Origin: Elusimicrobiota bacterium
Lineage (GTDB): Bacteria; Elusimicrobiota; Elusimicrobia; UBA1565; UBA9628
Assembly (NCBI GenBank): GCA_016212825.1
Contig: JACRDS010000013.1
Location: 31,677 to 95,676 of the forward strand
Length of the DNA stretch: 64,000 nucleotides
Direction: 5' to 3'
The position numbers and the translations under genes were made by a program. Every line of letters starts with the position of its first letter. Within the stretch, counting starts at the first letter, position 1. The notes beneath the pieces were generated by a model, which was given only the letters and a program-made list of their open reading frames with translations, did not search any database and was not told the DNA's origin. This document shows positions 1 through 64,000 of this stretch, one piece after another.

Positions 1-2
1 GG

Positions 3-128
3 CTGCTGGCCCGGCGGGGCGGGCTCGACGACGACCCTGTGCGCTTCGTGCTCCGGGACAAGACGAGCTGGCTCTGCGCGGCCCTGACCGCCGCCGTGCT
101 CGCGGCCGCGAGCGGGTGGACCTCATGA
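3..128 (+). CDS. 3' end of an upstream gene (partial, runs off window start)
   Basis: Frame is open from the window edge to TGA at 126-128. The stop overlaps the next start as ATGA. No recognisable domain in the 41 visible residues. Confidence 0.3.
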   Translation: MLARRGGLDDDPVRFVLRDKTSWLCAALTAAVLAAASGWTS

Positions 129-478
129 ACTGGTCGAGCCGCATCGTCGGGGCTCTGGTGGAGTCGGTCTGCGCCGGGCTGGCGGCCGGCCAGCCGCCGC
201 TGGCGGCGCCTTTCGACGATGTGGCCCGCTTCGTCGACGAGGCCGTGGGCCGCATGCCCTCGCCGCAGGGTCTGGGAGTGCGCCTGCTGGCCATCGCCTT
301 CGACCTCAGCGCCTTTCCGTCCTGCGGAGAACTCTTCCACCGCCTCGACCCGGAGGCACGTGCCGCGCGCCTGAGCGCCTGGCGGCAGAGCCGGCTGGCC
401 GTGTGCCGGCAGTTCGTGCGCCTGCACGAGAGCCTGGCCGTGTTCCGGCTCTACGCGCGGCTGGAGCCCGGGGAATGA
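125..478 (+). CDS. small hypothetical protein, possible accessory subunit of the downstream GMC oxidoreductase
   Basis: ATG at 125 inside track ORF 116..478. Its stop overlaps the GMC start (ATGA at 475-478). Function is inferred from position only. Confidence 0.5.
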   Translation: MNWSSRIVGALVESVCAGLAAGQPPLAAPFDDVARFVDEAVGRMPSPQGLGVRLLAIAFDLSAFPSCGELFHRLDPEARAARLSAWRQSRLAVCRQFVRLHESLAVFRLYARLEPGE

Positions 479-1836
479 GCGAGCGGGCCTCGGTCGCGGT
501 GGTCGGGTCCGGCCCTGGCGGGGCCGTGGCCGCCTGCGTCCTGGCCGAGGCGGGTCGCGACGTCATCCTCGTGGAGGAAGGGCCGGGCCTGGGGCAGCAG
601 TCCTGCCGGCCTTTCTCCATCGAGGAGATGACCCAGAAGTACCGCCACGGCGGGGTCACGGCCGCCCTGGGCCCCTGCCCGGTCGCCTATGTGGAAGGCT
701 GCGCCGTGGGCGGGGGCAGCGAGGTCAACAGCGCGCTCTACCACAGGGCTCCGGCGGCTCGCCTCGAGGAATGGGCCCGGCGCTTCGCGGTGGAGGGGCT
801 GGGGGAGAAGGACCTGGCTCCCCATTTCGAGGCGCTGGAGGCCGAGCTCTCGGTGCTGCGCGATTCCACCGAAGTCCATCCGGCCGGCCGCAAGCTCGCG
901 GCGGGCGCCGCGAGCCTGGGGCTGGAATGCCGCCAGGCCCCGCGCATGGCCCGGCCCGGACCAGGCCCCCTGCACCGGCTCGCCATGTCCGACACCTACA
1001 TCCCGCGCGCGCTCAAGGCCGGCTGCCGCCTCCTGGACCAGACCAGAGTCGAGCGCCTGCAGCGCCGCGGCCGCGGCTGGGTCCTCAAGGCGCGGACTCT
1101 CGGTCCTCTATTCGAAATCGAGGCGGACCAGGTCTTCCTGGCCTGCGGCGCCATCCAGACCCCGGCCCTCCTGCGCCGCAGCGGCCTGGCGCCGCGCGCC
1201 GGCGCGACGCTCGCCATCCATCCCATGGCCAAGCTGGTCGCGCAGTTCCCGGAGGAGGTCAACGGCCCGGACCTGGGCGTGGCCGCCCAGCAGGTCAAGC
1301 CCCCGCACGGGCGCTGGTCCTTCGGCTGCTCGATCAGCTCGCCCCAGAACCTGGCCTTGAACCTGCTGGACTATCCGGAGCCGCTCTCGCGCTTGGCGCG
1401 GGATTGGCGGCGCATGGCTTCCTTCTACGTCATGGTCCCGGGCTCGGGCCGCGGGGAGGTCGGGCTCCTGCCGGGCTGCCCCGACCCTCTGGTGCGCTAC
1501 GCGCTCTCGCCCGAGGAGCTGCGCGGCCTCGACGACGGGCTTCAGGAGCTGGCGCGGCTGCTCCAGGCCGCCGGCGCCGAGAGGGTGTTCGCGGCTCCGG
1601 CGGCGGGGCCCGACGCGCGGCTGACCACCCTGCACCTGATGGCGTCCTGCCCCATGGGCGAGCACGGCGGCCTCTGCGCGGCCGACTCTTTCGGGAGGGT
1701 GCGCGGCAGCGAGGGGCTCCGGCTCGCGGACGCGAGCCTGTTCTGCGGGCCGCTCGGGGTCAACCCGCAGGGCACGGTCATGGCCCTGTCCCGCCGCAAC
1801 GCTCTGGCTTTCCTGAAAGGGGGGCCAGAGGAGTGA
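475..1836 (+). CDS. GMC-family FAD-dependent oxidoreductase
   Basis: N-terminal Rossmann motif VAVVGSGPGGAVAACVLAEAGRDVILVEEG, GGGSEVNSALY block, and C-terminal NPQGTVMAL typical of GMC enzymes. ATG at 475 lies inside track ORF 403..1836. Confidence 0.85.
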   Translation: MSERASVAVVGSGPGGAVAACVLAEAGRDVILVEEGPGLGQQSCRPFSIEEMTQKYRHGGVTAALGPCPVAYVEGCAVGGGSEVNSALYHRAPAARLEEWARRFAVEGLGEKDLAPHFEALEAELSVLRDSTEVHPAGRKLAAGAASLGLECRQAPRMARPGPGPLHRLAMSDTYIPRALKAGCRLLDQTRVERLQRRGRGWVLKARTLGPLFEIEADQVFLACGAIQTPALLRRSGLAPRAGATLAIHPMAKLVAQFPEEVNGPDLGVAAQQVKPPHGRWSFGCSISSPQNLALNLLDYPEPLSRLARDWRRMASFYVMVPGSGRGEVGLLPGCPDPLVRYALSPEELRGLDDGLQELARLLQAAGAERVFAAPAAGPDARLTTLHLMASCPMGEHGGLCAADSFGRVRGSEGLRLADASLFCGPLGVNPQGTVMALSRRNALAFLKGGPEE

Positions 1837-4172
1837 ACGGCCGGGACGACGATCTGGAAGCCATAAAGGCTCTGATCGGCCGCGGGGAATACGACGAGGC
1901 CGCGCGATTGTGCGAAGAGGCGCTGGCGCGGGGGGAGGGCGACCCCAGGCCTCTGATCCTGAAGGCCGAGATCCTGATGGGCCGGAAGGACTACGATGGA
2001 GCCCGGCGCTGCGTCGACGCGGTGCTGAGCCGGGACCCCTCCCACGCCTGGGCCTTGAGGGTGAAAGGCGAGATCTGCGCCGAGGCGGGCGACCCTGAGG
2101 CCGCGGCGGAGCAGTTCCAGACGGCGATACGTCTGGACGGCTCCTCCGGCGCCGCGTGGTCCTATCTTGGCCTCGGCAAGCTCCATATCCTGAAAGGCGA
2201 GCATCCCCTCGCGATAGAGGCCCTCGAGAAAGCGCTGTCCCTGGCCCCGGATTCCCCGGGCATCCTCTATGCCCTGGAAAGAGCGCGCCATCCCGAGCGC
2301 GAGCATCTGGCGGCGGGCGAGGCCCACATCGAGGCGGGCAGATATGACCTGGCCGAGAAGGAACTCAACGAGGCCATAAGGCTGGCGCCGTCGGGCCGGG
2401 CCTATCGCGCGCTGATCGGCGTCTATAAGAAGCAGAAGAAAGTCGACCTGTGCGTCGAAGCCAGCGCGGGATACATGCCGGTGGCCGAGGCGGAGGAGCG
2501 CGTGGGCAACCTGGAGCTGGAGCGCCGGCTGCGCAGCGCCGCCAAAGACCCGCGGCGGGACGGCGAGTTCCGGGTGAAGATCGTCAAGACCCCGTATTTC
2601 GAGCCCGGCGGGGACGACGCCTACAATTATTCGCTGTTGCTGCCTCTGGGGCTGGGGCAGATCGTCTCCTATCTGAGGGCCAACGGCATAGCCGTCGACC
2701 AGGACGACCTGTACATCAAGATCAGCCATGACAACATGTTCGGGGCCCCGGAAGACCGGATCGACCCGGACGTCTTCTCGGACGAGAAGAGGGTCCTCGC
2801 ATACGCCGCAGGCGGGCTGGACGCCGGCATCGAGTCCCTGATGGAGAGGATCGAGGCGAAGACCAAGCTCGCCGGGTATCCCGTCATCCTGCTGTCGATC
2901 GCCGGAGACCCCTCGAAGTCGGGGGGGGCCCTATTCGTGCTGGCTCTGGCCCGGTACCTGAAGGCCAGGTACGGCCCCTTCATCATGGTCGGCGGGATCG
3001 ACAGCGAGATCGATTCCCTCCTGAGGTACGATACCAGGCACATCGATCTCATCGGCAGGGGCCGGGGAGAGCGGCTGCTGTTCGCGGTCCTGACGGCCTT
3101 GAGATACGGGGTGAGCATCGAGGCGATGCCCGGCCTGCCGGTGCGCAGGGACGGGAAGGTGGTGAGAGCGCACGGATACAACCCGTTCTGGACGGAGCCG
3201 GATTACGACGGCCTCCCCCTCCAGCTCTATCGCTACCGGCATTCCCGGGACATCGGGGGGGCGTCCGCGGAGCTGAAGGCGCTCGTGGACGGCTTCAACG
3301 GCAGCGGGACAGCCGTGTCCCCCTACATGTCGATGGAGGGCTGCTTCTACGGCTGCATCTTCTGCAACTCCTCGTCCACCAGCCAGGTCACCGTCTTGAG
3401 CCCCCGGGACGCGGTGGCGCGTCTGCGCGGCCTCAAGGAGAAGTACCGGCTGGACGGCTTCTTCTTCCTGCATCCGCTGATCAACATATCGAAGAAGTAC
3501 CTCGACGGGTTCTGCGACGAGATCATCGGGTCGGGCCTGGACGTCCTGTGGTCCGACTGTGCGCGGGCCGACAACCTGGACCGGGACACGCTCCTGAAGA
3601 TGCGGCGGGCGGGCTGCGTCCGGCTCGTGTACGGGATGGAGACCGCGAGCCCGCGGCTGCTGAGGTACATCGACAAGAGGATCAGCCTCAGGCGCCTGGA
3701 GGATATCCTGCGCTGGTCCGACGAGGCGGGCATCATGAACGGGCTGGAGGTCATATGCGGCTTCCCCGGGGAGACGGATGAGGACGTCCGGATGACGGTC
3801 GATTTCATCGAGCGGAACAGGGAACGCCTCGACTTCGTCTACTGCAACACGCTCTACATCGAGAAGCAGAGCCGGCTGTGCCTGTCCCCGGAGCGGTATG
3901 GGATAAGGTTCCTCGCGGACGGAGAGCGGCGGGAGGGCGCGGCGCCCGACAAGAAGGTCCGCTACGACGAGATCGACGGCCTGCGCTGGGAGGATAGGCT
4001 GAGGCAGATGGGCCGGGCCTACGGCGCCATAACGGAGTGCATCAAGAGGGTCAACCTGGACCTGCACTTCTACGAGAACGAGCACTTCATGTTCTATCTG
4101 TATTCCCGGCTCAAGGACAAGAAGAAGGTCGTCCAGGCGTTCCGAGGGGCCGCGGACGCCGTGTCCGCATGA
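1833..4172 (+). CDS. TPR-repeat / B12-binding-domain radical SAM protein
   Basis: GTG at 1833 overlaps the GMC stop (GTGA). The N-terminal ~200 aa are TPR-like. CFYGCIFC is a CX3CX2C radical SAM motif preceded by a B12-binding-like Rossmann segment. The first 354 codons of track ORF 771..4172 overlap the GMC gene and are not part of this gene. Confidence 0.8.
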   Translation: MNGRDDDLEAIKALIGRGEYDEAARLCEEALARGEGDPRPLILKAEILMGRKDYDGARRCVDAVLSRDPSHAWALRVKGEICAEAGDPEAAAEQFQTAIRLDGSSGAAWSYLGLGKLHILKGEHPLAIEALEKALSLAPDSPGILYALERARHPEREHLAAGEAHIEAGRYDLAEKELNEAIRLAPSGRAYRALIGVYKKQKKVDLCVEASAGYMPVAEAEERVGNLELERRLRSAAKDPRRDGEFRVKIVKTPYFEPGGDDAYNYSLLLPLGLGQIVSYLRANGIAVDQDDLYIKISHDNMFGAPEDRIDPDVFSDEKRVLAYAAGGLDAGIESLMERIEAKTKLAGYPVILLSIAGDPSKSGGALFVLALARYLKARYGPFIMVGGIDSEIDSLLRYDTRHIDLIGRGRGERLLFAVLTALRYGVSIEAMPGLPVRRDGKVVRAHGYNPFWTEPDYDGLPLQLYRYRHSRDIGGASAELKALVDGFNGSGTAVSPYMSMEGCFYGCIFCNSSSTSQVTVLSPRDAVARLRGLKEKYRLDGFFFLHPLINISKKYLDGFCDEIIGSGLDVLWSDCARADNLDRDTLLKMRRAGCVRLVYGMETASPRLLRYIDKRISLRRLEDILRWSDEAGIMNGLEVICGFPGETDEDVRMTVDFIERNRERLDFVYCNTLYIEKQSRLCLSPERYGIRFLADGERREGAAPDKKVRYDEIDGLRWEDRLRQMGRAYGAITECIKRVNLDLHFYENEHFMFYLYSRLKDKKKVVQAFRGAADAVSA

Positions 4173-5533
4173 GCGCGCGCCGCCCCCGGCTGGCCGCCCT
4201 GCTGCTCGGGCTGCTTTGCGCCGCGGTCCTGCTTGAGCTTGGGCTGCGCGCGGCCTGCCTGCCTCGCTTTCGGACTCCGGATGAGACGCGGGTCTTCACC
4301 CTCTACGCCGTGGGCGGCTCGACCACCCAGGGCCAGCCCTTCTCCCGGAGGCTCTCTTTCCCGGCCATCGTCAGCGCCATGTTCTCGGACCGGGCCCGGG
4401 GCCTGCCCATCCGCGTGCGCAACCTCGGGAAGGGGGGGGAGAACATCGGCGCGCAATGGCGCCGGCTCAGGCGGGAGCTCGCCTTCCGCCGCCGCGGCGC
4501 CCCGGGCGCCGTGCTCATCTACGCCGGCCTCGAGCCGGGAGGGCCCTGGCCCCAGGCCGGCTGGGCCGAGCGCCTGAGCCTGTGGTTCGAACGCCGGGTC
4601 GCGGTCCGCTCCTTCTTCCTGACGGACCTCGTGCAGCTGGTCAAGCAGAGCCGGCCGCCGCGGTACTCCCGCGCGTCCTACGAGTTCTACCTGCGCCAGA
4701 CCGTGCGCCTGGCGCAGGACCGCGGCCTGGTCCCCGTGCTCTCCACCGTGGCGGCCAACCTCTCCGACATGGAGCCGAGCTTCCTGGGCGACGAGCGGAC
4801 CGACCCGGCGCTCCCGGTCGTCCTGGAGGGACGGCGCCTGGAGGCCGCGCGGCGCTTCCCCGCGGCCATCGCGCTCTACGAGTCCGCCGCCTCCGCCGGC
4901 GAGCCTGCGCGCCCGTACCTGATCTATCGCGCCGCGAAATGCTGGCAGGCCCTGGGCCGCTACGACCAGGCCCGCGAGGGGTTCTGGCGGGCGGCCGAGG
5001 GGGACGCCGACCTCCGGTTCTGGAGGCCCAGCCGGGCCCAGAACGACCTCCTGCGCCGCATCGCCTCCGAGAGCGGGGCCGTCCTGTCGGACGCGGCCCG
5101 GCTCTTCGAGGAGTCCGCCCCCCACGGGCTGCTCGGCGCGGAGTTCTTCATGGACTTCCACCACCCCAACCTGCGCGGCTACCACCTTCTGGCGCGCGGT
5201 TTCGCGGAGGCGCTCGGGACGGCGCTGGGGGAGCGGCCGGAGGGAGCCGGCTGGGACGAAGAGGAGTTGCGGCGCCGGTTCTCCCTCGACGACGACTCCC
5301 TGGCGTGGTCGTCCCTGACCTCCGGGAGGCTGTTGCTGGAGTGCGCTTGCACCCTCTATCCTTGGCCGGATGACCGTCTGGCCCTGGCCCGGCGCGACTT
5401 CGCCGCGGCCCTGCGCCTGAGCCCCGGGGACAGCCGGGCCGCGCTGGGGCTGTCCCTGACCCAGTCCCCCGCCTTGCGGCCGCTGCTGCGCGACCGGGAG
5501 GCCATGGTCCGGCTCCTCCCCCGCCTGCGCTGA
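4169..5533 (+). CDS. membrane-anchored/secreted protein, SGNH/GDSL-hydrolase-like N-terminal part with C-terminal TPR-like region
   Basis: ATG at 4169 overlaps the previous stop (ATGA). Signal/anchor RLAALLLGLLCAAVLLELG. LYAVGGSTTQG resembles SGNH block I. The C-terminus is helical-repeat-like. The domain call is tentative. Confidence 0.5.
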   Translation: MSARRPRLAALLLGLLCAAVLLELGLRAACLPRFRTPDETRVFTLYAVGGSTTQGQPFSRRLSFPAIVSAMFSDRARGLPIRVRNLGKGGENIGAQWRRLRRELAFRRRGAPGAVLIYAGLEPGGPWPQAGWAERLSLWFERRVAVRSFFLTDLVQLVKQSRPPRYSRASYEFYLRQTVRLAQDRGLVPVLSTVAANLSDMEPSFLGDERTDPALPVVLEGRRLEAARRFPAAIALYESAASAGEPARPYLIYRAAKCWQALGRYDQAREGFWRAAEGDADLRFWRPSRAQNDLLRRIASESGAVLSDAARLFEESAPHGLLGAEFFMDFHHPNLRGYHLLARGFAEALGTALGERPEGAGWDEEELRRRFSLDDDSLAWSSLTSGRLLLECACTLYPWPDDRLALARRDFAAALRLSPGDSRAALGLSLTQSPALRPLLRDREAMVRLLPRLR

Positions 5534-5574
5534 TGCCCCGCTCCCTGCTTCTAGTAGTTGCGGGATTATCCTTG

Positions 5575-5580
5575 TATAAT
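5575..5580 (+). promoter_or_regulatory. -10 box (TATAAT) of the ancestral tRNA-Thr promoter, now in front of the truncated tRNA copy
   Basis: Perfect TATAAT lies 9 nt upstream of the first tRNA nucleotide (5590). No good -35 is seen. Confidence 0.4.
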
Positions 5581-5589
5581 AGGCGCACC

Positions 5590-5626
5590 GCCGACGTAGC
5601 TCAGCGGTAGAGCAACCGCCTTGTAA
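5590..5626 (+). repeat. attL core: 37-nt 5' half of tRNA-Thr(UGU), truncated copy
   Basis: Identical base for base to 40617-40653. Identity ends exactly at the 3' end of the anticodon loop, and the following sequence cannot complete a cloverleaf. Confidence 0.85.
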
Positions 5627-5730
5627 TCCCCAGCCTGCTTCCTTCCTGCGGCGGCTCCGCGCCCGTCGGGAACGCTGTTTCTCGACGAGAAACGCCCGAA
5701 TCGTCGGCTTGTGCCCAGTTGTGCCGGCCG

Positions 5731-5778
5731 GTGTCCAACTGGCCGGTTTTGGCTCCAGCGTGGACACTTTTTGGACAC
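5731..5778. repeat. candidate arm-type recombinase binding sites (GTGTCCA ... TGGACAC-TTTT-TGGACAC), attL side
   Basis: The 22-bp AGCGTGGACACTTTTTGGACAC (5757-5778) is identical to 40516-40537. An inverted copy of the TGGACAC heptamer is at 5731-5737. Confidence 0.45.
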
Positions 5779-5784
5779 CGGCGC

Positions 5785-5952
5785 TCAAGGGGACCGGAGG
5801 AGCCGTTCGAGCCCAAGGATGATCCGGACGACATCGCGCCGGGCGCCGGCGCCGCCGGCGGCAAGATGCCGCGCTGCCTGGGAGAGCACCGCCTCCCCGT
5901 CCCAGGGGACTGGATGCTGCGCGACGATGGGCCGTTCAGGCCGCGTATTCAT
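5785..5952 (-). CDS. small hypothetical protein (55 aa)
   Basis: Its start overlaps the stop of the upstream 63-aa gene (ATGA on the minus strand). This is the tail of track ORF 5785..6219. No recognisable domain. Confidence 0.4.
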   Translation of the reverse strand: MNTRPERPIVAQHPVPWDGEAVLSQAARHLAAGGAGARRDVVRIILGLERLLRSP

Positions 5953-6140
5953 CGCACGGCCTCCACATACTGCATGGCCAGGCGTATCAGCGCGACCCGG
6001 ATCGGGCCGGCCCCTTTGCGGCCGTCCACGATGAGCCCGAGATGACATGATGCGTAGAGGGGGAACCCCTCGACCGCGCTTTCGCGCCAGCCGTTCCCGT
6101 CCTGCCCGAATCCGACTGCGCCCTGCCCGTTGATCTTCAT
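5949..6140 (-). CDS. small hypothetical protein (63 aa)
   Basis: ATG at 6140 is preceded by GGAGGTGCGATT, the same SD context as the second RadC-like gene. Lies inside track ORF 5949..6158. Confidence 0.45.
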   Translation of the reverse strand: MKINGQGAVGFGQDGNGWRESAVEGFPLYASCHLGLIVDGRKGAGPIRVALIRLAMQYVEAVR

Positions 6141-6413
6141 AATCGCACCTCCGCCCACCCGGAGGGCGAAGGCGTCCGAGGGCCCGGCCCGAGGCGAGGA
6201 TTAAATGGCGGGCCCCCACCGGACGGCGGTCCTCGGCGCAGCCGAGCTGACCGCCCCGGCGCAGCCGGGCTGCCTGAAAATTTGGGGCCTGAGAAACGTC
6301 ATGAAAAACGCGCGGCGGGGGTTGGGCCGGATTTTCAGGCCGTCGGAGGGGAGGGCCGTTTATGCCGCAGCCGCGGTCCGGGCCGCTCCTGGACGCCTGA
6401 GGGGGGTGCGATT
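6141..6413. repeat. hairpin-rich non-coding module, copy 1 (inverted relative to 10811-11083)
   Basis: Aligns end to end with the reverse complement of 10811-11083 at high identity (my estimate is 80-90%). Both ends carry GGTGCGA SD-like boxes facing outward. A 2-nt indel breaks the overlapping track ORFs. Confidence 0.7.
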
Positions 6414-6554
6414 ATGACAGATTGCGAACGGGGCGCATCCGGACCGAGCAGGGTGATCTTGGCGCTGACCGCTACCGCTATGGCGCGATGGGGTCTTGAG
6501 GGGTGGGAACTTCCCAGGCGCTCGGCCGTTTGGATTGGTGGAGGACAAAGATGA
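6414..6554 (+). CDS. small hypothetical ORF (46 aa) translationally coupled to the RadC-like gene
   Basis: ATG at 6414 follows GGGGGTGCGATT. Its stop overlaps the RadC-like ATG (ATGA at 6551-6554). No homology recognised. Confidence 0.35.
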   Translation: MTDCERGASGPSRVILALTATAMARWGLEGWELPRRSAVWIGGGQR

Positions 6555-6976
6555 TCGATTCCGACATGGTTGCCACGAAAAAGGTCTCGTGCCCTGCGGG
6601 CGTCTCGATAGACGCCGCAGAGGACGTATTTCTACTGCTTGCCGCACGGGCTCAGGCGCTGGCGGACGCGCATCTGTGGCGGGTGGACCTTGACCGGATG
6701 AACCGAGTCATTGGCTGCGAGTTGATCGTGCCGCGCGGCGCGGACACGCATATCGTCCATCCGTATGCGGTCTTCCGAGGGGCCGTCGCCGCTCGCGCGG
6801 CGAAAGTGGCGCTTGTGCATAATCATCCCGCGCAGAACCTGGTCTTGTCGGATGGAGACCGCATCCTAACGGAAATGATGGCGATTTTCGGCGACCTTCT
6901 GCGGATTCCTGTCTACGACCACATCATCGTGACGGACAAGGCCTATTTTAGCTTCAATGAAGCTGGTCTACTCTAG
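6551..6976 (+). CDS. RadC-like JAB/MPN domain protein
   Basis: HNHPAQNLVLSDGD is the H-x-H-P...S-x-x-D JAB metal motif, and the C-terminal IPVYDHIIV is typical of RadC C-terminal domains. The alternative start at 6503 cannot be excluded. Confidence 0.8.
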   Translation: MIDSDMVATKKVSCPAGVSIDAAEDVFLLLAARAQALADAHLWRVDLDRMNRVIGCELIVPRGADTHIVHPYAVFRGAVAARAAKVALVHNHPAQNLVLSDGDRILTEMMAIFGDLLRIPVYDHIIVTDKAYFSFNEAGLL

Positions 6977-7009
6977 CCGAATACCCAGACCGCTTCGAAG
7001 GTCCGCTGC

Positions 7010-7216
7010 GTGAGCGATAACGGCGGGATTCGTTGGCGGATGGGCTGGGTGAAGGTGAAGGTCTCGATGGCCTGCATCGGAGAGAACGTCGGCCTTGAAG
7101 AAGTCGACAACGGCATCTGGGACGTCTACTTCGGTTCTTTCAAGCTAGGCCGGCTAAATGACAGAAAAATGGAGATCGAGAGTCCTTGCCGGAAATTCAA
7201 CCAAAGAAAAGTGTGA
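7010..7216 (+). pseudogene. 3' remnant of a DDE transposase (IS481-family-like C-terminus)
   Basis: GIRWRMGWVKV..CIGENVGLEEVDNGIWDVYFGSFKLGRLNDRKMEI resembles the conserved C-terminal tail of IS481-type integrase-core transposases. The catalytic part is absent. Confidence 0.5.
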
Positions 7217-7444
7217 CCTGTGTCTCTGGAACACCACGAGATATGCCCTTCCCATCCCGGCCTCCGGGTTCAGCAAGGCAACGCCACGATTGCCTTAAGC
7301 TTCTGGATAATGATATTACGTAGATAGGTTCATTTCTTGGGAATGTGTCAGAGCTTCAGGCACATGGAGCCCGCAGAACGTAGTCTTCATTGGCAGCTTG
7401 GAACTTGCCAACTTAAAAGGTATCAATTGAGGTAAAGCCCCACC

Positions 7445-8044
7445 ATGACCGAGGAGGCTGTTAGGGATTTAAAACACGATTACATTGAAGTTGTGTGTTG
7501 GGTGTCATTTCTTGCGTTGCTCCACCCGATGGTTTATTTGGCTATGCACGACTTCCCGAAGCCCATGCAATATTCATGCGTTGTGCTTCTGGTGTTGCCG
7601 TTCATTATTCTCTCCGCCGCCAATTCCGCGGTCGATCCATTCAAGATTTCTGCGGCAAGAGCGAGAGCATTTCTCTATTTTTTTGGGGCTGTGTTGCTGG
7701 TGTTCTCCACGTGGGTTATCAATTCCACGGGTGGACCAGCCTACAGTTTCTTCACCTGGCTCTTCGGCGTCGCCTTTATTCTGGCCTATTGCTTGGGGAA
7801 GTCGACTGTTCATCCGAGCGGCGGATACAGCGAAGCACTCGACCCCCTCCTCACTCGCCCCGTCATCTCAACGCTATCTTTGATGAGTTTGCTTTGTATT
7901 GTACTCGTTTGGTTCGCTCAGCGTTCGCCGGCGGACCCGCCGCCGGCGGCCACGCTGGAATCGATTTGGGGGGCCACTGCTATCTTGTGGTCGACCATTG
8001 TGTCCCTATTCACCTACCACAATAGTTTGAAGAGGTTCTTCTAA
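7445..8044 (+). CDS. polytopic membrane protein, unknown function
   Basis: Several hydrophobic helices. Lies in a visibly lower-GC block, with its stop 5 nt before the MFS start. Confidence 0.6.
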   Translation: MTEEAVRDLKHDYIEVVCWVSFLALLHPMVYLAMHDFPKPMQYSCVVLLVLPFIILSAANSAVDPFKISAARARAFLYFFGAVLLVFSTWVINSTGGPAYSFFTWLFGVAFILAYCLGKSTVHPSGGYSEALDPLLTRPVISTLSLMSLLCIVLVWFAQRSPADPPPAATLESIWGATAILWSTIVSLFTYHNSLKRFF

Positions 8045-8049
8045 CCGCC

Positions 8050-9279
8050 ATGACGACGAAACAGATTGAGACATCTGCGCTCAAAACAGGCCTCCAGTGG
8101 TCGCTTTATGACTTTGGGAACTCCGCCTATGCGCTAAACATTATCACGCTTTTTTTCCCGCTCTACTTCAGTTCGTTTGTGTCCAGCAACCCCGCAACAT
8201 GGAGCCGAACAGTTGCCGTCTCCATTCTGGCTTCCGCTTTGATTGCGCCAATAGCAGGGTATTTTGCGGACCGATACTCGGCCCGGAGAATCTCACTGAT
8301 TGCCTTCGCGTCCCTCGCGGTGGTTGGCACTTTGTTGCTTGGCTTCACCACCTCGTCCGCGGAAACGACAATCATATTCATCGCTACTAACATAGCTTTC
8401 TACGTAAGCACGTCCTTTTACGATGCGATCCTGGTCACTATTGCGCGTGATCGTCGCACCTTCACGTCAGGTTTGGGCTGGGCGATCGGCTACTTTGGCG
8501 GGCTGCTCTGCCTTGGCTTCTGTTATCTCATGCTCGGCTCACAAATGCCCACAAACCAGGGCGATTTCCTAAAAGTCTTTTTTTTGACAGGCCTGTTTTA
8601 CATGGTCAGCTCCCTATTTTTCTTCCGCAATCTCTCCCCCGATTCCGATGCGCATGCCGCTTCCTTGGCAGTGAGCCGAAGCGACATGGCTGGGATGGGC
8701 AGTGATTTCCGCGGCCCTCTTCTTTATGTGCTAATTGGGAGTTTCCTAGTGATGGAGGGGGTCACCACAATCGTTTATTTCACTGCAATCTACGCGAGCA
8801 GCACGTTGCATTTTTCAATCGGCCGAATCGCAGGATTACTTTCCCTCACCCAATTGATTGCGGCACCCGCTACCTATTTGATTTGCCGCTATGCGGAACG
8901 GCGGCAGAACGAATTCACTATCCTGATCATGTGCAATGTCGTTTGGCTTTTGCTTGCCTTGGCGATGTTTAAGTTCCGCTCCCCTTTGGCCTATATCGGA
9001 ATCGCCTGCCTGACAGGTCTCGTTATTGGGACTTCACCCGCATTGTTGCGTGCCTGCCTCTCGAAAATCACTCCGCCGCATCGGCGCGGATCGATTTTTG
9101 GGTTTAGCCTGCTCTGTAGTCGCGCCGCATCCGTAGTCGGGCCGCTTGTCTTCGGCTTGGTGGCTAGCAAATTCAGTGCGCCCGTTGGGATGTTGAGCGT
9201 GATTCCATTTTTTGTGCTTGGTTCAATCATCTTGTTCTCGGCTTCAGTCAAGATTTCAGCACTCCAAACTCATGCCTAA
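8050..9279 (+). CDS. MFS-type transporter
   Basis: 409 aa with ~12 predicted helices and a DRYSARR-type loop between TM2 and TM3 that resembles the MFS signature. Confidence 0.75.
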   Translation: MTTKQIETSALKTGLQWSLYDFGNSAYALNIITLFFPLYFSSFVSSNPATWSRTVAVSILASALIAPIAGYFADRYSARRISLIAFASLAVVGTLLLGFTTSSAETTIIFIATNIAFYVSTSFYDAILVTIARDRRTFTSGLGWAIGYFGGLLCLGFCYLMLGSQMPTNQGDFLKVFFLTGLFYMVSSLFFFRNLSPDSDAHAASLAVSRSDMAGMGSDFRGPLLYVLIGSFLVMEGVTTIVYFTAIYASSTLHFSIGRIAGLLSLTQLIAAPATYLICRYAERRQNEFTILIMCNVVWLLLALAMFKFRSPLAYIGIACLTGLVIGTSPALLRACLSKITPPHRRGSIFGFSLLCSRAASVVGPLVFGLVASKFSAPVGMLSVIPFFVLGSIILFSASVKISALQTHA

Positions 9280-10159
9280 TTCTTCGCTTCCAAGCGACAT
9301 CCTGCGATTTGGTTTGGCTCATGAGGTTGCGCGCGCGCGGGAAACCCGCGGGGCTGTCTTGGCTGAAATCCTCGACTACGCTTTGACCGATGGGGTCGGG
9401 AACTACGGCGGCTCGCTGTCCCGGGGTTCGCTAGCCTTGCTTCTATCTGGACAAACGACAGCGCAGGCTTGCGATTTTGGCCTTGGTATCGAACTCCTGC
9501 ACCATGCAACCTTATGCGTTGATGACTTGGTCGACCTCGGCGTGAGTCGACGAGAAAAGCTCGCAGTATGGCGGCGTTTTTCGCGGGAGTCGGCGGTCTT
9601 GCTATCCCACTACCTAACCAATCGAAGCCAAGGGCTTTTCGCGGCTAACCTCTCTTCGGAAAACAATGCGCAGGCTAGCACCTTGGTCGAGAAGATGGTC
9701 TCGGCCGAATTGCAGATTCGCACTCAATTACCCAAGAATCTCATTGATTATTCTCATCTCGTCAGTCACAAAACCGGTGCGCTCTATGCGATCGCCGGTC
9801 TGGGCATTACCCTGAATCCCGCAGTGTCCTTCGATCCGCTAATTTTGACTGCTTTCGAGGACATTGGCAGCGCCCGCCAAATTCGTGACGATCTCGCGGA
9901 TGCCGCTATAGTCACGCATCAACTGTTCCTCGACCCTGCGGCTCACCAGCGCGATATGGAGAGAGCCTTTGGTCTTGGCTGTAAACTCCTTGCCTTGAAA
10001 AACGACTTGGTCGTGCTCCAGCACGAGCTTGCAGAAAGTGCACTGAGGGCGATCTCTGCCGCCCTTGTTAATCATCCCGAGCACGAACCCATTCTTGGCT
10101 TGCTGCGGATGGTCGCCTACGGAACTGCGTCTGTAGCACGCGCGGATTTGGTGGCGTAG
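9272..10159 (+). CDS. polyprenyl synthetase / isoprenoid synthase family protein
   Basis: Two Asp-rich motifs, LHHATLCVDDLVD...RR and RQIRDDLAD. ATG at 9272 overlaps the MFS stop by 8 nt. Confidence 0.7.
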   Translation: MPNSSLPSDILRFGLAHEVARARETRGAVLAEILDYALTDGVGNYGGSLSRGSLALLLSGQTTAQACDFGLGIELLHHATLCVDDLVDLGVSRREKLAVWRRFSRESAVLLSHYLTNRSQGLFAANLSSENNAQASTLVEKMVSAELQIRTQLPKNLIDYSHLVSHKTGALYAIAGLGITLNPAVSFDPLILTAFEDIGSARQIRDDLADAAIVTHQLFLDPAAHQRDMERAFGLGCKLLALKNDLVVLQHELAESALRAISAALVNHPEHEPILGLLRMVAYGTASVARADLVA

Positions 10160-10810
10160 CGCAGTCTCGCGTTCGGAAGCGCCCCATGCGATCCCGAACT
10201 GCGCCGTGGCCAACTTGTAGATATTTGGTGGTTCGAATCGACCTTGCTAGCAGCCGAGGCCTCTTGAAGAACACGATGTCCCTTGGCCTTGGACCGCTTG
10301 GGTTTAGAGCACCTAACAAAACCACCTCTGGATGAAATTCCAGCAGATGAACGCACAGCCAATCCGGACGAAGGCCATGTAGATGTCGTCTCGCCGTTCG
10401 ACAAGGCTCTTTCCGCACGGCTTTTCGCGGGCTGCATCAAGAACTATTTGAGCAGTTGAGATCTCATTCATGAATGTCTCGGCCTAACGATAGAGTCACT
10501 CGATCTTTGTAGCACGGGTCTCGAAACGATCGTCAATGAAGATTGTATCTGAGCCGCCTACATTTGGCAACGGGAAAGAGGCTCCACTTCCCAGGATATA
10601 CTGCAAAAGCGGCCCAGGTATCACGTCGGCCTTCCCATCAGCCTATTCGCCACGCGGTCCTCGACCCGGAGCGGGTGCTGCGGACCGCGCGACTTCGATT
10701 TGAGATTCCGATATGCCGATCTGGCTGATGGCGTCCGACCCAGAGTAGTTGTGTGGCTCCGCTATGTGTCTCGCCTGGCCCTATAGCGCCTTCTCCGCAT
10801 TTTTCAGTGT

Positions 10811-11083
10811 CGCACCTCTCCTCGGGACCCAGGAGCGCCGGCCTCCCGGGCTTGCGGCATAAACGGCCCTCCCCTCCGACGGCCTGAAAATCCGGCCCAA
10901 CCCCCGCCGTGCGTTTCTTTGTTGGCGTTTATTGGGCCCCGGATTTTCAGGCAGCCCGGCTGCGCCGGGGCGGTCAGCTCGGCTGCGCCGAGGACCGCCG
11001 CCTGGTGGGGCCCCGCCATTTATTCCGCGCCCGCGCGGCGCGGCCTCGGGTCCCTCGCCCTCCGGGTGGGCGGAGGTGCGAAC
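10811..11083. repeat. hairpin-rich non-coding module, copy 2 (inverted relative to 6141-6413)
   Basis: Reverse complement aligns with 6141-6413. It ends in GGAGGTGCGAAC immediately before the ATG at 11084. Confidence 0.7.
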
Positions 11084-11491
11084 ATGAAAAAAGACTTCGA
11101 AGGAGCAAAGCAGGGCGGCCAGCCGGCGACGGCGGCCTCAAGCAAGCAGCACTACTACATCCCGTCCTACAGCGTCCGCCTGGTCCGCGAGACGTTCGTC
11201 CGGGCCGAGAGCAAGCTGGCGGACAGCCCGCAACGCGTGGTGGACATCATCCGGGCCTATTGGGGTGACGGGGAGTTGGACCGCGAGCACCTGGTCTGCT
11301 TGATGCTGAATGCGCGCTCCCAGTGCATGGCCATCAACACGATCAGCGTGGGCACGTTGACCGCCAGCTTGGTGGCGCCCCGCGAGGTTTTTAAACCTGC
11401 CGCAATCTTGGGCGCGGCTGGACTTGTCCTCTGCCATAATTTATGTGAAGCTTCACATAAGTTATGTTATGTGGAGCGCCGAGTTATGTGA
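11084..11491 (+). pseudogene. RadC-like gene, 3'-truncated
   Basis: N-terminal and linker regions are RadC-like (REVFKPAAILGAAGLVLCHN). Similarity breaks inside the HNHP motif at about 11439, where unrelated AT-rich sequence begins. Confidence 0.65.
11441..11491. repeat. 20-bp perfect palindrome plus TTATGTG heptamer repeats at the RadC truncation junction
   Basis: TTATGTGAAGCTTCACATAA (11441-11460) is self-complementary. TTATGTG recurs at 11467 and 11484. Confidence 0.5.
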
Positions 11492-11536
11492 ACTCGCGGG
11501 CGTTTGGGCTCATGCTGACTGGTATGCGCCCCGTTC

Positions 11537-12367
11537 TCAGGACAGCTTGACCCCATTCTTGTGTAGGGCTTGACCGGTTCCGATATTGAACTCCATCTGC
11601 TGCTCGAATTCAACCGGCGGCAGATAGCCTAGCGACGAATGCAACCGCTTCTTGTTGTAGACCTCCTCGATGAAACGCGGCAGTCTCTCGACGACATCTT
11701 CGTGGGTCTCGTAGTTCCCGAGATAGACCTCCTCGTATTTGAGCGTCTTCATGAAGCTCTCGGCCGCGGCGTTGTCATAGGGGTTCCCCGCCCGCGACAT
11801 GCTCGGCCGCAGTCCCCAAGCCTGCAGCAGGGCCACGTAATCCCCGCAGGCATACTGCACCCCTTGATCCGAGTGGTGGATGCAGCCAGGAGGCGCCTGG
11901 CGGGCCTCCAGGGCATGCCTGAGCGCTCCCAGCGCCAGCTGGGCGTCGATGCGCTTCGACACGGACCAGCCGATGACCCGTCGGGAATGCAGGTCCAGGA
12001 TCACGGCCAGGAACACGAACCCCGTCAGGATCCGGATGTAAGTAATGTCCGCCACCCAGACTTGGTTGAGCCCGGTGGTGACCAGTCCCCTCAGGAGGTT
12101 GGGATACCTCGGGAAGGGATGCTGCGAGTCGGTGGTGCGCACGAAGGCCCGCGGCCGGATCGGGAAGAGCCCGTATTGGCGCATGACGCGCCTGACGCGT
12201 TTCCCGTTGATGTGGATTCCCTGGCGCCCGAGCTCCACCTGGAGGCGCCGATAGCCGTAGGCCGGCAGCTCGAGATGGATCGCATCGATGCGGTCCTTGA
12301 GTTCGACGTCTGCCACCACACGGGCCCCGCTGGACCGGTAGTAGTATCCGCTTGTCGAGAGGCCCAC
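11537..12367 (-). CDS. IS3-family transposase OrfB (DDE integrase core)
   Basis: Typical rve domain with HSDQGVQYA, a [11 protein letters not shown] block and a C-terminal [10 protein letters not shown]. Probably expressed as an OrfAB fusion. Confidence 0.85.
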
Positions 12368-12717
12368 TATGCCGCATCCTTGCGAAACCGATGCCAGTTT
12401 AGCCCGGTTATCGTCGACGAATCGGCGCTTTTCAGCCGTCGTGCGTATGCTTCGAGTTTTTTTAAAAGGTCGATCTCCATCGTCAGTGAACCGACCTTCT
12501 CGCGAAGCTCCCGGACTTCTTTCTCCAGGCTTTTCTCTCGGACGGAGGGCTGGCCATCGAGCGCCCCATCTTTAAGCTGCTCGCGCCAACGGCTGATGGC
12601 TGTCGCCGAGATCGAATACTTCCGGGCGGCTCCCGTCAACGACACCTGCCCAGATTCGATCTCTGAAACGATATGCTTCTTCAACTCCGGCGGGAAAGAC
12701 CGTCTCTTCTTTGGCAT
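12367..12717 (-). CDS. IS3-family transposase OrfA (HTH)
   Basis: [17 protein letters not shown]...[18 protein letters not shown] is the IS3/IS911 HTH_Tnp_1 pattern. The leucine-zipper-like end contains the slippery site. Confidence 0.8.
12457..12463 (-). other. programmed -1 frameshift slippery heptamer A AAA AAA
   Basis: The minus strand reads TTA AAA AAA CTC in the orfA frame. The orfB frame is -1 relative to orfA (checked by coordinate arithmetic). Confidence 0.6.
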
Positions 12718-13066
12718 TTCCAGCTCCTTTTCAGCAGACATTTTACCATGCCTCCTTTCGGGAGCCGGTCTGAGGCCATCACAAAAACGACATCAATCTA
12801 TCCAGTCCAAGGGCGCAGTCCAGCCAGCATTTTGGTGCATATCTACAATCGTTCCATCTTGGTTGGGCCGCCGCTAACAAAATCCAGCGATGAGTGTTGG
12901 CTGCATATTCTTGGAGTCCTCCTATTTTCCGGCTACTTCATTGGCATTGGCATCGGGATTCTAGAGGTTCTTAAAGCACGACTTCTTTGTGCGCAATTTT
13001 CACGAGCCCATGGTCAGGCACCTCAATTCGGAGATAGTACAACGACTGGCATGAAGGAGCAGGGCG

Positions 13067-13798
13067 ATGATTAATTTGGGATCCCGACCGCCGAGTGTGA
13101 GGGGAAGTTTGTTCGCATTGATTGTGCTGGCCGTCCCTGGCTGGTCCGCAACTCCGCAAGCCGATTCAACCGATCTCCGCCGCCAGCAACTCATCAAGGC
13201 CCAGAACCTCGTCATCGTCGACGTCCGCGACCCCGACTCCTACGCCAAGGGCCACATCCAAGGCGCAAAAAGCATTCCCGCCCACTCCCTCGCAACAGCC
13301 CAACTCCCCCGCGACTCCCGGATCGTCATCTATTGCGGCGAAGACGCCTGCTCCCTCGGCGCCCAAGCCAGCCAAAGCCTCATCGCCGCAGGCTACACCA
13401 AGGTCCAGACTTTGGCCGGCGGCTTTGCCGACTGGCTCAAACACGGCTACCCCGCCCAGACCGGCACACCCAACACTCCCCAGGCCAAACACGACCGCAT
13501 CACCGCCAAAGCGGCCCAAGCTCGCCTCGACAAAGAACAGCTCATCCCCATCGATACCCGCCCCAGCCTCGAATACTTAGCCGGCCGCATACCCCGCAGC
13601 CGCAACATCCCATTGGAACAATTCGACGCCAACATCGCCGGCCTCGCCAAGGACAAGGAATACCTCGTCTACGACCGAGACCCCAAGCGCAGCAAGCTCG
13701 CCGCAGACAAGCTCATATCAGCCGGCTATAAGACCCTGGAACTCTCGGGCGGCTGGGCCGCCTGGGTCAAGACCAAGCAGCCCGTGGAGATCAGATAG
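13067..13798 (+). CDS. secreted tandem rhodanese-domain protein
   Basis: Signal peptide followed by two rhodanese-like domains. The first has a Cys loop (IYCGEDACS). The second has Asp in the catalytic position (VYDRDPKRS). Confidence 0.75.
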   Translation: MINLGSRPPSVRGSLFALIVLAVPGWSATPQADSTDLRRQQLIKAQNLVIVDVRDPDSYAKGHIQGAKSIPAHSLATAQLPRDSRIVIYCGEDACSLGAQASQSLIAAGYTKVQTLAGGFADWLKHGYPAQTGTPNTPQAKHDRITAKAAQARLDKEQLIPIDTRPSLEYLAGRIPRSRNIPLEQFDANIAGLAKDKEYLVYDRDPKRSKLAADKLISAGYKTLELSGGWAAWVKTKQPVEIR

Positions 13799-16700
13799 AT
13801 GAGCCCCAAAGGCCTTAGACGCCTCGGCCTCGCAAGCGCAGCTTCAGCGCTCTGCCTCGCCCTGCCCGTCATCAAGGCCCTCGGCCAGACCAACTCCCTG
13901 TGCGCCGTCGTCAAACTCGAGATCAAGCAACAGGCCACCCTGGAGCGCGAAGGCTTCGACGCCCATCTCGTCATAGAGAACAACGTCATAGACCAACCCC
14001 TCACCAGCCTCAAGGTCCAGATCTACTTCAAGGACGCCGAAGGCAACCCTGCGGACCAAAGCTTCTTCGTCAAGGTCGCCACACTCACCGGCACCAACGC
14101 CGTAGACGGCACCGGCGTCGTCCAATCCTCCGGCACAGCCGACATCCACTGGCTCATCATCCCCGCCGCCGGCGCAGGCGGCAACAACCCAGCCGGCCAC
14201 CGCTACGGCGTCAGCGCGCTCATCACCAGCGTATCCAATGGCGCGCCCCAATCCGTCAAGACCTTCGACGCCTACATCACCGTCCACCCCCAGCCCCTCA
14301 TCAAGCTCGAATACGCCCTGCCCTACGAAGTCTTTGGCGACGAGCCCATGACCGAAGGCAGCATTGAGCCTGTCGAGCCCTTCCCATTGGCCGCACGCGT
14401 CACCAACATCGGCTACGGCGCCGCCAACAACTTCCAGATAGAATCCGCCCAGCCAAAGATCGTTGAGAACAAGCAGGGCCTCCTCGTGGACTTCAAGCTC
14501 ATCGGCACCCAGGTGGGGGGCAAGACCATCCCCGACACCTTGCTCATCCCCTTCGGCGACATCCAGCCCGGCGCCGTCAGCCAAGCCTCCTGGCTCATGA
14601 CCGCCACTCTCTCCGGACGGTTCATCTCCTTCACATCCACCTTCAGCCACGCCGCCGAGTTGGGCGGCCAGCTCACCTCCCTCATGCAGAGCGTCACCAC
14701 TTATACGCTCCTTAGGGACGTGCTGGTGGACCTGCCCGGCCGCGACCAAGTTCCCGACTATCTGGTCAATACCAGCATGGACCGCGAAGCCATGCAGGAC
14801 CTCCTCAATAGCGGAAGCCAGCCTCCGGCCGAGTTGATATTGGAGTCCGACCAAGCCCAGCCCCTGCCCGTCACCGAAGTCCCAGGCAGCCTCTCCGGCG
14901 GCATCGGAGGCACTAGCGCGGCACTCACCTATACCATGACTGGGGCTGTCGGCTCCAACATCTGGGTGCACAGCTACGCTCCCTGGCCCTACGGAAAGAA
15001 CGTCGTCCTGGCCTATGCCAAGCGCGGCGACGGCAAGCTGCTCAACACCAAGAACGTCTGGATCTCCAAGCACTTCCGCAAGTCCGACCTCTCCACCATA
15101 TACTGGATCAACATTCTCGACCTCACCGGCTCGACCAACACCTACACCCTCCAATTCGACCCCGCCGGACTGGACCTGCCGCCCGGTGCGGTCACGGACC
15201 TGGCCGCGGCCACCTACCCAAGCGGCGGCAGTCTGGCCCTATCCTGGAGCTCTCCCGGCGAGGACGGCTACACAGGCCAGCTCTTCGGCGGCCACGTCTT
15301 CATCGACGCCCAGCTCAGTTCGGCCGCGGCTTTCTCCCCGGCCAACTCCCAGGTGCGCTTCGCCACCAGCGCCGCCGCCGGCGGCTCCCAGACTTATCTG
15401 GCATCTGGCTTTATCGGAAACGCCACCTACTATGCTGCCATCTTCATACAGGACACCGGTGGCGGCATGTCCGGCCTCTCCAACCTGGCCACGGCCTATA
15501 CCCTGCCCAATCCTCCGCTGAACCTGGCCATATCATCCGTGTCGGCCTTCTCCATCGCCGCCAACTGGCAGGTCGGCAACAACAGCCTGCCCGTCACCTA
15601 TAGCCTCGGCATCTCCACGGCCATGGGCGGCGCCATCGTGGCCGCAAGCCCGCCCCAGGACTCCTTCAACCGCAGCTACACCTTCACCGGCCTCTTGCCC
15701 GGCACCACTTACTTCATCTATGGCTCGGCCAAGAATCCCGACAGCAGCGTGACCTCGCCCTTCTCCTTCATGGGTTCCACCCAGACTTTGCCCGGCCCGC
15801 GCGATGCCTTGCCGCCCAGGACCGCTTTGGCCGTGAACAGCCCGTCCGCGACAGGGGCGGACAACGTCCTGATCGTAGGCCGCGTCTCCACGTTCACCTT
15901 GACCTCCCTCGATGACGCCCTGGCCGTGGGCGACGGCACGGGCATGGGCACGGCCTTCCAGGTCCTGGCCGTTGACGGAATGGTCCGGCCCACCTTCACC
16001 AACCCCAGCCCGGCCCCAGGCCAGGTCTTTGCCAGCACGTTCTCCTTGGCTTCTGAGGCGGACGGCCTCTATGTGCTCGCCTACCACGGTGAGGATAGCC
16101 TGGGCAACCGCGAGGATGTCCATCTGGCCACCGTGGCCGTGGACAACACTCCGCCTGCCGCAGTCCTCACTTCCCCATCTTCAGCCTGCCAGGGCCTCTG
16201 CGGCGTGGTCAAGGGACGGCTCGATGTTCGCGGCTCGGCGGCGGATGAGCATCTTGCCTATTGGAGCCTGGAGGTGTCCTCGGGCGCTGACTATGCGCTC
16301 ATCTCCTCGGGAACGGCCGCATCCTCAGGCACTTTGGCGGTCTGGGACACGGTCGGCCTCACCGGTTGGCAGACCCTGCGCCTCACAGCCGTTGACGCGG
16401 TCCTCAACGTTGCGGTAGCCACCGCCTCTGTGTTCCTGGGCGAGCCTTCCGCTACCCTCATCCTGGGCGACAATACCGTATTCAATAAGCCCGCAGGCGT
16501 GGCCGTGGGCATGGACGGCAAGATCTACGCGGCTGACGCCAACAACGACCGCGTGGCCGTGTTCAGTGCCACAGGGACCTTCCTGGCGTCCTTCACAGGA
16601 TTCAAGAAGCCCAAGGCTGTCGCGGTGGATGCTTCCGGCAGCATCTTCGTGGCCGATACCAACGGCAGCAGCTTGGTCAAGCTCTCCACCTCAGGCCAGA

Positions 16701-18109
16701 TTCTCATGGCCGTGGGCCGGACCAAGAAAAAGAATGAAGGCTTTATCCCAGGCTCCGGATCGGGCGAGTTCAACAAGCCCCAGGGCGTGGCCCTGGACGA
16801 GGCAGGCAACATCTACGTCTCGGACACCAACAACCACCGGGTGCAGAAGCTCGGGCCGGACGGCAGCTTCAAGCTGGCCTTCCAGCTGCCTCCGGCCCCG
16901 GCGTGGTCCGGTGATGAGGACGACGGTGCGGACAGCTCCGGGCTGGGCCGGCCCGTGGGCATCGCCTTGGACGCCGCAGGCAACATCTATACGGCAGACC
17001 AGGCAGGAAGCCGCATCCTGAAGTTCGACCCGGCCGGGCTCCTGCTGGCCAGTTTCGGCGTGGGCATCACCTCCAGCCCCTTGGGCGTTGCGGTGAGCAG
17101 TTCTGGCGACTGCCTCTTCGCCTCGGATTCAGGCCATGACCGCATACTGCGCTTTGACGCCTCCGGCGAACTCCTGCTCGAGTTCAGCCTGGGCTTCAAC
17201 AAGCCTGCGGGCTTGGCCTTTGACGCAGGCCAGAGCCTCTTCGTCGCTGACCGCAACAACAACCGCATCGTCAAGATTGGAGCGCCTGCCGGACAGGCCG
17301 CGAAGGTCGTTTCGGGAGGCGAGAAGAACAAGACGGTCAAGGGGCGCATCACCAAGCAAGCCGGCGGCAGGCTCGACCGCGAGGACAAGGCCGCAGTGCT
17401 CATCCCGGCCCAGGCCTTGGCCGAGGACCTGGAGATCACCATCTCCTCGCCCGTGCTGCGCAGCGAGCTTGAAGAAGCCCTCAAGGCTCGCAAGCTCGGC
17501 CAGGCCAGCTTGGTCTCGGTCTCCACCGGTGTGGAGTACGGCCCCGAAGGCACGGTGTTCAACGCTCCCGTGACCCTGGTCCTGCCGTACGACCCGGTCG
17601 CGGTGAGCGCGGCCGGCTTGCGCGAGGCCGATCTTAAGGTCCACTACTGGAACCGGGACAGGCAGGAGTGGGAGGTCCTGACTTCCATCGTAGATGCGGG
17701 CGGCCGCGTGGTCATGGCCCAGACAATGCATTTCTCGCTCTATGAGGTGCTTGGCTCAGGTTCAGGAATGGGCGTGGCGGCCGCGGCCGACGAGGCCTTC
17801 GGTTATCGCGACGTCTACGCTTTCCCGAACCCGGCCCGACGCAGCAACCCCGTCATCCGGACCCAGGTGGGTCTGGCCGATTCCGTGGACGTGAACATCT
17901 ACGACATAGCGGGCAAGCTGGTCGGCTCCGGCAGCCTGACGGGCAGCCAGGTCCTTGACGACGGCAACGGCAAGGGGCCGCAGTACACCTACGATTACCT
18001 TTGGGACACCTCGAACGTGGGTTCCGGGGTCTACATCTATGCTGTGACGGCCAGGAAGGCAGGCTATTCGCCCATACGCAAACAAGGGAAGGTCGGCATC
18101 CTGAAATAG
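13799..18109 (+). CDS. 1436-aa secreted surface protein with FN3-like domains, NHL repeats and a FlgD-Ig/T9SS-type C-terminal domain
   Basis: Signal peptide. Repeated NKP.GVA.D..G.IYV.D..N.R(V/I) NHL units. C-terminal YAFPNPAR...VNIYDIAGKLV...GVYIYAV...GKVGILK matches the CTD/FlgD-Ig pattern. The start abuts the rhodanese stop. Confidence 0.8.
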   Translation: MSPKGLRRLGLASAASALCLALPVIKALGQTNSLCAVVKLEIKQQATLEREGFDAHLVIENNVIDQPLTSLKVQIYFKDAEGNPADQSFFVKVATLTGTNAVDGTGVVQSSGTADIHWLIIPAAGAGGNNPAGHRYGVSALITSVSNGAPQSVKTFDAYITVHPQPLIKLEYALPYEVFGDEPMTEGSIEPVEPFPLAARVTNIGYGAANNFQIESAQPKIVENKQGLLVDFKLIGTQVGGKTIPDTLLIPFGDIQPGAVSQASWLMTATLSGRFISFTSTFSHAAELGGQLTSLMQSVTTYTLLRDVLVDLPGRDQVPDYLVNTSMDREAMQDLLNSGSQPPAELILESDQAQPLPVTEVPGSLSGGIGGTSAALTYTMTGAVGSNIWVHSYAPWPYGKNVVLAYAKRGDGKLLNTKNVWISKHFRKSDLSTIYWINILDLTGSTNTYTLQFDPAGLDLPPGAVTDLAAATYPSGGSLALSWSSPGEDGYTGQLFGGHVFIDAQLSSAAAFSPANSQVRFATSAAAGGSQTYLASGFIGNATYYAAIFIQDTGGGMSGLSNLATAYTLPNPPLNLAISSVSAFSIAANWQVGNNSLPVTYSLGISTAMGGAIVAASPPQDSFNRSYTFTGLLPGTTYFIYGSAKNPDSSVTSPFSFMGSTQTLPGPRDALPPRTALAVNSPSATGADNVLIVGRVSTFTLTSLDDALAVGDGTGMGTAFQVLAVDGMVRPTFTNPSPAPGQVFASTFSLASEADGLYVLAYHGEDSLGNREDVHLATVAVDNTPPAAVLTSPSSACQGLCGVVKGRLDVRGSAADEHLAYWSLEVSSGADYALISSGTAASSGTLAVWDTVGLTGWQTLRLTAVDAVLNVAVATASVFLGEPSATLILGDNTVFNKPAGVAVGMDGKIYAADANNDRVAVFSATGTFLASFTGFKKPKAVAVDASGSIFVADTNGSSLVKLSTSGQILMAVGRTKKKNEGFIPGSGSGEFNKPQGVALDEAGNIYVSDTNNHRVQKLGPDGSFKLAFQLPPAPAWSGDEDDGADSSGLGRPVGIALDAAGNIYTADQAGSRILKFDPAGLLLASFGVGITSSPLGVAVSSSGDCLFASDSGHDRILRFDASGELLLEFSLGFNKPAGLAFDAGQSLFVADRNNNRIVKIGAPAGQAAKVVSGGEKNKTVKGRITKQAGGRLDREDKAAVLIPAQALAEDLEITISSPVLRSELEEALKARKLGQASLVSVSTGVEYGPEGTVFNAPVTLVLPYDPVAVSAAGLREADLKVHYWNRDRQEWEVLTSIVDAGGRVVMAQTMHFSLYEVLGSGSGMGVAAAADEAFGYRDVYAFPNPARRSNPVIRTQVGLADSVDVNIYDIAGKLVGSGSLTGSQVLDDGNGKGPQYTYDYLWDTSNVGSGVYIYAVTARKAGYSPIRKQGKVGILK

Positions 18110-18110
18110 C

Positions 18111-19034
18111 ATGAAGATAACCACTCTCGCCTTGCTGGCGCTTCTGACGCCCGCGGCAGTCCGGGGCGGCGAGACCGCGGCCTTCCTCAAGCTGGGCGTA
18201 GGCGCCCGGGCCGTGGGCATGGGAGGAGCCTACACGGCCTTGGCCAACGACGTCAACGCCCTGGGCTGGAACCCGGCTGGGCTCTCCTCTCTGAATAAGC
18301 GGGAACTGGGCGCCATGCACGCGGAGCTGGCAGCGCAGACCCGCTACGACTTCATAGGCTATGCCCAGCCCGTCAAGTACGGCACCCTTGGAGTCGGTGC
18401 TGTTTACCTGAGCCATGGCGGGCTGGAAGGACGCAGTGAGACTGGTGCTCCCACCGGCACCTACGGCGCCTCGGACCAGGCCGTGAGCCTGGGACTGGCA
18501 TCCCGACTGGACGCGGGCCTGCGCCTGGGCGCCAACGTCAAGTACATCAGAAGCAGCATCGCAAATGTCTCGGCGCAGAGCTTCGCCTTGGATCTGGGTG
18601 GGCAGTACGCTTTGAAAGGAGTCCGGGGCCCGGGTCTGCCTTTGCTAGGCGTGTCGGTCCAGAACCTGGGCCCCGGGATGAAATACCTGGACCAGACCTC
18701 GCAACTGCCCCTGACCATGGCGGCCGGCATAGGCTATCAGTTGCCCGTGGGCCTCACCTTTGCCATGGACTTCAAGCACAGGCCCCATAGCCGTGATTCA
18801 GAGCTCAGTGTAGGCACTGAATACGCCCTGCTGGCAAACTTCGCCTTGCGGGCCGGCTATGCCACGCAGAAGGCCTACAACGGCACCCGCGCCTCGGCGG
18901 GGGGATTCTCGGCCTTGAGCGGCTTCGCGACCGGCCTGGGCTTCAAGATGAAGGCCTACAGTCTGGACTACGCCTTCACCCCTGCCGGCGAAATGGGCAA
19001 CGTGCAGAGGTTCTCCCTCGGCGCCAGGTGGTGA
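18111..19034 (+). CDS. PorV/PorQ-family (TraF_2-like) outer-membrane beta-barrel protein
   Basis: Signal peptide, then LGVGARAVGMGGAYTALANDVNALGWNPAGL, the family N-terminal signature. Alternating beta-strand pattern with a terminal aromatic residue. Confidence 0.7.
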   Translation: MKITTLALLALLTPAAVRGGETAAFLKLGVGARAVGMGGAYTALANDVNALGWNPAGLSSLNKRELGAMHAELAAQTRYDFIGYAQPVKYGTLGVGAVYLSHGGLEGRSETGAPTGTYGASDQAVSLGLASRLDAGLRLGANVKYIRSSIANVSAQSFALDLGGQYALKGVRGPGLPLLGVSVQNLGPGMKYLDQTSQLPLTMAAGIGYQLPVGLTFAMDFKHRPHSRDSELSVGTEYALLANFALRAGYATQKAYNGTRASAGGFSALSGFATGLGFKMKAYSLDYAFTPAGEMGNVQRFSLGARW

Positions 19035-19046
19035 TTGGGGCGGGCG

Positions 19047-20384
19047 TCAGGTTCCCTGCTTCTTCAGCGTGGAGTATAGCAACCTGTTCGATATCTTGAG
19101 ACTGGACAGCGTCTTGATCTTCTTTCCGTGGTTTTCCGCGAGATTCCTGCGGATGACCTCGCCGATAAAGCGGTCCACGGTCTCAGGCAGGCCGTGGTCC
19201 AGGGCATAGCGGTACCAGACATCGTCCACGCAGACCCCGTCGGCCGACGGTCTGCCTGAGTCCTGGGCCAGATGCCGCCGCACCTGCTCCAAGGTCACAT
19301 GCCCCTCGACGCCGGCGGCCAACAACTCCACGAACTTCTTCAACTCCCGGGTATTTCCCGGCCAAGCGTGTTCGAGCAGGCAAGCCTTGGCCTCCGGGGC
19401 GAAGGAAAGCCGCTTGCCGCCCCGGGTGAAGAATCTGACGAGGGGCAGGATATCGCACTTGCGCTGGTACAGCGGCTTGAGGTTCACCGTGAAGCCGTGG
19501 ATGCGCTGGAAGAAATCGAAGCGCAGCCGCCCTTGAGCGATCAGCTTCTGCAGATCCTCCAGAGTGGCGCTGATGATGCGGAACTCGGAGGACTCAGGTT
19601 GGTCGGACCCCACCGGATAGAATGAGCGCTCCTCGATGGCCTTCAAGAGCTTGGTCTGCATGTTCAGGCTCATGGACCCAATCTCGTCGAGGAACAGGGT
19701 GCCCTTGTGCGCCTGCAGGAGCTTGCCCTTGCGGCTGTCCGCGGCGCCGGTGAAGGCCCCCTTCCTGTAGCCGAAGAGCTCCGCCTCCAGCAACTCTTCG
19801 GTATAGGCGGAGCAGTTGATGGCCACGAAAGCGCCTGCCCTGCGGGAGTGCTCGTGGATGAGCTGGCCCAGGCTCGTCTTGCCGGTTCCCGACGGCCCCA
19901 GTATCAAGATCGGCAGGTCCGAAGGGGCATACTTGGCGGCCTCGACGATGCTGGCCCTGGTGGCCGGGTCCTCGGTGACGAACTGGCGGGTGAAGACGAA
20001 ATCGGCGTTGAAGCCGGTCTTGCTCTGCCGGTACTTGGCGATGACTTCGCCGACATTGGCCTCCTCGTTGCCCTTGGCGTAGAAATCCTTGCACCCGAGG
20101 GCGTAGGCCTGCGTGACCACCTCCTCGGACTCCGAGGAGGACATGACCACGGGATAGATGCCCTTCTTGGCCGCGCGTGGGATGACCTTCAGGCCCGAGC
20201 ACTCATGGTCGTCCTCGCCCAGACGCAGGTCGATGAAGCAGATGTCGAAGCCGCCGGCGTCGAGAGCGTGGGAAGCCGCAGCCAAGTCCCCGGCCAACGT
20301 CACATCATGGCTGCCCAGGTGCTTGGCCATCGCTTTTTGGGCCAGCTTGTCGTCCTCGACCACGAGAATCCTGAGCTTTTCCAT
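19047..20384 (-). CDS. sigma-54-dependent response regulator (NtrC-type bEBP)
   Basis: Receiver domain, AAA+ Walker A GPSGTGKT, GAFTGA loop, and C-terminal Fis-type HTH. Confidence 0.9.
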   Translation of the reverse strand: MEKLRILVVEDDKLAQKAMAKHLGSHDVTLAGDLAAASHALDAGGFDICFIDLRLGEDDHECSGLKVIPRAAKKGIYPVVMSSSESEEVVTQAYALGCKDFYAKGNEEANVGEVIAKYRQSKTGFNADFVFTRQFVTEDPATRASIVEAAKYAPSDLPILILGPSGTGKTSLGQLIHEHSRRAGAFVAINCSAYTEELLEAELFGYRKGAFTGAADSRKGKLLQAHKGTLFLDEIGSMSLNMQTKLLKAIEERSFYPVGSDQPESSEFRIISATLEDLQKLIAQGRLRFDFFQRIHGFTVNLKPLYQRKCDILPLVRFFTRGGKRLSFAPEAKACLLEHAWPGNTRELKKFVELLAAGVEGHVTLEQVRRHLAQDSGRPSADGVCVDDVWYRYALDHGLPETVDRFIGEVIRRNLAENHGKKIKTLSSLKISNRLLYSTLKKQGT

Positions 20385-20499
20385 GAATGCAGCCTCCGTT
20401 TGAGCGGCTATTCTTTCAAATGAGAGATGGCCCCCTATTATACCCCACTTCCCGGCATCAGCAGGGTGCTTTTCCGCGCAATCCTGCGAGCGCAGTCCA

Positions 20500-20515
20500 T
20501 GGCACTCCGATTGCT
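20500..20515 (+). promoter_or_regulatory. sigma-54 (-24/-12) promoter TGGCAC-N5-TTGCT
   Basis: TGGCACTCCGATTGCT has exact consensus spacing. It lies 50 nt upstream of the 38-aa ORF and next to the divergent bEBP gene. Confidence 0.65.
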
Positions 20516-20565
20516 CCGCAAGGGGTGCATGTCGGCCATGAAATCAAAAACACGGAGGATTACAA

Positions 20566-20682
20566 ATGAAGAACATCGGCTCGCTGATGCAGGAACTCGG
20601 TCTCAGGATGGACGCGCAGAGCGCCACGATCTCCGCCGAGGCCTTGGAGGACGTCGAGGTCAACAGCATCCGGAAATACTAG
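20566..20682 (+). CDS. 38-aa candidate RiPP precursor peptide (not in ORF track)
   Basis: MKNIGSLMQELGLRMDAQSATISAEALEDVEVNSIRKY. GGAGG SD lies 8 nt upstream. The ORF sits directly upstream of the ABC exporter and RRE-rSAM/SPASM genes. Confidence 0.55.
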   Translation: MKNIGSLMQELGLRMDAQSATISAEALEDVEVNSIRKY

Positions 20683-20752
20683 AGTATCGCCCGTGGGGAA
20701 CGGCGTTGGCGGCGGGAAAGCCCGCCAACGTCTCCCCGCGAGGAGAGCCGAT

Positions 20753-22090
20753 ATGAGGTCCGTCTTCCTGACGCGCTGCACGGGGCTGAGCCTGGCCTTT
20801 CTGTTCCTGGAGCAGGCCATAGTGGCCTCCTCGACCATCTGGCTCGCGTTGCTGGCCCGGGCAGTCACCGGAGGAGGGGATATCCTCCCTCCTTTCATCG
20901 GCTTCATGTGCAGTCTCACCTTGGTGTACGTCCCGTCCATCTTCATGCGGACCTTCCTCGCCAAGGCGAAGGTCGCGGCGCTCGAACGATACCTGGACCT
21001 CTGCATGAAAGGACTGCGCTGCGTACCGCATCTCTCCCGCAGCCAGGCGTTCCAGCGCGAGAAGCGCCCCGCCATCGAGACGGAGTCTTTCCTGGTGATC
21101 GACGAGGCCTTCGATTTCGCGCAGCTCTCGCTGAGCCTCATCCTCAACGTGGCGTTCAACGTGTCCGCGCTCTGCATCGCCTTCGGCGCGCAGCTCCTGT
21201 GGGCGTACCTGCTTACGGCGGTCCTGGGAGTGGCCCTGACCGCGGCTTCCTCCGGGAAGGCGCGCCGCGACTCCGCTGCCATGCAGAAGACGCGCGGCAG
21301 AGCCTACGGAGCGCTGGCCGGAGCCTGGGACGCCGTTACCCTCGGCAACGCCTACAACCTGGGGCTTTGGAAGGCGGACTTCGAGGGCAAGGCCGCGGAC
21401 TACAGCTCGAAGTCCGCGGCCGCGGTCCGCAATCTCGAGGCCCTGACGAGCATGACCTTGTGGGTCTCGGTCATCCCCGTTGCCGCGGTCATGGCGCATG
21501 GGATGTTCTCGCCGACTTCCGACGCCGCGTTGAAGACCATGATCCTGGCTACGTTCCCTCGCCAGATCCAGGTCATCCAGTACATCGCGGAGATCGTCAA
21601 CTGCCTGCTCAAAGGCAGCGCCATCCGCGAGCGCGTCAGCGCCCTTGACCGGGCCATGACCGTCGGCAGTGCGACCGACGGCATGACAGGCAGGGTCCAG
21701 GTGGAGCGGCTTTCATGCGTCGATGCCGAGGGCCGGCGCATCGGGCTGGAGGGATTCGAGCCGCCCAAGGCGGGCCGCCTCACCGTGAGGGGGGACAACG
21801 GCTCCGGGAAATCCACCTTGCTCCTGGATCTCAAGCGCCGTCGGCCGGAGGGGTCCATCATCCTTCCGGCCCACAACCGGCTGCGCTTCGCGTCCGTGGC
21901 GGACGGGGACCTCTCCACGGGCCAGCGGCTCAGCCGCATCATGGACGAACTCTGCGGCGTCGAACCCCTGAGCCTGGTCCTCCTGGACGAGTGGGACGCC
22001 AACCTGGACAAGGAGAACATGGGCAGGATAGACGCCATGATCGACCGGCTGGCGCGGCGCTGCTGCGTCATCGAGGTCCGGCACCGATAG
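20753..22090 (+). CDS. ABC transporter, fused permease/ATPase (compact NBD)
   Basis: N-terminal multi-helix TMD. Walker A GDNGSGKST, signature LSTGQ, Walker B LVLLDEWD. ATG at 20753 with AGGAG SD. Confidence 0.75.
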   Translation: MRSVFLTRCTGLSLAFLFLEQAIVASSTIWLALLARAVTGGGDILPPFIGFMCSLTLVYVPSIFMRTFLAKAKVAALERYLDLCMKGLRCVPHLSRSQAFQREKRPAIETESFLVIDEAFDFAQLSLSLILNVAFNVSALCIAFGAQLLWAYLLTAVLGVALTAASSGKARRDSAAMQKTRGRAYGALAGAWDAVTLGNAYNLGLWKADFEGKAADYSSKSAAAVRNLEALTSMTLWVSVIPVAAVMAHGMFSPTSDAALKTMILATFPRQIQVIQYIAEIVNCLLKGSAIRERVSALDRAMTVGSATDGMTGRVQVERLSCVDAEGRRIGLEGFEPPKAGRLTVRGDNGSGKSTLLLDLKRRRPEGSIILPAHNRLRFASVADGDLSTGQRLSRIMDELCGVEPLSLVLLDEWDANLDKENMGRIDAMIDRLARRCCVIEVRHR

Positions 22091-22098
22091 GAGGCCGC

Positions 22099-23496
22099 AT
22101 GCTCAAACTCATGGAGGACGGCGCCGTCCAGGAATGCCGGCGGCCCGGCCCGGCGCAGGCCGGCGGCGGGACGGCCTATCCCGTCTACCATAGAGACCTG
22201 CACGGCGGCATGCTGGCGGCCAACTCCTTCATGGACGAGGTCTGGTTCGTGGAGGGCGGCGAACTCCTCGCGCACGGCAGGGACGCCATCCTCTCCCGCC
22301 TCGCTCAGGGCCCGGCGCCGGAGGCCTTGATCCGGGAGGCCGCCCTGCGGACCCAACGGCTGAAGGAGGCCGCGCCTTACGAACTCGCTTTTTGCCCGAC
22401 CTATTCCTGCAACCTCAGATGCGCCTACTGCTATCAGCAATTCGACCCCACGCTCGACAAGCGGGTCGTCAGCGACGAGAACCTCTCCAAGTTCCTCGCC
22501 TACGCCGGCGGGATGATAGACAAAGTCCGCGCCGCGCGGCCCGAGCGCCCCGTCGTCCTCCAGTTCTTCGGCGGAGAGCCGTTCACCCGGCCCGCCAAGC
22601 CCGTCATCAAGAAGCTCTTCGAGTTCTGCCGCGAGAGGAAGGTCCACGTCGCGGTGACGACCAACGGCGTCGGGGTTGACGACTTCTTCGACATCCTCCT
22701 GCCCTACCACGGCTACATCGCCAAGGTCGGGGTCACTCTCGACGGGGTGGGGGAGTTCCACGACAGCCGGCGCAAGAGCCGCGACGGCCGGGACACCTTC
22801 GACGGGATCGTCCGCAACATCAACGTGCTCCTGCGCGCGGGCATCCGCGTCATGACCTCCCTGACGCTCGACAAGAGCAACCTCGGCCAAGCGGAGCGGT
22901 TCTTCGCCTTCGCCGAGGCCCAAGGCTGGAGCGACAACCCCCTGGTCGAGCTTTCCGTGGCTCGGGTGGACGACCGCAAGTACGAGACCGGATACGACGC
23001 CATCATGTCCGAGGCGCGGCTCTTCAAGGAGCTGCTCGACCTCAACAGCCGCAAGCCTTTCCCGGCGAACATCCGCTTCGCCTTCCTCAAGACCAGCCTC
23101 CCGCTGGCCGCGAGACTCCGCAGCGCCTTCAATCAGAACGAGGCGGGCCGCGACAAGTTCAGGTACTGCTGGTCCTGCTCCGGCCTGGACAGCATGGTCT
23201 ACGTCGATTCCGGGCTCGATGTCTACCGCTGCACCTACACCGTGGGCGACAAGAGGTTCCGGATCGGGACCCTGGCCGGAGGATTCTCCACCGAGGAATG
23301 GGAGAAGCACTGGACCTGGGGCCGCAGGGAATGCCGCGAATGCCCGATAGGGGGCTACTGCTCCGGCGGCTGCCGGCTATCCGCTCAGAAGGACTTCGAG
23401 CGCAACTGCCGGGAAGAAAAGGCCAACTTCGAATACCTCATAGAGCATGTCGTCGCCCCCAAGCTCGCCGGCATGCTTCCCGCCAAGGCCGCCTGA
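22099..23496 (+). CDS. radical SAM/SPASM peptide-modifying enzyme with N-terminal PqqD-like RRE
   Basis: CNLRCAYC is a CX3CX2C motif. C-terminal CWSC...C and CRECPIGGYCSGGC (CX2CX5CX3C) form the SPASM motif. About 85 aa N-terminal extension resembles a PqqD-type recognition element. Confidence 0.85.
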   Translation: MLKLMEDGAVQECRRPGPAQAGGGTAYPVYHRDLHGGMLAANSFMDEVWFVEGGELLAHGRDAILSRLAQGPAPEALIREAALRTQRLKEAAPYELAFCPTYSCNLRCAYCYQQFDPTLDKRVVSDENLSKFLAYAGGMIDKVRAARPERPVVLQFFGGEPFTRPAKPVIKKLFEFCRERKVHVAVTTNGVGVDDFFDILLPYHGYIAKVGVTLDGVGEFHDSRRKSRDGRDTFDGIVRNINVLLRAGIRVMTSLTLDKSNLGQAERFFAFAEAQGWSDNPLVELSVARVDDRKYETGYDAIMSEARLFKELLDLNSRKPFPANIRFAFLKTSLPLAARLRSAFNQNEAGRDKFRYCWSCSGLDSMVYVDSGLDVYRCTYTVGDKRFRIGTLAGGFSTEEWEKHWTWGRRECRECPIGGYCSGGCRLSAQKDFERNCREEKANFEYLIEHVVAPKLAGMLPAKAA

Positions 23497-23574
23497 CGCT
23501 TCCGGCCGTCCTGCATCTTCAAGGCGCACAGCTCTCCGTGCATCGCGCGGCGTACTCTTTCTCCCGCCGCCCCG

Positions 23575-23590
23575 TGGCATTCGGATTGCT
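23575..23590 (+). promoter_or_regulatory. second sigma-54 promoter TGGCAT-N5-TTGCT
   Basis: TGGCATTCGGATTGCTCCGCA is nearly identical to the 20500 promoter, including the shared GATTGCTCCGCA. Confidence 0.55.
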
Positions 23591-23673
23591 CCGCATCAGG
23601 TGAAGGCGCAAGCCTTCGACCTGTGTAGCTTGGGGAATCGGCCCCAGGGCATCCACGATCCCGCCGGAACGGG

Positions 23674-24186
23674 ATGAGACCACGGGAGAAGACCAAACTC
23701 GTTTCTCTCTTCCGTCCCGGCCGCAGGAAGGCCGGACCGGAAGCGGGAGACGCGCCGAGGGGTCAAATGGATACGAAAGAGCCTGTATGCGTACAAGCAG
23801 CGAATCGGTCCGCGGCCTGCGCGGCCAGCCGTCCGGGCCCGGCCGTGGAGGAGGTGATGCGCCGCCGGACCTCCAGGGAGCGATGGGTCATCCTGATGAG
23901 GCATGTCCGCGGCCAGTACCCGCACGGGATCATGTACGGGGTGAACGTCGCCGACGGCATCATCGTCTCCTGCGACAAGCTGCAGCCTTGCTTGTCCTTG
24001 GAGCCCTCCCCGGCGGCGGGCGACGGAGCCGGGAAGGCCTTCGACGCCAATTGGGAGAAGCTGGAAGCCCTGTGCGGACGCATGGGAACGGGGCGTCTGA
24101 GCGAACTGAGGTTCAACGAGGGAAGGCCCGTATCCGTGCTGCCCCCGGCGCGGGGCTGGAGGTTCGGACGCAGAACTGATAACTGA
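23674..24186 (+). CDS. hypothetical protein
   Basis: Track ORF downstream of the second sigma-54 promoter. Alternative start at 23767 (MDTKE). No domain recognised. Confidence 0.45.
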   Translation: MRPREKTKLVSLFRPGRRKAGPEAGDAPRGQMDTKEPVCVQAANRSAACAASRPGPAVEEVMRRRTSRERWVILMRHVRGQYPHGIMYGVNVADGIIVSCDKLQPCLSLEPSPAAGDGAGKAFDANWEKLEALCGRMGTGRLSELRFNEGRPVSVLPPARGWRFGRRTDN

Positions 24187-24452
24187 CGACGTTCGCGTAA
24201 AGATCGGGTCAAGGTTAAGTACGCAGTCACCCGTGCGGCCGAAAGGCCGCGCCTGGTCCCAATGAGGGGCGGGGTGAGATCCCCCAGGCTTCGTTGTGAA
24301 GCCAGCCGGCCGGTCCCCCGGGCATAAGTCCCGGCACGACGGCAAGGCGACAGGTACCGTCTTGGCAGGGCATCCAGGCTATGACCTGGAGCCTCAACCC
24401 TAGAATCATCCGCTGACCGAAGAACGGAGGCGGGTGGCAGGATGGTACCTAA

Positions 24453-25052
24453 ATGGCCTTTAAGAACACCGTTGCACCCGCCGTCGCCGTGCCCGCCTCA
24501 GAGAAGAACGCCGAGCTCGATCGGGAAGCCGCCGCAATCCTCGTCGACAGCCTGATCGAGGGCGCCGAGGAAGCCGTCCGCCAGGACTCCCACAGGGAGT
24601 TCTACGCCGCCAACCACAGCAAGGCCCTGGTCATCGCCCTCGCGGCGCTCAAGGACCGCTGCGAGGCTGAGGATGCCGTGGCGCAGACCTACGTGGAGCT
24701 CCTCAAGGGCCGCACCAGGCCCGCATGCTTCTTCCACGCGCTCAGGTGCAACATCCTCGACCGCAAACGCCGGCTGCGCCGCGAACAGTCTCTGTTTGAG
24801 CCGGCCGACCTAGCCTTCGATTCCAGGAACGCGTCCGGCGAGGACCGGCTGGCCGGGGGTGACAGCGAGGAGTTCGCGGCCGAGCCGGCGTCCCCGCAGC
24901 CGGAAGACCAGGACCCCTTGGCGATACTGGTCCAACGGGAGGAAGCCGCCGCGCGCCTTGCCATGGTGGAGCGCGCCATGGCCGACCCCCGGTGGCGGTA
25001 CGTCAAAGGCCGGAAGTGGGCGCGGCCGCTCGTCGGCGATGTGCGGAAATGA
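24453..25052 (+). CDS. hypothetical protein with sigma-70 region-2-like segment
   Basis: EFYAANHSKALVIALAALKDRCEAEDAVAQTYVELLKG resembles ECF sigma region 2. No clear region 4. First gene of the co-directional T4SS gene train. Confidence 0.45.
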   Translation: MAFKNTVAPAVAVPASEKNAELDREAAAILVDSLIEGAEEAVRQDSHREFYAANHSKALVIALAALKDRCEAEDAVAQTYVELLKGRTRPACFFHALRCNILDRKRRLRREQSLFEPADLAFDSRNASGEDRLAGGDSEEFAAEPASPQPEDQDPLAILVQREEAAARLAMVERAMADPRWRYVKGRKWARPLVGDVRK

Positions 25053-25166
25053 CGGGCTCAAGCGAATATTGTGTGCAGGGTGACTTTGCGGGCAGCCCGG
25101 TCGCCAGTCGGTGAAAACTCGGGGAGCAAATCCCCACCTGCCCGACAGAACGCAGGAGGTGGAAGA

Positions 25167-25709
25167 ATGGACCAGTCGGCGACGCGGACGTGCGGAAAGC
25201 CGGACATCGGGGATGGGGCGGGAAGGAAGCCGCGCTTCCTCAAGGTGCGGTTCTACCTGCCGCACCAGGACATGGTCAGCCTGGAGGAGGAGCGCCTCAG
25301 GCTCATCAAGGAGGGCCACGACGTGAGCCTCAGCAGGCTCATCTCCGAGGCCATCCGGCATCACATCCAGACCGGCCGGCGCCAAGCGGCGGGCGGCGCG
25401 GCCCTGGCCGCGCTGCTGGCCTTCGGCCTGTTGGCGCCGGGCCTGGCCGGGGCCCAGTCCTACGGCTCGCAGATCACGCAGGCAGGCCAGGCGCTCTACT
25501 CCTGGATCCGCAGCATCGGGGCCGTCATCCTGGCCATCGGCATCTCGGGGGCGGGTTTCCAGATGGCGGTGGCGCATGACCGGGAGGCCATGAAGAAGTT
25601 CTTCTACGTCATCCTGGGTGGGCTCATCGTGTTCCTGGCCCCTTCGTTCGTCTCCCTCATCCAGGGCGTGGCCGGTTCCGCGCAGTCGCTCAACATGTCG
25701 GGGCAGTGA
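25167..25709 (+). CDS. VirB2/TrbC-type pilin with N-terminal ribbon-helix-helix-like extension
   Basis: AGGAGG SD precedes the ATG at 25167. Residues ~25-68 fit an RHH pattern (KVRFYLP...VSLSRLISEAIRHHI). These are followed by the signal sequence ALAALLAFGLLAPGLAGA and two hydrophobic helices separated by AHDREAMKK, the VirB2 topology. Confidence 0.6.
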   Translation: MDQSATRTCGKPDIGDGAGRKPRFLKVRFYLPHQDMVSLEEERLRLIKEGHDVSLSRLISEAIRHHIQTGRRQAAGGAALAALLAFGLLAPGLAGAQSYGSQITQAGQALYSWIRSIGAVILAIGISGAGFQMAVAHDREAMKKFFYVILGGLIVFLAPSFVSLIQGVAGSAQSLNMSGQ

Positions 25710-25978
25710 GCGGGATGAACACCTACAAGGCGCTCGACTACCACCTCAAGACCTTCGGCTTCTGGCCTGGGGACTTGATCGGCACGTTCCTGGGCTTCTG
25801 CGTGGTCCACTGGGTCTTCAACAGCTTCCTGCTGGACCTGGTGGTAGTCGGGCCCTTGCTTTTCGCGGCGTTCAAGACGAGGAAGCGCGCTCCCGCCTAT
25901 GTCGGGTCGCTGTGGCGCTTCGCCACCACGGCCCGGCGCTTCAGCGTGGGGCTGGGCAGGGAGGGCTGCGGCCGATGA
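25706..25978 (+). CDS. VirB3/TrbD-like small membrane protein
   Basis: About 90 aa with a two-helix hydrophobic core. Its stop overlaps the VirB4 start (ATGA). The call rests on position and size. Confidence 0.55.
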   Translation: MSGMNTYKALDYHLKTFGFWPGDLIGTFLGFCVVHWVFNSFLLDLVVVGPLLFAAFKTRKRAPAYVGSLWRFATTARRFSVGLGREGCGR

Positions 25979-28425
25979 TTCTGCCTACCTTGACGCGCGA
26001 CTTGTTCCAGACCCGGCGCGAGCCCTGCGCGCACAACCTGCTCAACCTGTGGGCTCTGGAGGACGGAGCCTTGGTCGGCGTGGACCTGCAATACACCAAG
26101 CTCTTCAGGCTCACCTGTCCGGACGCCCTCTTCGCAAGCGAAGCGGAGCTGGAGCAGCACGCGGTGGCCCTCGGCCGCCTCCTTGACGGCCTGCCCGAGA
26201 ACTGCACGGCCCAGCTCATCGTCAGGGTGCGCTGGGACGCGGGCAGCAAGATCGAGGAGTACGCCTCCTACGAGCGGCCGGAGGGGGACATGCTGCGCTT
26301 CATCGTGGGCGCGAGGGTGGATTTCCTGCGGAAACTGCCGTTCAAGCGAGTGGAGCACTTCCTGGCCCTGAGCACCTATGCGGAGAAGACGGACCTCATG
26401 AAGCTGGGCCTGCGGCCCCTGGCGCTCAAGGTCCCGGACCTGGGCCGCGAGCTGGCCGGCCTGCATGAGCGCAGGATAGAGGGGCTCAGGAAAGTCTGCG
26501 CCACCGCCTCGGCCGCATTGCGCGACGCCAAGGTCGCGGCTTTGCCGCTCTCCGAGGCTGAGTCTTTGGCCTTCCTCTACGGCCGCCTCAATCCGGCCTT
26601 GGCCCAGCACACCCCGCCTCCGCCCCTGCGCAAGTCCGCGACCTTGCGCAGCCAGCTGGCGCTCAACGCCTGGGACTGCGGCTTCGACACCTTGACCGTG
26701 GACGGCCACCACCACCGGGCGGTCAACCTGGTGGTCAGGCCGGGCGGGCTCGACGGCCGGGCCATGGCCGCCTTGGCGGACCAGGTGCCGGGAGACTTCG
26801 ACCTGGTCATCGCCGTGCACAGCCTCTCGCAGGAGAAGGCGCAGCGCGAGGTGGAGTGGAACTCCACCTCGGCCGCGGTCATTGGCGGGCTGAGCATGTT
26901 CACACGCTACCACGAGGCCGACCTCAAGTGCGAGGACGCGGACGCCCTGCTGGCCCATGTGAAGTCCTCCTGCCAGAAGCTCTACCTCATGAGCTGCCAC
27001 CTGGTCCTGCGCGACGTGGACTTGAAGGCCCTGACGCGCAGCACGGACCAGGCCATCCAGGCCCTGCGCCGGCTCGACGACGCGGTGGGGGTGGTGGACG
27101 ACATGAACCACCTGCCGCTCTTCCTGGCGTCCTTGCCCGGCCATTCCCATCTCAATCCCCGCGCGCACCTGGTCCACACCGAGGCCGCGGCGCGCTTCCT
27201 GACCATGAGTTCGGGCTGGGACGGCTGTCCATGGCCGCAGTTCATGACCCCGGGAGACGACGGCAAGGCCTTGGGCATAGACCTCTTCTCCCCGGAGCTG
27301 ACCGCCAAGCACTCCCTCATCCTGGGGGTGTCCGGTGAGGGTAAGAGCGTGCTGACCAACTCGCTGCTGACCAGCTTCTTCAGCGCGGACGAGAGCCACA
27401 ACGTCATCGTCATAGACGACGGCGGCTCCTACAGGCGTCTGTGCGGCCTCTTGGGCGGGCAGTACCTTGAGCCCACCTTGGACGGCACCTACGCCTTCAA
27501 CCCCTTCCTGGCCCGCGAGTACGCCTTCGACGAAGCCGGCCGGCTCGACGCGGACTTCCTCTCCTTCATGACCTTGCTGGTCCAGCTCATGGTGCACAAG
27601 GCCGACCTGAGCAACAACCAGAAGTCCATCATCCAAAGGTGCGTGCTGGCGGCATACGAGAGCGGCAAGAGCCGGACCCCCATTCTGGCCGACCTGCGCG
27701 AAGCCTTCAGGGCCTTCCGGGGCGACGAGGAGGATGAGGCCCTGGCCCGGAGCTTCTACAAGGATCTGGACCTCTGGACCGAGGGCACCTACGGCCGGCT
27801 GCTCAACCGGCCGGGGACCTTCGACGCGGCCTCGCGCTTCATCGTCTTCGACCTCAACAAGATGACGCAGGAGGACCTCAAGCCCGTGCTCCTGCTCATT
27901 ATCAAGAGCGTCATCCATCCCAAGCTGGCGGACAAGAGCCTGCGCAAGGTGATCGCCTTGGACGAGGTGTGGAAGTTCCTGCGCGAGAAGGCCGGGGCCG
28001 ACCTGGCGGCCGAGTGGTACAAGACCGGCCGGCGCTTCAACGCCGCGGTCATGGTGGTCACCCAGTCGGCAGAGGACCTGCTGGCCAGCAAGGCGGCGGA
28101 GGCCATCACTCATAACTCCACGGTGAAGTGGATCCTCAACCTGGGCGGGGGCTACGAGAAGCTGGCGGACCTCAAGCTCTCGGCCGAAGAGATCGAGGCG
28201 GTCAAAAGCCTGGGCAAGAACGTGGACCGCTCGCGCTTCCGCAAGGTGTTCCTGCGCTTCGGCGAGCGCAAGGCCGTGATCCGCAACCAGCTCTCACCCA
28301 CCGAGTACTGGCTCTACACCACGGACCCCAACGACGTGAACCGGGAGGCCGCCCTGCGCGAGGCCCACCCGGAGTGGGGCGCGGTGGAGCTCCTGCGCGC
28401 TCTGGCCGGAGGGGCCCGTGCTTAG
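25975..28425 (+). CDS. virB4: type IV secretion ATPase VirB4/TrbE family
   Basis: 816 aa. Walker A GVSGEGKS, Walker B VIALDEVWKF, VVTQS motif, conserved N-terminal VirB4 architecture. Confidence 0.9.
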   Translation: MILPTLTRDLFQTRREPCAHNLLNLWALEDGALVGVDLQYTKLFRLTCPDALFASEAELEQHAVALGRLLDGLPENCTAQLIVRVRWDAGSKIEEYASYERPEGDMLRFIVGARVDFLRKLPFKRVEHFLALSTYAEKTDLMKLGLRPLALKVPDLGRELAGLHERRIEGLRKVCATASAALRDAKVAALPLSEAESLAFLYGRLNPALAQHTPPPPLRKSATLRSQLALNAWDCGFDTLTVDGHHHRAVNLVVRPGGLDGRAMAALADQVPGDFDLVIAVHSLSQEKAQREVEWNSTSAAVIGGLSMFTRYHEADLKCEDADALLAHVKSSCQKLYLMSCHLVLRDVDLKALTRSTDQAIQALRRLDDAVGVVDDMNHLPLFLASLPGHSHLNPRAHLVHTEAAARFLTMSSGWDGCPWPQFMTPGDDGKALGIDLFSPELTAKHSLILGVSGEGKSVLTNSLLTSFFSADESHNVIVIDDGGSYRRLCGLLGGQYLEPTLDGTYAFNPFLAREYAFDEAGRLDADFLSFMTLLVQLMVHKADLSNNQKSIIQRCVLAAYESGKSRTPILADLREAFRAFRGDEEDEALARSFYKDLDLWTEGTYGRLLNRPGTFDAASRFIVFDLNKMTQEDLKPVLLLIIKSVIHPKLADKSLRKVIALDEVWKFLREKAGADLAAEWYKTGRRFNAAVMVVTQSAEDLLASKAAEAITHNSTVKWILNLGGGYEKLADLKLSAEEIEAVKSLGKNVDRSRFRKVFLRFGERKAVIRNQLSPTEYWLYTTDPNDVNREAALREAHPEWGAVELLRALAGGARA

Positions 28426-29272
28426 GCCGCTCGCCCTGGTCCTGTTCCTGGCCGCGCCGGCCCGGCCCGCGGTCATGATCGTCAACGACCCGGTCCAGAC
28501 CTCGATCCAGAAGGTGAACCTGTCGGTTCAGACCCTGCACACCAAGTTCATGAAGCTGCAGATGGTGCAGGACGCCATCACGCTCAAGAACAACTACCTG
28601 GCGGCCAAGCGCTTCTACGACAATATCGAGGCCAAGAGCAGGCACCGCGGCGGGCTCATGGGCTACTACGCGGACTATGCCAAGGAGCAGTTCAAGGCCA
28701 TGGCCGAGCAGGAGTGGGCGCGGCTCTACGCGGAGGGCACCAGCCAGACCGGGCCTGCGGCTGTCGAGGACCTCATCAACGGGGTCTTCGGCGCGGTCAA
28801 CCAGAAGGTGGGAGGGGTCATAGACTCGGCCGAGGGCGCGGTGGCCGAGGGCATGGCGGTCCCGGACCGGGGTTACGCCAACGTGCGCCACTCCCTTTTC
28901 TCCCAGCAGAAGCGCCAGACCGAGGCCGTGGACAAGATGGTCGCGTCTTCGGAGAAAGGCGCCGCAGCCACCAACAAGCAAATACAGGACCTGGTCCGGC
29001 GCGGCTCCGCGGCACAGATAGACGACAAGGCCAGCGACAGCATCCAGATGCAGGCGGCCATACTGCAGGTCCAGCTCCTCTCCCAGATACGCCAGCTCCT
29101 CAACCTCAACGCCCAAATCAACAATTTCCAGGCCAAGCAGGGCATGGCCGAGGAGGCGGTGGGCATGGCCACTGCCAACGACCTGGCCGAGTACCGGGCC
29201 CAGGCGGCCAAGAGCAGGCGCTCGGCCGCGGCGTCGCGGAGCCGGCTCGCAACAGTCCTCGGGAGGCCATAA
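28418..29272 (+). CDS. secreted coiled-coil protein, TrbJ/VirB5-like
   Basis: Signal peptide, then IVNDPVQTSIQKVNLSVQTL..MKLQMVQD, which resembles the TrbJ N-terminus. Position after VirB4. Confidence 0.5.
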   Translation: MLRPLALVLFLAAPARPAVMIVNDPVQTSIQKVNLSVQTLHTKFMKLQMVQDAITLKNNYLAAKRFYDNIEAKSRHRGGLMGYYADYAKEQFKAMAEQEWARLYAEGTSQTGPAAVEDLINGVFGAVNQKVGGVIDSAEGAVAEGMAVPDRGYANVRHSLFSQQKRQTEAVDKMVASSEKGAAATNKQIQDLVRRGSAAQIDDKASDSIQMQAAILQVQLLSQIRQLLNLNAQINNFQAKQGMAEEAVGMATANDLAEYRAQAAKSRRSAAASRSRLATVLGRP

Positions 29273-29273
29273 C

Positions 29274-30266
29274 ATGGATGTCTCATTCCTCGGCAAGGCG
29301 GCCACGCCCTACAACGACCTGGCCATCCCTGAGGTGATGGGCTCGGTCATGCTCATCACTCGGAGCATCGGTCTGGCGCTTTTCAGCCTGTTCTTCTTCG
29401 CCGAGGCCCTGCGCCTGCAGGCGGCCGGAGTTGAGAACGCCTGGGACAGGCAGGCGGCCAGGCCCAGGTGGCTGAGCTTCCTGTGGCGCTCGGCGGTGGT
29501 CTTTCTCTCTTCGGTTTTCCTCTACAAGTGGGCGTTCCTGCAGATGGTGTCCCTGTGCGACAACATCGCCATGGCCATCTCCGACGAGGAGAGCTGGATG
29601 CGGCTCCTGAGCTCCCTGTCCCAGGGCGGGGCCACCAGCGTCAGCCTGCTCAACGTGACCGTGCCCACGCTCCTGAGCGCAGCCGCCATGTCCCTGCTGC
29701 AGATCGTGGAGGACGTGCTCATCATGATCCGCTTCGTGATGCTCTCGCTGCTCTTCATCGTGGGGCCCATCGTCTGGTCCTTCGGCATCTCGGAGCTGGG
29801 CCTGGGCGCGGTCAAGGGCTGGTTCAAGAACACCTGGCAGGTCTCTTTCTGGCTGGTGGCCTTCTCGGCCATCAAGGCATCCATCGTTCCCCTGGGCATA
29901 AGCGCCTTCCAGGACGGGGCGGCCAGCGGGGCCGTGCTGGCCATGGTCTACGCGGTCGTCATCGTCCTGTGCATCCTGCTCGTCCCGGCCATTACGGCCG
30001 CGCTGTTCTCCCAGGCCAACATTGACGCGGTAGGCGGCGCTGTGACCAGCTCCATCGTCTCCTACACGGCCCTGCGCAGCACGGTGGCCGCGGGCGGGGC
30101 GGCGCACCGGGGCATCGTCGGCGCCGCAGCTTTCGGCTCGGCAGTCAAGAGCGCCTACCAGGCGGATGGGGTCAAGGGTGTGCTGAAGACCTTGGTCTCG
30201 TCCAAACCGGCAGCCTTGGGCTGGAGCGCTTCCGCGGGCGGCTCCAGCAAGGAGCGGACCAGGTAG
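29274..30266 (+). CDS. polytopic membrane protein, VirB6/TrbL-like
   Basis: 330 aa with multiple TM helices in the gene-order position of VirB6/TrbL. Confidence 0.55.
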   Translation: MDVSFLGKAATPYNDLAIPEVMGSVMLITRSIGLALFSLFFFAEALRLQAAGVENAWDRQAARPRWLSFLWRSAVVFLSSVFLYKWAFLQMVSLCDNIAMAISDEESWMRLLSSLSQGGATSVSLLNVTVPTLLSAAAMSLLQIVEDVLIMIRFVMLSLLFIVGPIVWSFGISELGLGAVKGWFKNTWQVSFWLVAFSAIKASIVPLGISAFQDGAASGAVLAMVYAVVIVLCILLVPAITAALFSQANIDAVGGAVTSSIVSYTALRSTVAAGGAAHRGIVGAAAFGSAVKSAYQADGVKGVLKTLVSSKPAALGWSASAGGSSKERTR

Positions 30267-30268
30267 CC

Positions 30269-30940
30269 ATGTTCTCCGCTATCAAGGCCAGGCTGCAGGC
30301 AGCCGCGGCCGCCAAGAGGGAGCGCGGGGAGCCTCGGTTCTTCGAGGTGTTCGGCGACGCGGTCTCCGAGACCTTGTTCCTGCGCAACCTGGCCATCGTG
30401 CTGGGAGGCGCCAGCCTGGTGCTGTGCATGGCCCTCCTGCGCCTCTGCGTCCGGCCGCCCCTGGTCATCCGGGTAAGCGACCTGGGCGAGCCGATGCCAA
30501 TCACGGATGCGCGCCGCGCCGCCTATGTGACCGCCCCCGAGGTGCGCAACTTCGCGGAGCACTTCACGCGCAACCTGCTGGCCTGGGACCTCTACACCTT
30601 CGTGGACGACATAGACCGCGCCCTGGCCATGATGGCCCCGGAGGCCGCGGCCAAGATGAAGAGCCGCCTCGACGGGCTCAACACGACCTCCGCCATCCGG
30701 GAGAACTCGCTGCGCACCACCGTGGCCATCACCGAGATCGAGGTTGAGAAGGACACCCCGGATGTGGTGCGCGTCAAGGTCCGGGGAACGCGGACCGCGG
30801 CGAGCTACGAGAAAAAGGATTACCACAAGGAGACCTCGTTCGAGGATACGCTGGTGGCGAACAAGGTCGCCCGGACGGCCAAGACGCCATGGGGTTTGCT
30901 GGTCGTGGAGTGGACGGAAGCCATATACGAGGAGCGATAG
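30269..30940 (+). CDS. bitopic protein, VirB8/TrbF-like
   Basis: A single N-terminal TM helix followed by ~150 aa with an NTF2-like alpha+beta pattern. The gene order is consistent. Confidence 0.5.
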   Translation: MFSAIKARLQAAAAAKRERGEPRFFEVFGDAVSETLFLRNLAIVLGGASLVLCMALLRLCVRPPLVIRVSDLGEPMPITDARRAAYVTAPEVRNFAEHFTRNLLAWDLYTFVDDIDRALAMMAPEAAAKMKSRLDGLNTTSAIRENSLRTTVAITEIEVEKDTPDVVRVKVRGTRTAASYEKKDYHKETSFEDTLVANKVARTAKTPWGLLVVEWTEAIYEER

Positions 30941-32347
30941 ATGACCAAGAGAATCATATCGTCGATAGGGGCGGCCCTGCTGGCCGCGACGTTGGCGACC
31001 GCCTCCTACGCGGTCCAGTTGCAGACCATGTTGCAGGGCTACCTTACGGACTCGAGCGGCACGCCCTATACCGGTCCCCAGGCCGCTGAGTTCAAAGTCT
31101 ACCAAGGCGGCAGTCCGGCCGCCGCAGGCTCCGGAATCTTGGTCTACGATGAGACCGCCACCGTCCTTCCCGCGGCCAGCGGAGTCTTCAACTACATGCT
31201 GGGCAGCGGGACGCCGGTCGCGCCCGTGCTCCTGGTGGGCAGCCAGGCCATCCCCAACGCGCTGTCCACCGCCACCTTCGACACCGCTCAATCGGTCTAT
31301 GTCGAGATCGCCGTGGGTGGGACGGTCCTGCTGCCGAGACTCCAGCTCGTGGGGATGCCCTTCGCGGCCGTGGCGGGGGTGGCGGAGAGCCTCAAGCCGG
31401 GCGTCCGCTTGCCCGCGGAGAACCTCCTGCCAGGCCCGCTGACCGTGACTTCCGGGACCTTCAGCGCGGCTGGAGCCGAGCAGTACAGCCTGAGGACCTC
31501 GTCGGGCATCGAGGTCGGCGGCGGCGGCGTCAAGGCGGCTTTCTTCGCCGGCTCGTTCCACGGCGACGGCGCGGGGCTCAGCGGCGTCAGCGCGTCGTCG
31601 GTCCCGGCGGGCAGCGTGACGCCCGGCATACTCGGCGCCGGAGTGCTCCTGCCCGCAGGGAGCATCCTTCCCGGTCCCGTGGCAGTGACCTCCGGCACAT
31701 TCTCGGCGAGCGGCCCCACGCAGTTCAGCATCCAGACCTCATCCGGCATCAGCGTGGGCGGAGGGGGAGGCGTCAGCGCGGCATTCTTCAGCGGCGCATT
31801 TTACGGCAACGGCGCTGGGCTGACCGGCGTCGGCGGAGTCGCGCCCGTCGGCTCCATCACGGCCTTCGCGGGCCAGAGCGAGCCTTCCGGGTGGGTGGAA
31901 TGCGACGGCCGGTCCCTTCCCCAGAGCGGCTCTGCTGCCGCGTCCTGGGGCTCGTTCAACACGGCTGCGCTTTTCGCCGTCATCGGCACGGTCTGGGGCT
32001 CGCAGGGCGCCGGGCAGTTCAACATCCCCGACCTGCGCGGTATCTTCCCGCGCGGCTGGAACCACGGCAAGTCCTCCGGCCTGTACGATCCTGACGCGGG
32101 CTCACGCGTAAACCAGTACTCGAGCGGCGCCACGGGAGACGCCATCGGCTCCTATCAGACGGATGACTTCAGGTCGCATACACACTCGGGGTTTGCAGCC
32201 AGCGGTTTGCAGGCTCAAAATGGCGGACCCTGGGCGGGTTCCGGCGGGGTCGGAGGCTCGACCGGAGCCCCGAATTCCGGCATGGCGCACGGCAACGAGA
32301 CCCGCGCCAAGAACGCCTCGGTCATGTACATCCTGAGGGTCCAGTGA
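30941..32347 (+). CDS. secreted protein with internal tandem repeats and C-terminal phage tail-collar domain
   Basis: Signal peptide. Two ~55-aa repeats (LPGP.(T/A)VTSGTFSA.G...GGGG(V)..AFF.G.F.G(D/N)GAGL(S/T)GV). The C-terminus ITAFAGQSEPSGWVECDGRSL...ALFAVIGTVWG...FNIPDLRGIFPRG matches the tail-collar (Collar/MdpB) pattern. Confidence 0.75.
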   Translation: MTKRIISSIGAALLAATLATASYAVQLQTMLQGYLTDSSGTPYTGPQAAEFKVYQGGSPAAAGSGILVYDETATVLPAASGVFNYMLGSGTPVAPVLLVGSQAIPNALSTATFDTAQSVYVEIAVGGTVLLPRLQLVGMPFAAVAGVAESLKPGVRLPAENLLPGPLTVTSGTFSAAGAEQYSLRTSSGIEVGGGGVKAAFFAGSFHGDGAGLSGVSASSVPAGSVTPGILGAGVLLPAGSILPGPVAVTSGTFSASGPTQFSIQTSSGISVGGGGGVSAAFFSGAFYGNGAGLTGVGGVAPVGSITAFAGQSEPSGWVECDGRSLPQSGSAAASWGSFNTAALFAVIGTVWGSQGAGQFNIPDLRGIFPRGWNHGKSSGLYDPDAGSRVNQYSSGATGDAIGSYQTDDFRSHTHSGFAASGLQAQNGGPWAGSGGVGGSTGAPNSGMAHGNETRAKNASVMYILRVQ

Positions 32348-33192
32348 GCCTGATGTTCCTGCGGTCCTTCCTGCTCGGCCTGGGCATGCTGGTCTTGAAG
32401 GGCGCTGCCAATGCCAACATGTGTGCCCTTCCCCAGTTGGGCGCGGCCGGCGCTGGGACGCTCTCCGGCAGTGCCAAGTCGGCGGTGGTCACGGCTGGCC
32501 TGGCCGCGGGTGTGGCGGTCGCGCCGGGCATGGTGCTCTCCATCGGCCTGCAGTCTGTGTCGCAGGGGTCCTTCGCCTGCTTTTTGTCCACGGATGCGCC
32601 TCTCGCCGTGGCAGCCTTGCCCGGCACGTATTCGGTCCAACGCCTGGTGCCCAGCCCAGGCCGCACCATGACCCTGCAATGGAGCGAGGCTGCCGGCCTC
32701 CTGCCCGTCACCTACGAGGTATTCCTGGGGGAGTCTCCCTCCGCTCTGGCCAGCGTCGCCCGGGGCCTGGCAGCGCCGAGCCACACCCTCTCCAGCCTGG
32801 AGTTCATGCGTCCCTACTACTGGCGCGTCATGGCCTCGGACCAGTTCGGGCGGTACTCACAGAGCGGGATCTACTCCTTCTCCATAGCCCCGGCCCAGGA
32901 TCGCATGATAGCGGCGCCCAACCCGTTCCACCCGGGCAAAGTCGGCATCACCTTCATGTGGCTCATGCCCGGTCCGGGCTGGGCCGAGCTCGAGGTGTTC
33001 GCCTTGCCTGAGGCGCGTCGGGTCTTCAGGACCCGGCTGGAAGGCCTGCAGGACGGAGTCAACACCTTTCTCTACGACGGCCGGGATAGCGACGGTCGGC
33101 TGCTCTCCAACGGAATCTACACAGTCCGAATGAGGATGAAGGGAGCCAATGGCAACAAGACAGAGCTTCTCAAGATTATCGGCGTGCGTTAG
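32344..33192 (+). CDS. secreted FN3-like protein with FlgD-Ig/T9SS-type C-terminal domain
   Basis: Signal peptide, an FN3-like block (TLQWSE..PVTYEVFLGES...YYWRVMA), and a C-terminal APNPFHPG...LEVFAL...NGIYTVRM...LKIIGVR CTD pattern. Confidence 0.6.
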   Translation: MSLMFLRSFLLGLGMLVLKGAANANMCALPQLGAAGAGTLSGSAKSAVVTAGLAAGVAVAPGMVLSIGLQSVSQGSFACFLSTDAPLAVAALPGTYSVQRLVPSPGRTMTLQWSEAAGLLPVTYEVFLGESPSALASVARGLAAPSHTLSSLEFMRPYYWRVMASDQFGRYSQSGIYSFSIAPAQDRMIAAPNPFHPGKVGITFMWLMPGPGWAELEVFALPEARRVFRTRLEGLQDGVNTFLYDGRDSDGRLLSNGIYTVRMRMKGANGNKTELLKIIGVR

Positions 33193-35038
33193 CCTGCTCC
33201 TGGCAGGCCAGGCCGCGGCTTCAGGGTTTCTGGCTACAGGACCTGGAGCGCGCGCCGCAGCGCTGGGCGGGGCCTTCACGGGCCTGGCTGACGACGCCTC
33301 GGCCGTGTACTACAACCCGGCCGGCCTGGCGGGCCAGCGCGGGGCCCTGATGCTGGAGCATGTGCCTGTCAACCAAGCCGGAACCGGCCTGGCTTTCGAC
33401 GACGGCAGGCTGGACTTCGCGGGTATCCATTATCCCAGCCGCATCGGGACCTTCGGCTTCGCCGCTTTACAGTTCGCCGCAGGCCGAATCGAGGGCCGCC
33501 AGACCCTCTCGGAGGCCGCCGATCGCATCCAAGCGACGCAAACCGCGCTCTTCCTCCCTTACGCGGCCGCCTTGGGCTCCCTGTCCTTGGGCGTGACCGG
33601 CAAATCCATCATGTACTCGCTGGGCTCCTATCGGGGGACGGGCTACGGCGCGGACCTCGGGGCCAAGGCCGCCCTGTTCCAGGGCGATTCCGCGCTGGGC
33701 CGGGAGACGCGTCTGTTCGCCGGCGTGACGGTGCGCAACGCCGTTGCCCCGGCCATGCGGCTCTACCAGGACCCGGTCGCCCTGGAGCGGACCTTTGCCG
33801 CGGGCCTGGGAGCCTCGGCCCTGGTGCGGGAGAGCTATGATGCGGCCCAGAACCGGGTGTCCTACGACCGCATCGCCGCGGACCTCGATTTCGTGCGCGG
33901 GGACCAGGACACCGTGCTGAGCCCTGCCGGCGGACTTGAATACTCCTACCTGGACCGCTACGCGCTTCGCGGAGGCTTCAGCAGGCTTGGCAACATCACC
34001 ATCGGCTTCGGGCTGGGCGGACCTGACTCGGCCTTCCGCTTCGACTACGCGGCGGATGTGGGGGCGCTGGCTCCCCAGCACCGGTTCACGGTCTCCTGGG
34101 TGTTCACTCCTTCCAAGGCCAAGGTGGAGAGCGGCGTGCGCTTCTCAGCCTTCAGGCGCGCCAAGCTCGACCAGGAGCGTCTCAAGGACCGGTTCGTCAG
34201 GGAGGGACGCGCCGCGGCCGCGGCTGGTGACTACGAGCTGGCCTGGGCCGACTTCCAGAAAGCTAGGGTGCTGGACCCGGAGGACAAGATCGCGGCCGAC
34301 CTGGCGGAGTCGAGCCGGGAGGGGAGCAGGCTGGCCGGGGTCAAGGCGCGCCTCGACGAAGCGCGCCGCCAGCGGGCCGCGGGAAACGATGCAAAGGCAG
34401 TCGCCGCGGCCCTGGCCGCCCTGGTCTTCGACCCGGCGAGCCCGGAGGCCGCGGACTACGCCGCTCAACTGCGCAACGAGCTCATAAGCTCGGGCACCGC
34501 GGCGCAGTTCGAGAGCACGCGGCGCGCCATGATCGAGGAAGGGGAGCTGGCTTTCCAGGCGGCCCGCGCGGACGGCAATGTCGCGGCCATGCGCCGCGCC
34601 TTGGAGCGCGTCAAAGCCCTGGAGCCGGACGCGGACGCGGTCTGGAAGCCGCTTGAGGCGAGCCTGGACGAGGCCCGGCAGCAACTCCTGGCAAGCAGCC
34701 TGGACGATGCCCGGCGGGCCTTTGCGGCGAAGGACGCCGTAGTTGTGGCGCGCTCCGTGCGCCGCATCAGACGCCTGGATCCGGACCAGTCTGAACTGCC
34801 CGGCCTGGAGGCCAAGCTGAGGAAGGCCAGCCGCAGAGGGATGCTCTCCTTCTACGACGCGCACTATGTGCGCCAGCTTTACGATACTGCCGCGGCCGAC
34901 TATGTGCTGGGCAACTATGCCACTTCGGCCCAGACCTTGGCACTGCTGTTGCGCTGCGACGCGGCCCACCGAGACGCCAATGCCCTCGTGGACAGGCTGC
35001 GGGAAGAGGGGAGGATCGCGCAGGAGCAGGAACCCTGA
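33149..35038 (+). CDS. PorV/TraF_2-like beta-barrel fused to C-terminal TPR-like helical region
   Basis: Signal peptide, then GPGARAAALGGAFTGLADDASAVYYNPAGL, the same signature as the 18111 protein. The C-terminal ~300 aa are helical repeats. Overlaps the previous gene by 44 nt. Confidence 0.6.
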   Translation: MATRQSFSRLSACVSLLLAGQAAASGFLATGPGARAAALGGAFTGLADDASAVYYNPAGLAGQRGALMLEHVPVNQAGTGLAFDDGRLDFAGIHYPSRIGTFGFAALQFAAGRIEGRQTLSEAADRIQATQTALFLPYAAALGSLSLGVTGKSIMYSLGSYRGTGYGADLGAKAALFQGDSALGRETRLFAGVTVRNAVAPAMRLYQDPVALERTFAAGLGASALVRESYDAAQNRVSYDRIAADLDFVRGDQDTVLSPAGGLEYSYLDRYALRGGFSRLGNITIGFGLGGPDSAFRFDYAADVGALAPQHRFTVSWVFTPSKAKVESGVRFSAFRRAKLDQERLKDRFVREGRAAAAAGDYELAWADFQKARVLDPEDKIAADLAESSREGSRLAGVKARLDEARRQRAAGNDAKAVAAALAALVFDPASPEAADYAAQLRNELISSGTAAQFESTRRAMIEEGELAFQAARADGNVAAMRRALERVKALEPDADAVWKPLEASLDEARQQLLASSLDDARRAFAAKDAVVVARSVRRIRRLDPDQSELPGLEAKLRKASRRGMLSFYDAHYVRQLYDTAAADYVLGNYATSAQTLALLLRCDAAHRDANALVDRLREEGRIAQEQEP

Positions 35039-35817
35039 TGGCGCGGGTAAGCCCTGTCGTGACCTTCCTCGTGGTCGCCGCGCTCTGCGGCCTGGCGGTC
35101 TTCGCGGGCCCGCACGAGCCTTCGGATCCGCCCGAGCCCATCTCAGGCGTGCTCTTTTCGGTCAGGAAGGCCACCTGCGCGCCGGCCGGGGCCTCACCGG
35201 CCAAGGCGGCCGCCCCTGCCCTTCCGGCCAGCCCGGCAAGGGCCAAAGCCCTTCCCAGGAAAGCGGCAAGGACTGCCGAGCCTGTCCGGGCCATGGCCGA
35301 GGCCGCGCCTGCGGCCCTGGTGGATCTGTCCTCAGCCCCAGCCGCGCCGGCCGCTGCTCCCGTGGCACTGGCCGTCGCGCCTGCGGCTGCGACGCCAATG
35401 CCGGCGGCGAAGCCGACTTCCAAGCCCGAGCCTGCCGGCCCTGTCGCTTTCGGGGACCTGGACGAGGCCCTGCGCCAGAGCCCCACGACCCAGGCCCTGA
35501 ACTTGCGGGTCAAGAAGGGCGGGATGGTGTTCCGCATCACGCACGTGGGCCGTGCGCGGGGGCGCGCCGCGGCGCGCTTCGCGCTGGCCAACGAGGAAGC
35601 GGCGGATTTCTTCCTGTCCGTGGTCAGCGTGTCGGCCGGCGGCGCGCCCGTCCTGGCTGATACCGCCGGGCCCTACGTGTGCCGAGCCGGGGAGGAAATC
35701 TACGGCGTGGTCCACCTCGCGCCCGAGGCAGCCTCCGGCAAGCGCCTCTCAGTGACCTTGGTGCAGAGCGGCGGGGAGCGTCGTCGCTTCCAACTCGCCT
35801 TGGAGTACCCGTTTTGA
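35038..35817 (+). CDS. secreted Pro/Ala-rich protein (possible VirB9-position component)
   Basis: Signal/anchor helix, long P/A-rich linker, ~100-aa beta-rich C-terminal domain. TGATG overlap with the upstream gene. No motif-level assignment. Confidence 0.45.
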   Translation: MARVSPVVTFLVVAALCGLAVFAGPHEPSDPPEPISGVLFSVRKATCAPAGASPAKAAAPALPASPARAKALPRKAARTAEPVRAMAEAAPAALVDLSSAPAAPAAAPVALAVAPAAATPMPAAKPTSKPEPAGPVAFGDLDEALRQSPTTQALNLRVKKGGMVFRITHVGRARGRAAARFALANEEAADFFLSVVSVSAGGAPVLADTAGPYVCRAGEEIYGVVHLAPEAASGKRLSVTLVQSGGERRRFQLALEYPF

Positions 35818-36206
35818 GGCGCCATCATCCTGCCGTGCGCCGGGACGGCCCCTTGGAGGGGCTTCTGCGCTGCGGCGCGAGCCCTGAGCCGGCCCGGATG
35901 CCGGAGCAGGCCGAGTTCTGGCCCGCGGCTTCCGGCCCCGCAGGGGTGTACCGGCAGGAGAAACTGCTCCTGCGCGGCGACTACCTTGACGGCCTGGAGA
36001 GGGTGAGGCGGGACTTCGGCTTGAGAAAGGCTGAGTTCAGGAAGTCCTTGACCATTGGGGAGCTGGTGGACGCGGCAGTGGGCTTCATGCTCCGCCAGGT
36101 GGACTTCAGCACCCTGGAAAGCGCGGAGGACCTGGAGCGCCACGTTGCCAGGCAGGCCCTGCGCGGGACGCAGGCGAGCCTGGGCAGGTCGTGGCAGGAG
36201 GGATGA
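35814..36206 (+). CDS. hypothetical protein
   Basis: TTG at 35814 overlaps the previous stop, with an alternative ATG at 35899. Its stop overlaps the next ATG. No domain recognised. Confidence 0.35.
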   Translation: MRRHHPAVRRDGPLEGLLRCGASPEPARMPEQAEFWPAASGPAGVYRQEKLLLRGDYLDGLERVRRDFGLRKAEFRKSLTIGELVDAAVGFMLRQVDFSTLESAEDLERHVARQALRGTQASLGRSWQEG

Positions 36207-36889
36207 TGATGAGATACGCGGCGCTGTTCCTGCTTCTTGCACGGCCTGGAGCGGCCGAGGACCTGGTGGACCCCACGGCGCTCTTCAGCCAGGCGGCGCA
36301 GGCGGCCAAGCCTGCCGCGGCCGAGCGGCCGCCGGCCTGCCCGGGCGCGGACGACTTCTTCCTGCCCACGGGCTTCACCTTCCCGGCCCTGCTTCCCGAC
36401 GCCATCTTCAGCTACAACACCGCGGCCCCGGTCAACGCCGTGCTGGAAGACGACGTGAAGTCCCGCGGCCGCGTGATCCTGCCCAGGCACACGCGCCTCA
36501 TCGGCGGCGTCAACGCCCTGCACACGCTGGACCGGGTCAACATCGCCTGGCGCCTGGCGGTACTGCCCGAGGGGTGCGAGTTCGAGTTCTCGGGCATCGC
36601 CCTCTCGGCGGACGACGGCTCGGGAGGAGTGAAAGGCAAGGTGGAGAAGCATGAGGATTCGGTCGCGGCGCAGGTGGCCCTTAAGTCCATCCTCAACGGC
36701 GCACAGCAGGCCGCGGCCATAGCAGTCCCGGTCGAAGGCGCGCTGGCCTCCGGGTTCTCCGGCGAGGCCAACCTGATGCTCGACCAGAACATAGCCAAGG
36801 TCAAGAGCCTGGAGTCCATCTACATCCGCGAAAGGACGCAGATCCGCGTCTTGGTCATGAGGAGGTTCGCCCGAGATGGCGGAAAATGA
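36203..36889 (+). CDS. VirB10/TrbI-like protein (short form)
   Basis: Signal-like N-terminus. The core VLEDDVKSRGRVILPRHTRLIGG...RVNIAWRLAVLPEG...DDGSGGVKGKVEKH follows the TrbI/VirB10 C-terminal domain pattern. It lacks the usual long Pro-rich N-terminal region. Confidence 0.6.
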   Translation: MMMRYAALFLLLARPGAAEDLVDPTALFSQAAQAAKPAAAERPPACPGADDFFLPTGFTFPALLPDAIFSYNTAAPVNAVLEDDVKSRGRVILPRHTRLIGGVNALHTLDRVNIAWRLAVLPEGCEFEFSGIALSADDGSGGVKGKVEKHEDSVAAQVALKSILNGAQQAAAIAVPVEGALASGFSGEANLMLDQNIAKVKSLESIYIRERTQIRVLVMRRFARDGGK

Positions 36890-38765
36890 ATCCTCGCCCT
36901 GCGGCTGGGAGTTCGTGCTCATGGTCGCTCTGATAGGCATGGCCTTGCAGAAGAACGCGCCGGCCATGGAGCGCCGGCTCGTGGCCTGGGAGGTGGCGCC
37001 TGTCACCGCGGCCGGGGTCGCGGCCCGCGCGGCCTATCGCCGGCTGGGGCAAGGGGCGACCCTCGGCAAGAAGGCATGCCTCAACGTCGCGGTCAACCTC
37101 TTTGCGAAGTCGGCCAATCCGCTTCGTCCTGGCGTGGGCTGGTTCGGGTTGTTGTCGCTCGGAGTCTTTCTCTGCCCCTTGGCGGCGCGCCGCATGGGCT
37201 CGTTGCGTTATTGGAACACCGAGTGGCTCGCAGCCGCGGTGCTGGTCACGGGGGCAGGCGCGTGTTTCGGGTTGGCCATGCCCGCTGCCTGGCCCTGGCC
37301 GGTGCTCTGGGTGGGCGGCGTGTGGGCCTTCGCCAACACAGGGGCCGCCCTCTTCTGCCTATGCCTGGCAATCTGGTCCTTCCATAAGGGTTCGAAGCGT
37401 CTCCACCATGGTCCGGCATTCAAACTGCCCATGATGTCGAAGCCATGCTCCGGCTTCACCGTGGGCCGCGTGGACCCGAAGATCATGCCCGGCCACTCCC
37501 GGTGGCTGGCCTCAGGTGGAGGCGACATCCAACTCCCTTTCAACCGCCTTTCCTGCGGCCTGACCGTGCTGGGAGAGAAGGGCGCCGGGAAGTCTCGGCT
37601 GCTTTTCGCCATACACGATGCCATCAGGAGGCAGCATCCGAACGTCCCCATCCTCATCCACGACCCCAAGAGCGAATGGTACCGGACCTACTACGACCCC
37701 AAGGCGGACCTGTTCTTCGCCCCGCACTTCAAGGGCACCGCGGCCTGGAGCCTGTGGCGGGATTTCAGGGAGGTGCCGGAGCTGCGCCACGAACTGCTTT
37801 CGACCTGCGTCTACGCCCACCAGGACCGGGATGATACCTTCTGGATGGACCAGGCCGTGGACCTCCTGCACCAGGTCTCGGGTTTCAAGACTCTCTCCAA
37901 AGCTGCGGATTATCTGGGAGACATCCCGCACCAGCACCCGGACGACGAGTTCCTCTTGTCGGTCTTCGGCACCGCAAAGCTCGGCTTCCTGGATCTGGCC
38001 AAGACCGAGCTGATGTCCGCCATCTCGGGGGCCCGGCCGCTGTCCATTGACGATTTCCTCCGGCAGAAGGGCCGCATCATCCTGCTCAACAACCCCTCCT
38101 GCGCATCCGAACAGAAGGGGGCTTTCAGCCTGTTTTTGTCCGCATTCCTGCTGAGGGCGCTTTCGCTGCCGGACGTGCCGGAGGGCACCCTGCGCGCTGT
38201 CGCCATCATCGACGAGGCGCTGACCTTCAACCTGCCCCCGGACGTGGAGAGGCGCATCTCGACGCTGTGCCGGTCCAAGGGCGTCTGCGTCGTGGCCGGC
38301 GCCCAGCGCCTGCCGGACCGCCAGCGCAACGAACGCGGCGAATGGCGCACCGCGGAGCACACCTTCGCCATGAAATGCGTGAACCAGGACACGCAACGCG
38401 AGCTGTCCAGGAAGGCCGGCAGCCTGCTGTTCCGACGCATGGCCCAGAGCACGACCACTTCGGCCTCGGAGCGCGCGGCCGGGCAGTCTCATACCAGGAG
38501 CGAGCAGGACCTCAGCCAGGAGGCCATCCCGCCGGAGCACTTCGGAAGGCTGTCGCCCCGCGAGTTCGTCTTGTTCCACGACCAGGGCATCGTGACCGGC
38601 AGGACCGTGGAGGTGGGGCGCGAGCAGCGCGCCGTCGCCCTGCCGCCGTACGAGCTGCGCGAGGACGTGCGCCGGATATCTATGGGGCTGATCGCCGACA
38701 TGCCTGCGCAGAAGGAGGACGAAAAAGAAGACGGAAAGGAGGATGGAGAAGATGAGCGTGATTGA
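36876..38765 (+). CDS. virD4: type IV coupling protein (VirD4/TraG/TraD family)
   Basis: N-terminal TM helices, Walker A GEKGAGKS, Walker B AIIDEALTF, acidic KEDEKEDGKEDGEDE tail. Confidence 0.85.
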   Translation: MAENESSPCGWEFVLMVALIGMALQKNAPAMERRLVAWEVAPVTAAGVAARAAYRRLGQGATLGKKACLNVAVNLFAKSANPLRPGVGWFGLLSLGVFLCPLAARRMGSLRYWNTEWLAAAVLVTGAGACFGLAMPAAWPWPVLWVGGVWAFANTGAALFCLCLAIWSFHKGSKRLHHGPAFKLPMMSKPCSGFTVGRVDPKIMPGHSRWLASGGGDIQLPFNRLSCGLTVLGEKGAGKSRLLFAIHDAIRRQHPNVPILIHDPKSEWYRTYYDPKADLFFAPHFKGTAAWSLWRDFREVPELRHELLSTCVYAHQDRDDTFWMDQAVDLLHQVSGFKTLSKAADYLGDIPHQHPDDEFLLSVFGTAKLGFLDLAKTELMSAISGARPLSIDDFLRQKGRIILLNNPSCASEQKGAFSLFLSAFLLRALSLPDVPEGTLRAVAIIDEALTFNLPPDVERRISTLCRSKGVCVVAGAQRLPDRQRNERGEWRTAEHTFAMKCVNQDTQRELSRKAGSLLFRRMAQSTTTSASERAAGQSHTRSEQDLSQEAIPPEHFGRLSPREFVLFHDQGIVTGRTVEVGREQRAVALPPYELREDVRRISMGLIADMPAQKEDEKEDGKEDGEDERD

Positions 38766-38994
38766 CATCGGAGGGATCAAGATCAACTACTTGTCGTTGC
38801 AGGGGCTGGGCCGGGCGGTTGAGGCGGAACTGGCCAACACCGACCGAAGACTCGCCGAAACCCTCAAGGAGCTCAAGAGGCTGCGCCGCGCCCGGCGGGC
38901 GCTGCAGCAGATGCTGGGCGGCCAGAAAGCCAGGCCGGTCCAGCCGGCTCCCGCGGCCGGGGCCGCGCGCGAGCCGGCCTGCGCCTCGCGCTGA
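38743..38994 (+). CDS. small hypothetical coiled-coil protein
   Basis: Track ORF overlapping the T4CP 3' end. No domain recognised. Confidence 0.3.
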   Translation: MEKMSVIDIGGIKINYLSLQGLGRAVEAELANTDRRLAETLKELKRLRRARRALQQMLGGQKARPVQPAPAAGAAREPACASR

Positions 38995-39031
38995 GGCGGA
39001 GCGCGGCATGGCGGTCTTTCGCTGGCGGCTG

Positions 39032-39070
39032 ATCCCCGCCCGGGCGTCGTCCGGGCCGGAGGCGGGGGAT
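39032..39070. repeat. GC-rich imperfect inverted repeat (ATCCCCGCC...GGCGGGGGAT)
   Basis: A 9-10 bp outer stem with an inner CCCGG/CCGGG stem, lying between the T4SS genes and xis. Candidate terminator or oriT-type structure. Confidence 0.3.
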
Positions 39071-39107
39071 TGCGAGAGGAAGAGCTTCGTTTGGAAGGAG
39101 GTGCGGC

Positions 39108-39296
39108 ATGACGGAGAGATTGCTGACGATAGAGGAGGTCTGCGTGAAGCTGGGGGGGGTCAAGCCTTGGACGATACGCGGCTGGGTGAGCCAGAGGAGG
39201 ATACCCTTCACCAAGGTGGGCCGGCTCACCAGGTACCCCGAGGCTCAGATCAACGACTGGATCAGGTCCAACACCCGCGTCCCCCTCGGCGCCTGA
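39108..39296 (+). CDS. xis: excisionase-family / MerR-type HTH DNA-binding protein
   Basis: 62 aa. LLTIEEVCVKLGGVKPWTIRGWVSQRRIPFTKVGRLTRYP matches the excisionase-family HTH_17 pattern. Located directly upstream of the integrase. Confidence 0.7.
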   Translation: MTERLLTIEEVCVKLGGVKPWTIRGWVSQRRIPFTKVGRLTRYPEAQINDWIRSNTRVPLGA

Positions 39297-39350
39297 GCAA
39301 GGGAACTTCTCCAGGCCTCGTCCGTTGGAAGTAGAGGGGGAGGAGCCGCC

Positions 39351-40493
39351 ATGGGACTGGTGAAGAAGGGCGAGAACTGGTTTATAGACTACCGCGCCAA
39401 CGGGCGGCGCATCCGGGAGAAGGTCGGCCCGAGCAGGAAGCTGGCCGAATCGGCGCTGGCCAAGCGGAGGCTGGAACTCGCGGAGAACAGGTTCCTGGAC
39501 GTCCGCAAGGCCAGCCGGGAGACCTTCCAGAGCTTCGCCGAGAAGTACCTGGAGTGGGTCCAGGGGCGCATCCGCTCGATCGCCAACGAGCGCATCTACG
39601 TGCGGCGGCTCAACGCGACCTTCGGCGGCACCTGCCTCTCGGATATAGACGTGGCCCGCGTCGAGAAGTTCATGGCGCAGAGGCTCAAGGAGCCGCGCCA
39701 GCATCCATATCGCGGGAAATCCGCATGGAAGCTCGACGCGGTCGAGCGCGAGGCGAAGATTAAGGCGTGGTACGCGGGGAACGGAAAGACGATCTCAAGG
39801 GCGCACGTGAATCGCGAGGTCTCCTGCCTCCGGCGCATCCTTAATAAGGCGGCGGACTGGAAACTGCTGCCGGCGCGTCCGCTCGGGGGGCTCAGGCTGT
39901 TCGATGAGCGAGAGTCGATACGCAAGCGCTATCTGAAGCCCGAGGAGATCCGGACCCTGCTTGCCGCCTGCGGCCCGGGCCTCAGGCAGGTCGTGACCTT
40001 CGCCCTCTACACCGGCCGCAGGTACGGCGAGATATCCGGAATGCGGTGGCAGGACGTGGACGTCGAGAACGGATACGTGTACTTCCCGAGGACCAAGAAG
40101 AAGGAGCCGGACCAGGTGGCTCTGCCGCCGCGGGCGCGTGAGGTCCTGGCGGAGTTGCGCCGCGATGCGAACGGCGATTTCGTCTTTCATAAGAAAGACG
40201 GCGGGCAGCTGCGGGTCGTGCGGTCGGGCTTCAAGAGGGCCCTGCGCAGGGCGGGAATCGCGAATTTCAGGTTCCATGATTTGCGGCATACGGCCATATC
40301 TTATATGATGATGAACGGCATCGATTTGAAGACCATCGCCGAGCTCGTGGGCCATGCGACGGCTCAAATGGTGGACAAGCGCTACGGCCATCTTTCGCCG
40401 GACCACAAGCGCGCCGCCGCGGAGGTTTACGGTTCGGCGATGGACAGGTTGTGCGGGCATGGGCAAGTCCCCTCTCAAGCCGGGGCGGCCTGA
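39351..40493 (+). CDS. int: tyrosine recombinase / integrase
   Basis: N-terminal SAM-like domain. Catalytic region with R...HDLRHTAISYMMMNG...GHAT...Y (RFHDLRH, RYGHL). Confidence 0.9.
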   Translation: MGLVKKGENWFIDYRANGRRIREKVGPSRKLAESALAKRRLELAENRFLDVRKASRETFQSFAEKYLEWVQGRIRSIANERIYVRRLNATFGGTCLSDIDVARVEKFMAQRLKEPRQHPYRGKSAWKLDAVEREAKIKAWYAGNGKTISRAHVNREVSCLRRILNKAADWKLLPARPLGGLRLFDERESIRKRYLKPEEIRTLLAACGPGLRQVVTFALYTGRRYGEISGMRWQDVDVENGYVYFPRTKKKEPDQVALPPRAREVLAELRRDANGDFVFHKKDGGQLRVVRSGFKRALRRAGIANFRFHDLRHTAISYMMMNGIDLKTIAELVGHATAQMVDKRYGHLSPDHKRAAAEVYGSAMDRLCGHGQVPSQAGAA

Positions 40494-40515
40494 CGATTTG
40501 GCTGACTGTGGGTTT

Positions 40516-40537
40516 AGCGTGGACACTTTTTGGACAC
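40516..40537. repeat. candidate arm-type site (AGCGTGGACACTTTTTGGACAC), attR side
   Basis: Identical 22-mer to 5757-5778. Lies 79 bp upstream of the core. Confidence 0.45.
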
Positions 40538-40616
40538 TCGCCCCGATTCTGGAACTCCGGTCGCAAATCCCTTGTTGTGAATTATGTAGGAAAAACCAAT
40601 AGAAACAATTGCCGAT

Positions 40617-40653
40617 GCCGACGTAGCTCAGCGGTAGAGCAACCGCCTTGTAA
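40617..40653 (+). repeat. attR core (37 bp, 5' half of the intact tRNA-Thr)
   Basis: Identical to 5590-5626. Confidence 0.85.
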
Positions 40654-40688
40654 GCGGTAGGTCGCCGGTTCGATCCCGGCCGTCGGCT
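40617..40688 (+). tRNA. tRNA-Thr (anticodon UGU)
   Basis: Hand-folded cloverleaf: acceptor GCCGACG/CGUCGGC, D arm GCUC-AGCGGUA-GAGC, anticodon stem ACCGC/GCGGU with loop CUUGUAA, T arm GCCGG-UUCGAUC-CCGGC. CCA is not encoded. Confidence 0.9.
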
Positions 40689-40702
40689 GAGCCATTTCCT
40701 CG

Positions 40703-42577
40703 ATGACGAAGAGCCACGCCAAGGCGCACCCCCACGAGAGCCCCCACCACCCTCATTGGCCGCTGGCCGCGGCCCTCTTCCTCTTCGTCCTGCTCACGGC
40801 CGCCTACTCCGTCCACGATTCCTCCACCTGGCTGCACATCCGCAGCGGCGCCGAGATCCTTTCCCGCAAGGCCCTTCCCGCGGCCGACACCTTCTCCTAC
40901 ACCGCCTCCGGCCAGCCCTGGTCCACCGACTCCTGGCTCAGCGACGTCATCTTCCGGCACCTCGACCAGAACGGCGGGTTCCTCGCCCTGGCCGCCCTCA
41001 AGTGCGTCGTCGTCGCCGCCGCCTTCGCCCTGCTCCTGCCCCTCTCCCCGGGCAGCCCCCTGCTCGCGGCCGGCGTGCTGGCCCTGGCTGCGGCCGGGGC
41101 TTGGCCCGGGATGACCGAGACCCCCAACTTCTTCGACTTCCTGCTCCTGGCCCTCCTCGTGCGCGTGCTGCGGCCCAAGCGCCCCTTCACCTGGGGCACC
41201 ACGGCCGCAGTCGGCGTCATCATGCTCCTCTGGTCCAACCTCAACGGCTCCTCCGCCTTCCTAGGGCTGGGGCTGGTCGCCCTGAAGGTGGTCAAGACCA
41301 CCATCCACGCGGGCCGGGGCGAGCGCCTGCGCTTCGGGGCGCTCATCGCCGCGGCCCTGGCCGGGCTCGCCCTCAACCCCCAGGGCTTCGCCGTCATCCG
41401 GCACACCTTCCTCGGCGCGGAGCCCGCCTTCGCTCCGCGCTTCCCGTGGCTGAGCCTCTACGTCGCCTTCGTCCTGGCCGGAGCCGCCGCGGTCTGGGTG
41501 TGCCTGCAGCAGGAGTTCTTCCTGGCCGTGGCCGCGGCCGGCCTGCTCGGCCTCTCCCTCGTCGCGCCGGGCCTACGGTCCCTCTACATGCTGGCCGCCT
41601 GTCCCGTCATCGTCCTGGCCCTCGGGCACTTCATCCATCCCCTGCGCGACACCGCCGGCCGCGTGGCGCGCCTGGCCCTGGCCCTCGCCGCCCTCTTCGC
41701 CTGGCATTGGTACACGGTCTACACTCCCTTGAGGAGCCTCCCCGGCTACGGCCGCCCCGCGCTGGGCGGGGCGGCCAACTTCCTCAAGGCCAATGACATC
41801 CGCGGCCGCATGTTCAACGAGCCCGAGACCGGGGCCGAACTCATGGCCCTCTCGGAGCGGCCGGTCTTCGCGGACCAGCGGGCCGAGCTCTACGAACCCT
41901 CGTTCCTGAAGGAGGCCTCCCGCTGGCCGGGGCGCTTCCGGCAGCTGGCCGAGGTCTACCGCTTCGACTATGCCGTCATCCGCAACCGCCGGGCCGCCTA
42001 TCCGGCCCGCGTCCTCGACGAGGACCCCGACTGGAGGCTGGCCTACGCGGACGACGCGGCCCTGGTCTACCTGCGCCGCTCCGGGACCGCCGGCTGGCTG
42101 GTGTCCAGCGCCCCGCGGCGGCTCCTGGCGCCCAACGGGCTCTGGCCCGACGCCCTGGACCCCCTGCTGGCCAAGCCCCTGACGCGGGCCAGGGCCCTGG
42201 CCGAGCTCGACGCCTGGATCCTGCAATCCCCGGAGAGCGTCCAGCCCCTCCTGTGGAAGGCGTACGCCTTCGACCGCCTGCGCCTCTCCCCCAAGGCCGA
42301 CCGGTTCCTGGAGTTGGCGCGCGGCCGCTTGGCGGGGCGGGGCGAGCCCGAGCTTACCGCCGTCATGGCCTGCGTCCTGGAGCGGCGCGGCCGCGACGCC
42401 GAGGCCCGGCGCCTCTATCAGGGGACGGCCCGGCTGGCGCGCCGGCGCGGGGAGAGCGCCCTGGAATCCGCCGTCGGGTCGCGTCTGGCCGCCCTCTGGC
42501 GCCGGGCCGGCGACGAGGCCCGGGCGCGGCGCTGGGAGGAGCGGGCCCGGGAGCCCGCGGCCCCGGCGGCGGACTAG
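40703..42577 (+). CDS. polytopic membrane protein with C-terminal TPR-like region
   Basis: About 10 hydrophobic helices followed by a soluble helical-repeat C-terminus. Function not assignable. Confidence 0.6.
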   Translation: MTKSHAKAHPHESPHHPHWPLAAALFLFVLLTAAYSVHDSSTWLHIRSGAEILSRKALPAADTFSYTASGQPWSTDSWLSDVIFRHLDQNGGFLALAALKCVVVAAAFALLLPLSPGSPLLAAGVLALAAAGAWPGMTETPNFFDFLLLALLVRVLRPKRPFTWGTTAAVGVIMLLWSNLNGSSAFLGLGLVALKVVKTTIHAGRGERLRFGALIAAALAGLALNPQGFAVIRHTFLGAEPAFAPRFPWLSLYVAFVLAGAAAVWVCLQQEFFLAVAAAGLLGLSLVAPGLRSLYMLAACPVIVLALGHFIHPLRDTAGRVARLALALAALFAWHWYTVYTPLRSLPGYGRPALGGAANFLKANDIRGRMFNEPETGAELMALSERPVFADQRAELYEPSFLKEASRWPGRFRQLAEVYRFDYAVIRNRRAAYPARVLDEDPDWRLAYADDAALVYLRRSGTAGWLVSSAPRRLLAPNGLWPDALDPLLAKPLTRARALAELDAWILQSPESVQPLLWKAYAFDRLRLSPKADRFLELARGRLAGRGEPELTAVMACVLERRGRDAEARRLYQGTARLARRRGESALESAVGSRLAALWRRAGDEARARRWEERAREPAAPAAD

Positions 42578-42627
42578 CGCGATTCTGGACAAAGCACTCT
42601 TTCCCTGATATACTCACAACGGGCTTT

Positions 42628-43317
42628 ATGAGAAGATCCGCGGCCGTCGCGGTGTTGGCGCTGTGCGCCCTGGTCTGCGGCTGCAAGTCCCCCAAGTACG
42701 CCCTCTACACCTCGCTGAACCGCGATTTCCAGTGCGACGTGCCCTGGGCCTGGAACGTCATGTACGACTCCGAGGGGACCCATTTCACGCACGTGAACTT
42801 CATCGGGCCGTTCGAGCCCGACTTCTACCTGGGCGCCCCGAGCTACAGCGTGCGCTGGTACAGCAACTACGCCACGCACCGCCTGCGCGACGGCCGCCTG
42901 GAGATGTACGCCGGCCCCGACGACTTCATCAGGCAGACCCTCGACGGGGTCTACGGCGCGGACCGAGACCTGGTCCAGCCCGTCCATGACGTGGCCATCG
43001 ACGGGCTGAAGTTCAAGTGCTTCACCGTGGTCTCGGCCGGTCCCGCCCAGCCCGGGGCCCGCTGGGGGACGGCCGTGGACGGAATCACCAAGCAGGTCAT
43101 CAACCCCCGCCAGCACGCCTACGCGATACTTCCCATGCGCAGCGGGTTCTACGTGCTGACCTATCCGGCCACGACCGCGGCTTTCAAGACCGACCGCCTG
43201 CAGGCCTACAAGAAAGATTTCGAGCATCTGGTGAATTCCTTCGTGCCGTTCAAGGACGGCCCCGGAGGCGCGCCGCTGCCGCCGTCGGGCCGCAGCAAGC
43301 CCGCCAAGCCGGTCTGA
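42628..43317 (+). CDS. lipoprotein, unknown function
   Basis: Signal peptide with a lipobox-like LVCGC. ATG at 42628 lies inside track ORF 42253..43317. Confidence 0.55.
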   Translation: MRRSAAVAVLALCALVCGCKSPKYALYTSLNRDFQCDVPWAWNVMYDSEGTHFTHVNFIGPFEPDFYLGAPSYSVRWYSNYATHRLRDGRLEMYAGPDDFIRQTLDGVYGADRDLVQPVHDVAIDGLKFKCFTVVSAGPAQPGARWGTAVDGITKQVINPRQHAYAILPMRSGFYVLTYPATTAAFKTDRLQAYKKDFEHLVNSFVPFKDGPGGAPLPPSGRSKPAKPV

Positions 43318-43340
43318 CGGGAGTCCGCCGAGTGTCTGCC

Positions 43341-43886
43341 ATGTGCGCCGAGAAGGGACCTGCCCCCGCGCCCGCGCGAACCCGTTCGCGCACGCGCGAC
43401 GTGCGCCTGTCGGTCCGGATACAGGCCAAGCCCGCCCAGGTCTACCGCGTCCTGACCTCGGCCCGGGAGCTGTGCCGCTGGTGGCTCACCGGGGCGGAGA
43501 CCGACGCGCGCAACGCCGGCCGCCTGCGCATGGTCTGGCCCAAGCGGCCCGGCTGCCGCAGCTTCTCGGGCGAGCGCGAGGGCTGCTTCGTGGACCTCGA
43601 TCCCGAGCGCAAGGTGGCCTGGATGTGGAAGCTGGGCGCGCGCGGCAACGGCATCCCGCCCCTGTGCAGCTTCTTCCTCCTGCCCAAGGGCCGGGGCTGC
43701 GAGGTGACCCTGCTGCACGCGGGCTTCCCGCGCCGCCGGGCGGCGGACAAGGCCTTCGCCTGCTTCTCCACGGGGTGGGAGGACGCCCTGGCCAAGCTCA
43801 AGCTCTACCTGGAGACGGGCCGCACCTGCAAGCAGGAGGTCCTCACCCTCACCGGACTGCGCATCCTCCTCCGACCCCGACGGTAG
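43341..43886 (+). CDS. SRPBCC/AHSA1-like domain protein
   Basis: The patterns VRIQAKPAQVYRVLTSARELCRWW and GWEDALAKLKLYLE fit the Aha1/SRPBCC family. Confidence 0.55.
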   Translation: MCAEKGPAPAPARTRSRTRDVRLSVRIQAKPAQVYRVLTSARELCRWWLTGAETDARNAGRLRMVWPKRPGCRSFSGEREGCFVDLDPERKVAWMWKLGARGNGIPPLCSFFLLPKGRGCEVTLLHAGFPRRRAADKAFACFSTGWEDALAKLKLYLETGRTCKQEVLTLTGLRILLRPRR

Positions 43887-43965
43887 CCCGCGGGGCATGA
43901 CGGGAATCATGGCGAAAGATCGGAACATCTGCTACCCTTCTTCTCGTCCTCAGAGGAGGGCTCCC

Positions 43966-44244
43966 ATGTCAGACGATCAGGCCCATCGCGCCGCCGGCTC
44001 GCTGCAGAGCGCCTTGGAGATGTTGTTCTCCGGGACGCATGATCAGGAGGCGTTCACGCGGCTGCTCGCCGCCGCCGAGTCCGGGGACCTCCAGGGCCAG
44101 TACCTCGCCGGCATGCTCTACGCCCTCGGCAAGGGCACCGAGAAGGACCTGGGGAAATCCCTGCAATGGCTGACCCGCGCCGCGGAGCAGGGCCATCCGG
44201 ACGCGCAGTACGAGTTGTCCCAGCGCCGCGCCTCCACCAACTAG
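43966..44244 (+). CDS. Sel1-repeat protein
   Basis: GDLQGQYLAGMLYALGKGTEKDLGKSLQWLTRAAEQGHPDAQYEL is a Sel1/TPR-like repeat. ATG at 43966 with a GAGGAGG SD. Confidence 0.65.
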   Translation: MSDDQAHRAAGSLQSALEMLFSGTHDQEAFTRLLAAAESGDLQGQYLAGMLYALGKGTEKDLGKSLQWLTRAAEQGHPDAQYELSQRRASTN

Positions 44245-44265
44245 CCGGCTTGCCGGCCCCGCGTG

Positions 44266-44274
44266 TGGTATGAT
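44266..44274 (+). promoter_or_regulatory. extended -10 promoter TGGTATGAT
   Basis: TGnTATGAT lies 25 nt upstream of the ATG at 44299 (which has a GGAGGA SD). Confidence 0.4.
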
Positions 44275-44298
44275 ACTCCCACACGGATCGGAGGAGCC

Positions 44299-44730
44299 AT
44301 GATCACCGCCAGACTCATCCTCGGAGCCTCCCTGTTGCTGGGGCCCGCCGCCGCCTTCGCCGAGCCTGCCCAGCCGCGCCTGTTCCGGCCGCCGACTTTG
44401 GTGCGGGCCATCGGCTTCTCAGCCTGGTTCGAGGGCGGGCGGGTCCTCGCGACGTGGAAGAAGTACAAGCGGGCGGACTTCAAGGCTTACAAGCTCGTCC
44501 GGTCCTCCACCATGCACGACCCCGTCTATCCTGAGAACGGGGAGATCTTCTCCGCGGATAAGCCGTCCGTCACCAAGCACGTCGACGCCAAGGTCGACAC
44601 CGGCATCTGGTACTACCGCCTCTGCGTCATCACCAAGGAGAACAACCGCTGGGTCAGCCCGGTGGTGGAGATCGTGGTGAACCGGGACGCCGGGCGGGAG
44701 ACCGTGCCCTCCGCCGCAGACTTCGAATAA
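44299..44730 (+). CDS. secreted FN3/Ig-like small protein
   Basis: Signal peptide MITARLILGASLLLGPAAAFA. The beta-rich body has an FN3-like W...Y..YKLVRS...YYRLCV pattern. Confidence 0.55.
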   Translation: MITARLILGASLLLGPAAAFAEPAQPRLFRPPTLVRAIGFSAWFEGGRVLATWKKYKRADFKAYKLVRSSTMHDPVYPENGEIFSADKPSVTKHVDAKVDTGIWYYRLCVITKENNRWVSPVVEIVVNRDAGRETVPSAADFE

Positions 44731-44735
44731 AGCAG

Positions 44736-44770
44736 GAGTCCGCCTCCCTGGGACACGAGGCGGACTCTTT
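44736..44770 (+). terminator. rho-independent terminator-like hairpin
   Basis: GAGTCCGCCTC / GAGGCGGACTC is a perfect 11-bp stem with a 10-nt loop, followed by TTTG. Begins 6 nt after the stop. Confidence 0.6.
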
Positions 44771-44958
44771 GCGCTAGGCCTTGGAGGGGCGTCCTCTTCG
44801 GCTCGGCCTTCATCCGGGATCCCGTCCGGCTCGTCCCGTCCGGGTAGGAGGATGTCGACCTTGTGATGAGTGTAGCCGGGCACCGCCCCGGCCCCCAGGG
44901 CCATGGGGGGAAGTCCGTTCTGGGCCGAAAGGCCTATGTCAGCGGACCCGTGCGTTTG

Positions 44959-44967
44959 TGGTAGAAT
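44959..44967 (+). promoter_or_regulatory. extended -10 promoter TGGTAGAAT, probably giving a leaderless mRNA
   Basis: TAGAAT ends 6 nt before the GTG start at 44974. No SD is possible. Confidence 0.45.
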
Positions 44968-44973
44968 GGCACC

Positions 44974-45633
44974 GTGAACCGGCAGGCCCAGGTCGACGGT
45001 GTCGAGCGCTACATCACCTTGGAACCGCGGGCGCGCGTGCTCGACCTCGCCTGCGGCAGCGGCCGCCAGACGCTGGAGCTGGCCCGGCGGGGATACCGGG
45101 TCCTGGGCGTGGACAGCGCGGAGGGGCCGCTGGCCGAGGCCCGCGCCGCGGCCCGCCAGGAGCGGCTCAACGCCCACTTCCTCCACACCGACATCCGGCA
45201 GATCTCCTACCGCGGCGAATTCGACGCGGTGGTCAACCTGCATTCCTCCATCGGCTGCCTGCCCAACGACCGCGACCACCTGAGGGTCCTGGAAGGGGTG
45301 CGCAAGGGGCTCAAGAGCGGCGGCCGGCTCCTGCTCGACATGCCCAACAGGGAGTGGCTCATGCGGCACTCCGACCCCGGCTCCTTCGACCTCCAGACCG
45401 GCCGGCGGGCGGGACAGCGGGTCTACGCCTTGACCGAGCTCAAGGCCCTCCTGGAGCGCGCCGGCCTGGAGTGCCTCGAGGTCTGGGGCGGCTACGAGGG
45501 CGAGGCCTACGGCATGGACAGTCCGCGCATGGTCGTGCTGGCCCAGCGGGCCGCGGAGGCCGCGCCGCGCCGGCCCAAGGACGAGGGCCTGGTCTCGGCC
45601 ATCCGCATCAAGGGGCGCAGCAAGGGGAGATGA
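44974..45633 (+). CDS. class I SAM-dependent methyltransferase
   Basis: VLDLACGSGRQTLELARRGYRVLGVD is SAM-binding motif I, with the downstream motif II/III pattern. Confidence 0.8.
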   Translation: MNRQAQVDGVERYITLEPRARVLDLACGSGRQTLELARRGYRVLGVDSAEGPLAEARAAARQERLNAHFLHTDIRQISYRGEFDAVVNLHSSIGCLPNDRDHLRVLEGVRKGLKSGGRLLLDMPNREWLMRHSDPGSFDLQTGRRAGQRVYALTELKALLERAGLECLEVWGGYEGEAYGMDSPRMVVLAQRAAEAAPRRPKDEGLVSAIRIKGRSKGR

Positions 45634-46976
45634 TGAGAGGCGGCGCCGCGCAGCTGGCTTTGGCCCTGGCACTTCCCGTCGCGGCCGCCTCCAGCCCGCG
45701 CATCGACTACACGGACTTCACCTTGCCCAACGGCCTGCGCGTGCTGGTCTCCACGGACCATGCCGTGCCCGTGGCCGCGGTGTCCATGGTCTTCGACGCC
45801 GGCGCCCGCCACGAGGCGCGGGGGCGCTCCGGCTTCGCGCACCTCTTCGAGCACATGATGTTCGAGGGCTCCCAGAACGTGCCTAAGGGGGCCTTCGACC
45901 GGACCCTGGAGTCCTACGGCGGCGACAACAACGCCTCCACCCACCAGGACCTGACCTTCTACTACGAGGAGGTGCCCTCCAACGCGGTGCCCGTGGCCCT
46001 GTGGCTCGACGCGGACCGGGTCGGCGCGCTCGACGTCTCTAAGGATTCGGTCAAGAACCAGATCGAGGTGGTCAAGGAAGAGAAGCGCATGCGGGTGGAC
46101 AACAAGCCTTACGGCCCCCTGCTCGACCTCGAGATGTCATCGGGCACCTTCAGCAACTGGGCCAACGCCCATCCCGTCATAGGCTCGGCCGAGGATCTCG
46201 ATGCCGCCGGCCTTGACGACGTGCGCGACTTCTTCAAGGCCTATTACGCTCCCTCCAACGCCATCATGGCCGTGGTCGGCGACGTGGACCCCCTCGAGGT
46301 GAGGAGGTGGGTGACCGAGCTCTTCGGCCCCCTGCCGAACCGCCCCAAGCCCCCGGCGCCGGACACCGCGGAGCCTGAGCCCGGGCCGGGCCGGCGCTTC
46401 GAGGTCAAGGACGGCCAGGCCAAGCTGCCGGCCCTGGCCCTCTCCTGGAAAGGCATGCCGGCCCGCGGCACCCCGGATTTCTGCGCCCTGGTCCTGCTGG
46501 GGCAGGCCCTTTTCGACGGCAAGGGCTCGCGGCTATACCAGGAACTGGTCAAGACCGCCAAGGCCGCGGTGGACCTGAGCGGCGGCCTGGGCTTCCCGGT
46601 CAGCGACCTCTCCGACTACAAGACCCCCGCGCTCTTCGGCGCCTTCATCATCCACACGGCCGAGCGCAAGCCCGAGGAGGTCAAGGCTCTGGCCCTGGCC
46701 CAGGTCGCGCGCGTCGCGGCCCAGGGCCTGCCCGCGGTCGAACTGGGCCGGGTCAAGACCAAGTTCCGCTCGGGCTGGATCCTCGGCCAGCAGACGGCCC
46801 TGGGCCGGGCCCGGAAGCTGCTCATGGCCGCCCTGCTCGACGGAGACCCCGAGGCGGCCAACGGACTGGACCGGTACATGGCGGTGACGAGCGAGGATAT
46901 CAAGAGGGTGGCGGGGAAATACTTGAAGTCTGACCTCGCCAACACGTTCGTGCTTATACCCGGAGGGGCACAGTGA
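45630..46976 (+). CDS. M16-family zinc peptidase (active subunit)
   Basis: Signal peptide. HLFEHMMFEG is the inverted HxxEH zinc motif. Pitrilysin family architecture. Confidence 0.85.
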   Translation: MMRGGAAQLALALALPVAAASSPRIDYTDFTLPNGLRVLVSTDHAVPVAAVSMVFDAGARHEARGRSGFAHLFEHMMFEGSQNVPKGAFDRTLESYGGDNNASTHQDLTFYYEEVPSNAVPVALWLDADRVGALDVSKDSVKNQIEVVKEEKRMRVDNKPYGPLLDLEMSSGTFSNWANAHPVIGSAEDLDAAGLDDVRDFFKAYYAPSNAIMAVVGDVDPLEVRRWVTELFGPLPNRPKPPAPDTAEPEPGPGRRFEVKDGQAKLPALALSWKGMPARGTPDFCALVLLGQALFDGKGSRLYQELVKTAKAAVDLSGGLGFPVSDLSDYKTPALFGAFIIHTAERKPEEVKALALAQVARVAAQGLPAVELGRVKTKFRSGWILGQQTALGRARKLLMAALLDGDPEAANGLDRYMAVTSEDIKRVAGKYLKSDLANTFVLIPGGAQ

Positions 46977-47029
46977 GGCCTTTCGTTGAAGGGCGCGGCG
47001 GCTTTGCCGCCGCGCAACCCGCGACCCCT

Positions 47030-48445
47030 ATGAGGGGTCGCGGGTTCCGTTGGGTGGCCATGCTTTTGATGCCACTAGCGGCACCGTCTCTCTTCAGCGC
47101 CCCCATACCCTCCGTCCCCCCCATGAAGCCCTACCAGGCCCCGCCGCGCCAGGAGTGGAAGCTCCCCAACGGCCTGAAGGTCGTCCTGGTGACTGACCGG
47201 CGCTCTCCCATGGTCACGGCCAAGCTGGCGGTCCGCGCCGGCGCCGCGGCCCTGCCGGCCGAGGCCGCGGGCCTGGCCGACGCCATGGCCGAGCTCCTGA
47301 CCGACGGCACGGCCCGGCGCTCCTCCAAGGCCGTCGCCGACGCGGCGGACGAGTACGGTGGCCGCATCGCCGCGGCCGCCGGGCCGGACGACGTCGTGCT
47401 GGAGAGCTACTGCCTCTCCGAGCACGCCGGGAAGATGCTGGCCCTCATGTCGGAGGTCGCGCTCTCCCCCTCGTTCCCCGAGAGCGAGGTGGCCCTGCGG
47501 CGCAAGAACATGCAGGACGAGCTCAACGTCGAGCGCTCCGAGCCGGACTTCCTGGCCTCCGTGGCCTTCCATAAGAAGCTCTTCGGCGCCCACCCCTACG
47601 CCGTGACCGCCCCGACCGACGCCTCCATCAAGCGCATCAGCCGGGCCCGCGTGGCCAAGGCCCACAGGCGCCTCTTCACCCCGCGCAGCGCCCTGCTGGT
47701 CCTGGTCGGCGACATCCGGCTCGCCCAGGCCAAGGTCCTGGTGCGCGACAGCTTCGGCGGTTGGCGGGGGGAGCCGGGCCCGGCGGCCGCTCCCGCCGTG
47801 ACCAGCCGGCCCCGGGTGCGGCGCGTCTACGTGGTGGACCGCCCCGGCTCCGTGCAGGCCTCCCTGTTCCTGGGGAACCTGGCCATCCGCGAGGACCATC
47901 CGTCCTACTTCGACTTCCTCCTGGCCAACCAGGTCTTGGGCGGCAGCTTCTCCTCCCGCCTGGTGTCGGACATCCGCGAGAGCAAGGGCTACACCTACCG
48001 CATCGGCAGCCGCATCGACACCTTTCTCACCACCGGGGTCTTCCGCGTGCGCACCCCGGTGCGCAACGAGGTGGTCAGGCCGGCCCTGGAGGCCATCCTC
48101 TCCCACCTTGACCGCATCCGCCGCAAGCAGGTGAGCCCCGAGGAGCTGGCCCAGGCCAAGAACTATCTGGCCGGGAGTTTCGCGCGCGGCCTGGAGACCC
48201 AGGAGGGTCTGGCTTCGGCGCTGCTGCACGTCAAGCTGCGCCGTCTGCCGGACGACTACCTCGACACCTTCGTGCCCAAGGTCCAGGCCGTGGACGCCGC
48301 GGGAGTGCTGCGCGCCGCCGAGACCTTCATCCGGCCCGAGGAGATGGTGCTGGTGGCCGTGGGTGACGGCGCCCGCATCCGGGGCGACGTGGGCCAGTTC
48401 TCCTCCGAGCCCCTCGAGATGGCCGACCTGGACGGCAACCGATGA
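47030..48445 (+). CDS. M16-family peptidase, non-catalytic partner
   Basis: Homologous fold pattern (LPNGLKVVLVTD...) without HxxEH. The start is uncertain (GTG at 46973 is possible). Confidence 0.7.
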   Translation: MRGRGFRWVAMLLMPLAAPSLFSAPIPSVPPMKPYQAPPRQEWKLPNGLKVVLVTDRRSPMVTAKLAVRAGAAALPAEAAGLADAMAELLTDGTARRSSKAVADAADEYGGRIAAAAGPDDVVLESYCLSEHAGKMLALMSEVALSPSFPESEVALRRKNMQDELNVERSEPDFLASVAFHKKLFGAHPYAVTAPTDASIKRISRARVAKAHRRLFTPRSALLVLVGDIRLAQAKVLVRDSFGGWRGEPGPAAAPAVTSRPRVRRVYVVDRPGSVQASLFLGNLAIREDHPSYFDFLLANQVLGGSFSSRLVSDIRESKGYTYRIGSRIDTFLTTGVFRVRTPVRNEVVRPALEAILSHLDRIRRKQVSPEELAQAKNYLAGSFARGLETQEGLASALLHVKLRRLPDDYLDTFVPKVQAVDAAGVLRAAETFIRPEEMVLVAVGDGARIRGDVGQFSSEPLEMADLDGNR

Positions 48446-49917
48446 CGCGGAGGGCCGCGCCGTTCTCCGACTCCGTCCTGCCCGCCGTCTGCGCCGCGCT
48501 GGGCCTGGCCGCCTTCGCCTGGGTCGACCGGCTGCCCGCGGCGGCCGACTACGTGGTCCCCCGGCATCCGGGCTGGGGGCTCTTCTCCCTGGGCCTGGCC
48601 GCGGCCGGCGGACCAGGCGGTCGGGCCGTCACCATCGCGGCCCTCCTCCTGCTGGCTGCGGCCCTGGCGCTGCTGGCGCGGGGGTTCTGGCGGTCTCTGG
48701 GCTCTCCCGAGGAGCGCCGGCACCTGTGGACTCCGCGCGGCGTCCTGGTCCTGGCCGCCGGGGTCGTGGCGCTGGCCGGGGCCGCGCGGCTGGCTTCCGC
48801 GGTGTGGTTCGACCTGCTCTTCAATTCCTGGTTCGACCCGGGCGGCGCTGACCCCCGCGAAACCATCCTCGCCGGGCTGGGCGCGCTCTGGGTCGTGTTC
48901 TGGCTCGGCGCGGCCCTGTCCTTCTGGGCCCGCCGCCTGGCGGGAGGCGGGGCCGCGGCCCTGGCAAGCGGCGCCGGGTGCGCCGCGGCCTTGCTGGTCC
49001 CGGCCCTGGCCCTCTACGTTTGGGCGGTTGCCGCCTGCGACGCTCGCGCCGCGAGCCTGGCCCGCGCGGCCGGGATACCGGCCGACCCGTCCGGCCGCGA
49101 GACCCTCCTGGTCCTGACCGCGGAGCCGAGAGGGGCGGGCTCCCAGGTCTACGACGTCCCGTTCGGGATGCCGGGGGTGGCCGACCTCTCGGGCCGGAGC
49201 CTCCAGGCCCTGGAGGGCTACCTGGCCCGCCGGCCGCGCTCGGTTTACCGCCAGCAGGCCCAGAGGCTGCTCTGGGAAGGCTATTCCCGGCGCCAGGACG
49301 TGGGCCGCCTGCGCCAGAGCCTGCTGGCCTCGGCGCGCGACGGCGACGCCCTAGCCTGGCTGATCCTGGCGGACCATCTCTCCAGCGCGCCGCCGGACGC
49401 CCTGGCCGTGAGCCTGCTCGACGAGCTGGCCGACGAGAGGCGCTGGCGCGTCGGCGGCCGCGCCGCCCTGCTCCTGGCAGCCGCCTACGCGCACCTCGGC
49501 CTGCCCGAGCGGGCCGGGGAGTGGGGCCGCCGCGGCGCCGCGGCCCTGGGCATGCCGGTCGAGCTCGTCCCCACGCCCCCGCGGGGCGGGGCTCTGCGGC
49601 CCGGCGCCATCGGCGCGACCCTCCGGGGACCGCGCTGCGCGCGCGCCGCGCTCTACGCGCGGCAGGGGGTCCAGGAGCCCTACTCCCTGAGCCCTAACCG
49701 CCTGGTGGCGGCGGTCCCATGCGGCGCGCGGGGAGGGGCCCGTTTCGGAGGGCTCGCCGCCGGGGACTACTACATGGCCTTCTCATTCCCGCCCGGCGCG
49801 CTGTCCGCGCGCAGCGGGGACCTTGTCGTGCGCGGGCATCGGGGCGACATCAGGCTCTCGGTGCGGCAGCCTGCGGCCCGGGTCGAGCTGGACATCTCAG
49901 GAGGACGCGCGCCATGA
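48442..49917 (+). CDS. membrane protein, unknown function
   Basis: Several N-terminal TM helices and an Ala/Arg-rich soluble part. ATGA overlaps at both ends. Confidence 0.5.
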   Translation: MTRRAAPFSDSVLPAVCAALGLAAFAWVDRLPAAADYVVPRHPGWGLFSLGLAAAGGPGGRAVTIAALLLLAAALALLARGFWRSLGSPEERRHLWTPRGVLVLAAGVVALAGAARLASAVWFDLLFNSWFDPGGADPRETILAGLGALWVVFWLGAALSFWARRLAGGGAAALASGAGCAAALLVPALALYVWAVAACDARAASLARAAGIPADPSGRETLLVLTAEPRGAGSQVYDVPFGMPGVADLSGRSLQALEGYLARRPRSVYRQQAQRLLWEGYSRRQDVGRLRQSLLASARDGDALAWLILADHLSSAPPDALAVSLLDELADERRWRVGGRAALLLAAAYAHLGLPERAGEWGRRGAAALGMPVELVPTPPRGGALRPGAIGATLRGPRCARAALYARQGVQEPYSLSPNRLVAAVPCGARGGARFGGLAAGDYYMAFSFPPGALSARSGDLVVRGHRGDIRLSVRQPAARVELDISGGRAP

Positions 49918-51707
49918 CCGAACATCCCCCGCATCCCCACGCCCCGCCCGCGCATCCGGAGCGCGAGCCGCAGCTGACCGTGCGCGCCGTGGTCGCGGGC
50001 ATGCTCCTGGGCGGCGTCCTGAGCCTCTCCAACCTCTATGTGGCCTTGAAGACCGGCTGGTCCATCGGGGTCTCCATCACCTCGGCCATACTCGCCTTCG
50101 CGATCTTCGCGATCCTGTTCCGGCTCAAGCTCGTGCGCAAGCACTTCGGCATGCTCGAGAACAACGTCATGCAGTCCACGGCCAGCGCGGCCGGCTACAT
50201 GACCGGCGGCGGGACTATCGCCGCCATACCGGCCCTGATGATGATAACAGGCGAAGTCATGGGCGGCTGGCAGATGTTCTTCTGGATCTCCGCCATCGGC
50301 ATGATGGGCTTGGTCATGTCCATCCCCATGAAGGCCCAGATGATCGACATCGAACAACTGCGCTTCCCCACGGGCATCGCCACGGCCGAGACCTTGCGCG
50401 CTTTGCACGGGGCCGAGGGCGCGGGCGGCAAGGGCAAGGCCAACCTCCTGGCCTGGGGCGGGGTGGCCGGCGCGGTGGTGGCCTTCTGGCGCGACGCCAA
50501 GTTCGACTGGCTCTGGAATCTGCCCGAGAAGATCAAGATCCCGGGCGTGACCCTGGCCGGCCGACCTCTGGTGGACTACACTCTCTCCTTCGAGGGCTCT
50601 CTCATCATGGTGGGCGCGGGCGCCATCATGGGCTTCCGCGCGGCCTGGAGCATGCTGCTCGGCGCGCTCATAAACTTCGGCATCCTCGCCCCTTGGCTCT
50701 ACAGCCAGGGGGTCATCAACCCCAAGCTGGGCTATAAGCACATCGTGGCCTGGAGCGTATGGTTCGGCTCGGCCATGATCCTGACCTGCGGCCTGACCGC
50801 CTTCGCTTTCCAGTGGAAGACGGTGATGCGTGCGGTCGACAGCGTGTTCAAGGCCTTCCGCGGCCAGGTGGTCGACGAGCACGGCGAGGTGCCCATGCTG
50901 TGGTTCGTCATCGGCATGGTCCTGCTCACGCCGGTCGTGGTGTTCCTGGAGTGGTTCCTCTTCGGCATCAAGTGGTGGATGGGCATCCTATCGGTGGTGC
51001 TGGGCTTCTTCATCGCCATCGTGGCCTGCCGCGCCACGGGCGAGACGGACACCACCCCGACCGGGGCCCTGGGCAAGATCACCCAGATCACCTTCGGCGT
51101 GCTCGATCCGGGCAACGTCACCACCAACCTCATGACCGCCAACGTGACCGGCGGCGTGGGCCTGCACGCGGCGGACATGCTCACCGTGCTCAAGAGCGGC
51201 TGGCTGCTCAAGGCCGACCCCAAGCATCAGTTCTGGGCCCAGTTCTTCGGCGTGGCGGCGGGCTCCTGCTTCGTGGTGCCGGCCTACCGCCTGCTCATCC
51301 CCACCGCGGACCTGCTGGGCACGGACAAGTGGCCGGCGCCCGGGGCGCAGACCTGGAAGGGCGTGGCCGAACTCCTGGCCAAGGGCTTCCACACCTTGCA
51401 TCCCACGGCGCAGTGGGCGCTGTTCATCGGCGGGGCCTTGGGCGTCATCCTGGTGCTTATGGAGAGATGGTTGCCGAAATACCGCGCCTACATCCCCTCG
51501 GCCACGGGCCTGGGGCTGGCCTTCACCACGCCGGCCAACAACACCATCTCCATGTTCGCGGGCTCGCTGATTGCTTTGCTCATCGAGCGGCGCAAGCCGG
51601 CGCTGGCGGAGAAGACCGTGGTGCCGGTGAGCTCCGGCTTCATCGCCGGGGAGAGCCTGATAGGCGTGCTGCTGGCGGCCCTGGTCGTGCTGGGCCTGAT
51701 GCAGTAA
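49914..51707 (+). CDS. OPT-family oligopeptide transporter
   Basis: About 600 aa with ~16 helices. LTVRAVVAGMLLGGVLSLSNLYVALKTGW is the typical OPT N-terminus. Confidence 0.75.
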   Translation: MTEHPPHPHAPPAHPEREPQLTVRAVVAGMLLGGVLSLSNLYVALKTGWSIGVSITSAILAFAIFAILFRLKLVRKHFGMLENNVMQSTASAAGYMTGGGTIAAIPALMMITGEVMGGWQMFFWISAIGMMGLVMSIPMKAQMIDIEQLRFPTGIATAETLRALHGAEGAGGKGKANLLAWGGVAGAVVAFWRDAKFDWLWNLPEKIKIPGVTLAGRPLVDYTLSFEGSLIMVGAGAIMGFRAAWSMLLGALINFGILAPWLYSQGVINPKLGYKHIVAWSVWFGSAMILTCGLTAFAFQWKTVMRAVDSVFKAFRGQVVDEHGEVPMLWFVIGMVLLTPVVVFLEWFLFGIKWWMGILSVVLGFFIAIVACRATGETDTTPTGALGKITQITFGVLDPGNVTTNLMTANVTGGVGLHAADMLTVLKSGWLLKADPKHQFWAQFFGVAAGSCFVVPAYRLLIPTADLLGTDKWPAPGAQTWKGVAELLAKGFHTLHPTAQWALFIGGALGVILVLMERWLPKYRAYIPSATGLGLAFTTPANNTISMFAGSLIALLIERRKPALAEKTVVPVSSGFIAGESLIGVLLAALVVLGLMQ

Positions 51708-51735
51708 CCGGTACCTGGTTTTAACTTTTTACTTA

Positions 51736-52092
51736 TTAGGCCTGCTTCTTGAGCTTCTCGGCCAGGCGCTGGAGCTCCTCGCCCGCGGCTGCCAGGCCGG
51801 CGCTGAGGGTTCGGCGCAGGTCCTTGGTGGCCTTGAGGCCTTCCTCTTTGCCCAGGGACGCGACCTTGCGGGCCTGTCCCTTGATGGCATGGAGCTCCTC
51901 GCTGGCCGCCGCCTTCTTGATGGCCTTGGCGACCCGGTCGCTGACGCCGCGCACGCTGTCCTTGATATCGGAGCGGATCTCGGAGACGTCGCGGCTGGTG
52001 GCCGCGCTCTTGATGGCATCGCTGATCTGCTCCGCGAGCAGGCCGATCTCGCCGCGCAGCCCGTGACGCTGGTCGTGCTTCTTTCTAGCCAT
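51736..52092 (-). CDS. small helical protein, unknown function
   Basis: 118-aa Lys/Ala-rich amphipathic repeats. The only convincing minus-strand ORF in this region. Confidence 0.5.
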   Translation of the reverse strand: MARKKHDQRHGLRGEIGLLAEQISDAIKSAATSRDVSEIRSDIKDSVRGVSDRVAKAIKKAAASEELHAIKGQARKVASLGKEEGLKATKDLRRTLSAGLAAAGEELQRLAEKLKKQA

Positions 52093-52130
52093 GTTGGTCC
52101 CTCCTTGTTTCCGACGCAGCCCCCATCATA

Positions 52131-52136
52131 TATAAT
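52131..52136 (+). promoter_or_regulatory. -10 box TATAAT close to the regulator start
   Basis: TATAAT lies 11 nt upstream of the ATG at 52148. There is no SD, so a short-leader or leaderless transcript is likely. Confidence 0.35.
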
Positions 52137-52147
52137 CTATCCCAGCC

Positions 52148-52855
52148 ATGCCCAACGAACGCATCCTCATCGTGGACGACGAGCCGGCCTGGGTGACCCT
52201 GGTCAGGTTCTGGCTTGAGTCCGCGGGCTACAAGAACCTCGAGTCCGCGGGCAGCGGCGGCGAAGCCTTGGTCATGGCGCAGAATAACCCCCCGGACTGC
52301 ATTCTGCTCGACCTGGAGCTCCCGGACCAGAGCGGCATGGAGGTCTGCCGCAAGCTGCGCTCCCTGCCCGCCCTGAGCCGCACCCCGGTGGTACTCTTCA
52401 CCGCGCACAAGCGCGAGAAGGTCCTGGGCCTGCAGAGCGGGGCGGACTACTTCGTGGGCAAGTCCGACCGACCTCACGAGCTGCTGGCCACTATTGACGC
52501 GGTGCTGCGTCGCAAGCAAATGGAGGAGGGGCTCTTGTCCTTGGGCAGCCTCATCCTCAAGTCCGCGACGCGGCAGGTCTTCTTCAAGGACGGGCTCGTG
52601 GCCACGCTCACTCCCAAGATGTTCGTACTCCTGCATGTTCTGGTCAAGCATAGCCCCCAGCCCGTGAGCCGCGCCGAGCTCTACCGCTTGGTGGAGGGCG
52701 TGGAAGACCCGGGGCTCTCCCGGGCCCTGGACGTGATGCTCAACCGTATGCGCAAGATGTTGCCCGCAGAGCTGGAGAAGCGCATCGTCAACGTCAAGAA
52801 CTTCGGCTATGTGTTCCTCGGGGAAGCGACCCAGGAACCTCCTCAGTTAGTCTGA
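52148..52855 (+). CDS. OmpR/PhoB-type response regulator
   Basis: Receiver domain (ILIVDDE...LLDLELPD) plus a winged-helix output (LTPKMFVLLHVL...VKNFGYVF). Confidence 0.85.
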   Translation: MPNERILIVDDEPAWVTLVRFWLESAGYKNLESAGSGGEALVMAQNNPPDCILLDLELPDQSGMEVCRKLRSLPALSRTPVVLFTAHKREKVLGLQSGADYFVGKSDRPHELLATIDAVLRRKQMEEGLLSLGSLILKSATRQVFFKDGLVATLTPKMFVLLHVLVKHSPQPVSRAELYRLVEGVEDPGLSRALDVMLNRMRKMLPAELEKRIVNVKNFGYVFLGEATQEPPQLV

Positions 52856-52892
52856 TTAACATTGTCGTTACTTTAAGTAACGGCGATGTGAA

Positions 52893-52921
52893 TTGACAGA
52901 ACAAAATCCTCCTGTTAAGCT
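52893..52921 (+). promoter_or_regulatory. sigma-70-type promoter TTGACA-N17-TAAGCT
   Basis: Perfect -35 with 17-nt spacing in an AT-rich patch. Lies ~60 nt upstream of the riboswitch-like element. Confidence 0.5.
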
Positions 52922-52990
52922 CCTATTAGCTCTTTTATTTGGGCTGGACGACAAATGGCACACGGTCTGCTTCAGGCAGGCCCCCAGAGG

Positions 52991-53085
52991 AATGCCGCTG
53001 GGCCGGGGAAACCCGGGGTCGCAAAGCTACGGGGCTAAAGGGAAGCCAGCCGGGCTTCTCCAAGTTCGCCGGGTTGCCGAAGGTG
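52991..53085 (+). promoter_or_regulatory. candidate c-di-GMP-I (GEMM-I) riboswitch aptamer
   Basis: A CCGGGG-GAAA-CCCGGGG hairpin is followed by GUCGCAAAGCUACGGGGCUAAAG, an inner GAAGCC/GGCUUC hairpin, and a 3' GCCGGGUUGCCGAAGG. Compare Vc2: GACGCAAAGCCUCCGGCCUAAAC ... GCGGGGUUACCGAUGG. Confidence 0.55.
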
Positions 53086-53113
53086 ATAACCGCGGAGGCG
53101 GCCGCAGCGCTAT

Positions 53114-53149
53114 CCCGGGGATCTTCGACAGCCCGGTTATTTTTTATCC
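53114..53149 (+). terminator. possible riboswitch expression-platform terminator
   Basis: A short CCGGG/CCCGG stem is followed by TTATTTTTTAT, a striking U-tract for this GC content. The stem is weak. Confidence 0.35.
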
Positions 53150-53322
53150 TAAAAAGACCAGCCGGCAGTCGCCTGCCAGCGACCGCCGGCTCTGTTGGGG
53201 GCCGAGGTTCGGGGGAACCATGCCAGCGCCCGTTAGTGAGTGTAGCAGACAGCCTGCGGGAAGCAAGCCCGCCTCAGTCAGCGTTGGTCAGAGGCTGTCA
53301 CCGGTCCTCGCCCTCCTTACTT

Positions 53323-54144
53323 ATGGCCGCCCCTGCCGTGGCCGGGGAATACGAGCGCGTCGCGGAGGAACTCTGCCGCGCGGCCCGGGCCCAGGGCCGC
53401 GGCCGCGTGGCCGTGCTCCCCTTCCAGAACGTGGGCAAGAAGAACGCCTTGGCCGGCGGCATCATATCGGAGAAGCTGGTGACCGCGGTGATGGGGAGGG
53501 GAGAACTCGAGGTCGTGGAGCGCACCCTGCTGGCCGCGGTGCTGCGCGAGCAGAGGCTCATGCACTCCGGCGCGGTGGACGCGGGCTCCATGAAGGAACT
53601 GGGGCGCATCCTGGGCGTCGATGCCCTGGTGGGGGGCACGGTCATGGAGCGCCAGGATGGACGCTTCGAGGTCAACATGCGGCTCATCGACACGCAGAGC
53701 GCGCGCATCCTCGGCGCGGCCTCGGCCAAGGTCCAGAAGGAATGGGCCGAGTCCTTCTTCGACGACTTCAACATGGAGCCGGCCCTGCCGTCCTGGGGCA
53801 GCTTCCAGATTGCGGGTCCGGCCTACGGAGCGGAGGCTGGCGAGCCGGACTGCGGCCGGGCCGCCGAGGACATGGACGAGCTCGACCGGGCCATCCTCGA
53901 CGTCAAGGCCCGCTACTGGGCGGGCCGGCTCAAGGACCGGGACATCGAGCGCGGCGCCCTGAAGCGCAACCCGGGCTCAGAGATCCGCAACGAGCTGACC
54001 CGGCAGGAGTTCTACCGGGTCCTGCGCAGCCACTACGACGACCCGGGAATGCGGCGGGTGACGCGCGGCGAGTTTCAGAGGCTGGTGGACACCCAGAAGA
54101 CGATCGACCGGGTGGCGGAGGCGTGCGGCGGCAGCGGCGTGTGA
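53323..54144 (+). CDS. FlgO/CsgG-like periplasmic or outer-membrane-associated protein
   Basis: VAVLPFQNVGKKNALAGGIISEKLVTAVM...LEVVERTLLAAVLREQ...LGVDALVGGTV resembles the FlgO/LpoB/CsgG-type fold. The start is uncertain. Confidence 0.45.
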   Translation: MAAPAVAGEYERVAEELCRAARAQGRGRVAVLPFQNVGKKNALAGGIISEKLVTAVMGRGELEVVERTLLAAVLREQRLMHSGAVDAGSMKELGRILGVDALVGGTVMERQDGRFEVNMRLIDTQSARILGAASAKVQKEWAESFFDDFNMEPALPSWGSFQIAGPAYGAEAGEPDCGRAAEDMDELDRAILDVKARYWAGRLKDRDIERGALKRNPGSEIRNELTRQEFYRVLRSHYDDPGMRRVTRGEFQRLVDTQKTIDRVAEACGGSGV

Positions 54145-54154
54145 GGGAGGAGCT

Positions 54155-54598
54155 ATGAGAACAGCGAGATGGATGGTGTTGGCAGCGGTCGCGTGTCTGG
54201 CCGGCTGCGCCGGCGTGGAGAGCCGTGTGCGGGGGGGCAAGGTGCCGCAGACTTTGGACCAGAAGCCGGTGCGCGGGGGCTTCCTCGAGGCCATCGGCAT
54301 CGGGGCCTCGGATCCGGCCCTGCCCACCGAGACCCAGCGCAAGGCCTTGGCCCGGGACGCGGCCATCGTCAAGGCGCAGTACGAGCTGCTCTCCATGGTC
54401 AAGGGCGTGACCATGGAGGGCGGCGTCTCCGTGTCGCGGGCCCTGGAGACGGACTCGGTCCTGGCGGCAAAGGTCAACGCGGCCATCGTGGGGGCCGAGG
54501 TGCGCAAGAGCGAGTTCACGGCTGACAACGGCTGCGTGGTGACCTTGCGCCTGCCCAAGCAGCGCCTGGAAGAGCTGATGGGCGTGAGGTTCCAGTGA
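54155..54598 (+). CDS. LPP20-family lipoprotein
   Basis: Lipobox LAGCAG. EAIGIGAS...TQRKALARDAAIVKAQYELLSMVKGV is the LPP20/FlgP-type pattern. Confidence 0.6.
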   Translation: MRTARWMVLAAVACLAGCAGVESRVRGGKVPQTLDQKPVRGGFLEAIGIGASDPALPTETQRKALARDAAIVKAQYELLSMVKGVTMEGGVSVSRALETDSVLAAKVNAAIVGAEVRKSEFTADNGCVVTLRLPKQRLEELMGVRFQ

Positions 54599-55359
54599 AG
54601 AGAGCCGGGCTCGCCGTCCTGCTCCTCCTGGCCGGCTGCGCGCACGGGCCGGCGCGGCGAGGCGGGCCTGAGCGGGTCTGCGTGACGGCCGAGGGTTGGT
54701 CCGCGGTGGTCCCATCCGACCAACTGGGCACGGCCAAGCGGGCCTTGGCCGAGGCGCAAAGGAAGGCCGTGGAGGCCGTCACGGGAGTCTCGGTGCGCGC
54801 GCGCACCCGTGTGGAACAGGCCGTGTCGGTGGAGCAGAAGATATGGTCCGATGCGGAGGGTCGCATCCTGTCCTACGAGGTGCTCGGCGAGCGCGAGGAG
54901 GGGGGCTTCCACAAGACCCGCATCCGGGCCGTGGTGCTCAAGGATTCGCCTCAGCCGGGCCAAACCAGGCCCGCGTCCTTGCCCGGGGACCCGAAGGTCG
55001 CGGTGGTGGTGGACACCTGGGCCTTCCCGGACCGGGGCGCGGCTGAGAGGGGAGTGGCGCAGGGGCTCAAGGAAGCGGGCGTGAAGGTGGGTTTCGGCGC
55101 GGCGGATTATGTGGTCAGCGGCGAGGCTTCGGTGGCGCCGCTGGACTCGGGCGGGCTGGAGGGCTTCGTGTCGTATCGGGCGCGTCTGGCCGTGGAGCTC
55201 AAGGACCCGGCCAAGGACGAGGTCATAGCGGCGCGGAACTTCGAGGCCTCGGCCATGGATGTGTCGCGCCCAGCGGCCGCGGGCAAGGCTTTGGCGCAGG
55301 CCGGACGCCTGGCCGGAGAAAGGCTGGCTGCGGACCTGCGGGCCCGCTTGGAGGAATGA
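54595..55359 (+). CDS. lipoprotein with LPP20-like N-terminal domain
   Basis: Lipobox LLAGCAHG plus AKRALAEAQRKAVEAVTGV. Its start overlaps the previous stop. Confidence 0.5.
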   Translation: MKRAGLAVLLLLAGCAHGPARRGGPERVCVTAEGWSAVVPSDQLGTAKRALAEAQRKAVEAVTGVSVRARTRVEQAVSVEQKIWSDAEGRILSYEVLGEREEGGFHKTRIRAVVLKDSPQPGQTRPASLPGDPKVAVVVDTWAFPDRGAAERGVAQGLKEAGVKVGFGAADYVVSGEASVAPLDSGGLEGFVSYRARLAVELKDPAKDEVIAARNFEASAMDVSRPAAAGKALAQAGRLAGERLAADLRARLEE

Positions 55360-55428
55360 GGCCTTGGTTGGTGCCTGGTTTTCACTATTTCACGATTTTT
55401 GGGATAACTCGGACGGGTTGGAGGAACG

Positions 55429-55902
55429 ATGAATATCATCTTGGCGTTGCTGCTTCTGCCTTCTCTGGCTCAAGCGCAGGAGTCCTCGCCGTGGACCGTG
55501 TTCCAGGTCGAGATGGCCCTGGCGGACCGGCTGCAGGAGAAGGTCCTCGACCGCATCCTGGGGCCGGGACAGAGCGCTGCCTTCGTGTCCATGGACATCG
55601 AGTTCGCCGAGGAGGAAACGTCCTCCTCGCGCGACGGCTTGGGCCGGGTTGACACGGTCCTGTCCGTGGCGACTTCCACCGGGACCTCCCAGTCTCAGAG
55701 GGCCAGCCAGGCCAAGGGCTCCCGAGACTCCAAGTCCATCGTCCGGCGGGAAGCCAAGCGCCTGGCCGTGCGCGTGCTCTACGACCAGAAGCTGAGCGGC
55801 GAGGAGGTCACGGCGGCGAAGAAGGCCCTGGAGACGGCTCTGGAGCCGTACGGGAAGGGCGCGGACATCCGGTTCGTCGCTGCTCCGTTCCGGGAGACCT
55901 AG
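55429..55902 (+). CDS. secreted hypothetical protein
   Basis: Signal peptide MNIILALLLLPSLAQA. No domain recognised. Confidence 0.5.
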   Translation: MNIILALLLLPSLAQAQESSPWTVFQVEMALADRLQEKVLDRILGPGQSAAFVSMDIEFAEEETSSSRDGLGRVDTVLSVATSTGTSQSQRASQAKGSRDSKSIVRREAKRLAVRVLYDQKLSGEEVTAAKKALETALEPYGKGADIRFVAAPFRET

Positions 55903-56006
55903 CCCACGCGGGCCACGGGATCCGGGGACAATACTCATCTCCGGAATTAGGTATTGTGTTCCCCAACTGGAATCCTGTCTGTTGTCCGGCCGCCTCCTTG
56001 ATTAGC

Positions 56007-56012
56007 TAGAAT
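56007..56012 (+). promoter_or_regulatory. -10 box TAGAAT, probably giving a leaderless mRNA
   Basis: TAGAAT ends 6 nt before the ATG at 56019. Confidence 0.4.
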
Positions 56013-56018
56013 CCCTCC

Positions 56019-57563
56019 ATGCCTCTGCGCGACGCCCTGGCCGCGGCCTTCACTCCGACCATGCTCTGGTCCTTCCCCCTGCTCCTCGCGGCCATCGCCG
56101 CCCTCTCCGCCGCCGCGCCTGCGGCGCGCCGCCGGCTCGGGGCGGCCGGCCTGCTGGCCCTGGCCGCCGCCGTGGGTCTGCTCCTGGCCGCGGCCCTGCG
56201 CACTCTTGGCCTGCAGGCGGACGCCGGCTTCTACCGCATCACGCACGGCCTGGCCGTCCTGCTCCTGGCCTTGGCCGCCATCAACGCGGCCGCGGCCACG
56301 GCCTTCGGCGTCATCCTGCCGGCCCTGCGTCTGCCTCTCTCTCCCATCCTGCGCGACCTCATCCTGGCCGTGCTCTACGTCGGGGCCGCCCTCACCGTGG
56401 CCGGCCACGAGGGCGCCAATCTCACCGGCATACTCGCCACCTCGGCCATGGTCACGGCCGTGGTCGCCTTCTCCTTGCAGGACACCCTGGGCAACGTCAT
56501 CGGCGGCATGGTCCTGCACCTGGAGAGCTCCTTCGCGCCCGGGGACTGGATCCGCGTCGGGGAGGAAGAGGGCGTGGTGCGCGAGATCCGCTGGCGCCAG
56601 ACCACCTTGGACACCGGCTCGGGCAACATCATCGTCATCCCCAACAGCAGCATCATGAAGGGGACGGTGACGGTCCTGGGCCGCGCTGCGGGGCTGCCCC
56701 CGCGCCGCCTGATGCGGGTGCCGTTCAACGTCTATTACGACCGGCAGCCCAACGAGGTGATAGCCGCGGTGGCCGACGCCCTGCGCGCGGACCCGCCGGC
56801 CGGAGTGGCGGCCGACCCGCCGCCCTGGTGCGTGCTCGTGGATTTCGCGGAGGGCCACGCGGTCTACGCGGCGCGGTACTGGCTGCGCGACCTGGGCCGG
56901 GTCGAGGCCGTGGCCTCGGAGGTGCGCGTGCGCGTCTACCACGCTTTGGCCCGCGCCGGCATCAAGATATCCATCCCCAGCCGCTCCATCGTGGTCACCC
57001 AGCAGGACGCGGACGTCCAGGAGCGCCGCCGCCGCCTGGAGCTCGAGCGCCGCCTGGCCGCCCTGCGCGGGGTGGACATATTCCAGAGCCTCACCGACGA
57101 GGAGGTCCGCACCTTGGCCGGGCGCCTCAAGGCCACCCCCTTCGCCCGCGGCGAGGCCATCACGCGCGAGGGCGCGGCCGAGGACTGGCTCTTCATCGTC
57201 TACGCCGGGGAGGCGGACGTGCGCGTGCACGCCGCCGGAGGCCCGGCCTTCCAGAGCGTGGCGCGCCTGAAGGCCGGCTCCTTCCTGGGCGAGATGGCCC
57301 TCATGACCGGGGAGCCGCGCTCCGCCACCGTGGTGGCGGTCAACGACGTGGGCTGCTACCGCCTCGACCGGGCCGGCTTCAAGGACATCCTGGCGCGACG
57401 GCCCCAGCTCGCCGAAGCCATCTCCCTGATCCTGGTCCAGCGCCGGCTCGAGCTCAAGAGCGCGCGCGAGGGCCTCGACGAGGAGGCCGGCCGCCGCAAC
57501 CTGGGCCGCGCGCAGGGGGACCTGCTCTCGCGCATCCGCAGCATCTTCTCCCTGGGAGGCTGA
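56019..57563 (+). CDS. MscS-family mechanosensitive channel with C-terminal cyclic-nucleotide-binding domain
   Basis: TM helices, an MscS beta-domain (GDWIRVGEEEGVVREIRWRQTTL), and a cNMP domain (FLGEMALMTGEPRSATVVA). Confidence 0.8.
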   Translation: MPLRDALAAAFTPTMLWSFPLLLAAIAALSAAAPAARRRLGAAGLLALAAAVGLLLAAALRTLGLQADAGFYRITHGLAVLLLALAAINAAAATAFGVILPALRLPLSPILRDLILAVLYVGAALTVAGHEGANLTGILATSAMVTAVVAFSLQDTLGNVIGGMVLHLESSFAPGDWIRVGEEEGVVREIRWRQTTLDTGSGNIIVIPNSSIMKGTVTVLGRAAGLPPRRLMRVPFNVYYDRQPNEVIAAVADALRADPPAGVAADPPPWCVLVDFAEGHAVYAARYWLRDLGRVEAVASEVRVRVYHALARAGIKISIPSRSIVVTQQDADVQERRRRLELERRLAALRGVDIFQSLTDEEVRTLAGRLKATPFARGEAITREGAAEDWLFIVYAGEADVRVHAAGGPAFQSVARLKAGSFLGEMALMTGEPRSATVVAVNDVGCYRLDRAGFKDILARRPQLAEAISLILVQRRLELKSAREGLDEEAGRRNLGRAQGDLLSRIRSIFSLGG

Positions 57564-57565
57564 GC

Positions 57566-57967
57566 ATGTCAGTCAAGATCACGGCCCGGTACGTCGGCGA
57601 CGACACGGTGGAGCTCGAGCACGGCCCCAGCGGCCGCAAGATCGCCACGGACCTGCCCGTGGACAACGGGGGCCGGGGCCGGACCTTCTCGCCCACGGAC
57701 CTGCTGGCCGCGTCTCTGTCCTCCTGCATCCTGACCATCATGGCCAAGGCCGCCAAGAGGGACGAGCTGGACCTCAAGGGCGCCACGGTGGAAGTCGAGA
57801 AGGAGATGCAGGCCAGCCCGCGGCGCGTGGCGCGCTTCGTGGGGCGCATCGTCCTGCCCAAGCACGTGACCGCCGAGCAGAGGGAGCGGCTCAAGGCCTT
57901 CATCAAGGCCTGCCCGGTGCACGGCAGCCTGCATCCGGACGTCAAAGTCGACCTGGCCGTCGAATAG
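57566..57967 (+). CDS. OsmC/Ohr-family protein
   Basis: GGRGRTFSPTDLLAASLSSCILT and ACPVHGSL are the two conserved-Cys OsmC motifs. Confidence 0.75.
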   Translation: MSVKITARYVGDDTVELEHGPSGRKIATDLPVDNGGRGRTFSPTDLLAASLSSCILTIMAKAAKRDELDLKGATVEVEKEMQASPRRVARFVGRIVLPKHVTAEQRERLKAFIKACPVHGSLHPDVKVDLAVE

Positions 57968-58025
57968 GGCCGGAGCGGGAACCTTCGGCTGCCCCTGGTG
58001 TCTAGTAGGTCATGGAGGTGATGAG

Positions 58026-59252
58026 ATGATCAAGAACGCGTTGGCTCTGGCGGCGGCCCTGCTGGCCGCGCCCGCCGCGGCGGCTCCGGCGGACCAGGCG
58101 GCGGTGGTGCAGGGGAACACGTCCTTCGCCCTCCAGCTCTATTCTCGCCTGGCGTCCCGGCCGGGGAACCTCTTCTTCTCGCCCTACAGCATCTCCAGCG
58201 CTTTGGCCATGACCTATGGCGGGGCCGCGGGCCATACCGCCGAGGAGATGGCCAAGACCCTTCGTCTGGACCTTCCGTCCTCGCGGCTGCATGCGGCCTT
58301 CGGCGGGCTCAATCAGGCGCTCAACGAAGGAGGGAAGAAGGGCGGCTACTCCTTGAGCGTGGCCAACGCCCTTTGGGGTCAGCGAGGAGCCGCGTTCCTG
58401 GCTCCCTTTCTCGATCTTGTGAAGCGCGGCTATGGGGCCGGCCTGAGCCAGCTGGATTTCAAGGGCGATGCGGAGGGGGCGCGCAAATCCATCAACGGGT
58501 GGGTGGAACAGAAGACGAGCGGGAGGATCAAGGACCTCATCGCTCCCGGCGTGCTCAACCACCTGACGCAGTTGGTTCTGACGAACGCCATCTACTTCAA
58601 AGGAAAGTGGGAGAAGGAGTTCAAGGCGGGCTTCACCTCGGACGAGCCGTTCTATGCGGTTTCGGGAAAACAGGTCAAGGCCCGGCTGATGCGGCAGACG
58701 ACGGAGTTCGGCTATTTCGATGGCGGGACGTTCCAGCAGCTGGAGATGCCCTACCAAGGCCAGGATCTGGCCATGGTGGTCCTGCTCCCAAGAGACAAGT
58801 ACGGCCTGGCGGCGCTAGAGCAGACGCTTTCTGCGGAAGCTCTGCAGGACTGGTCGGCCAAGGTGCGTCGAGTCAAGGTGCAGGTCCATCTTCCGAAGTT
58901 CAAGATGACGGAGCAGATCGCTTTGGCGAAGGAGCTCAAGGCTCTGGGCATGTCCGAGGCTTTCGATAAGCAGAAGGCGGATTTCGCGCCGATGAACGGC
59001 AAGAGGCCGCCGGATGCCGAGGCCTTGTCCATCTCGGAAGTCATCCATAAGGCCTTCGTCGAGGTCAACGAGGAGGGGACCGAGGCCGCCGCCGCGACAG
59101 CGGTAGTGATGCAGACCCTTGGGATGAGCGCCCATCCCCGGCTTCCTCCTCCGCCGGTTTTCCGGGCCGACCATCCCTTCTTGTTCCTGATCCGCGACCT
59201 GCACTCGGGCTCGATCCTGTTCTTGGGCCGGGTCGTGGACCCCAAGGCGTGA
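58026..59252 (+). CDS. serpin-family protease inhibitor (secreted)
   Basis: Signal peptide. NLFFSPYSISSALAMTYGGA block. Hinge and reactive-centre loop EEGTEAAAATAVVMQTLGMS. C-terminal FRADHPFLFLIRD. Confidence 0.85.
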   Translation: MIKNALALAAALLAAPAAAAPADQAAVVQGNTSFALQLYSRLASRPGNLFFSPYSISSALAMTYGGAAGHTAEEMAKTLRLDLPSSRLHAAFGGLNQALNEGGKKGGYSLSVANALWGQRGAAFLAPFLDLVKRGYGAGLSQLDFKGDAEGARKSINGWVEQKTSGRIKDLIAPGVLNHLTQLVLTNAIYFKGKWEKEFKAGFTSDEPFYAVSGKQVKARLMRQTTEFGYFDGGTFQQLEMPYQGQDLAMVVLLPRDKYGLAALEQTLSAEALQDWSAKVRRVKVQVHLPKFKMTEQIALAKELKALGMSEAFDKQKADFAPMNGKRPPDAEALSISEVIHKAFVEVNEEGTEAAAATAVVMQTLGMSAHPRLPPPPVFRADHPFLFLIRDLHSGSILFLGRVVDPKA

Positions 59253-59734
59253 TCCCCGAGCGCGTCGTGTCCGGCGGGCAGACCGGCGTGGACCGCGCCG
59301 CGCTCGACGCGGCCCTGGATGCCGGCATCCCCTGCGGCGGCTATGTCCCAAAGGGCCGGCGCGCCGAGGACGGCCCCATACCGGAGCGCTACCCTGTCCA
59401 GGAGGCCGATTCCCCGGACTACGTCTTGCGCACGGAGCTCAACGTAATCCACTCCGACGCCACGCTCATCCTCAACCGCGGCCGGCTCGACGGCGGCTCT
59501 GCGGCGACTTTGGAGTTCTGCCGGGACCATGACAAGCCCCACTGCGTCCTGCAGTTGGACGGGGTCTCGGCGCAGCAAGCCGCAGCCGAGATCTCCAGGT
59601 TCCTGGCTCTGGCCAAGCCCCGCACGCTCAATGTGGCCGGCCCGCGCGAGTCCAAATGTCCGGGGATAGGGCAGGCCGTGCGGGAGGCGCTCGGCCTGGT
59701 CTTCAGGGATGCAGCTTCGCGCCCAGCTCCCTGA
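59249..59734 (+). CDS. YpsA/SLOG-type (putative molybdenum-carrier family) protein
   Basis: VVSGGQTGVDRAALDAALDAGIPCGGYVPKGRRAEDG fits the SLOG/MoCo_carrier pattern. The GTG start overlaps the serpin stop. Confidence 0.55.
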   Translation: MIPERVVSGGQTGVDRAALDAALDAGIPCGGYVPKGRRAEDGPIPERYPVQEADSPDYVLRTELNVIHSDATLILNRGRLDGGSAATLEFCRDHDKPHCVLQLDGVSAQQAAAEISRFLALAKPRTLNVAGPRESKCPGIGQAVREALGLVFRDAASRPAP

Positions 59735-60296
59735 CCTCTGCGTGCCGGAAGCAGCCGGTCAGGTGGTCGTTGACCATGCCCACGGCCTGCATGTGCGCGT
59801 AGATGATGGTCGAGCCCACGAAGCTCATGCCCCGGGCCTTGAGGTCCTGGCTGAAGACGTCCGATTCCTTGGAGGTCGCGGGCAGCTGCGACTGGCACTT
59901 CCAGAGGTTCTCGACCGGCCGGCCGCCCACGAAGCGCCACTGGTAGGCTGAGAAGCTCCCGAACTCCTCCTGGATGTCCAGGAAGACCCCGGCGTTCTTC
60001 GCCGCGGCGCGCACCTTCATCCTGTTGCGGATGATGCCGGTGTCCTGCAGCAGGCGGGAGACATCCTTCTCCCCGAACCGGGCCACCTTCTCCGGGTCGA
60101 AGCCCGCGAAAGCCCTGCGGTAGCCTTCGCGGCGTTTGAGGATGGTGAGCCAGGACAGCCCCGCCTGCGCCCCTTCGAGGATGAGGAACTCGAAGAGCTT
60201 CCGGTCGTCCGTGAGCGGCACGCCCCATTCCCGGTCGTGATAAGGGATGTACTCGGGCGCCGATTCTCCCCAGGGGCAGCGCCGCATGGGTCCCAT
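59703..60296 (-). CDS. tag: DNA-3-methyladenine glycosylase I
   Basis: CPW...YHDREWGVP..DDRKLFEFLILEGAQAGLSWLTILKRRE is the Tag family signature. Confidence 0.85.
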   Translation of the reverse strand: MGPMRRCPWGESAPEYIPYHDREWGVPLTDDRKLFEFLILEGAQAGLSWLTILKRREGYRRAFAGFDPEKVARFGEKDVSRLLQDTGIIRNRMKVRAAAKNAGVFLDIQEEFGSFSAYQWRFVGGRPVENLWKCQSQLPATSKESDVFSQDLKARGMSFVGSTIIYAHMQAVGMVNDHLTGCFRHAEVRELGAKLHP

Positions 60297-60356
60297 GATA
60301 ACACATCGCGGGTCCGCGTTCCTTGAGTCTGGTCATGGGTCGGCCCTGCCGTGATT

Positions 60357-60365
60357 TGGTAGAAT
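60357..60365 (+). promoter_or_regulatory. extended -10 promoter TGGTAGAAT
   Basis: Lies 10 nt upstream of the ATG at 60376, with no SD in between. Confidence 0.4.
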
Positions 60366-60375
60366 CCGCCTGAAC

Positions 60376-61728
60376 ATGGAGATGTTCCGCTCGGTCAAGT
60401 TCAACGTCGGGCTGATCTGCGTCCTGGCGTTCGCCTGCGGCGTGGGTTCGTTCATCCCCCAGGCCGCGGAATCGCCCGAGAGGGTGGAGGTCTTCCTGCG
60501 AGCCCAGCCCTTCTGGGGGGGCGTCCTGGAAGGGGCCGGGCTCTTCAACGTCTTCCGGAACTGGTGGTTCTTCTCCTTGCTGGCCCTGCTGGGCTTCGAC
60601 ATCGCGCTGTGTAAGTGCCTCCGCCTGCCCGGGCTGGAGCCGCAGGAGAGCGCGGAGGAGGTCGCGCAGAGCATCGGCGGCAGGCCCCTGCGCGCCTCCT
60701 TCATGGGCGGCGTCCGTCCGGCCGCCGCCGCCGAAGCCATCCGGTCTTTGCTGCGGGCCTCCGGCTATTCGGTGCGCCAGGCGCCTGGGGCGGACTCTGA
60801 CCGAGTCGCTCTGTGCGCGTCCCGGCACCGCCTCCAGCGCTGGGGCTCCTTCATCAGCCACTCGTCTATGGTCGTCATCCTGGCCGGCGGCTTGGTCAAG
60901 CTGGTCTTCGGCTTCCAGGGGTCATTGGCCATCCCGGAGGGCGGCCAAGCCCCGGTCCCGCGTCGTCCCGGCTGGGAGCTGGCCATGGACAGGTTCCAGG
61001 TCGAGCACTATCAGGGCAGCGGCTCGCCCAAGCTCTTCGCCTCGGACCTGCGGCTGCTGGATAGGGGCCGGGTCCTGGCGCAGAAGCTCATCCGGGTCAA
61101 CAAGCCCATGGTGATCGGGCGCCTGGGTTTCTACCAGGAGACCTGGGGCGCCACCGGCGCCTGGCGCAGCGCCACCCTGAGCTCCCCCCAGGGGGATGTG
61201 GTCTTGCGCCCCGGCCGAGCCCAGGCCCTGCCCGGGGGCCGGGGTCGGGTCTCCGTGGGCGAGCTCATACCGGATATTGCGATCGCCGAGGATGGGCATG
61301 CCCATCAGGCGTCTTCCGAGCCCCGCAACCCGGCCCTGCGCGTGCGCTGGGAGGCTCCGGGCCAGAAGCCCCGGGCCCTCTGGCTGCTACGCGACGAGCC
61401 GGACGCGGCCTTCGCCGAAGACGCCCGCGGAGTCCTCAGCCGCGTGCCTCCCCCCTTCCGTCTGGCGGCTGTGGACATGGTCCTTTTCTCGGGCATCCAG
61501 TTCGTCTACGACCCCGGCTATCCGCTGATCGTGGCCGGCGCCCTGGCCTGGCTCGCCGGGATGATGCTCCTGTTCTACCTGCACGGAAGGAGGCTCTGGG
61601 TCCTGGTGTCGCCCGGGACCGGGCAGGCGTGCCGGGTGCTCATGGGGGGATGGAACTCCCAGGGGCCTGTGGCCTACAGGGATGAGTTCGAGGCGCTGAC
61701 CGAACGGATGAGGGAGGTCTCTTCATGA
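60376..61728 (+). CDS. resB: cytochrome c biogenesis protein ResB/Ccs1
   Basis: N-terminal pattern MFRSVKFNVGLICVLAFACGVGSFIPQ with a large periplasmic domain. Directly precedes and overlaps ccsA. Confidence 0.65.
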   Translation: MEMFRSVKFNVGLICVLAFACGVGSFIPQAAESPERVEVFLRAQPFWGGVLEGAGLFNVFRNWWFFSLLALLGFDIALCKCLRLPGLEPQESAEEVAQSIGGRPLRASFMGGVRPAAAAEAIRSLLRASGYSVRQAPGADSDRVALCASRHRLQRWGSFISHSSMVVILAGGLVKLVFGFQGSLAIPEGGQAPVPRRPGWELAMDRFQVEHYQGSGSPKLFASDLRLLDRGRVLAQKLIRVNKPMVIGRLGFYQETWGATGAWRSATLSSPQGDVVLRPGRAQALPGGRGRVSVGELIPDIAIAEDGHAHQASSEPRNPALRVRWEAPGQKPRALWLLRDEPDAAFAEDARGVLSRVPPPFRLAAVDMVLFSGIQFVYDPGYPLIVAGALAWLAGMMLLFYLHGRRLWVLVSPGTGQACRVLMGGWNSQGPVAYRDEFEALTERMREVSS

Positions 61729-62585
61729 TGGAGTTAGTCCTTTTTCAGGCCGCGGCCGCCCTCTACACCGCGGGCACGGTCCTGGGATTCATCTATCTCT
61801 GGAACCGGGGGGAGCGCTGGAGCCGCTGGATGTACTACCTCCTGGCCGTGGGCGTGGCCTTCCACCTCGCCTCGAGCGGCCTGCGCCTGGCCGCCTTCTG
61901 GGCCATCCCGGAGAACCGTTTCTTCGTGCCCATCAACTCCTTCTTCGGCGCGCTCTCCGCCATGACCTTGGCCATCACCGGCACGTTCATCGTGGTGGAG
62001 GGCCGGCACAGGCTCGGCATACTCGGGGCCTTCGTCCTGCCCTGGGCCTGGCTGGCCGCGGCCGGGACGGCCTTCCGCGGCTATTCCATGGGCGGCACCG
62101 AGATCCACGGCCTAGCGCCGGCCCTGCAGAGCTACTGGATGAACATCCACCCTCTGGTCATCATGGTCTCCTACGCGATATTCGGCAACGCCTTTGGCGT
62201 GGGGCTGGCCCTGCTCATCCAGGAGCGGCAGCTGCGCTCCAAGCGGCCGCAGGAACTCTGCTACCGCCTGCCCTCCATCGAGGAGCTCGACAACCTGAAC
62301 TACCGACTCATCGCCGTGGCCTTCCCCATCCTCACCGTCGGCATCATCATGGGCGGCATCTGGGCCCACGAGGCCTGGGGCCGTTTCTGGGGCTGGGACG
62401 CCAAGGAGACCTGGTCGCTCATCACCGCGCTGATTTACGCCGTGTTCCTGCACATGCGCCTGGTCGCGGGATGGCGCGGCCGCAAGGCCGTTTACACCTC
62501 CATGTGCGGCTTCGCCTGCGTCCTGTTCACCTTCATCGGCGTGAACTTCATCTCCCAGCTGCACGGATACCTCTCGGCGAGATAG
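61725..62585 (+). CDS. ccsA: cytochrome c assembly protein CcsA/ResC
   Basis: Trp-rich haem-handling motif WAHEAWGRFWGWDAKETWSLI. Polytopic. Confidence 0.85.
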   Translation: MMELVLFQAAAALYTAGTVLGFIYLWNRGERWSRWMYYLLAVGVAFHLASSGLRLAAFWAIPENRFFVPINSFFGALSAMTLAITGTFIVVEGRHRLGILGAFVLPWAWLAAAGTAFRGYSMGGTEIHGLAPALQSYWMNIHPLVIMVSYAIFGNAFGVGLALLIQERQLRSKRPQELCYRLPSIEELDNLNYRLIAVAFPILTVGIIMGGIWAHEAWGRFWGWDAKETWSLITALIYAVFLHMRLVAGWRGRKAVYTSMCGFACVLFTFIGVNFISQLHGYLSAR

Positions 62586-62592
62586 CGCGGAA

Positions 62593-63684
62593 ATGGAACT
62601 TCTGCTGGCGGGCATCAACCACAAGAGCGGGGCCCCGGTCTCGGTCCGGGAAAACCTCGCCGCGAAGGGCACCCCCGAGATCCTGCGGCGGCTGCGCGAG
62701 GCGGGGTGGACGGAGGCCGTGGTCATCTCCACCTGCAACCGCTGCGAGGTCTACGTCGTGCGCTCGGGGGGCGCTCCGTGCGGGGGCCTCTCGGAACTGG
62801 CCCGCCTGGTGGAGGGGTTGGGCGGCACCAACCTGGGAAGCCACCTCTACCGCCGACAGGGCGCCGAGGCGGTGAACCATCTCTTCTGCGTGACCGCCGG
62901 CCTCGACTCGCTGGTCCTCGGCGAGAACGAGATCCTGGGCCAGGTCAAGACCGCCTATGAGGCGGCTTTCGCGGCCGGCGCCACGGGCAAGCTGACCAAC
63001 ATCCTCTTCCAGAGAGCCCTCTTCGTGGGCAAGAAGGTGCGCGGCGAGACCGGCATCTCGGCCGGCCAACTCTCCGTCTCCTCCGTGGCCGTGGCCCTGG
63101 CCGAGCGCATCTTCGGCTCGCTCAAGGAGAGTTCGGTGCTCATCCTCGGCGCCGGCCAGATGGCCGAGCTGGCGGCCCGGCATCTGCTCAGCGCCAAAGT
63201 CTCCCGCTTGTACATCGCGAACCGCACCTTCGAGCGCGGCCGGGAGCTGGCCGAGAAGTTCCAGGCCGAGGCCGTGCGCTGGGAGGACTTCCCGCGGCTG
63301 CTGCGCAGCGTCGACGTGGTGCTCACCTCGACCGGCGCCACCGAGCCCGTGCTGACCCGCGCCATGGTGTCGGCCGCCATGGAGGCTCGAATGGGCCGCT
63401 CGCTGTTCCTCATCGACATTGCCATGCCGCGCGACGTGGAGGATGTGGCCGGGGAGCTGGACCAGGTCTACCTCTACACGCTCAAGGACCTGCAGGGCAT
63501 CGTGGACGAGAACATGGGCCAGCGCCGCAAGGAGATCATCGCGGCCCAGGCTCTGGTGGACCGGGTGACCGAGGAGTTCGCCGGCTGGCTGACGGACACG
63601 GCCGCCGGCAAGAAGGCCAGCCTGCGCCACGCCCCGGGTCGCAGCGCCCGCCGCGGCGAGCGGCCTTTCGGAGGCGCCTCATGA
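62593..63684 (+). CDS. hemA: glutamyl-tRNA reductase
   Basis: LLLAGINHKSAPV..RE, the STCNRCEVY catalytic Cys motif, and an NADPH Rossmann segment VLILGAGQMAE. Confidence 0.9.
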   Translation: MELLLAGINHKSGAPVSVRENLAAKGTPEILRRLREAGWTEAVVISTCNRCEVYVVRSGGAPCGGLSELARLVEGLGGTNLGSHLYRRQGAEAVNHLFCVTAGLDSLVLGENEILGQVKTAYEAAFAAGATGKLTNILFQRALFVGKKVRGETGISAGQLSVSSVAVALAERIFGSLKESSVLILGAGQMAELAARHLLSAKVSRLYIANRTFERGRELAEKFQAEAVRWEDFPRLLRSVDVVLTSTGATEPVLTRAMVSAAMEARMGRSLFLIDIAMPRDVEDVAGELDQVYLYTLKDLQGIVDENMGQRRKEIIAAQALVDRVTEEFAGWLTDTAAGKKASLRHAPGRSARRGERPFGGAS

Positions 63685-64000
63685 AGATCCGTTACGGGAC
63701 GCGGGGCTCGGCCCTGGCCCTGGCCCAGTCCGGGCAGTTCGCCGAGGAGTTGGCCCGCGGCCGTCCGGGCCTGGAGGTGGAGCGGGTCGTCATCCAGACC
63801 AGCGGCGACCGCTTCTCCTTGGCCAGGCCGCGGGCCGCGGCCGGCGCCGAGCCCGAGAACGTCAAGGCCATGTTCGTCAAGGAGCTCGAGGAGGCCCTGC
63901 TTGCCGGGACCATCGACTTCGCGGTGCACTCCAGCAAGGACCTGCCCGGCGAGCTTCCCCCGGGCCTGGTGGTGGCCGCTTTCCCTCAGCGCGCCGACCC
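63681..64000 (+). CDS. hemC: porphobilinogen deaminase (5' part, runs off window end)
   Basis: MKIRYGTRGSALALAQS...IQTSGD...FVKELEEALLAGTIDFAVHSSKDLP. ATGA overlap with hemA. Confidence 0.85.
   Translation, partial: MKIRYGTRGSALALAQSGQFAEELARGRPGLEVERVVIQTSGDRFSLARPRAAAGAEPENVKAMFVKELEEALLAGTIDFAVHSSKDLPGELPPGLVVAAFPQRAD

Follow-up and report, generated by a model that had tools for sequence, protein, structure and literature searches.

A 35-kb integrative element of conjugative type bounded by a duplicated 5′ half of tRNA-Thr(UGU) in an Elusimicrobiota genome

To our knowledge, nearly all phages, islands and ICEs that integrate into tRNA genes restore the 3′ end of their target and leave the host promoter in charge, the exceptions so far being single bacterial cases and the archaeal pTN3 group. 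A 64,000-nucleotide stretch of DNA from an Elusimicrobiota bacterium (the window) raises the question of whether a bacterial conjugative element can do the reverse, taking over the front of a tRNA gene and its upstream region. An initial annotation described here a 35-kb ICE flanked by copies of the 5′ half of tRNA-Thr(UGU). The source genome is a metagenome-assembled bin of 186 contigs and 85.7% completeness. Our reading is that positions 5627-40653 very probably constitute a conjugative-type element that a tyrosine integrase inserted into tRNA-Thr(UGU) in reversed polarity.

The direct repeat on which this reading depends is, as annotated, perfect. The window holds the 37-mer GCCGACGTAGCTCAGCGGTAGAGCAACCGCCTTGTAA exactly twice on the + strand, at 5590-5626 and 40617-40653; the copies show 0 mismatches and start 35,027 bp apart. 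No match arises in 100 dinucleotide-preserving shuffles of the window, and these two copies are the only ones in the whole 3.56-Mb genome. ARAGORN calls a single tRNA in the window, tRNA-Thr(TGT) at 40617-40688 with its anticodon at position 33, which is also the one tRNA-Thr(TGT) gene found in the genome; the right copy is the 5′ part of this intact tRNA, as had been proposed. The repeat corresponds to tRNA bases 1-37, and its last base is the end of the 7-nt anticodon loop CTTGTAA, where the left copy had been said to stop. Outside the copies the sequences differ, again in keeping with the annotation: the left copy is preceded by GGCGCACC and followed by TCCCCAG, the right copy by TTGCCGAT and GCGGTAG. 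The G+C content of the element (0.52-0.69) is lower than that of the flanks (0.70-0.74). The attachment regions are organized as follows.

5573-5580, + strand: promoter-like box of the native tRNA-Thr (TG-n-TATAAT), 9 nt upstream of the tRNA 5′ end and now apparently stranded ahead of the truncated copy
5590-5626, + strand: attL core, the putatively displaced native 5′ half of tRNA-Thr(UGU), bases 1-37, with no ARAGORN tRNA call
5627-5780, + strand: left arm of the element (P′ arm), with a conserved CCCGTCGG box (5662-5669) and the inverted repeat GTTTCTCGACGAGAAAC (5677-5693)
40494-40616, + strand: right arm of the element (P arm), with the paired arm-type site GTGGACACTTTTTGGACAC (40519-40537)
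40617-40688, + strand: attR and the working, putatively hybrid tRNA-Thr(UGU), with an element-supplied 5′ half (40617-40653) and a native 3′ half (40654-40688)

Which of the two copies is native can be judged from related genomes. In six relatives (G001, G002, G004, G007, G008 and G011), the orthologue of the right-flank gene 40703-42577 has an uninterrupted tRNA-Thr(TGT) immediately upstream of it, and the box ATTATCCTTGTATAAT precedes the uninterrupted gene in four genomes of the same genus (G001, G002, G006 and G008). In the window, ATTATCCTTGTATAAT precedes the left, truncated copy only and is absent from the flank of the right copy. The working tRNA-Thr is identical at 72/72 positions to that of G002 and G006. 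Just upstream of its tRNA, G008 has orthologues of the genes at positions 21482-24957 of the window's contig, to the left of attL. The left-flank genes 771-5533 adjoin the tRNA in none of the relatives examined, and so the empty site is reconstructed from the promoter box, the right flank and the more distant left synteny with G008. The uninterrupted junction that the annotation proposed to look for was thus recovered in part, as a tRNA-Thr beside the same membrane gene, without the adjoining left-flank genes. This comparison places the native upstream region with the left copy, and the 3′ half and downstream gene that are native to the site with the right one. Because the native upstream region remained with the truncated copy, the working tRNA appears to be a hybrid whose 5′ half and upstream region come from the element, which bears out the corresponding claim of the annotation. 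In G006, the same tRNA site is occupied by an integrase-less 3.3-kb Fic/HTH island; a 429-aa ORF of this genome, considered as an integrase homologue, is a Fic protein.

The content of the interval is that of an integrative element with a conjugation module.

6503-6976, + strand: RadC-like JAB domain gene (Pfam RadC, 3.5e-25)
10919-11491: second RadC-like JAB domain gene (Pfam RadC, 7.2e-14)
11537-12741, − strand: IS3-family insertion sequence within the element, with orfA at 12367-12741 (HTH_Tnp_1, 1.8e-10) and orfB at 11537-12367 (rve, 3.6e-25, and HTH_21; Pfam)
13067-23496: cargo (Pfam), comprising a rhodanese, a 1436-aa NHL-repeat protein with a T9SS-type C-terminal domain, a PorV-like barrel, a sigma-54 activator (− strand), an ABC-like ATPase and a radical SAM enzyme
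25071-25709, + strand: T4SS pilin TrbC/VirB2 (Pfam TrbC, 5.3e-11)
25618-28425, + strand: VirB4-class ATPase (TraG P-loop, 1.8e-41; AAA_10; TraC_F_IV)
36191-36889, + strand: VirB10/TrbI-like gene (TrbI, 3.4e-15)
36876-38765, + strand: type IV coupling protein, T4CP (TrwB_AAD_bind, 2.1e-13; TraG-D_C, 7.8e-06)
39108-39296, + strand: Xis-like (excisionase-type) HTH gene, 62 aa (Pfam HTH_17, 2.6e-11)
39351-40493, + strand: tyrosine integrase, transcribed towards the tRNA (Phage_integrase, 8.5e-29)

The integrase and Xis-like genes are situated just inside the right repeat, and the VirB4 and T4CP genes lie between the repeats, both as annotated, the latter accompanied by the pilin and TrbI genes. 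The integrase ORF is intact, the core begins 124 nt past its stop codon, and the catalytic set R...HxxR...H...Y (R223/R224, H309, R312, H335 and Y345) is invariant across nine homologues. A longer, 190-aa ORF at 38762-39334, considered for the role of Xis, has a junk-like translation; the real Xis is the 62-aa ORF in another frame. Among the features expected of an ICE, a VirB4-class ATPase, a TrbC pilin, a TrbI/VirB10 homologue and a coupling protein are present, and the T4SS module is syntenic in elements of G010 and G013. No relaxase (MOB) family match was obtained among the tested ORFs with Pfam and NCBIfam, nor in six-frame genome searches with PF03432, PF08751 and PF03389. A relaxase candidate, the 412-aa + strand ORF at 11639-12877, was rejected as an antisense frame of the IS3 transposase; it has no match in Pfam, NCBIfam, PHROGs or PDB and one weak word-search match, and a full-library search returns more than 1000 matches with an odd, low-complexity consensus. 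Because no relaxase was found, the label “ICE” is provisional: an element with integrase, Xis and T4SS genes between two copies of the tRNA 5′ half stands as annotated, and its self-transmissibility is putative.

The orientation of the integrase relative to the tRNA is a property of its clade. The tRNA lies 70-340 nt downstream of the integrase gene on the same strand at 14 of 18 Elusimicrobiota loci, and every same-class relative with an adjacent tRNA (22/22) is co-directional, as is the window. In an integrase tree of 98 rows, of which 23 are co-directional (the window and 22 fetched loci) and 23 convergent, the direction state changes only twice, and every convergent row comes from other phyla. 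Distant integrase relatives in other phyla are, all but one, arranged convergently, which is the canonical arrangement, including homologues in Acidobacteriota and Acidimicrobiia. In five other Elusimicrobiota genomes (G029, G016, G026, G146 and G174) and on three metagenome contigs, there are tRNA copies that consist of the 5′ half only, end at the loop and are followed by homologous arms. Gene order and phylogeny point to a reversed polarity that the members of the integrase clade have inherited, and not to an accident at a single locus.

Both arms contain a putative arm-type site. The motif GTGGACACTTTTTGGACAC occurs just twice in the window, in perfect copies (chance expectation 0), once in the right arm and once in the left arm at 5760-5778, so that a paired arm-type site is located approximately 80 nt from the core on the integrase side and approximately 130 nt on the far side. 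The left arm also contains TTGTGCC twice (5709-5715 and 5719-5725). The motif GTGGACACTTTTTGGACAC is also found between the integrase stop and the tRNA in seven close homologues (G016, G146, G022, G013, G038, G029 and G033), and the left arm aligns block for block with the sequence after 5′-half-only tRNA-Thr copies in G029, G016, G146, G026 and one metagenome contig. The putative paired arm-type sites on both sides of the core and the homologous left arms in relatives appear to be new here.

The right arm may also supply a promoter. It includes an A/T-rich stretch with GAAAAA and a -10-like TAGAAA at 40600-40605, 11 nt before the tRNA, and no terminator-like site was detected between the integrase gene and the tRNA. 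A sigma-70 consensus scan of both att regions found nothing; the scanner requires a -35 element, though, and comparison makes the native box plain to see. The same TGnTAnAAT box is present 8-12 nt before +1 at many other tRNA loci of this genome; its conserved final T is missing from TAGAAA. A box of the clean form TAnn[AT]T stands at the right distance in only 8 of 23 integrase-family members. Because a strict rule for promoters supplied by the element (-10 or GAAAA-N-TAnnAT), which we rejected, holds in only 8-10 of the 23, such promoter supply is something that we infer.

Other histories could leave a similar arrangement. The possibility that a free circular element with a tRNA-like 37-mer was misthreaded into a chromosomal tRNA gene during assembly is suggested by the fragmented, incomplete nature of the bin, but we give it hardly any credence: both junctions and the entire 35 kb reside on one 99.9-kb contig, and independent assemblies of other genera repeat both the attL-type junction (native promoter, 5′ half, homologous arm) and the attR-type junction (integrase gene, arm, tRNA, chromosomal gene). 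The 37-bp repeat is also presumably shorter than the final k-mers usual in metagenome assemblers. It could instead be that the ancestral attP held a whole tRNA-Thr whose 3′ half in the left arm has decayed, in which case the polarity would reflect which half happened to persist and would not be set by the integrase. Consistent with this, Infernal fits 5590-5709 to the tRNA model if two large insertions are allowed, and CGTCGGCT at 5702-5709 equals the tRNA 3′ end; however, the match (24.8 bits, E 0.008) is below the gathering score in a background of 65-70% G+C, and CGTCGGCT is unconserved at this position in other arms. Also in its favour, the CCCGTCGG box is kept in left arms even where the acceptor stem of the host tRNA differs, and the tRNA copy at the corresponding position (right-hand or integrase-side) has a degenerate 5′ half in G006 and in the integrase-carrying contig of G146, with a full tRNA at the other end in G006. 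Yet the uniform integrase-to-tRNA direction in the class fits a fixed architecture, and we consider decay of a whole tRNA unlikely.

A different possibility accepts the insertion as described and concerns its present state: the element may be an immobile or non-self-transmissible remnant, such as a decaying island or a mobilizable element, and not an active ICE. The undetected relaxase, together with the IS3 insertion, means that the element may be transfer-defective, and integrase-less remnants such as the G006 island reside at the same tRNA site in relatives. Against this, the two cores are identical, the arm-type sites are perfect copies, and none of the int, xis, VirB4, T4CP, pilin and TrbI ORFs is interrupted or shortened. 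A relaxase might also belong to an undescribed family, and we know of no studied conjugative elements in Elusimicrobiota. A degenerate-pattern search of metagenomes for all four junction types (attB, attP, attL and attR) of the window's species gave 0 matches, and a second scan yielded three further attL-type junctions of related elements and no attP. As neither an attP nor an attB junction of this species turned up, current mobility is putative; we nevertheless regard the remnant state as rather unlikely.

Under reversed-polarity insertion, the preferred reading, attP would carry tRNA bases 1-37 and an upstream region and not the 3′ part. Crossover must then lie within the 37-bp identity, most likely in the 7-nt anticodon loop, because the identity ends there in every family member. 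After integration, the native promoter would drive only the truncated 5′ half at attL, and the sole tRNA-Thr(UGU) gene would be the perfect hybrid at attR, joining an element 5′ half to the native 3′ half. Conceivably, this hybrid is transcribed from the element's weak -10-like box, or transcripts of the co-directional T4SS-xis-int train read through into it. The paired arm-type sites would organize the Int/Xis complex, and excision would rebuild the native tRNA gene.

The locus thus offers a clean, complete bacterial example with its own integrase, Xis, arm sites and conjugation-type module, within a fairly large integrase clade whose members as a rule show reversed polarity. Such a clade makes it possible to test how polarity is encoded in attP architecture, how hybrid tRNAs are expressed and whether reversed elements stack differently. 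Elements of this kind would escape island-finding tools that search downstream of tRNA genes for 3′ tRNA fragments. A bolder proposal, which we think distinctly improbable, is that an Elusimicrobiota lambda-type integrase lineage always takes over the 5′ half and the transcription of its target tRNA, the host's only tRNA-Thr(UGU) then being, as long as the element is integrated, under element control through a weak promoter or sigma-54-linked T4SS-xis-int read-through. If so, decoding of ACA codons would be coupled to the state of the element, and the system would be a natural one in which to ask why nearly all other elements preserve the native promoter.

SXT/R391 ICEs integrate at the 5′ end of prfC and supply a new 5′ end and promoter. 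They resemble the present element in entering a host gene at its 5′ end and replacing its front and promoter, but their target is a protein-coding gene and not a tRNA, and their integrase and T4SS lineages are unrelated. Canonical tRNA-integrating ICEs and islands of the anticodon-loop sublocation (Williams 2002, via PMC8371274, section 18) share the anticodon stem-loop core, the tyrosine integrase and Xis beside one att, and the direct repeats of tRNA sequence; these duplicate the tRNA 3′ part with the native promoter in charge, whereas the window's clade does the opposite. Recombination on the 5′ side is known, described as “considerably less frequent” (PMC6563490) and “seldomly encountered in bacteria” (PMC8371274, section 18), and reversed polarity is therefore rare and nothing new in principle. 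According to the same section and the S2 Fig legend of PMC5495485, the pTN3-like (SSV-type) integrases of Thermococcales plasmids and viruses, such as pTN3 and TKV4, likewise use the tRNA 5′ half as attB, with 41 bp common to the attP and attB of pTN3, and the rebuilt tRNA, detached from the promoter that it had, is believed to be expressed from the side of the integrase. In the SSV-type systems, attP lies inside the integrase ORF, which is split by integration, whereas here the ORF is whole and the core outside it; the present element is also bacterial and has Xis and arm-type sites, and is thus lambda-like rather than SSV-like. Bacterial elements in “reversed target gene orientation” were described by Zhao and Williams (2002, J Bacteriol 184:859), as cited by PMC6563490 (title in PMC1635311). 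To the extent that they are represented there, they too are tyrosine-integrase elements that recombine with the 5′ part of a tRNA-type gene, the displaced 5′ part keeping the native promoter and the restored gene taking its front from the element. Relative to them, the element considered here is 35 kb in length, T4SS-bearing and from Elusimicrobiota, its polarity extends across an integrase clade (22/22 tRNA-adjacent relatives and the window) rather than a single element, and conserved putative arm-type sites are mapped in both arms.

The window contains exactly two copies of the 37-mer GCCGACGTAGCTCAGCGGTAGAGCAACCGCCTTGTAA, both perfect and on the plus strand, at 5590–5626 and 40617–40653, with no match in 100 dinucleotide-preserving shuffles, and these are the only copies in the whole MAG (3.56 Mb, 186 contigs, 85.7% completeness), in which the window is C49:31677–95676. 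The direct repeat reported in the initial annotation is therefore borne out in every detail. The only tRNA that ARAGORN finds in the window is tRNA-Thr(TGT) at 40617–40688, with its anticodon at position 33, and therefore the repeat corresponds to tRNA bases 1–37, the last being the final base of the anticodon loop (CTTGTAA). As had been proposed, the right copy is the 5′ part of an intact tRNA gene, the left copy stops at the 3′ end of the anticodon loop, where TCCCCAG... replaces the expected 3′ anticodon-stem strand GCGGTAG, and the flanking bases differ between the copies on both sides. This hybrid tRNA-Thr matches the tRNA of two relatives, G002 and G006, at 72 of 72 positions and is the one tRNA-Thr(TGT) gene found in the MAG.

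Comparison with relatives indicates which parts of the gene are native. The membrane gene in the right flank (40703–42577) has orthologues across the genus and family, and in genomes G001, G002, G004, G007, G008, G011 and G020 an uninterrupted tRNA-Thr(TGT) lies immediately upstream of the orthologue. A box conserved within the 30 nt before the relatives' tRNA-Thr, ATTATCCTTGTATAAT, is an extended −10 that ends 9 nt before +1; in the window it precedes the truncated left copy (5565–5580), and the intact right copy has unrelated A/T-rich sequence upstream instead. A TGnTAnAAT box, 8–12 nt before +1, also precedes many other tRNA genes of the MAG, so this is the normal tRNA promoter type here. 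The downstream flank of the right copy (GAGCCATTTC...ATGA) agrees with the relatives' flanks, and the genes directly upstream of the tRNA in G008 show 73–82% protein identity to C49:21482–24957, a block left of attL on the same contig and in the same orientation. Together, the promoter box, the downstream flank and the G008 synteny argue for an ancestral order of X (the G008-syntenic block), promoter, tRNA-Thr and membrane gene. The order in the window is X, 12.3 kb, promoter and 5′ half, then 35 kb, then 5′ half plus 3′ half and membrane gene. Insertion was site-specific, within bases 1–37 of the tRNA gene, and displaced the native promoter along with the 5′ half. The working tRNA accordingly has the element-supplied 5′ half and upstream region originally suggested, with the native box at the left copy only and a native 3′ flank at the right. 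Of the empty junction envisaged for relatives, the uninterrupted tRNA-Thr and membrane gene were found, and the TPR/GDSL gene of the window's left flank was not beside the tRNA.

That TPR/GDSL gene (4037–5533) and a TPR-radical SAM gene (771–4172) belong to the 12.3-kb stretch C49:24958–37265, which separates the G008-syntenic block from the tRNA promoter and of which window positions 1–5589 are the right part. This stretch is absent beside the tRNA in all relatives examined, and no tRNA fragment was found inside it. The same anticodon-loop site of tRNA-Thr is occupied in a genome of the same genus (L026, G006:C63, 9075–12504) by a 3.3-kb integrase-less island carrying an HTH gene, two Fic/DOC genes and its own tandem half-sites (TTTAGGCACA twice). 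A full tRNA lies at its left end; the pseudo-tRNA at its right end has a promoter-like box and a good 3′ part, but its 5′ half is degenerate.

Genes between the repeats lie mostly on the plus strand, and G+C is 0.52–0.69 across the element vs 0.70–0.74 in the flanks.

Features of the element between the two repeat copies
Inside the element: two RadC-like genes
Inside the element, in a stretch of lower G+C (0.52–0.60): MFS transporter and polyprenyl synthase
Inside the element: rhodanese
Inside the element: 1436-aa NHL protein with a T9SS-type C-terminal domain
Inside the element: PorV-like barrel
Inside the element, minus strand: sigma-54 activator
Inside the element: ABC-like ATPase and radical SAM enzyme
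11537–12741, minus strand: IS3-family IS with orfA (HTH_Tnp_1) and orfB (rve)
25071–25709: TrbC/VirB2 pilin, in the transfer-type train
25618–28425: VirB4-class ATPase (TraG P-loop, 1.8e-41), in the same train
Between VirB4 and TrbI/VirB10 in the train: several genes without an assigned family, a tail-collar-domain protein and a second PorV-like protein
36191–36889: TrbI/VirB10, in the same train
36876–38765: coupling protein (T4CP), in the same train
39108–39296: excisionase-type gene, 62 aa (HTH_17, 2.6e-11)
39351–40493: tyrosine integrase (8.5e-29)

The integrase and Xis-like genes thus sit just inside the right repeat, and VirB4 and T4CP lie between the repeats, as the initial annotation held. 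Its term ICE stands in part: the integrase, VirB4 and T4CP hallmarks are present, and a relaxase was found neither among the ORFs tested nor in six-frame genome searches with PF03432, PF08751 and PF03389. A plus-strand ORF at 11639–12877, with over 1000 spurious "homologues" in the protein library, was rejected as a gene because it is the antisense frame of the IS3-family IS. Elements in two other genomes (L064/L065 in G013:C17; L067/L068 in G010:C32) encode integrases 65–68% identical to that of the window and share a syntenic module of pilin, FlgD-Ig protein, PorV-like barrel, VirB4, unnamed genes and TrbI; no T4CP was matched within the 20–24 kb covered, and in G010 no tRNA was found within 1.5 kb downstream of int.

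Both arms of the element carry a 19-nt unit of two half-sites, GTGGACAC-TTTTT-GGACAC, which occurs exactly twice in the window (0 expected by chance), in direct orientation, at 5760–5778 (133 nt inside the left core) and 40519–40537 (79 nt inside the right core). Once the element is circular, these units would lie on either side of the core, as putative arm-type sites of the P′ and P arms. Every close integrase homologue that still has an adjacent tRNA copy (G016, G146, G022, G013, G038, G029 and G033) carries this motif between the int stop and the tRNA, and comparable tandem half-sites, such as GTGACACTATGGTGACA, occur in more distant integrase homologues. The left arm also contains a conserved CCCGTCGG box (5662–5669) and an inverted repeat, GTTTCTCGACGAGAAAC (5677–5693), both found at identical spacing in the left arms of other elements. 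Outside the window, the source MAG holds two further near-copies of the arm motif, ATGGACACTTTT[C/T]GGACAC (C100:9656, plus strand; C101:3444, minus strand), one about 190 nt downstream of a tRNA-Ala(GGC) at a contig end and the other just after a gene whose translated C-terminus appears Fic-like by eye; both probably derive from related elements, as remnants or ends.

The reversed arrangement extends across the integrase clade. The closest integrase loci come from Elusimicrobiota MAGs, according to the organism names in the records, and in 14 of 18 same-class loci a tRNA (Thr-CGT, Thr-TGT, Ser, Leu or Tyr) lies 70–340 nt downstream of int on the same strand. A second tRNA copy was located in five other genomes (tRNA-Thr in G029, G016, G026 and G146; tRNA-Ser in G174), in each case a 5′ half alone, whose last base is that of the anticodon loop. 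A native-type promoter box lies upstream of this fragment, and a homologue of the arm at window 5627–5780 lies downstream; three metagenome contigs have the same attL-type junction. As a control, distant homologues (26–35% identity; Acidobacteriota, Acidimicrobiia and other phyla) mostly have a tRNA about 100 nt downstream of int on the opposite strand, the canonical layout, with the 3′ end of the tRNA towards the element. In a quick maximum-likelihood tree of 98 integrases, which is unrooted, with rows sampled by similarity to the query and labels shared by related sequences, 23 rows (the window and 22 fetched loci) are co-directional and 23 convergent, requiring 2 changes of state. Every Elusimicrobiota-class row that has a tRNA beside it (the window and 21 others) is co-directional, and these rows fall into two neighbouring groups; the second change comes from a Chloroflexota locus (L101), the one co-directional row from outside the class. 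Two loci, L081 (G146:C32, about 1380–1770) and L071 (G029:C64), have "solo" structures: a native promoter and a tRNA-Thr 5′ half lead into a 160-nt left-arm homologue that has the arm motif at its end, and only 7 nt further on comes an intact tRNA-Thr(CGU) gene in G146 or a 5′ half in G029. Tandem elements, collapsed elements or mixed strains could each account for them.

Int and xis are intact beside attR, and both arms carry paired arm sites. Crossover would take place in the 7-nt anticodon loop, the anticodon stem serving as the core-type binding region. This placement corresponds to the classical anticodon-loop sublocation (PMC8371274, section 18) and fits the identity that ends at the loop in every member. 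Excision by Int and Xis would rebuild the native gene. Expression of the hybrid tRNA may rely on an element-supplied −10-like TAGAAA (40600–40605), 11 nt before +1; relatives have TAAAAT or TACAAT at the same spacing, and the window hexamer is without the final T, the strict −10 rule holding in 8 of 23 family members. Alternatively, transcription could read through from int, as proposed in PMC8371274 for pTN3-type elements, and the stretch from int to the tRNA holds no terminator-like site. About 10 of 23 family members have a GAAAA(A/G) run 3–8 nt ahead of a −10-like hexamer upstream of their element-side tRNA (40585–40606 in the window, with equivalents in L044, L045, L047, L050, L052, L093 and L094); the run could belong to a promoter or be a bending or binding site.

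A misassembly is a very unlikely source of this structure because independent assemblies give the same junction types. The element may instead be a transfer-defective remnant, a reading to which the relaxase result and the IS on board both point and which is compatible with all other findings. It may also be that an ancestral attP held a whole tRNA whose 3′ half later decayed. Infernal aligns 5590–5709 to the tRNA model at 24.8 bits (E 0.008), sub-threshold vs the gathering score of 29 and with insertions of 26 and 46 nt; CGTCGGCT at 5702–5709 is identical to the tRNA 3′ end, the box at 5662–5669 is one that related elements conserve in their left arms, and in G006 and G146 the 5′ half is degenerate in the copy that occupies the corresponding (right-hand or int-side) position. 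Overall, the repeat structure first noticed is confirmed, and its interpretation as an integrated element with reversed tRNA polarity is supported.

The principle of reversed polarity is already known, and the element is of a rare kind. According to PMC8371274, archaeal pTN3-like integrases use the tRNA 5′ half, expression of the tRNA then comes from the integrase side, and "a similar situation" is "seldomly encountered in bacteria". In pTN3, however, int contains attP and is split by integration (PMC5495485, S2 Fig legend), whereas int is intact in the window element. The locus is of interest mainly for the clade-level inversion of the usual rule. It adds a bacterial example that is complete and self-encoded, with a T4SS module and mapped arm sites, together with evidence that a whole Elusimicrobiota integrase clade uses reversed polarity.

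Follow-up and report, generated by a model that had tools for sequence, protein, structure and literature searches.

A non-coding module that occurs twice in the window, a stretch of 64,000 nucleotides of Elusimicrobiota DNA, is the core of an imperfect hairpin of ~340 nt formed on one strand of an integrative conjugative element (ICE). We call this strand F, defined as the better-folding, more stable and G·T-rich strand. The hairpin family is covarying and previously undescribed. At a probability of roughly 0.4, our best reading is that the module is an Frpo/ssi-like element active on single-stranded DNA, where it would serve as a start signal for early ICE genes.

Two inverted copies of a long hairpin

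A sequence-only reading of the window had proposed a ~270-bp module present twice in inverted orientation, and this was borne out in three ways. The copies, at 6141-6413 (F being the plus strand) and 10808-11083 (F being the minus strand, the template strand of the plus-strand ICE genes), are non-coding and 86-88% identical. Their inverted repeat resolves into three collinear arms (6193-6313 with 10911-11031, 87%; 6306-6376 with 10846-10916, 94%; 6136-6172 with 11052-11088, 92%), full-length alignment gave a mean identity of 88%, and a search of the organism's own 3.56-Mb genome returned exactly two copies, 86% identical. Copy 1 represents a 273-nt subtype with an insertion of ~25 nt at the apex. 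Each copy forms a single long imperfect hairpin from end to end, and when both copies and both strands were folded, as had been suggested, all four folds were better than those of shuffled sequences, with z values of -5.4 and -6.7 for F and -3.6 and -5.6 for the complement.

The hairpins CGGUCCUCGG..CCGAG..GACCG and CCCGGC-GCA-GCCGGG and the long GCCUGAAAAU stem (helices 9-12), all named in the sequence-only reading, were found in the window copies and covary in homologues. Alignment also showed that the contrast noted in the long stem, with TT in copy 1 and CC in copy 2 facing GG, is real. The ~70-aa open reading frames that run across the copies (6205-6417, plus strand; 10804-11019, minus strand) are common in their first 26 residues only, after which a frameshift breaks them. 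Together with the covariation, this comparison upholds the view that conservation acts on nucleotides and structure, not on protein.

The unit proved larger than first described, gaining ~45 nt of helix on each side and, in most relatives, a further upstream domain of ~200 nt. In copy 1, flank alignment and a fold of 6086-6468 pair the left extension (6101-6140) with 6414-6450, and the right extension corresponds to a 46-codon ORF (6414-6554, plus strand). This ORF is not conserved as protein, and tblastn with it returned the window alone. The right extension of copy 2 (10775-10807) is decayed by the same two measures, flank alignment and fold.

A covarying family without known relatives

Searches of Elusimicrobiota genomes and metagenomes yielded 87 unique copies. 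The Rfam search proposed for the module gave no match to the family, nor did plasmid and phage searches, and comparison with PLSDB and known Frpo elements revealed no sequence similarity. The consensus contains 74 pairs, and 37 of them show compensatory double changes, so the covariation sought in homologues is strong. Paired cells amounted to 95.9%, against 84.7% in shuffles (0 of 500 reaching the observed value), and fell to 32-56% when partners were slid. We conclude that the structure is real and selected. The fold branches at a three-way junction and has invariant sequences in its loops; the loops GGCGGGGGTTGGGCC and CCGTTTATGCCGCAG are highly conserved, a CCCTCC immediately 5' of the SD is invariant, and an AT-rich stem lies near the apex.

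Terminal inverted repeats and near-palindromic symmetry are also what a selfish or neutral MITE-like palindromic repeat, lying by chance in intergenic ICE DNA, would display. We regard this explanation as very improbable and strongly disfavoured. There are two copies in the 3.56-Mb genome and one to five in relatives, always within the same ICE family; the junction with a gene start is fixed in 86 of 86 copies; and compensatory changes and asymmetric conserved features persist at ~70% identity. An IS or MITE end as the identity of the module is likewise ruled out by the two genome copies and the fixed position relative to gene starts. In relatives with several copies, two to five of them recur in direct orientation at intervals of 1-11 kb, flanked by co-oriented genes; the inverted arrangement is therefore confined to the window and is not a general trait.

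The hairpin base carries the start of the next gene

The outward-facing GGTGCGA boxes followed by ATG at 6140 (minus strand), 6414 (plus) and 11084 (plus) were confirmed, as was the decay of the fourth end. The boxes arise because the two termini of the module pair with each other: what looked like a pair of SD boxes is the closing helix seen from its two strands. A gene start recurs consistently at only one end, in 86 of 86 copies, as against 42 of 82 at the opposite end. In all 86, the next gene has its SD (GGAGGTG), its ATG and ~15 codons within the hairpin base and closing helix.

Of the 87 copies, 29 precede an ECF sigma factor gene, the commonest neighbour, and 17 precede RadC; at least eight other families, among them ParB-like proteins and small ORFs, also occur downstream. 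This refutes a specific association with RadC. Because the gene starts at the same end in 86 of 86 copies, at least 10 unrelated gene families have one common leader. Homology ends at a similar point, about codon 17, beyond which sequences differ among gene families. The ParB-like, RadC, DUF6573 and regulator genes found downstream are typical establishment or leading-region cargo, and ParB is among the top leading-region families (PMC11541004, supplement).

The proposal that each copy feeds a RadC-like gene holds in that both genes are RadC-like (PF04002), but the module ends that they occupy are not equivalent. For copy 1, the gene at the canonical end is a 63-aa ORF (5952-6140, minus strand). 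It starts at the fixed position; the hairpin base encloses its SD, its ATG and ~15 initial codons, and the left extension its leader codons; it has no Pfam match, and its family is kept in at least six metagenome contigs. RadC1, a RadC-like JAB gene (6551-6976, plus strand; E = 2.5e-25), sits at the non-canonical end, behind the 46-codon ORF, which overlaps its start (ATGA), and this layout is kept in a subfamily (L070, L086, L101, L110, L111 and L077). RadC2 (11084-11491, plus strand; E = 3.1e-14) occupies the canonical gene end of copy 2, with its start inside the hairpin base. Its PF04002 match spans only model positions 2-73 of 121, and from the ORF translations RadC2 appears to be cut short by an adjoining IS3-like element outside the module, whose two overlapping transposase ORFs (11537-12367 and 12367-12741, minus strand) were recognised by eye from their translations.

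The break in homology near codon 17 could also mark a strand-specific recombination or replication site, either an attC-like folded site bounding gene cassettes or a single-strand origin or roadblock without a promoter role. The cassette-like order of hairpin, one to few genes and structured 3' domain is compatible with this, as are the differences in gene families and order between ICEs, the loss of the hairpin from one unit (L037, 6971-7205), and the one-strand preference and conserved unpaired bases, which recall attC and sso logic. We nevertheless consider such a site improbable: at 250-340 nt the module far exceeds attC in size and is far more conserved in sequence, no dedicated recombinase consistently adjoins it, homologous recombination across ~500-bp repeats would shuffle genes too, and an embedded SD and ATG are needless for a pure replication signal.

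The better-folding strand is the template strand

F was more stable than its complement in 29 of 29 copies with RNA parameters (mean -15 kcal/mol) and in 28 of 29 with DNA parameters. Across 81 sequences, leaving out two near-invariant wobble pairs, G·U/T cells outnumbered A·C cells by 146 to 79. Counted by pairs the bias is moderate, with GU exceeding AC in 30 and the reverse in 17; it is absent from the helix extensions (33 vs 28) and reversed in two small local hairpins (GU 10 vs AC 22, from the per-pair table). In 86 of 86 copies F is antisense to the adjoining gene, which makes it the template strand. As a control, the T-strands of the experimentally validated Frpo1 and Frpo2 of plasmid F folded at -122 and -130 kcal/mol, compared with -113 and -117 for the sense strands, whereas two riboswitches in the window showed the opposite trend, their transcribed strand being more stable. 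Since the best-folding strand is the template strand, as in the Frpo control, the asymmetry favours a single-strand DNA promoter or ssi-type element over a structured leader RNA, the two roles that the sequence-only reading had offered.

In a sense-strand mRNA leader, the hairpin would be a 5' UTR in which the closing helix and its extensions keep the SD, the AUG and the early codons shut away. Translation would stay repressed until processing (e.g., by RNase III), helicase action, ligand binding or a protein bound to the conserved loops opened the lock. The enclosure of these signals in 86 of 86 copies suits this model, and the conserved internal-loop and apex sequences, three-way junction and invariant CCCTCC resemble an RNA sensor; the sense-strand wobble pairs of the two small local hairpins and the use of a 2'-dG-II riboswitch by the same ICE family also agree with it. 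We find it doubtful, however, given that the sense strand is less stable in 29 of 29 copies, that wobble pairs favour the opposite strand, that riboswitch controls show the reverse asymmetry, and that a rod of -110 to -135 kcal/mol would be an essentially irreversible lock.

Promoters and terminators around the module

Searches of both strands, across the module and its flanks, revealed no sigma-70-type promoter, while the host tRNA-Thr promoter region has a canonical TATAAT. A reconstituted -35/-10 pair, the Frpo hallmark, was tested and is absent from both arms of the fold, which counts against the ssDNA reading. The sole recurrent promoter-like match, in 10-14 of 29 copies, was a weak CGGTCA-N16-GAAAAT on the sense strand, and some members have GCGC in place of this AT stem. 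Upstream of the hairpin lies a second structured domain bearing a terminator-like hairpin, which by strict criteria was detected in 22 of 71 copies, compared with 1 of 71 on the other strand. No promoter was found between it and the giant hairpin, which also speaks against an mRNA leader.

These searches bear equally on a cis-encoded antisense RNA, by which F sequence would be made as a structured RNA of ~250-340 nt that represses module-linked genes in cis and in trans, its 5' part complementary to the common SD, ATG and leader in a FinP/traJ-like logic. F does fold better and lies exactly antisense to the site where translation begins; the retention of one leader by at least 10 unrelated gene families is what a common antisense target would predict; and RadC1 in the copy-1 subfamily is found downstream when read in the F direction. 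Yet the leader codons contain no F-direction promoter and the post-leader sequence varies by gene family, an F-direction terminator is essentially not found (the 1 of 71 above), and the 5' part that would pair with the target is sequestered in the closing helix of the RNA itself instead of being exposed in a loop. We therefore hold this explanation to be unlikely.

A candidate start signal on single-stranded DNA

For the preferred ssDNA start signal, F would be the transferred strand and the fold would be recognised by RNA polymerase or primase. Upon conjugative entry or during rolling-circle replication, the element would become single-stranded and F could fold, recruiting RNA polymerase and/or acting as a priming site or replication roadblock. 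Transcription would begin within the hairpin and leave through the 5' arm into the adjoining gene (ECF sigma, RadC, ParB-like or a small protein), giving an early, transient burst of expression. Read-through RNA with both arms would refold and mask its own ribosome-binding site, and the upstream terminator-like hairpin would restrict such read-through.

The closest parallels are the Frpo/ssi ssDNA promoters (ssp1, ssp2) of plasmid F and ColIb-P9 (Masai and Arai 1997; PMC9849209; PMC11541004; bioRxiv 10.64898/2026.01.09.698686). Frpo1 and Frpo2 lie 5.4 kb from each other and show ~90% identity (PMC9849209), and the module likewise has multiple ~90%-identical copies a few kb apart. Both are long (~250-350 nt) imperfect hairpins just 5' of conjugative-element establishment genes, with the folding strand as template strand of those genes, an AT-rich stem close to the apex and a ParB-family gene among the cargo, and in plasmid F, as in the ICE layout, leading and transfer (tra) genes are all co-directional. 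Unlike Frpo, the module is GC-rich, shares no sequence homology and lacks reconstituted -35/-10/UP boxes; its base holds the SD, ATG and ~15 codons, whereas the plasmid F fold begins ~45 nt upstream of the ssb ATG. It also resides on an Elusimicrobiota ICE instead of an enterobacterial plasmid, has a three-way junction and invariant loop sequences, and its F is a presumed transferred strand. The conserved loops GGCGGGGGTTGGGCC and CCGTTTATGCCGCAG are more typical of protein- or ligand-binding RNA and count against the ssDNA reading.

Integron attC sites are imperfect palindromes too; they lie between co-oriented gene cassettes, work as folded single strands and select a strand via unpaired bases. 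They differ in being 57-141 nt long and sequence-variable, in lying 3' of a gene rather than holding its start, and in requiring the IntI integrase. Single-strand origins of rolling-circle plasmids (ssoA/ssoT/ssoU) and sso1 of ICEBs1, used while the element is single-stranded, resemble the module as orientation-specific folded ssDNA of 150-300 nt whose stems covary and whose unpaired motifs are short and invariant, but their role is to prime DNA synthesis, and no translation start is fused to them. The fbi/tac pairing of hok mRNA similarly closes a ribosome-binding region on a mobile-element transcript through distant complementary segments; locks of that type are short and lie on the sense RNA, whereas in the module the better-folding strand is antisense.

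The radC RNA motif (RF01754) and the STAXI motif (Weinberg et al. 2010, PMC2864571) are likewise conserved structures of mobile DNA, located beside genes for RadC, antirestriction proteins, Ssb or integrase; a single-stranded-DNA reading of STAXI was raised in that same paper. Both motifs are much smaller than the module and occur in Proteobacteria and other groups, and with their covariance models no match appeared in the window (E up to 10) or in one relative (E up to 5).

The surrounding ICE

Pfam matches to conjugation and integration genes confirmed the proposed ICE location. All on the plus strand, the element encodes a VirB4/TraC-type ATPase of a type IV secretion system (25618-28425; P-loop_TraG, 1.8e-41, and TraC_F_IV), a type IV coupling protein (36876-38765; TrwB_AAD_bind and TraG-D_C), an excisionase-like HTH_17 protein (39108-39296) and a tyrosine integrase (39351-40493). 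It is integrated at tRNA-Thr: the intact tRNA-Thr(TGT) at its right end (40617-40688) is matched at the left attachment-site repeat by a 37-nt copy of its 5' half (5590-5626, plus strand), 100% identical to 40617-40653 and a weak tRNA match in cmscan. No oriT or relaxase was identified in the ICE, and relative G010 gave only a sub-threshold Replic_Relax match. Every ICE gene, VirB4 and int among them, runs in the same direction as the hairpin-linked genes in the window (copy 2) and in G010, G026, G014 and G016, which supports the ssDNA reading. In copy 1 and its subfamily F is opposite in strand to the remaining ICE genes, a point against that reading. The ICE family also employs a 2'-dG-II riboswitch.

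Each copy of a hairpin-rich inverted repeat folds as a single rod

The sequence-only reading had described a hairpin-rich non-coding module present twice in inverted orientation, each copy feeding a RadC-like gene. Alignment bore out the repeat, with three collinear arms at 87-94% identity linking 6136-6376 to 10846-11088. Over the whole module, copy 1 (6141-6413, plus strand) and copy 2 (10808-11083, minus strand) are 88% identical in a pairwise alignment, and similarity stops just outside. A search of the host genome (3.56 Mb, 186 contigs) returned exactly two copies, both in the window. The internal hairpins and the TT/CC difference opposite GG were seen in the sequence and the alignment as described, as were three outward-facing ends with GGTGCGA followed by ATG, and the flanking genes RadC1 (6551-6976, plus) and RadC2 (11084-11491, plus) both encode RadC-like JAB proteins (PF04002). 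The ORFs of about 70 aa drawn through the two copies do agree over 26 residues and are shifted in frame thereafter; given this loss of frame and the 1-2-nt indels among homologues, a protein-coding module was rejected.

The entire 273 nt folds as a single rod in which the module's initial bases, AATCGCACCTCC, pair with its terminal bases, GGGGGGTGCGATT. Because the two ends pair, what had been read as two SD boxes are opposite strands of the closing helix. Folding both copies on both strands, as had been suggested, gave z values against shuffles of -5.4 and -6.7 for one strand and -3.6 and -5.6 for the other. A segment of lower GC content (51-55%) between the copies, 7010-10160, probably arrived as a later insertion; by eye it comprises the C-terminal part of a transposase together with genes for a membrane protein and an MFS-like transporter and one resembling polyprenyl synthases.

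The hairpins belong to a covarying family confined to one kind of ICE

We found the module in 32 of 61 related genomes (BLAST, E <= 0.01; weaker matches were short and partial). Exact-pattern scans added 27 loci from a genome collection and 55 from a metagenome collection, nearly all in Elusimicrobiota MAGs; the contigs come from groundwater and peat. Of 401 genomes sampled evenly across the phylum, 21 carried it, limited to the window's order and one other family and patchy inside genera. Hairpin copies outside the phylum were seen on one contig each of an Armatimonadota (L048), an Oleiagrimonas (L059) and a Bryobacteraceae (L060) MAG, which reflect either cross-phylum ICE transfer or mis-binning. 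No match was found in a collection of 72,556 plasmids or in a phage collection. Among the BLAST-positive relatives 2-5 copies per contig are common and always in identical orientation; co-oriented direct pairs or triplets occur in seven genomes (G010, G021, G026, G040, G056, G354 and G419), while the window's two copies are inverted instead. The module is present in two copies in the host genome, in a fixed gene-start context and in one ICE family only, and a MITE, another dispersed palindromic repeat or an IS end was therefore rejected. The broader idea of a selfish palindrome faces the same facts, just two copies in the host genome and a constant place at a gene start within one ICE family, and we regard it as close to negligible.

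De-duplication left 87 unique full-length copies, which come as forms of 240-262 nt, of about 200 nt without side hairpins, and of about 273 nt with an apex insertion, the last including both window copies. The sequence-only reading would have failed had homologues shown no covariation. RNAalifold on 29 copies predicted 74 pairs, and double compensatory changes occur in 37 (counts without phylogeny correction); one AAAAT/ATTTT stem, for example, becomes GCGCT/AGCGC or AAGGG/CCCTT. Paired cells amounted to 95.9%, against 84.7% in shuffles (0 of 500 reached the observed value) and 32-56% when partners were slid by 1-3 columns. Rfam 15 gave no match to the hairpin or to the structured domain found upstream of it in relatives, either at the gathering threshold or at E up to 10 for the window and up to 5 for a relative's locus.

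The hairpin carries the start of the downstream gene

Hereafter F denotes the plus strand of copy 1 and the minus strand of copy 2, the strand that we propose folds when single-stranded. On the strand opposite F, at F's 5' end, 86/86 copies have GGAGGTG and, after 6-8 nt, an ATG whose position is fixed; in 84 of them this ATG begins an ORF 45 aa or longer. The other end has an ATG in just 42 of 82 copies. The two ends of the hairpin are thus not equivalent. Helix 1, the closing helix, pairs CACCTCC with GGAGGTG, so that the SD of the downstream gene lies inside it, and the helix runs about 40-45 nt past the core, where the gene's first ~15 codons are base-paired, across the helix, with an inverted copy of themselves that has decayed and does not code for protein. 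Since these codons lie inside the helix extension, every downstream protein shares a common N-terminal leader, roughly MK(K)TCES.KRFGKEGNG.

The genes behind the hairpin, with ORFs picked by third-position GC in this high-GC DNA, encode an ECF sigma factor with Sigma70_r2 and r4_2 domains (29 copies), RadC-like proteins (17 copies), six families of 45-85-aa proteins and a ParB-like protein of 509-534 aa, plus others. Inspection of the translations showed that the RadC, ParB-like and 128-aa families still have a separate SD and Met some 30 codons downstream and that the leader is in frame in some of their copies and out of frame in others, while for the ECF sigma factor the leader start is the sole start. 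A shared ribosome-binding site and N-terminal leader for at least ten unrelated ICE gene families is unusual and needs explaining. The start of the downstream gene is antisense to F in 86/86 copies; an antisense RNA acting in cis or trans against the shared leader would be one explanation, which we judge improbable.

An integron attC site was also considered, and the hairpin does not fit one in size, conservation or position. The attC site is a variable palindrome of 57-141 nt that follows its cassette, whereas the hairpin spans 250-340 nt at 70-90% identity, precedes the gene and includes its start. The integrase covered by the domain scan was the ICE's own tyrosine integrase, a tRNA-targeting one. 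The radC (RF01754) and STAXI motifs (PMC2864571) have a similar gene context, but the hairpin does not match their covariance models.

Strand asymmetry favors folding of the template strand

With RNA parameters, F folded more stably than its complement in every one of 29 copies, the mean difference being 15 kcal/mol; with DNA parameters it did so in 28 of 29. Among 81 sequences below 95% identity, with two near-invariant wobble pairs excluded, there were 146 G·U/T cells as against 79 A·C cells, and 30 pairs had more GU than AC while 17 showed the opposite; the bias is moderate and the sequences compared are related. As a positive control we used Frpo1 and Frpo2, single-stranded-DNA promoters of plasmid F (NC_002483), which are repeats of about 90% identity 5.4 kb apart. 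Their transferred strand is more stable than the sense strand by 9-13 kcal/mol (DNA parameters) or 25-34 kcal/mol (RNA parameters). In the negative control, the window's two riboswitches, the transcribed strand was the more stable one. Because its asymmetry matches that of Frpo and is opposite to that of the riboswitches, the hairpin resembles Frpo in its behavior rather than an mRNA leader. Helix extensions showed no bias (33 vs 28) and were dropped as uninformative. Two small side hairpins lean the opposite way in the wobble tally, which would fit folding in mRNA.

These data bear on the idea of a sense-strand leader in which the hairpin keeps the ribosome-binding site closed. As expected of such a leader, the closing helix does include the regulated gene's SD, yet the wobble pairs and the stability favor the antisense strand, no promoter was found upstream, and a terminator-like hairpin stands there. 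We consider a sense leader unlikely.

The hairpin as a candidate single-stranded-DNA element

We suggest, as the best-supported reading and with a probability of roughly 0.4, that the hairpin is of the Frpo/ssi kind and works as single-stranded DNA; part of the remaining probability goes to none of the alternatives weighed here. The Frpo/ssp elements (PMC9849209, PMC11541004, bioRxiv 10.64898/2026.01.09.698686) are the closest known systems in working: a single strand forms a long, imperfect hairpin and at the same time templates the downstream genes, as also seen in the plasmid F control, and there are several homologous co-oriented copies per element, a likeness found in the hairpin's relatives and not in the window. 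The hairpin differs in falling outside the Frpo family both by sequence and by promoter boxes, and nhmmer detected no match between the hairpin family and the leading region of plasmid F.

A scan of the window and of 29 copies found no sigma-70-type promoter in the hairpin, on either strand or arm, or in the spacer; apart from a weak sense-strand CGGTCA-N16-GAAAAT in 10-14 of the 29, neither arm has a conserved -35/-10 site, and the stem does not rebuild the canonical -35/-10 boxes and UP element by which Frpo is recognized. Inspection of the consensus by eye likewise gave no conserved, correctly spaced ECF-type (AAC..CGT) or sigma-54 (GG-N10-GC) match. A canonical TATAAT is present upstream of the host tRNA-Thr. 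We hold the probability at about this level because the defining -35/-10 reconstitution was looked for and not found, because in copy 1 and its conserved subfamily F is opposite to the rest of the ICE, and because we infer that F is the transferred strand.

Under the single-stranded-DNA reading, F, the template strand, would fold once the ICE becomes single-stranded, and the fold would serve as a start point for transcription, priming or both, running into the adjacent gene. The double-stranded form would have no promoter, each unit would be insulated by upstream terminators, and the embedded translation start might cause a full-length read-through RNA to silence itself.

Single-stranded-DNA promoters allow conjugative plasmids to express anti-defense and establishment genes before the incoming DNA turns double-stranded. 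To our knowledge they come essentially from one homologous family of enterobacterial plasmids and have been recognized by sequence similarity and -35/-10 boxes. The hairpins are an alignable, unrelated family of 87 copies with strong covariation and clear strand asymmetry in ICEs of an uncultured phylum, and they make it testable whether "fold-defined" early expression from the transferred strand is general to conjugation. Even if the single-stranded-DNA reading is wrong, the family is a large undescribed structured nucleic acid of about 550 nt, including the upstream domain.

Upstream domains and a possible cassette layout

Most relatives have a second conserved, covarying domain of about 200 nt upstream of the hairpin in the gene sense (L034:8806-9020, L037:5234-5445 and about 60 further loci); the window's two copies are without it. 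It consists of several helices and a GC hairpin at its end, followed by a T/C-rich run. By strict criteria the end hairpin counts as a terminator on the sense strand in 22/71 copies vs 1/71 on the other, and the domain's wobble pairs favor the sense strand, 25 vs 8, with two pairs dominating. The domain is also present after genes that no hairpin follows. Its C-rich stretch was considered as an anti-SD and rejected on inspection, since variants are unable to pair with GGAGGTG. At L037:6971-7205 the upstream domain, the hairpin's first ~44 nt, the SD and the leader ORF are kept and the remaining hairpin is missing, apparently through a deletion that arose naturally.

The early region of these ICEs could be built of standard cassettes, each with a giant hairpin at the 5' side, one to a few genes, and a structured RNA domain with a terminator at the 3' side. 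The hairpin would be active only as ssDNA, as a zygotic promoter, primer site or roadblock, and its RNA copy would hide the ribosome-binding site and leader of read-through transcripts. We put this forward as a speculation that is rather probably wrong. If true, it would describe a promoter class recognized by fold, not by -35/-10 boxes, and the first covariation-supported ssDNA promoter family, found outside Proteobacteria and Firmicutes; the ICE's own ECF sigma factor, the commonest gene behind the hairpin, might then be its reader. If recognition by fold is borne out together with the shared leader and the cassette layout, the hairpin may be more than a variant of the Frpo kind. The layout could also be read with the hairpin as a strand-specific recombination or replication site that delimits cassettes, which seems to us distinctly improbable.

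Position of the hairpins within the ICE

The hairpin sits in a conjugative element, both in the window and in the related genome G010. A 37-nt direct repeat (5590-5626 and 40617-40653), corresponding to the 5' half of tRNA-Thr(TGT), flanks the window's ICE, and at the integrase end the tRNA gene is intact (40617-40688). Because the repeat is the 5' half, the ICE appears to target, and presumably to rebuild, the 5' part of the tRNA gene and not the usual 3' part. Between the repeats, all on the plus strand, are genes for a VirB4/TraC ATPase, a coupling protein, an HTH_17 excisionase-like protein and a tyrosine integrase. G010 has an intact version of this architecture. Its hairpins, at 184.9 and 196.0 kb, stand at the integrase-distal end; cargo comes next, and after it a sub-threshold Replic_Relax-like gene, the genes for the coupling protein and VirB4 and, at 231.7 kb, the integrase gene, with every gene pointing the same way. 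This gene orientation would be compatible with a hairpin on the transferred strand, next to oriT within the leading region. In the G010 ICE, Pfam scans picked up just the sub-threshold Replic_Relax match, with no relaxase or oriT recognized, and the window's ICE (5627-40616) has no homologue of that protein or of G010's ECF sigma factor or DUF6573 protein. An IS3-like element apparently interrupts RadC2. Overall, the ICE in the window looks degraded and may be defective.

Copy 1 lies between a 63-aa ORF (5952-6140, minus) and RadC1, which point away from it. This layout is kept in at least six metagenome contigs, and a local inversion was therefore rejected as the origin of copy 1's orientation.

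The elements in G014 and G016 are reduced, with xis and int within a few kb after the hairpin unit. In G016 (L014:1400-1500; contig C27, ~59.8-60.8 kb) a 70-aa ORF behind the hairpin has a sigma-like start and an excisionase-like end, as if a deletion had joined sigma and xis; the neighboring integrase is 78% identical to the window's. In G010 (C32:186368-189619, locus L033), three consecutive tyrosine-recombinase-like genes are, by eye, inserted right behind the sigma-DUF6573 pair. A c-di-GMP-I riboswitch aptamer (window 52986-53081, plus; 46.8 bits) lies outside the ICE. This ICE family also carries 2'-dG-II riboswitch aptamers, at window 23618-23688 (plus) and L035:1760-1830 (minus), scoring 74.9 and 82.5 bits. 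The window's 2'-dG-II aptamer is just upstream of the gene train leading to the T4SS genes, and a nucleoside-sensing switch on a conjugation operon seems of interest.

Follow-up and report, generated by a model that had tools for sequence, protein, structure and literature searches.

A stretch of 64 kb of Elusimicrobia DNA (the window) carries a cluster of four genes for a small enzyme-modified peptide: a divergent activator and then, in operon order, a peptide precursor, an ABC protein and a radical SAM enzyme. Ryptides are arginine-tyrosine cross-linked peptides, and the cluster is a distant, differently regulated relative of those found in streptococci. The region probably encodes the biosynthesis of a ryptide-like ribosomal peptide, and an Arg-Tyr carbon-carbon macrocycle is the likeliest chemistry, because RrrB is the best family match of the enzyme and Arg-x-Tyr is present in all 13 precursors compared. 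The initial annotation had read this gene set as a radical SAM RiPP cluster, a reading supported by the precursor, the exporter and the RRE-radical SAM/SPASM maturase.

The precursor peptide and its maturase

The precursor gene (positions 20566–20682, forward strand) follows a GGAGGA ribosome-binding site and encodes a peptide of 38 aa, MKNIGSLMQELGLRMDAQSATISAEALEDVEVNSIRKY, composed of a leader and a C-terminal Arg-Lys-Tyr core; the 38-aa ORF of the initial annotation is present. An ORF of 36–38 aa with a ribosome-binding site occupies the same position in five related loci (L001, L003, L004, L088 and L090), and a small ORF is equally placed in all six homologous loci examined. A lack of such conservation beside homologous radical SAM genes had been named as grounds for abandoning the RiPP reading, and the opposite was found. 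Codon-position differences in the small ORF are not clearly in excess at the third position, so that its coding status rests on the conserved frame, length, ribosome-binding site and termini; it is a real gene. The window holds a single copy, and locus L090 has two identical copies in tandem.

Every precursor copy of the close loci terminates in [ST]-[IV]-R-x-Y. Among 13 precursors from 12 loci spanning the enzyme superfamily, Arg-x-Tyr occurs in 13 and forms the last three residues in 11, the Tyr not being C-terminal in those of L092 and L095; the [ST]-[IV] that precedes the Arg is conserved in the close clade and not in the wider superfamily. The context of the motif is IRKY in the window precursor and RRRY in the bona fide ryptide precursor, a 41-mer that matches the published 41-mer RrrA (PMC9389541). 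The leaders are also alike (MKNIGSLMQE in the window, MKSIDELME in the bona fide precursor), and a conserved leader motif, K/N-x-I-x-x-L-M-x-E, can be recognised.

The maturase (22099–23496, forward strand; 465 aa) is remotely related to RrrB, the ryptide maturase. It contains the CX3CX2C motif (C104/C108/C111) and, as had been claimed, a complete SPASM motif CX2CX5CX3C (C412/C415/C421/C425), and with C357, C378 and C437 a total of ten cysteines are invariant across the alignment. The PqqD-like recognition element initially assigned to its N-terminus is supported at the level of fold, since the model has an RRE-like domain of three strands and three helices at residues 30–91; no match to Pfam PqqD was found. 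The top full-length fold matches of the model are the RRE-containing maturases CteB and SuiB; structures of anSME are also among the matches. In the family scan the enzyme scored 221 bits on NF040899 (RrrB), well below the family cut-off of 600 bits, with the runner-up family at 93, the sulfatase maturase family at 72 and the mycofactocin radical SAM family TIGR03962 at a weak 55 bits. For the window enzyme and all its relatives NF040899 ranks first among the families (208–296 bits, others at most 104), and the bona fide reference enzyme reaches 845 bits. By BLASTP the window enzyme and the bona fide ryptide maturase are 28% identical over 438 aa (E 2e-67), and an exhaustive phmmer search placed the bona fide member within the superfamily of about 45 clusters around the window enzyme, in which the precursor motif is kept beside enzymes down to 30% identity. 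The enzyme thus groups with RiPP maturases and not with the sulfatase maturases, the grouping that had been named as evidence against the RiPP reading. The earlier view that the precursor belongs to no described class does not hold, given an enzyme that is a remote RrrB relative and a peptide with the superfamily-wide Arg-x-Tyr end; this likeness to ryptides makes the novelty smaller than was implied. In most close relatives a methyltransferase gene follows the radical SAM gene; it is absent from the window, so the product may be an incomplete version.

Predicted chemistry and its alternatives

Ryptides are made from an RrrA precursor by an RrrB maturase in streptococci and other Firmicutes (Caruso et al., 2019, as relayed in PMC9389541 and PMC7670169). 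The window shares with them an enzyme for which RrrB is the best match by a wide margin, the domain order RRE, radical SAM and SPASM, a precursor of about 40 aa with an Arg-x-Tyr end and a similar leader motif, a precursor gene immediately ahead of the biosynthetic genes and the presence of an exporter gene in the cluster. It differs in having IRKY, with one Arg, instead of RRRY or RRY; an ABC protein of 445 aa encoded between precursor and enzyme instead of one of 540–580 aa encoded after the enzyme; control by sigma-54 and a response regulator where ryptides have Rgg/SHP or RNPP quorum sensing (PMC13361665); and a location in Elusimicrobia, on a conjugative-type element.

The N-terminal recognition domain of the maturase would bind the leader motif, and the SAM cluster would abstract a side-chain hydrogen atom from Arg36. 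A carbon-carbon bond would then form between Arg36 and the C-terminal residue, Tyr38, at the ring carbon ortho to its hydroxyl; the product would be a small macrocycle of Arg-Lys-Tyr, and the two SPASM clusters would handle the electron. Published RrrA carries a C-terminal Arg-Tyr cross-link (PMC9389541), and RrrB does not accept Arg-to-Lys or Tyr-to-Phe substitutions (PMC7670169), which fits the invariance of both residues in the precursors. The published ring is 16-membered and involves the Arg gamma-carbon according to one source (PMC9389541) and the delta-carbon according to others (PMC7670169; PMC11851443), so the reference chemistry itself is inconsistently reported. The residue at Tyr-3 is Ile/Val in the window clade; if the published ring links the Arg at Tyr-3, the ring formed here must therefore be smaller. 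Against ryptide chemistry stand the 221 bits compared with a cut-off of 600, the 28% identity to the true ryptide maturase and a precursor that has a single Arg and no RRR motif, as well as, for the ryptide reading as a whole, a cluster without a leader protease and a window in which rpoN and a cognate kinase were not seen.

Remote SPASM relatives often catalyse different chemistry. Within the same kind of RiPP cluster, the enzyme could carry out another reaction on the C-terminal tyrosine, with Arg36 as a recognition residue only: it might decarboxylate the terminal Tyr oxidatively, as MftC does, cross-link the Tyr to the conserved Ile/Val or Ser/Thr, or form a C-O ether. This is unlikely, even if the ryptide-family score far under its cut-off and the [ST]-[IV] pair conserved in the close clade both favour it, since that pair is not conserved superfamily-wide, whereas the Arg at Tyr-2 is invariant in the 13 precursors. 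What marks the substrate in mycofactocin maturation is a free C-terminal Tyr, which is found here together with the weak TIGR03962 match; decarboxylation as the common reaction is difficult to reconcile with L092 and L095, whose Tyr is not terminal, and with a cluster that has no equivalents of MftB, MftD and MftE. Streptide (StrA/StrB, SuiA/SuiB) offers another comparison, as SuiB is a top full-length fold match including its recognition domain and both systems combine a small precursor, one SPASM maturase and a transporter; however, the streptide cross-link is Lys-Trp instead of the Arg-Tyr predicted here, the structure-based sequence identity is 15–16% and the window precursor has no KxxxW motif.

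PQQ and mycofactocin are intracellular redox cofactors made from short Tyr-containing precursors by SPASM enzymes. Their systems (PqqA/PqqE and MftA/MftC) resemble the window in that a SPASM enzyme acts on a Tyr at the C-terminal end of a short peptide or close to it and that binding depends on a recognition domain, and differ from it in their weak family scores, in accessory genes that are absent here and in the exporter that is present here. That the peptide is likewise the precursor of an unexported cofactor or signal, the ABC-like protein being otherwise employed, agrees with the very short predicted core and the unusually small nucleotide-binding domain, and is nonetheless quite improbable: the superfamily has a linked transporter throughout, the ABC model resembles peptide and lipid exporters, including McjD, and genes for downstream oxidoreductases or peptidases are absent from the cluster. 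It is hardly credible that the small ORF is incidental or regulatory and that the enzyme has a protein or a small molecule as its substrate, in the manner of an anaerobic sulfatase maturase. The anSME fold matches and the missing third-position bias point that way; the position, length, ribosome-binding site and C-terminal motif of the ORF, kept across enzymes to 30% identity, its tandem duplication in L090, the RRE-containing RiPP maturases as best full-length fold matches and the 72 bits of the sulfatase maturase family point the other.

The intergenic hairpin and the ABC transporter

Directly after the precursor stop codon comes a strong stem-loop (20687–20746, forward strand) whose 3' arm overlaps the ABC gene's ribosome-binding site. 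RNAfold gives −43.7 kcal/mol for 20683–20760, and an equivalent hairpin lies 3' of the precursor gene in all six close loci; those of L004 and L090 have a T-run. It may act as a partial terminator or mRNA stabiliser, probably holding the precursor transcript in excess while partly masking the ribosome-binding site of the ABC gene.

The ABC gene (20753–22090, forward strand) encodes a compact fused half-transporter of 445 aa, with the motifs GSGKST, LSTGQ, LLLDEWD and a C-terminal RHR. Sequence-family searches returned weak matches only. The AlphaFold2 model (pLDDT 87.6) has six long transmembrane helices and a minimal nucleotide-binding domain of about 130 aa, and Foldseek aligned it to MsbA, IrtAB, CydDC and McjD with TM-scores of 0.6–0.66, so that the fused permease/ATPase described initially is confirmed at the level of fold. 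The members of its family are of 440–480 aa with an invariant NGSGKS...LDEWDANLD...E-R-H, and the gene lies between precursor and radical SAM enzyme in L001, L003, L004, L088 and L090 and after the radical SAM gene in L091; across the superfamily the linked transporter is a compact ABC, a full-length ABC or an MFS protein. A homodimer of the half-transporter would export the peptide, a step that we infer, as we do the function of the product. The cluster contains no leader protease, and the leader would be removed by one encoded elsewhere.

Sigma-54 control and the mobile element

The activator gene (19047–20384, reverse strand), divergent from the peptide operon, encodes the NtrC-type response regulator previously described, with receiver and AAA+ domains (Response_reg; Sigma54_activat, E 5e-57; AAA_lid_14), GAFTGA and a C-terminal Fis-type HTH; it scores under every NCBIfam equivalog cut-off. 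Its identity to the divergent activator of L003 is 58% (62% for the radical SAM enzymes of the same two loci). A scan of about 35 window ORFs found no kinase, and neither did tblastn when queried with a histidine kinase of a related locus, in agreement with the initial annotation; no rpoN gene was seen in the 64 kb. The accompanying point that the regulator is an orphan is weaker than stated, because the activator is adjacent in only two of six loci; in the other four the promoter is nonetheless kept.

That promoter, TGGCACTCCGATTGCT (20500–20515, forward strand), is an exact −24/−12 consensus 50 nt upstream of the precursor ATG (20566), as had been reported. TGGCAY-N5-TTGCT has two matches in the window against 0.09 expected, two matches being reached in 1 of 100 shuffles, and in an alignment of six intergenic regions the promoter is the best-conserved block, conserved in five and degenerate in the remaining one. 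At 20414–20425, 86 nt upstream of the −24 element, an AT-rich imperfect palindrome, TTTCAAATGAGA (no strand assigned), is a candidate UAS; its pattern, TTTC-N4/5-GARA, occurs only four times in the window and lies 77–108 nt upstream of the −24 element in five of six related loci. Promoter and activator together support the enhancer-dependent control proposed earlier. Myxobacterial NtrC-family enhancer-binding proteins control secondary metabolism, and the arrangement here is similar, with such a protein driving natural-product genes from a −24/−12 promoter; a full-text literature search returned no report of a sigma-54-driven radical SAM RiPP operon, which is absence of evidence only. Once phosphorylated, in response to a signal that we infer, the activator would bind the AT-rich site about 86 nt upstream and open the sigma-54 promoter complex, so that the precursor-ABC-radical SAM operon would be transcribed under tight control by the signal.

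Just past the cluster, a sequence nearly identical to the sigma-54 promoter precedes a 2'-dG-II riboswitch, a rare type.

The cluster lies inside an element of about 35 kb bounded by 37-nt exact direct repeats. The right repeat (40617–40653) is the first 37 nt of a tRNA-Thr(TGT) gene (40617–40688, forward strand), adjoined by an integrase gene (39351–40493), and the left one (5590–5626, forward strand), where ARAGORN detected no tRNA, is a copy of the 5' half of this tRNA. Between them are also encoded a coupling protein, VirB4/TraC and a TrbC pilin, and no relaxase was identified. The initial placement of the cluster on an ICE is supported by repeats that enclose it together with the integrase and type IV secretion genes, and the peptide cluster would be cargo of a 35-kb element integrated at tRNA-Thr.

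Maturase and precursor peptide

The last gene of the operon (22099-23496) encodes a radical SAM/SPASM maturase of 465 aa, and the NCBIfam family that it matches best is NF040899, that of the ryptide-class maturases (221.2 bits; the runner-up reaches 93). Ryptides are Arg-Tyr cross-linked peptides of streptococci, in which RrrA is the precursor and RrrB, of family NF040899, the maturase. The curated score of this family, 600 bits, is not reached by the window enzyme, whereas P0126, a bona fide member, reaches 845 bits and belongs to a protein cluster that holds the NCBI record “ryptide class RiPP maturase” of Amygdalobacter indicium. The two enzymes are 28% identical over 438 residues (E 2e-67), and the distant relatives of the window maturase (30-45% identity) match NF040899 at 208-296 bits. 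Close relatives are few, about a dozen clusters at 55-74% identity. In a phmmer search of 1.84 billion representative proteins the window clade forms one 50%-identity cluster, about 45 further clusters appear at E <= 1e-40 and 100 at E <= 1e-30, with the bona fide ryptide maturase in about 27th place; these counts and this rank point to a small superfamily of which the named ryptide family is one branch. A genome scan with back-translated generic radical SAM and SPASM motifs, which gave identities of 28% or less among the matches listed, is uninformative on distribution.

An alignment of 15 enzymes contains ten invariant cysteines, three in the CX3CX2C motif (C104, C108 and C111) and seven in the C-terminal region (C357, C378, C412, C415, C421, C425 and C437). 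The complete SPASM motif CX2CX5CX3C that the initial annotation had recognized lies within this seven-Cys region and is invariant in all 15 sequences. The Pfam SPASM and PqqD models do not match the maturase, and the support for the N-terminal PqqD-like element, which was also part of the initial proposal, comes from predicted structure: in the AlphaFold2 model (pLDDT 82, pTM 0.84) residues 30-91 are arranged as three strands followed by three helices, which gives this domain, as modeled, the topology of a RiPP recognition element (RRE), and the best full-length PDB fold matches are CteB and SuiB, both of which are RRE-rSAM-SPASM maturases. The alternative considered beforehand was that the enzyme groups with the anaerobic sulfatase maturases. 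One of these does occur among the fold matches, where it ranks under CteB and SuiB and is devoid of the N-terminal domain; the sulfatase maturase score is 72 bits vs. 221 bits for the ryptide-class family, and on these scores and the conserved precursor this reading was rejected and the enzyme placed among the RiPP maturases.

The N-terminal domain is also found in another setting. The first 100 residues of a 407-aa protein (P0017) are 56% identical to the N-terminal domain of the window maturase, the remainder of the protein consists of methyltransferase domains, and the same contig also encodes an ABC-like protein (64% identical). Judging from its sequence, P0017 looks like a fusion between a recognition domain and a methyltransferase, or like the result of an rSAM deletion.

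The precursor ORF (20566-20682), which has 38 codons, a GGAGGA ribosome-binding site and the product MKNIGSLMQELGLRMDAQSATISAEALEDVEVNSIRKY, is present in the window as one copy. The DNA around five of the close rSAM relatives was compared with the window, and an ORF of 36-38 codons with a ribosome-binding site was found at the same position in all five, 5' of the ABC-like and rSAM genes. The reading of this ORF as a precursor had been made to depend on its conservation beside homologous rSAM genes, and a small precursor gene indeed adjoins the enzyme gene in the 12 loci examined (12/12). The peptides of the close clade start like N-I-x-x-L-M-Q-E-L-G, vary in the middle and end in [ST]-[IV]-R-x-Y-stop. 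A codon-position test on the precursor ORFs gave no clear third-position excess in nucleotide differences, so the case for a real gene is that the frame, the length, the surroundings of the start codon and the termini are conserved. The peptides themselves matched no family, even at E = 10. In one of the close relatives, L090, there are two identical tandem copies of a 36-aa precursor gene (4262-4525) and an M16 peptidase gene upstream; the M16 pair of the window (44781-48445) lies outside the mobile element.

The view that the precursor belongs to no described class was not borne out, given that it resembles the ryptide class in being approximately 40 aa long and in ending in a Tyr with an Arg two positions ahead of it. 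The window precursor ends in ...SIRKY* and the bona fide ryptide precursor in ...IIRRRY*. The gene upstream of the bona fide maturase encodes the 41-mer MLIEFTKEELLQMKSIDELMEAAENNDCEFVPGEPIIRRRY, which fits the published description of RrrA, a 41-mer at whose C-terminus RrrB cross-links Arg and Tyr (PMC9389541). The precursors of six further superfamily loci end in PRRY, RRMY, PPRRY, GRRY, PRRYGVSVTK and SRRYVTTL, the Tyr being internal in the last two. Throughout the superfamily (13/13 precursors) the Arg at Tyr-2, counted back from the Tyr, is the sole invariant residue besides the Tyr itself; RrrB has been reported to be intolerant of Arg-to-Lys and Tyr-to-Phe changes (PMC7670169). In contrast, the “RRR” motif that gives the ryptide subfamily its name is absent from the window clade, which has a single Arg (R-K/I/Q/L-Y) and Ile or Val at Tyr-3.

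Putative exporter and predicted sigma-54 control of the peptide operon

The gene located between those of the precursor and the maturase (20753-22090) encodes an ABC-like protein of 445 aa, a member of a family of 440-480-aa proteins. Its sequence-family matches are marginal (Pfam ABC_tran and ABC_membrane remain under threshold), and a PDB sequence search gave nothing useful. The invariant features of the family are the Walker A motif GSGKST, the signature LSTGQ, the Walker B/D-loop LLLDEWD and a C-terminal E-x-R-H (H444). The AlphaFold2 model (pLDDT 87.6) predicts six long transmembrane helices and a nucleotide-binding domain of approximately 130 residues, about half the usual length, and its fold matches are MsbA, IrtAB, CydDC and the peptide exporter McjD. 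The modeled six-helix exporter fold, together with the Walker A, signature, Walker B and H-loop motifs, agrees with the initial description of a fused ABC permease/ATPase. The protein is devoid of a peptidase domain, nor does any gene of the cluster encode a protease.

A strong stem-loop (20687-20746) lies directly 3' of the precursor gene, and its 3' arm overlaps the ribosome-binding site of the ABC gene. All six close loci have such a strong hairpin after the stop codon of the precursor gene, two of them with a T-run, and the structure would likely have a part in setting the ratio of precursor to enzyme.

On the minus strand, divergent from the operon, is the gene of a 445-aa activator (19047-20384) with a receiver domain, a sigma-54 interaction domain and an AAA lid, all identified by Pfam; its translation contains the GAFTGA loop, within the AAA+ domain, and a C-terminal Fis-type helix-turn-helix. 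It thus has the features of the divergent NtrC-type response regulator that had been proposed. It reaches the threshold of none of the named regulators in NCBIfam, which leaves it, at the level of sequence, as a member of the NtrC family with no specificity assignable from NCBIfam. No histidine kinase was found in the window among the ORFs scanned, in line with the earlier remark that the regulator has no kinase there, and no rpoN was seen in the window.

The divergent intergenic region, of 181 nt, contains the sigma-54 promoter TGGCACTCCGATTGCT on the plus strand (20500-20515; TGGCAC-N5-TTGCT, with the -24 GG and the -12 GC at canonical spacing). The position first assigned to this promoter, 50 nt 5' of the 38-codon ORF, was confirmed. 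The pattern TGGCAY-N5-TTGCT has two matches in the 64-kb window vs. 0.09 expected from shuffles, and the invariant block in the alignment of the upstream regions of six loci (GCA-N7-TTGCTC) corresponds to the -24/-12 promoter itself. The form GGCAY-N5-TTGCT is present in five close loci, while L003, a locus from Elusimicrobia RBG_16_66_12, has AGCAT at -24. The promoter is more constant than the position of its presumed regulator, since a divergent activator gene adjoins the operon in the window and L003 alone, and the remaining four loci retain the promoter with no adjacent activator. The activators of the window and L003 are 58% identical, a value close to that of their rSAM enzymes (62%). 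Downstream of the activator gene of L003 are a 67-aa ORF and the gene of a 346-aa protein in which the sigma-54 DNA-binding domain (Sigma54_DBD) is the only domain (region 1677-2917); conceivably, this protein is a sigma-54 paralogue that is specific to the cluster and recognizes a changed -24 element, the promoter there having AG and not GG.

An AT-rich imperfect palindrome, TTTCAAATGAGA, located upstream of the -24 element and detected by cross-locus alignment and a regular expression, is a reasonable but tentative candidate for the activator-binding site. The pattern TTTC-N4/5-GARA occurs 77-108 nt 5' of the -24 element in five of the six close loci and is rare elsewhere, with four occurrences in the window; an inverted-repeat tool found nothing in the window intergenic region.

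A sigma-54 promoter and an NtrC-type activator gene set the window apart from the ryptide class, whose original streptococcal network relies on shp/rgg-type quorum sensing; streptococcal ryptides have been described as being under quorum-sensing control (PMC13361665). A sigma-54 promoter of this kind is absent from all the Firmicute-type loci, one of which (L094) encodes an RNPP-type regulator, in agreement with that description.

The mobile element and its riboswitch-linked promoter

The genes and repeats around the cluster (19-23.5 kb) place it within an integrative element of 35 kb that carries conjugation genes. The element is bounded by the first 37 nt of a tRNA-Thr(TGT) gene (40617-40653) and an exact repeat of them (5590-5626), where ARAGORN finds no tRNA. 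A tyrosine recombinase gene (Phage_integrase, 39351-40493) abuts the tRNA-Thr, and between the repeats are genes for a TrbC pilin (25071-25709), a TraC/VirB4-like ATPase (25618-28425) and a coupling protein (TrwB/TraG-D_C, 36876-38765). The initial designation of an ICE stands as regards the integrase at a tRNA, the direct repeats, the T4SS ATPase, the coupling protein and the pilin; the relaxase is the part that was not recognized, as no ORF among those scanned matched a relaxase family and several ORFs have no family at all. The boundary repeat corresponds to the 5' half of the tRNA-Thr through the anticodon loop, whereas the usual repeat is the 3' end, and a promoter-like sequence (TTGCGG-N17-TATAAT) is found just 5' of the left copy. 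These features suggest that the 5' half now found in the intact gene comes from the element, and that the left copy is the original 5' half, displaced from its gene.

Related clusters have other surroundings: that of L088 lies between insertion sequences, resolvase genes are found near those of L006 and L095, and that of L004, on a long contig, has no transfer genes in its vicinity. The cluster is mobile, though not always by means of the element of the window. Records of identical proteins come from an Elusimicrobia MAG. Two outer-membrane proteins of the PorV/PorQ family are also encoded on the element (18111-19034 and 33149-35038), the first beside a 1436-aa NHL-repeat surface protein (region 13799-19034), a cargo that suggests type IX-like secretion or surface display on a conjugative-type element. 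Outside the element, a 1133-aa TPR and radical SAM protein (771-4172) is unrelated to the cluster.

In four close relatives the rSAM gene is followed by that of a methyltransferase of approximately 260 aa (L003 7662-8225, L004 7368-8165, L088 4235-5017 and L090 7408-8208), and in L001 by a different methyltransferase. A search of the window gave no remnant of the methyltransferase, and its product, accordingly, may not be the same as those of the close relatives. At that position, 80 nt after the rSAM stop codon, there is a second sigma-54-type promoter, TGGCATTCGGATTGCTCCGCA (23575-23595), near-identical to the precursor promoter TGGCACTCCGATTGCTCCGCA, and directly 3' of it a purine riboswitch aptamer of the 2'-dG-II class (23618-23688; 74.9 bits vs. 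a gathering score of 60, E 1.8e-17). This is a rare class, of which 12 members were known in 2017, all of them metagenomic and none with an assigned phylum (PMC5473149); the window places a member in a phylum, the Elusimicrobia, and in a genetic setting, at the start of the block of transfer genes of the element. The genes downstream of it are on the same strand, in the order 139-aa ORF (23767-24186), 199-aa ORF (24453-25052), pilin and VirB4. The 139-aa ORF matches neither a Pfam or NCBIfam family nor a plasmid, and it is not similar to the gene after the rSAM in L003. The 199-aa ORF, with a weak ECF-type sigma match (E 4e-4) far under the cut-off, may regulate the transfer genes.

The location of the riboswitch raises the question of whether it is part of the RiPP system. 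It directly follows a promoter like that of the precursor, and it was found in none of eight related RiPP loci, nor is there a UAS-like motif upstream of the second promoter; for these two reasons this reading was rejected and the riboswitch was assigned to the mobile element. A broader proposal is that one activator controls both near-identical promoters, the second of which, gated by the riboswitch, heads the transfer operon, such that the peptide is made in step with conjugation. We consider this improbable; if it were true, the peptide would be, for example, a signal or weapon deployed at element transfer, and horizontal transfer would have a nucleoside from DNA breakdown (2'-deoxyguanosine) as one of its inputs. 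A third sigma-54-like site, TGGCACACGGTCTGCT, with one mismatch, is found elsewhere in the window (region 52956-53081), directly 5' of a c-di-GMP-I riboswitch (52986-53081, 46.8 bits) that precedes an ORF with no family (to 54158), and constitutes the second pairing of a sigma-54 promoter and a riboswitch in the window.

Proposed product and its significance

The four genes and the promoter are as first described, and the reading of a radical-SAM-modified ribosomal peptide cluster under a sigma-54 promoter is supported. Rather than a class of its own, the cluster represents a diverged branch of the ryptide superfamily, distinguished by another regulator, another exporter and a single-Arg core, and it most likely makes a ryptide-like peptide. 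In the proposed mechanism, the phosphorylated activator would gate expression at the sigma-54 promoter, the maturase would join Arg36 of the precursor to its C-terminal Tyr38 by a carbon-carbon bond, and a dimer of the compact ABC protein would export the product. The weak points as regards the chemistry are the remote relation to RrrB and the missing RRR motif.

The published accounts of the cross-link itself are at odds. One of them assigns it to the gamma-carbon of Arg in a 16-membered ring (PMC9389541), and others to the delta-carbon (PMC7670169, PMC11851443). According to our own atom count, a 16-membered ring needs the gamma-carbon of an Arg at Tyr-3, a position that is Ile or Val in the window clade. 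Since only the Arg at Tyr-2 is invariant, we predict from the sequences that this residue reacts and that the ring has fewer than 16 members.

To our knowledge, ryptides have been characterized only from quorum-sensing-controlled streptococcal clusters. The comparison extends the pair of enzyme and substrate to a wider, small superfamily that reaches the Elusimicrobia and whose defining feature is the invariant Arg-x-Tyr, and it predicts that the Arg at Tyr-2 is the one that matters and that a minimal three-residue ring is possible. The window also illustrates how a RiPP operon can be linked to sigma-54 and a response regulator, its promoter being conserved across relatives, and how such a cluster can travel as cargo on a conjugative-type element. 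Taken together, these observations extend a known class and do not overturn its current understanding.
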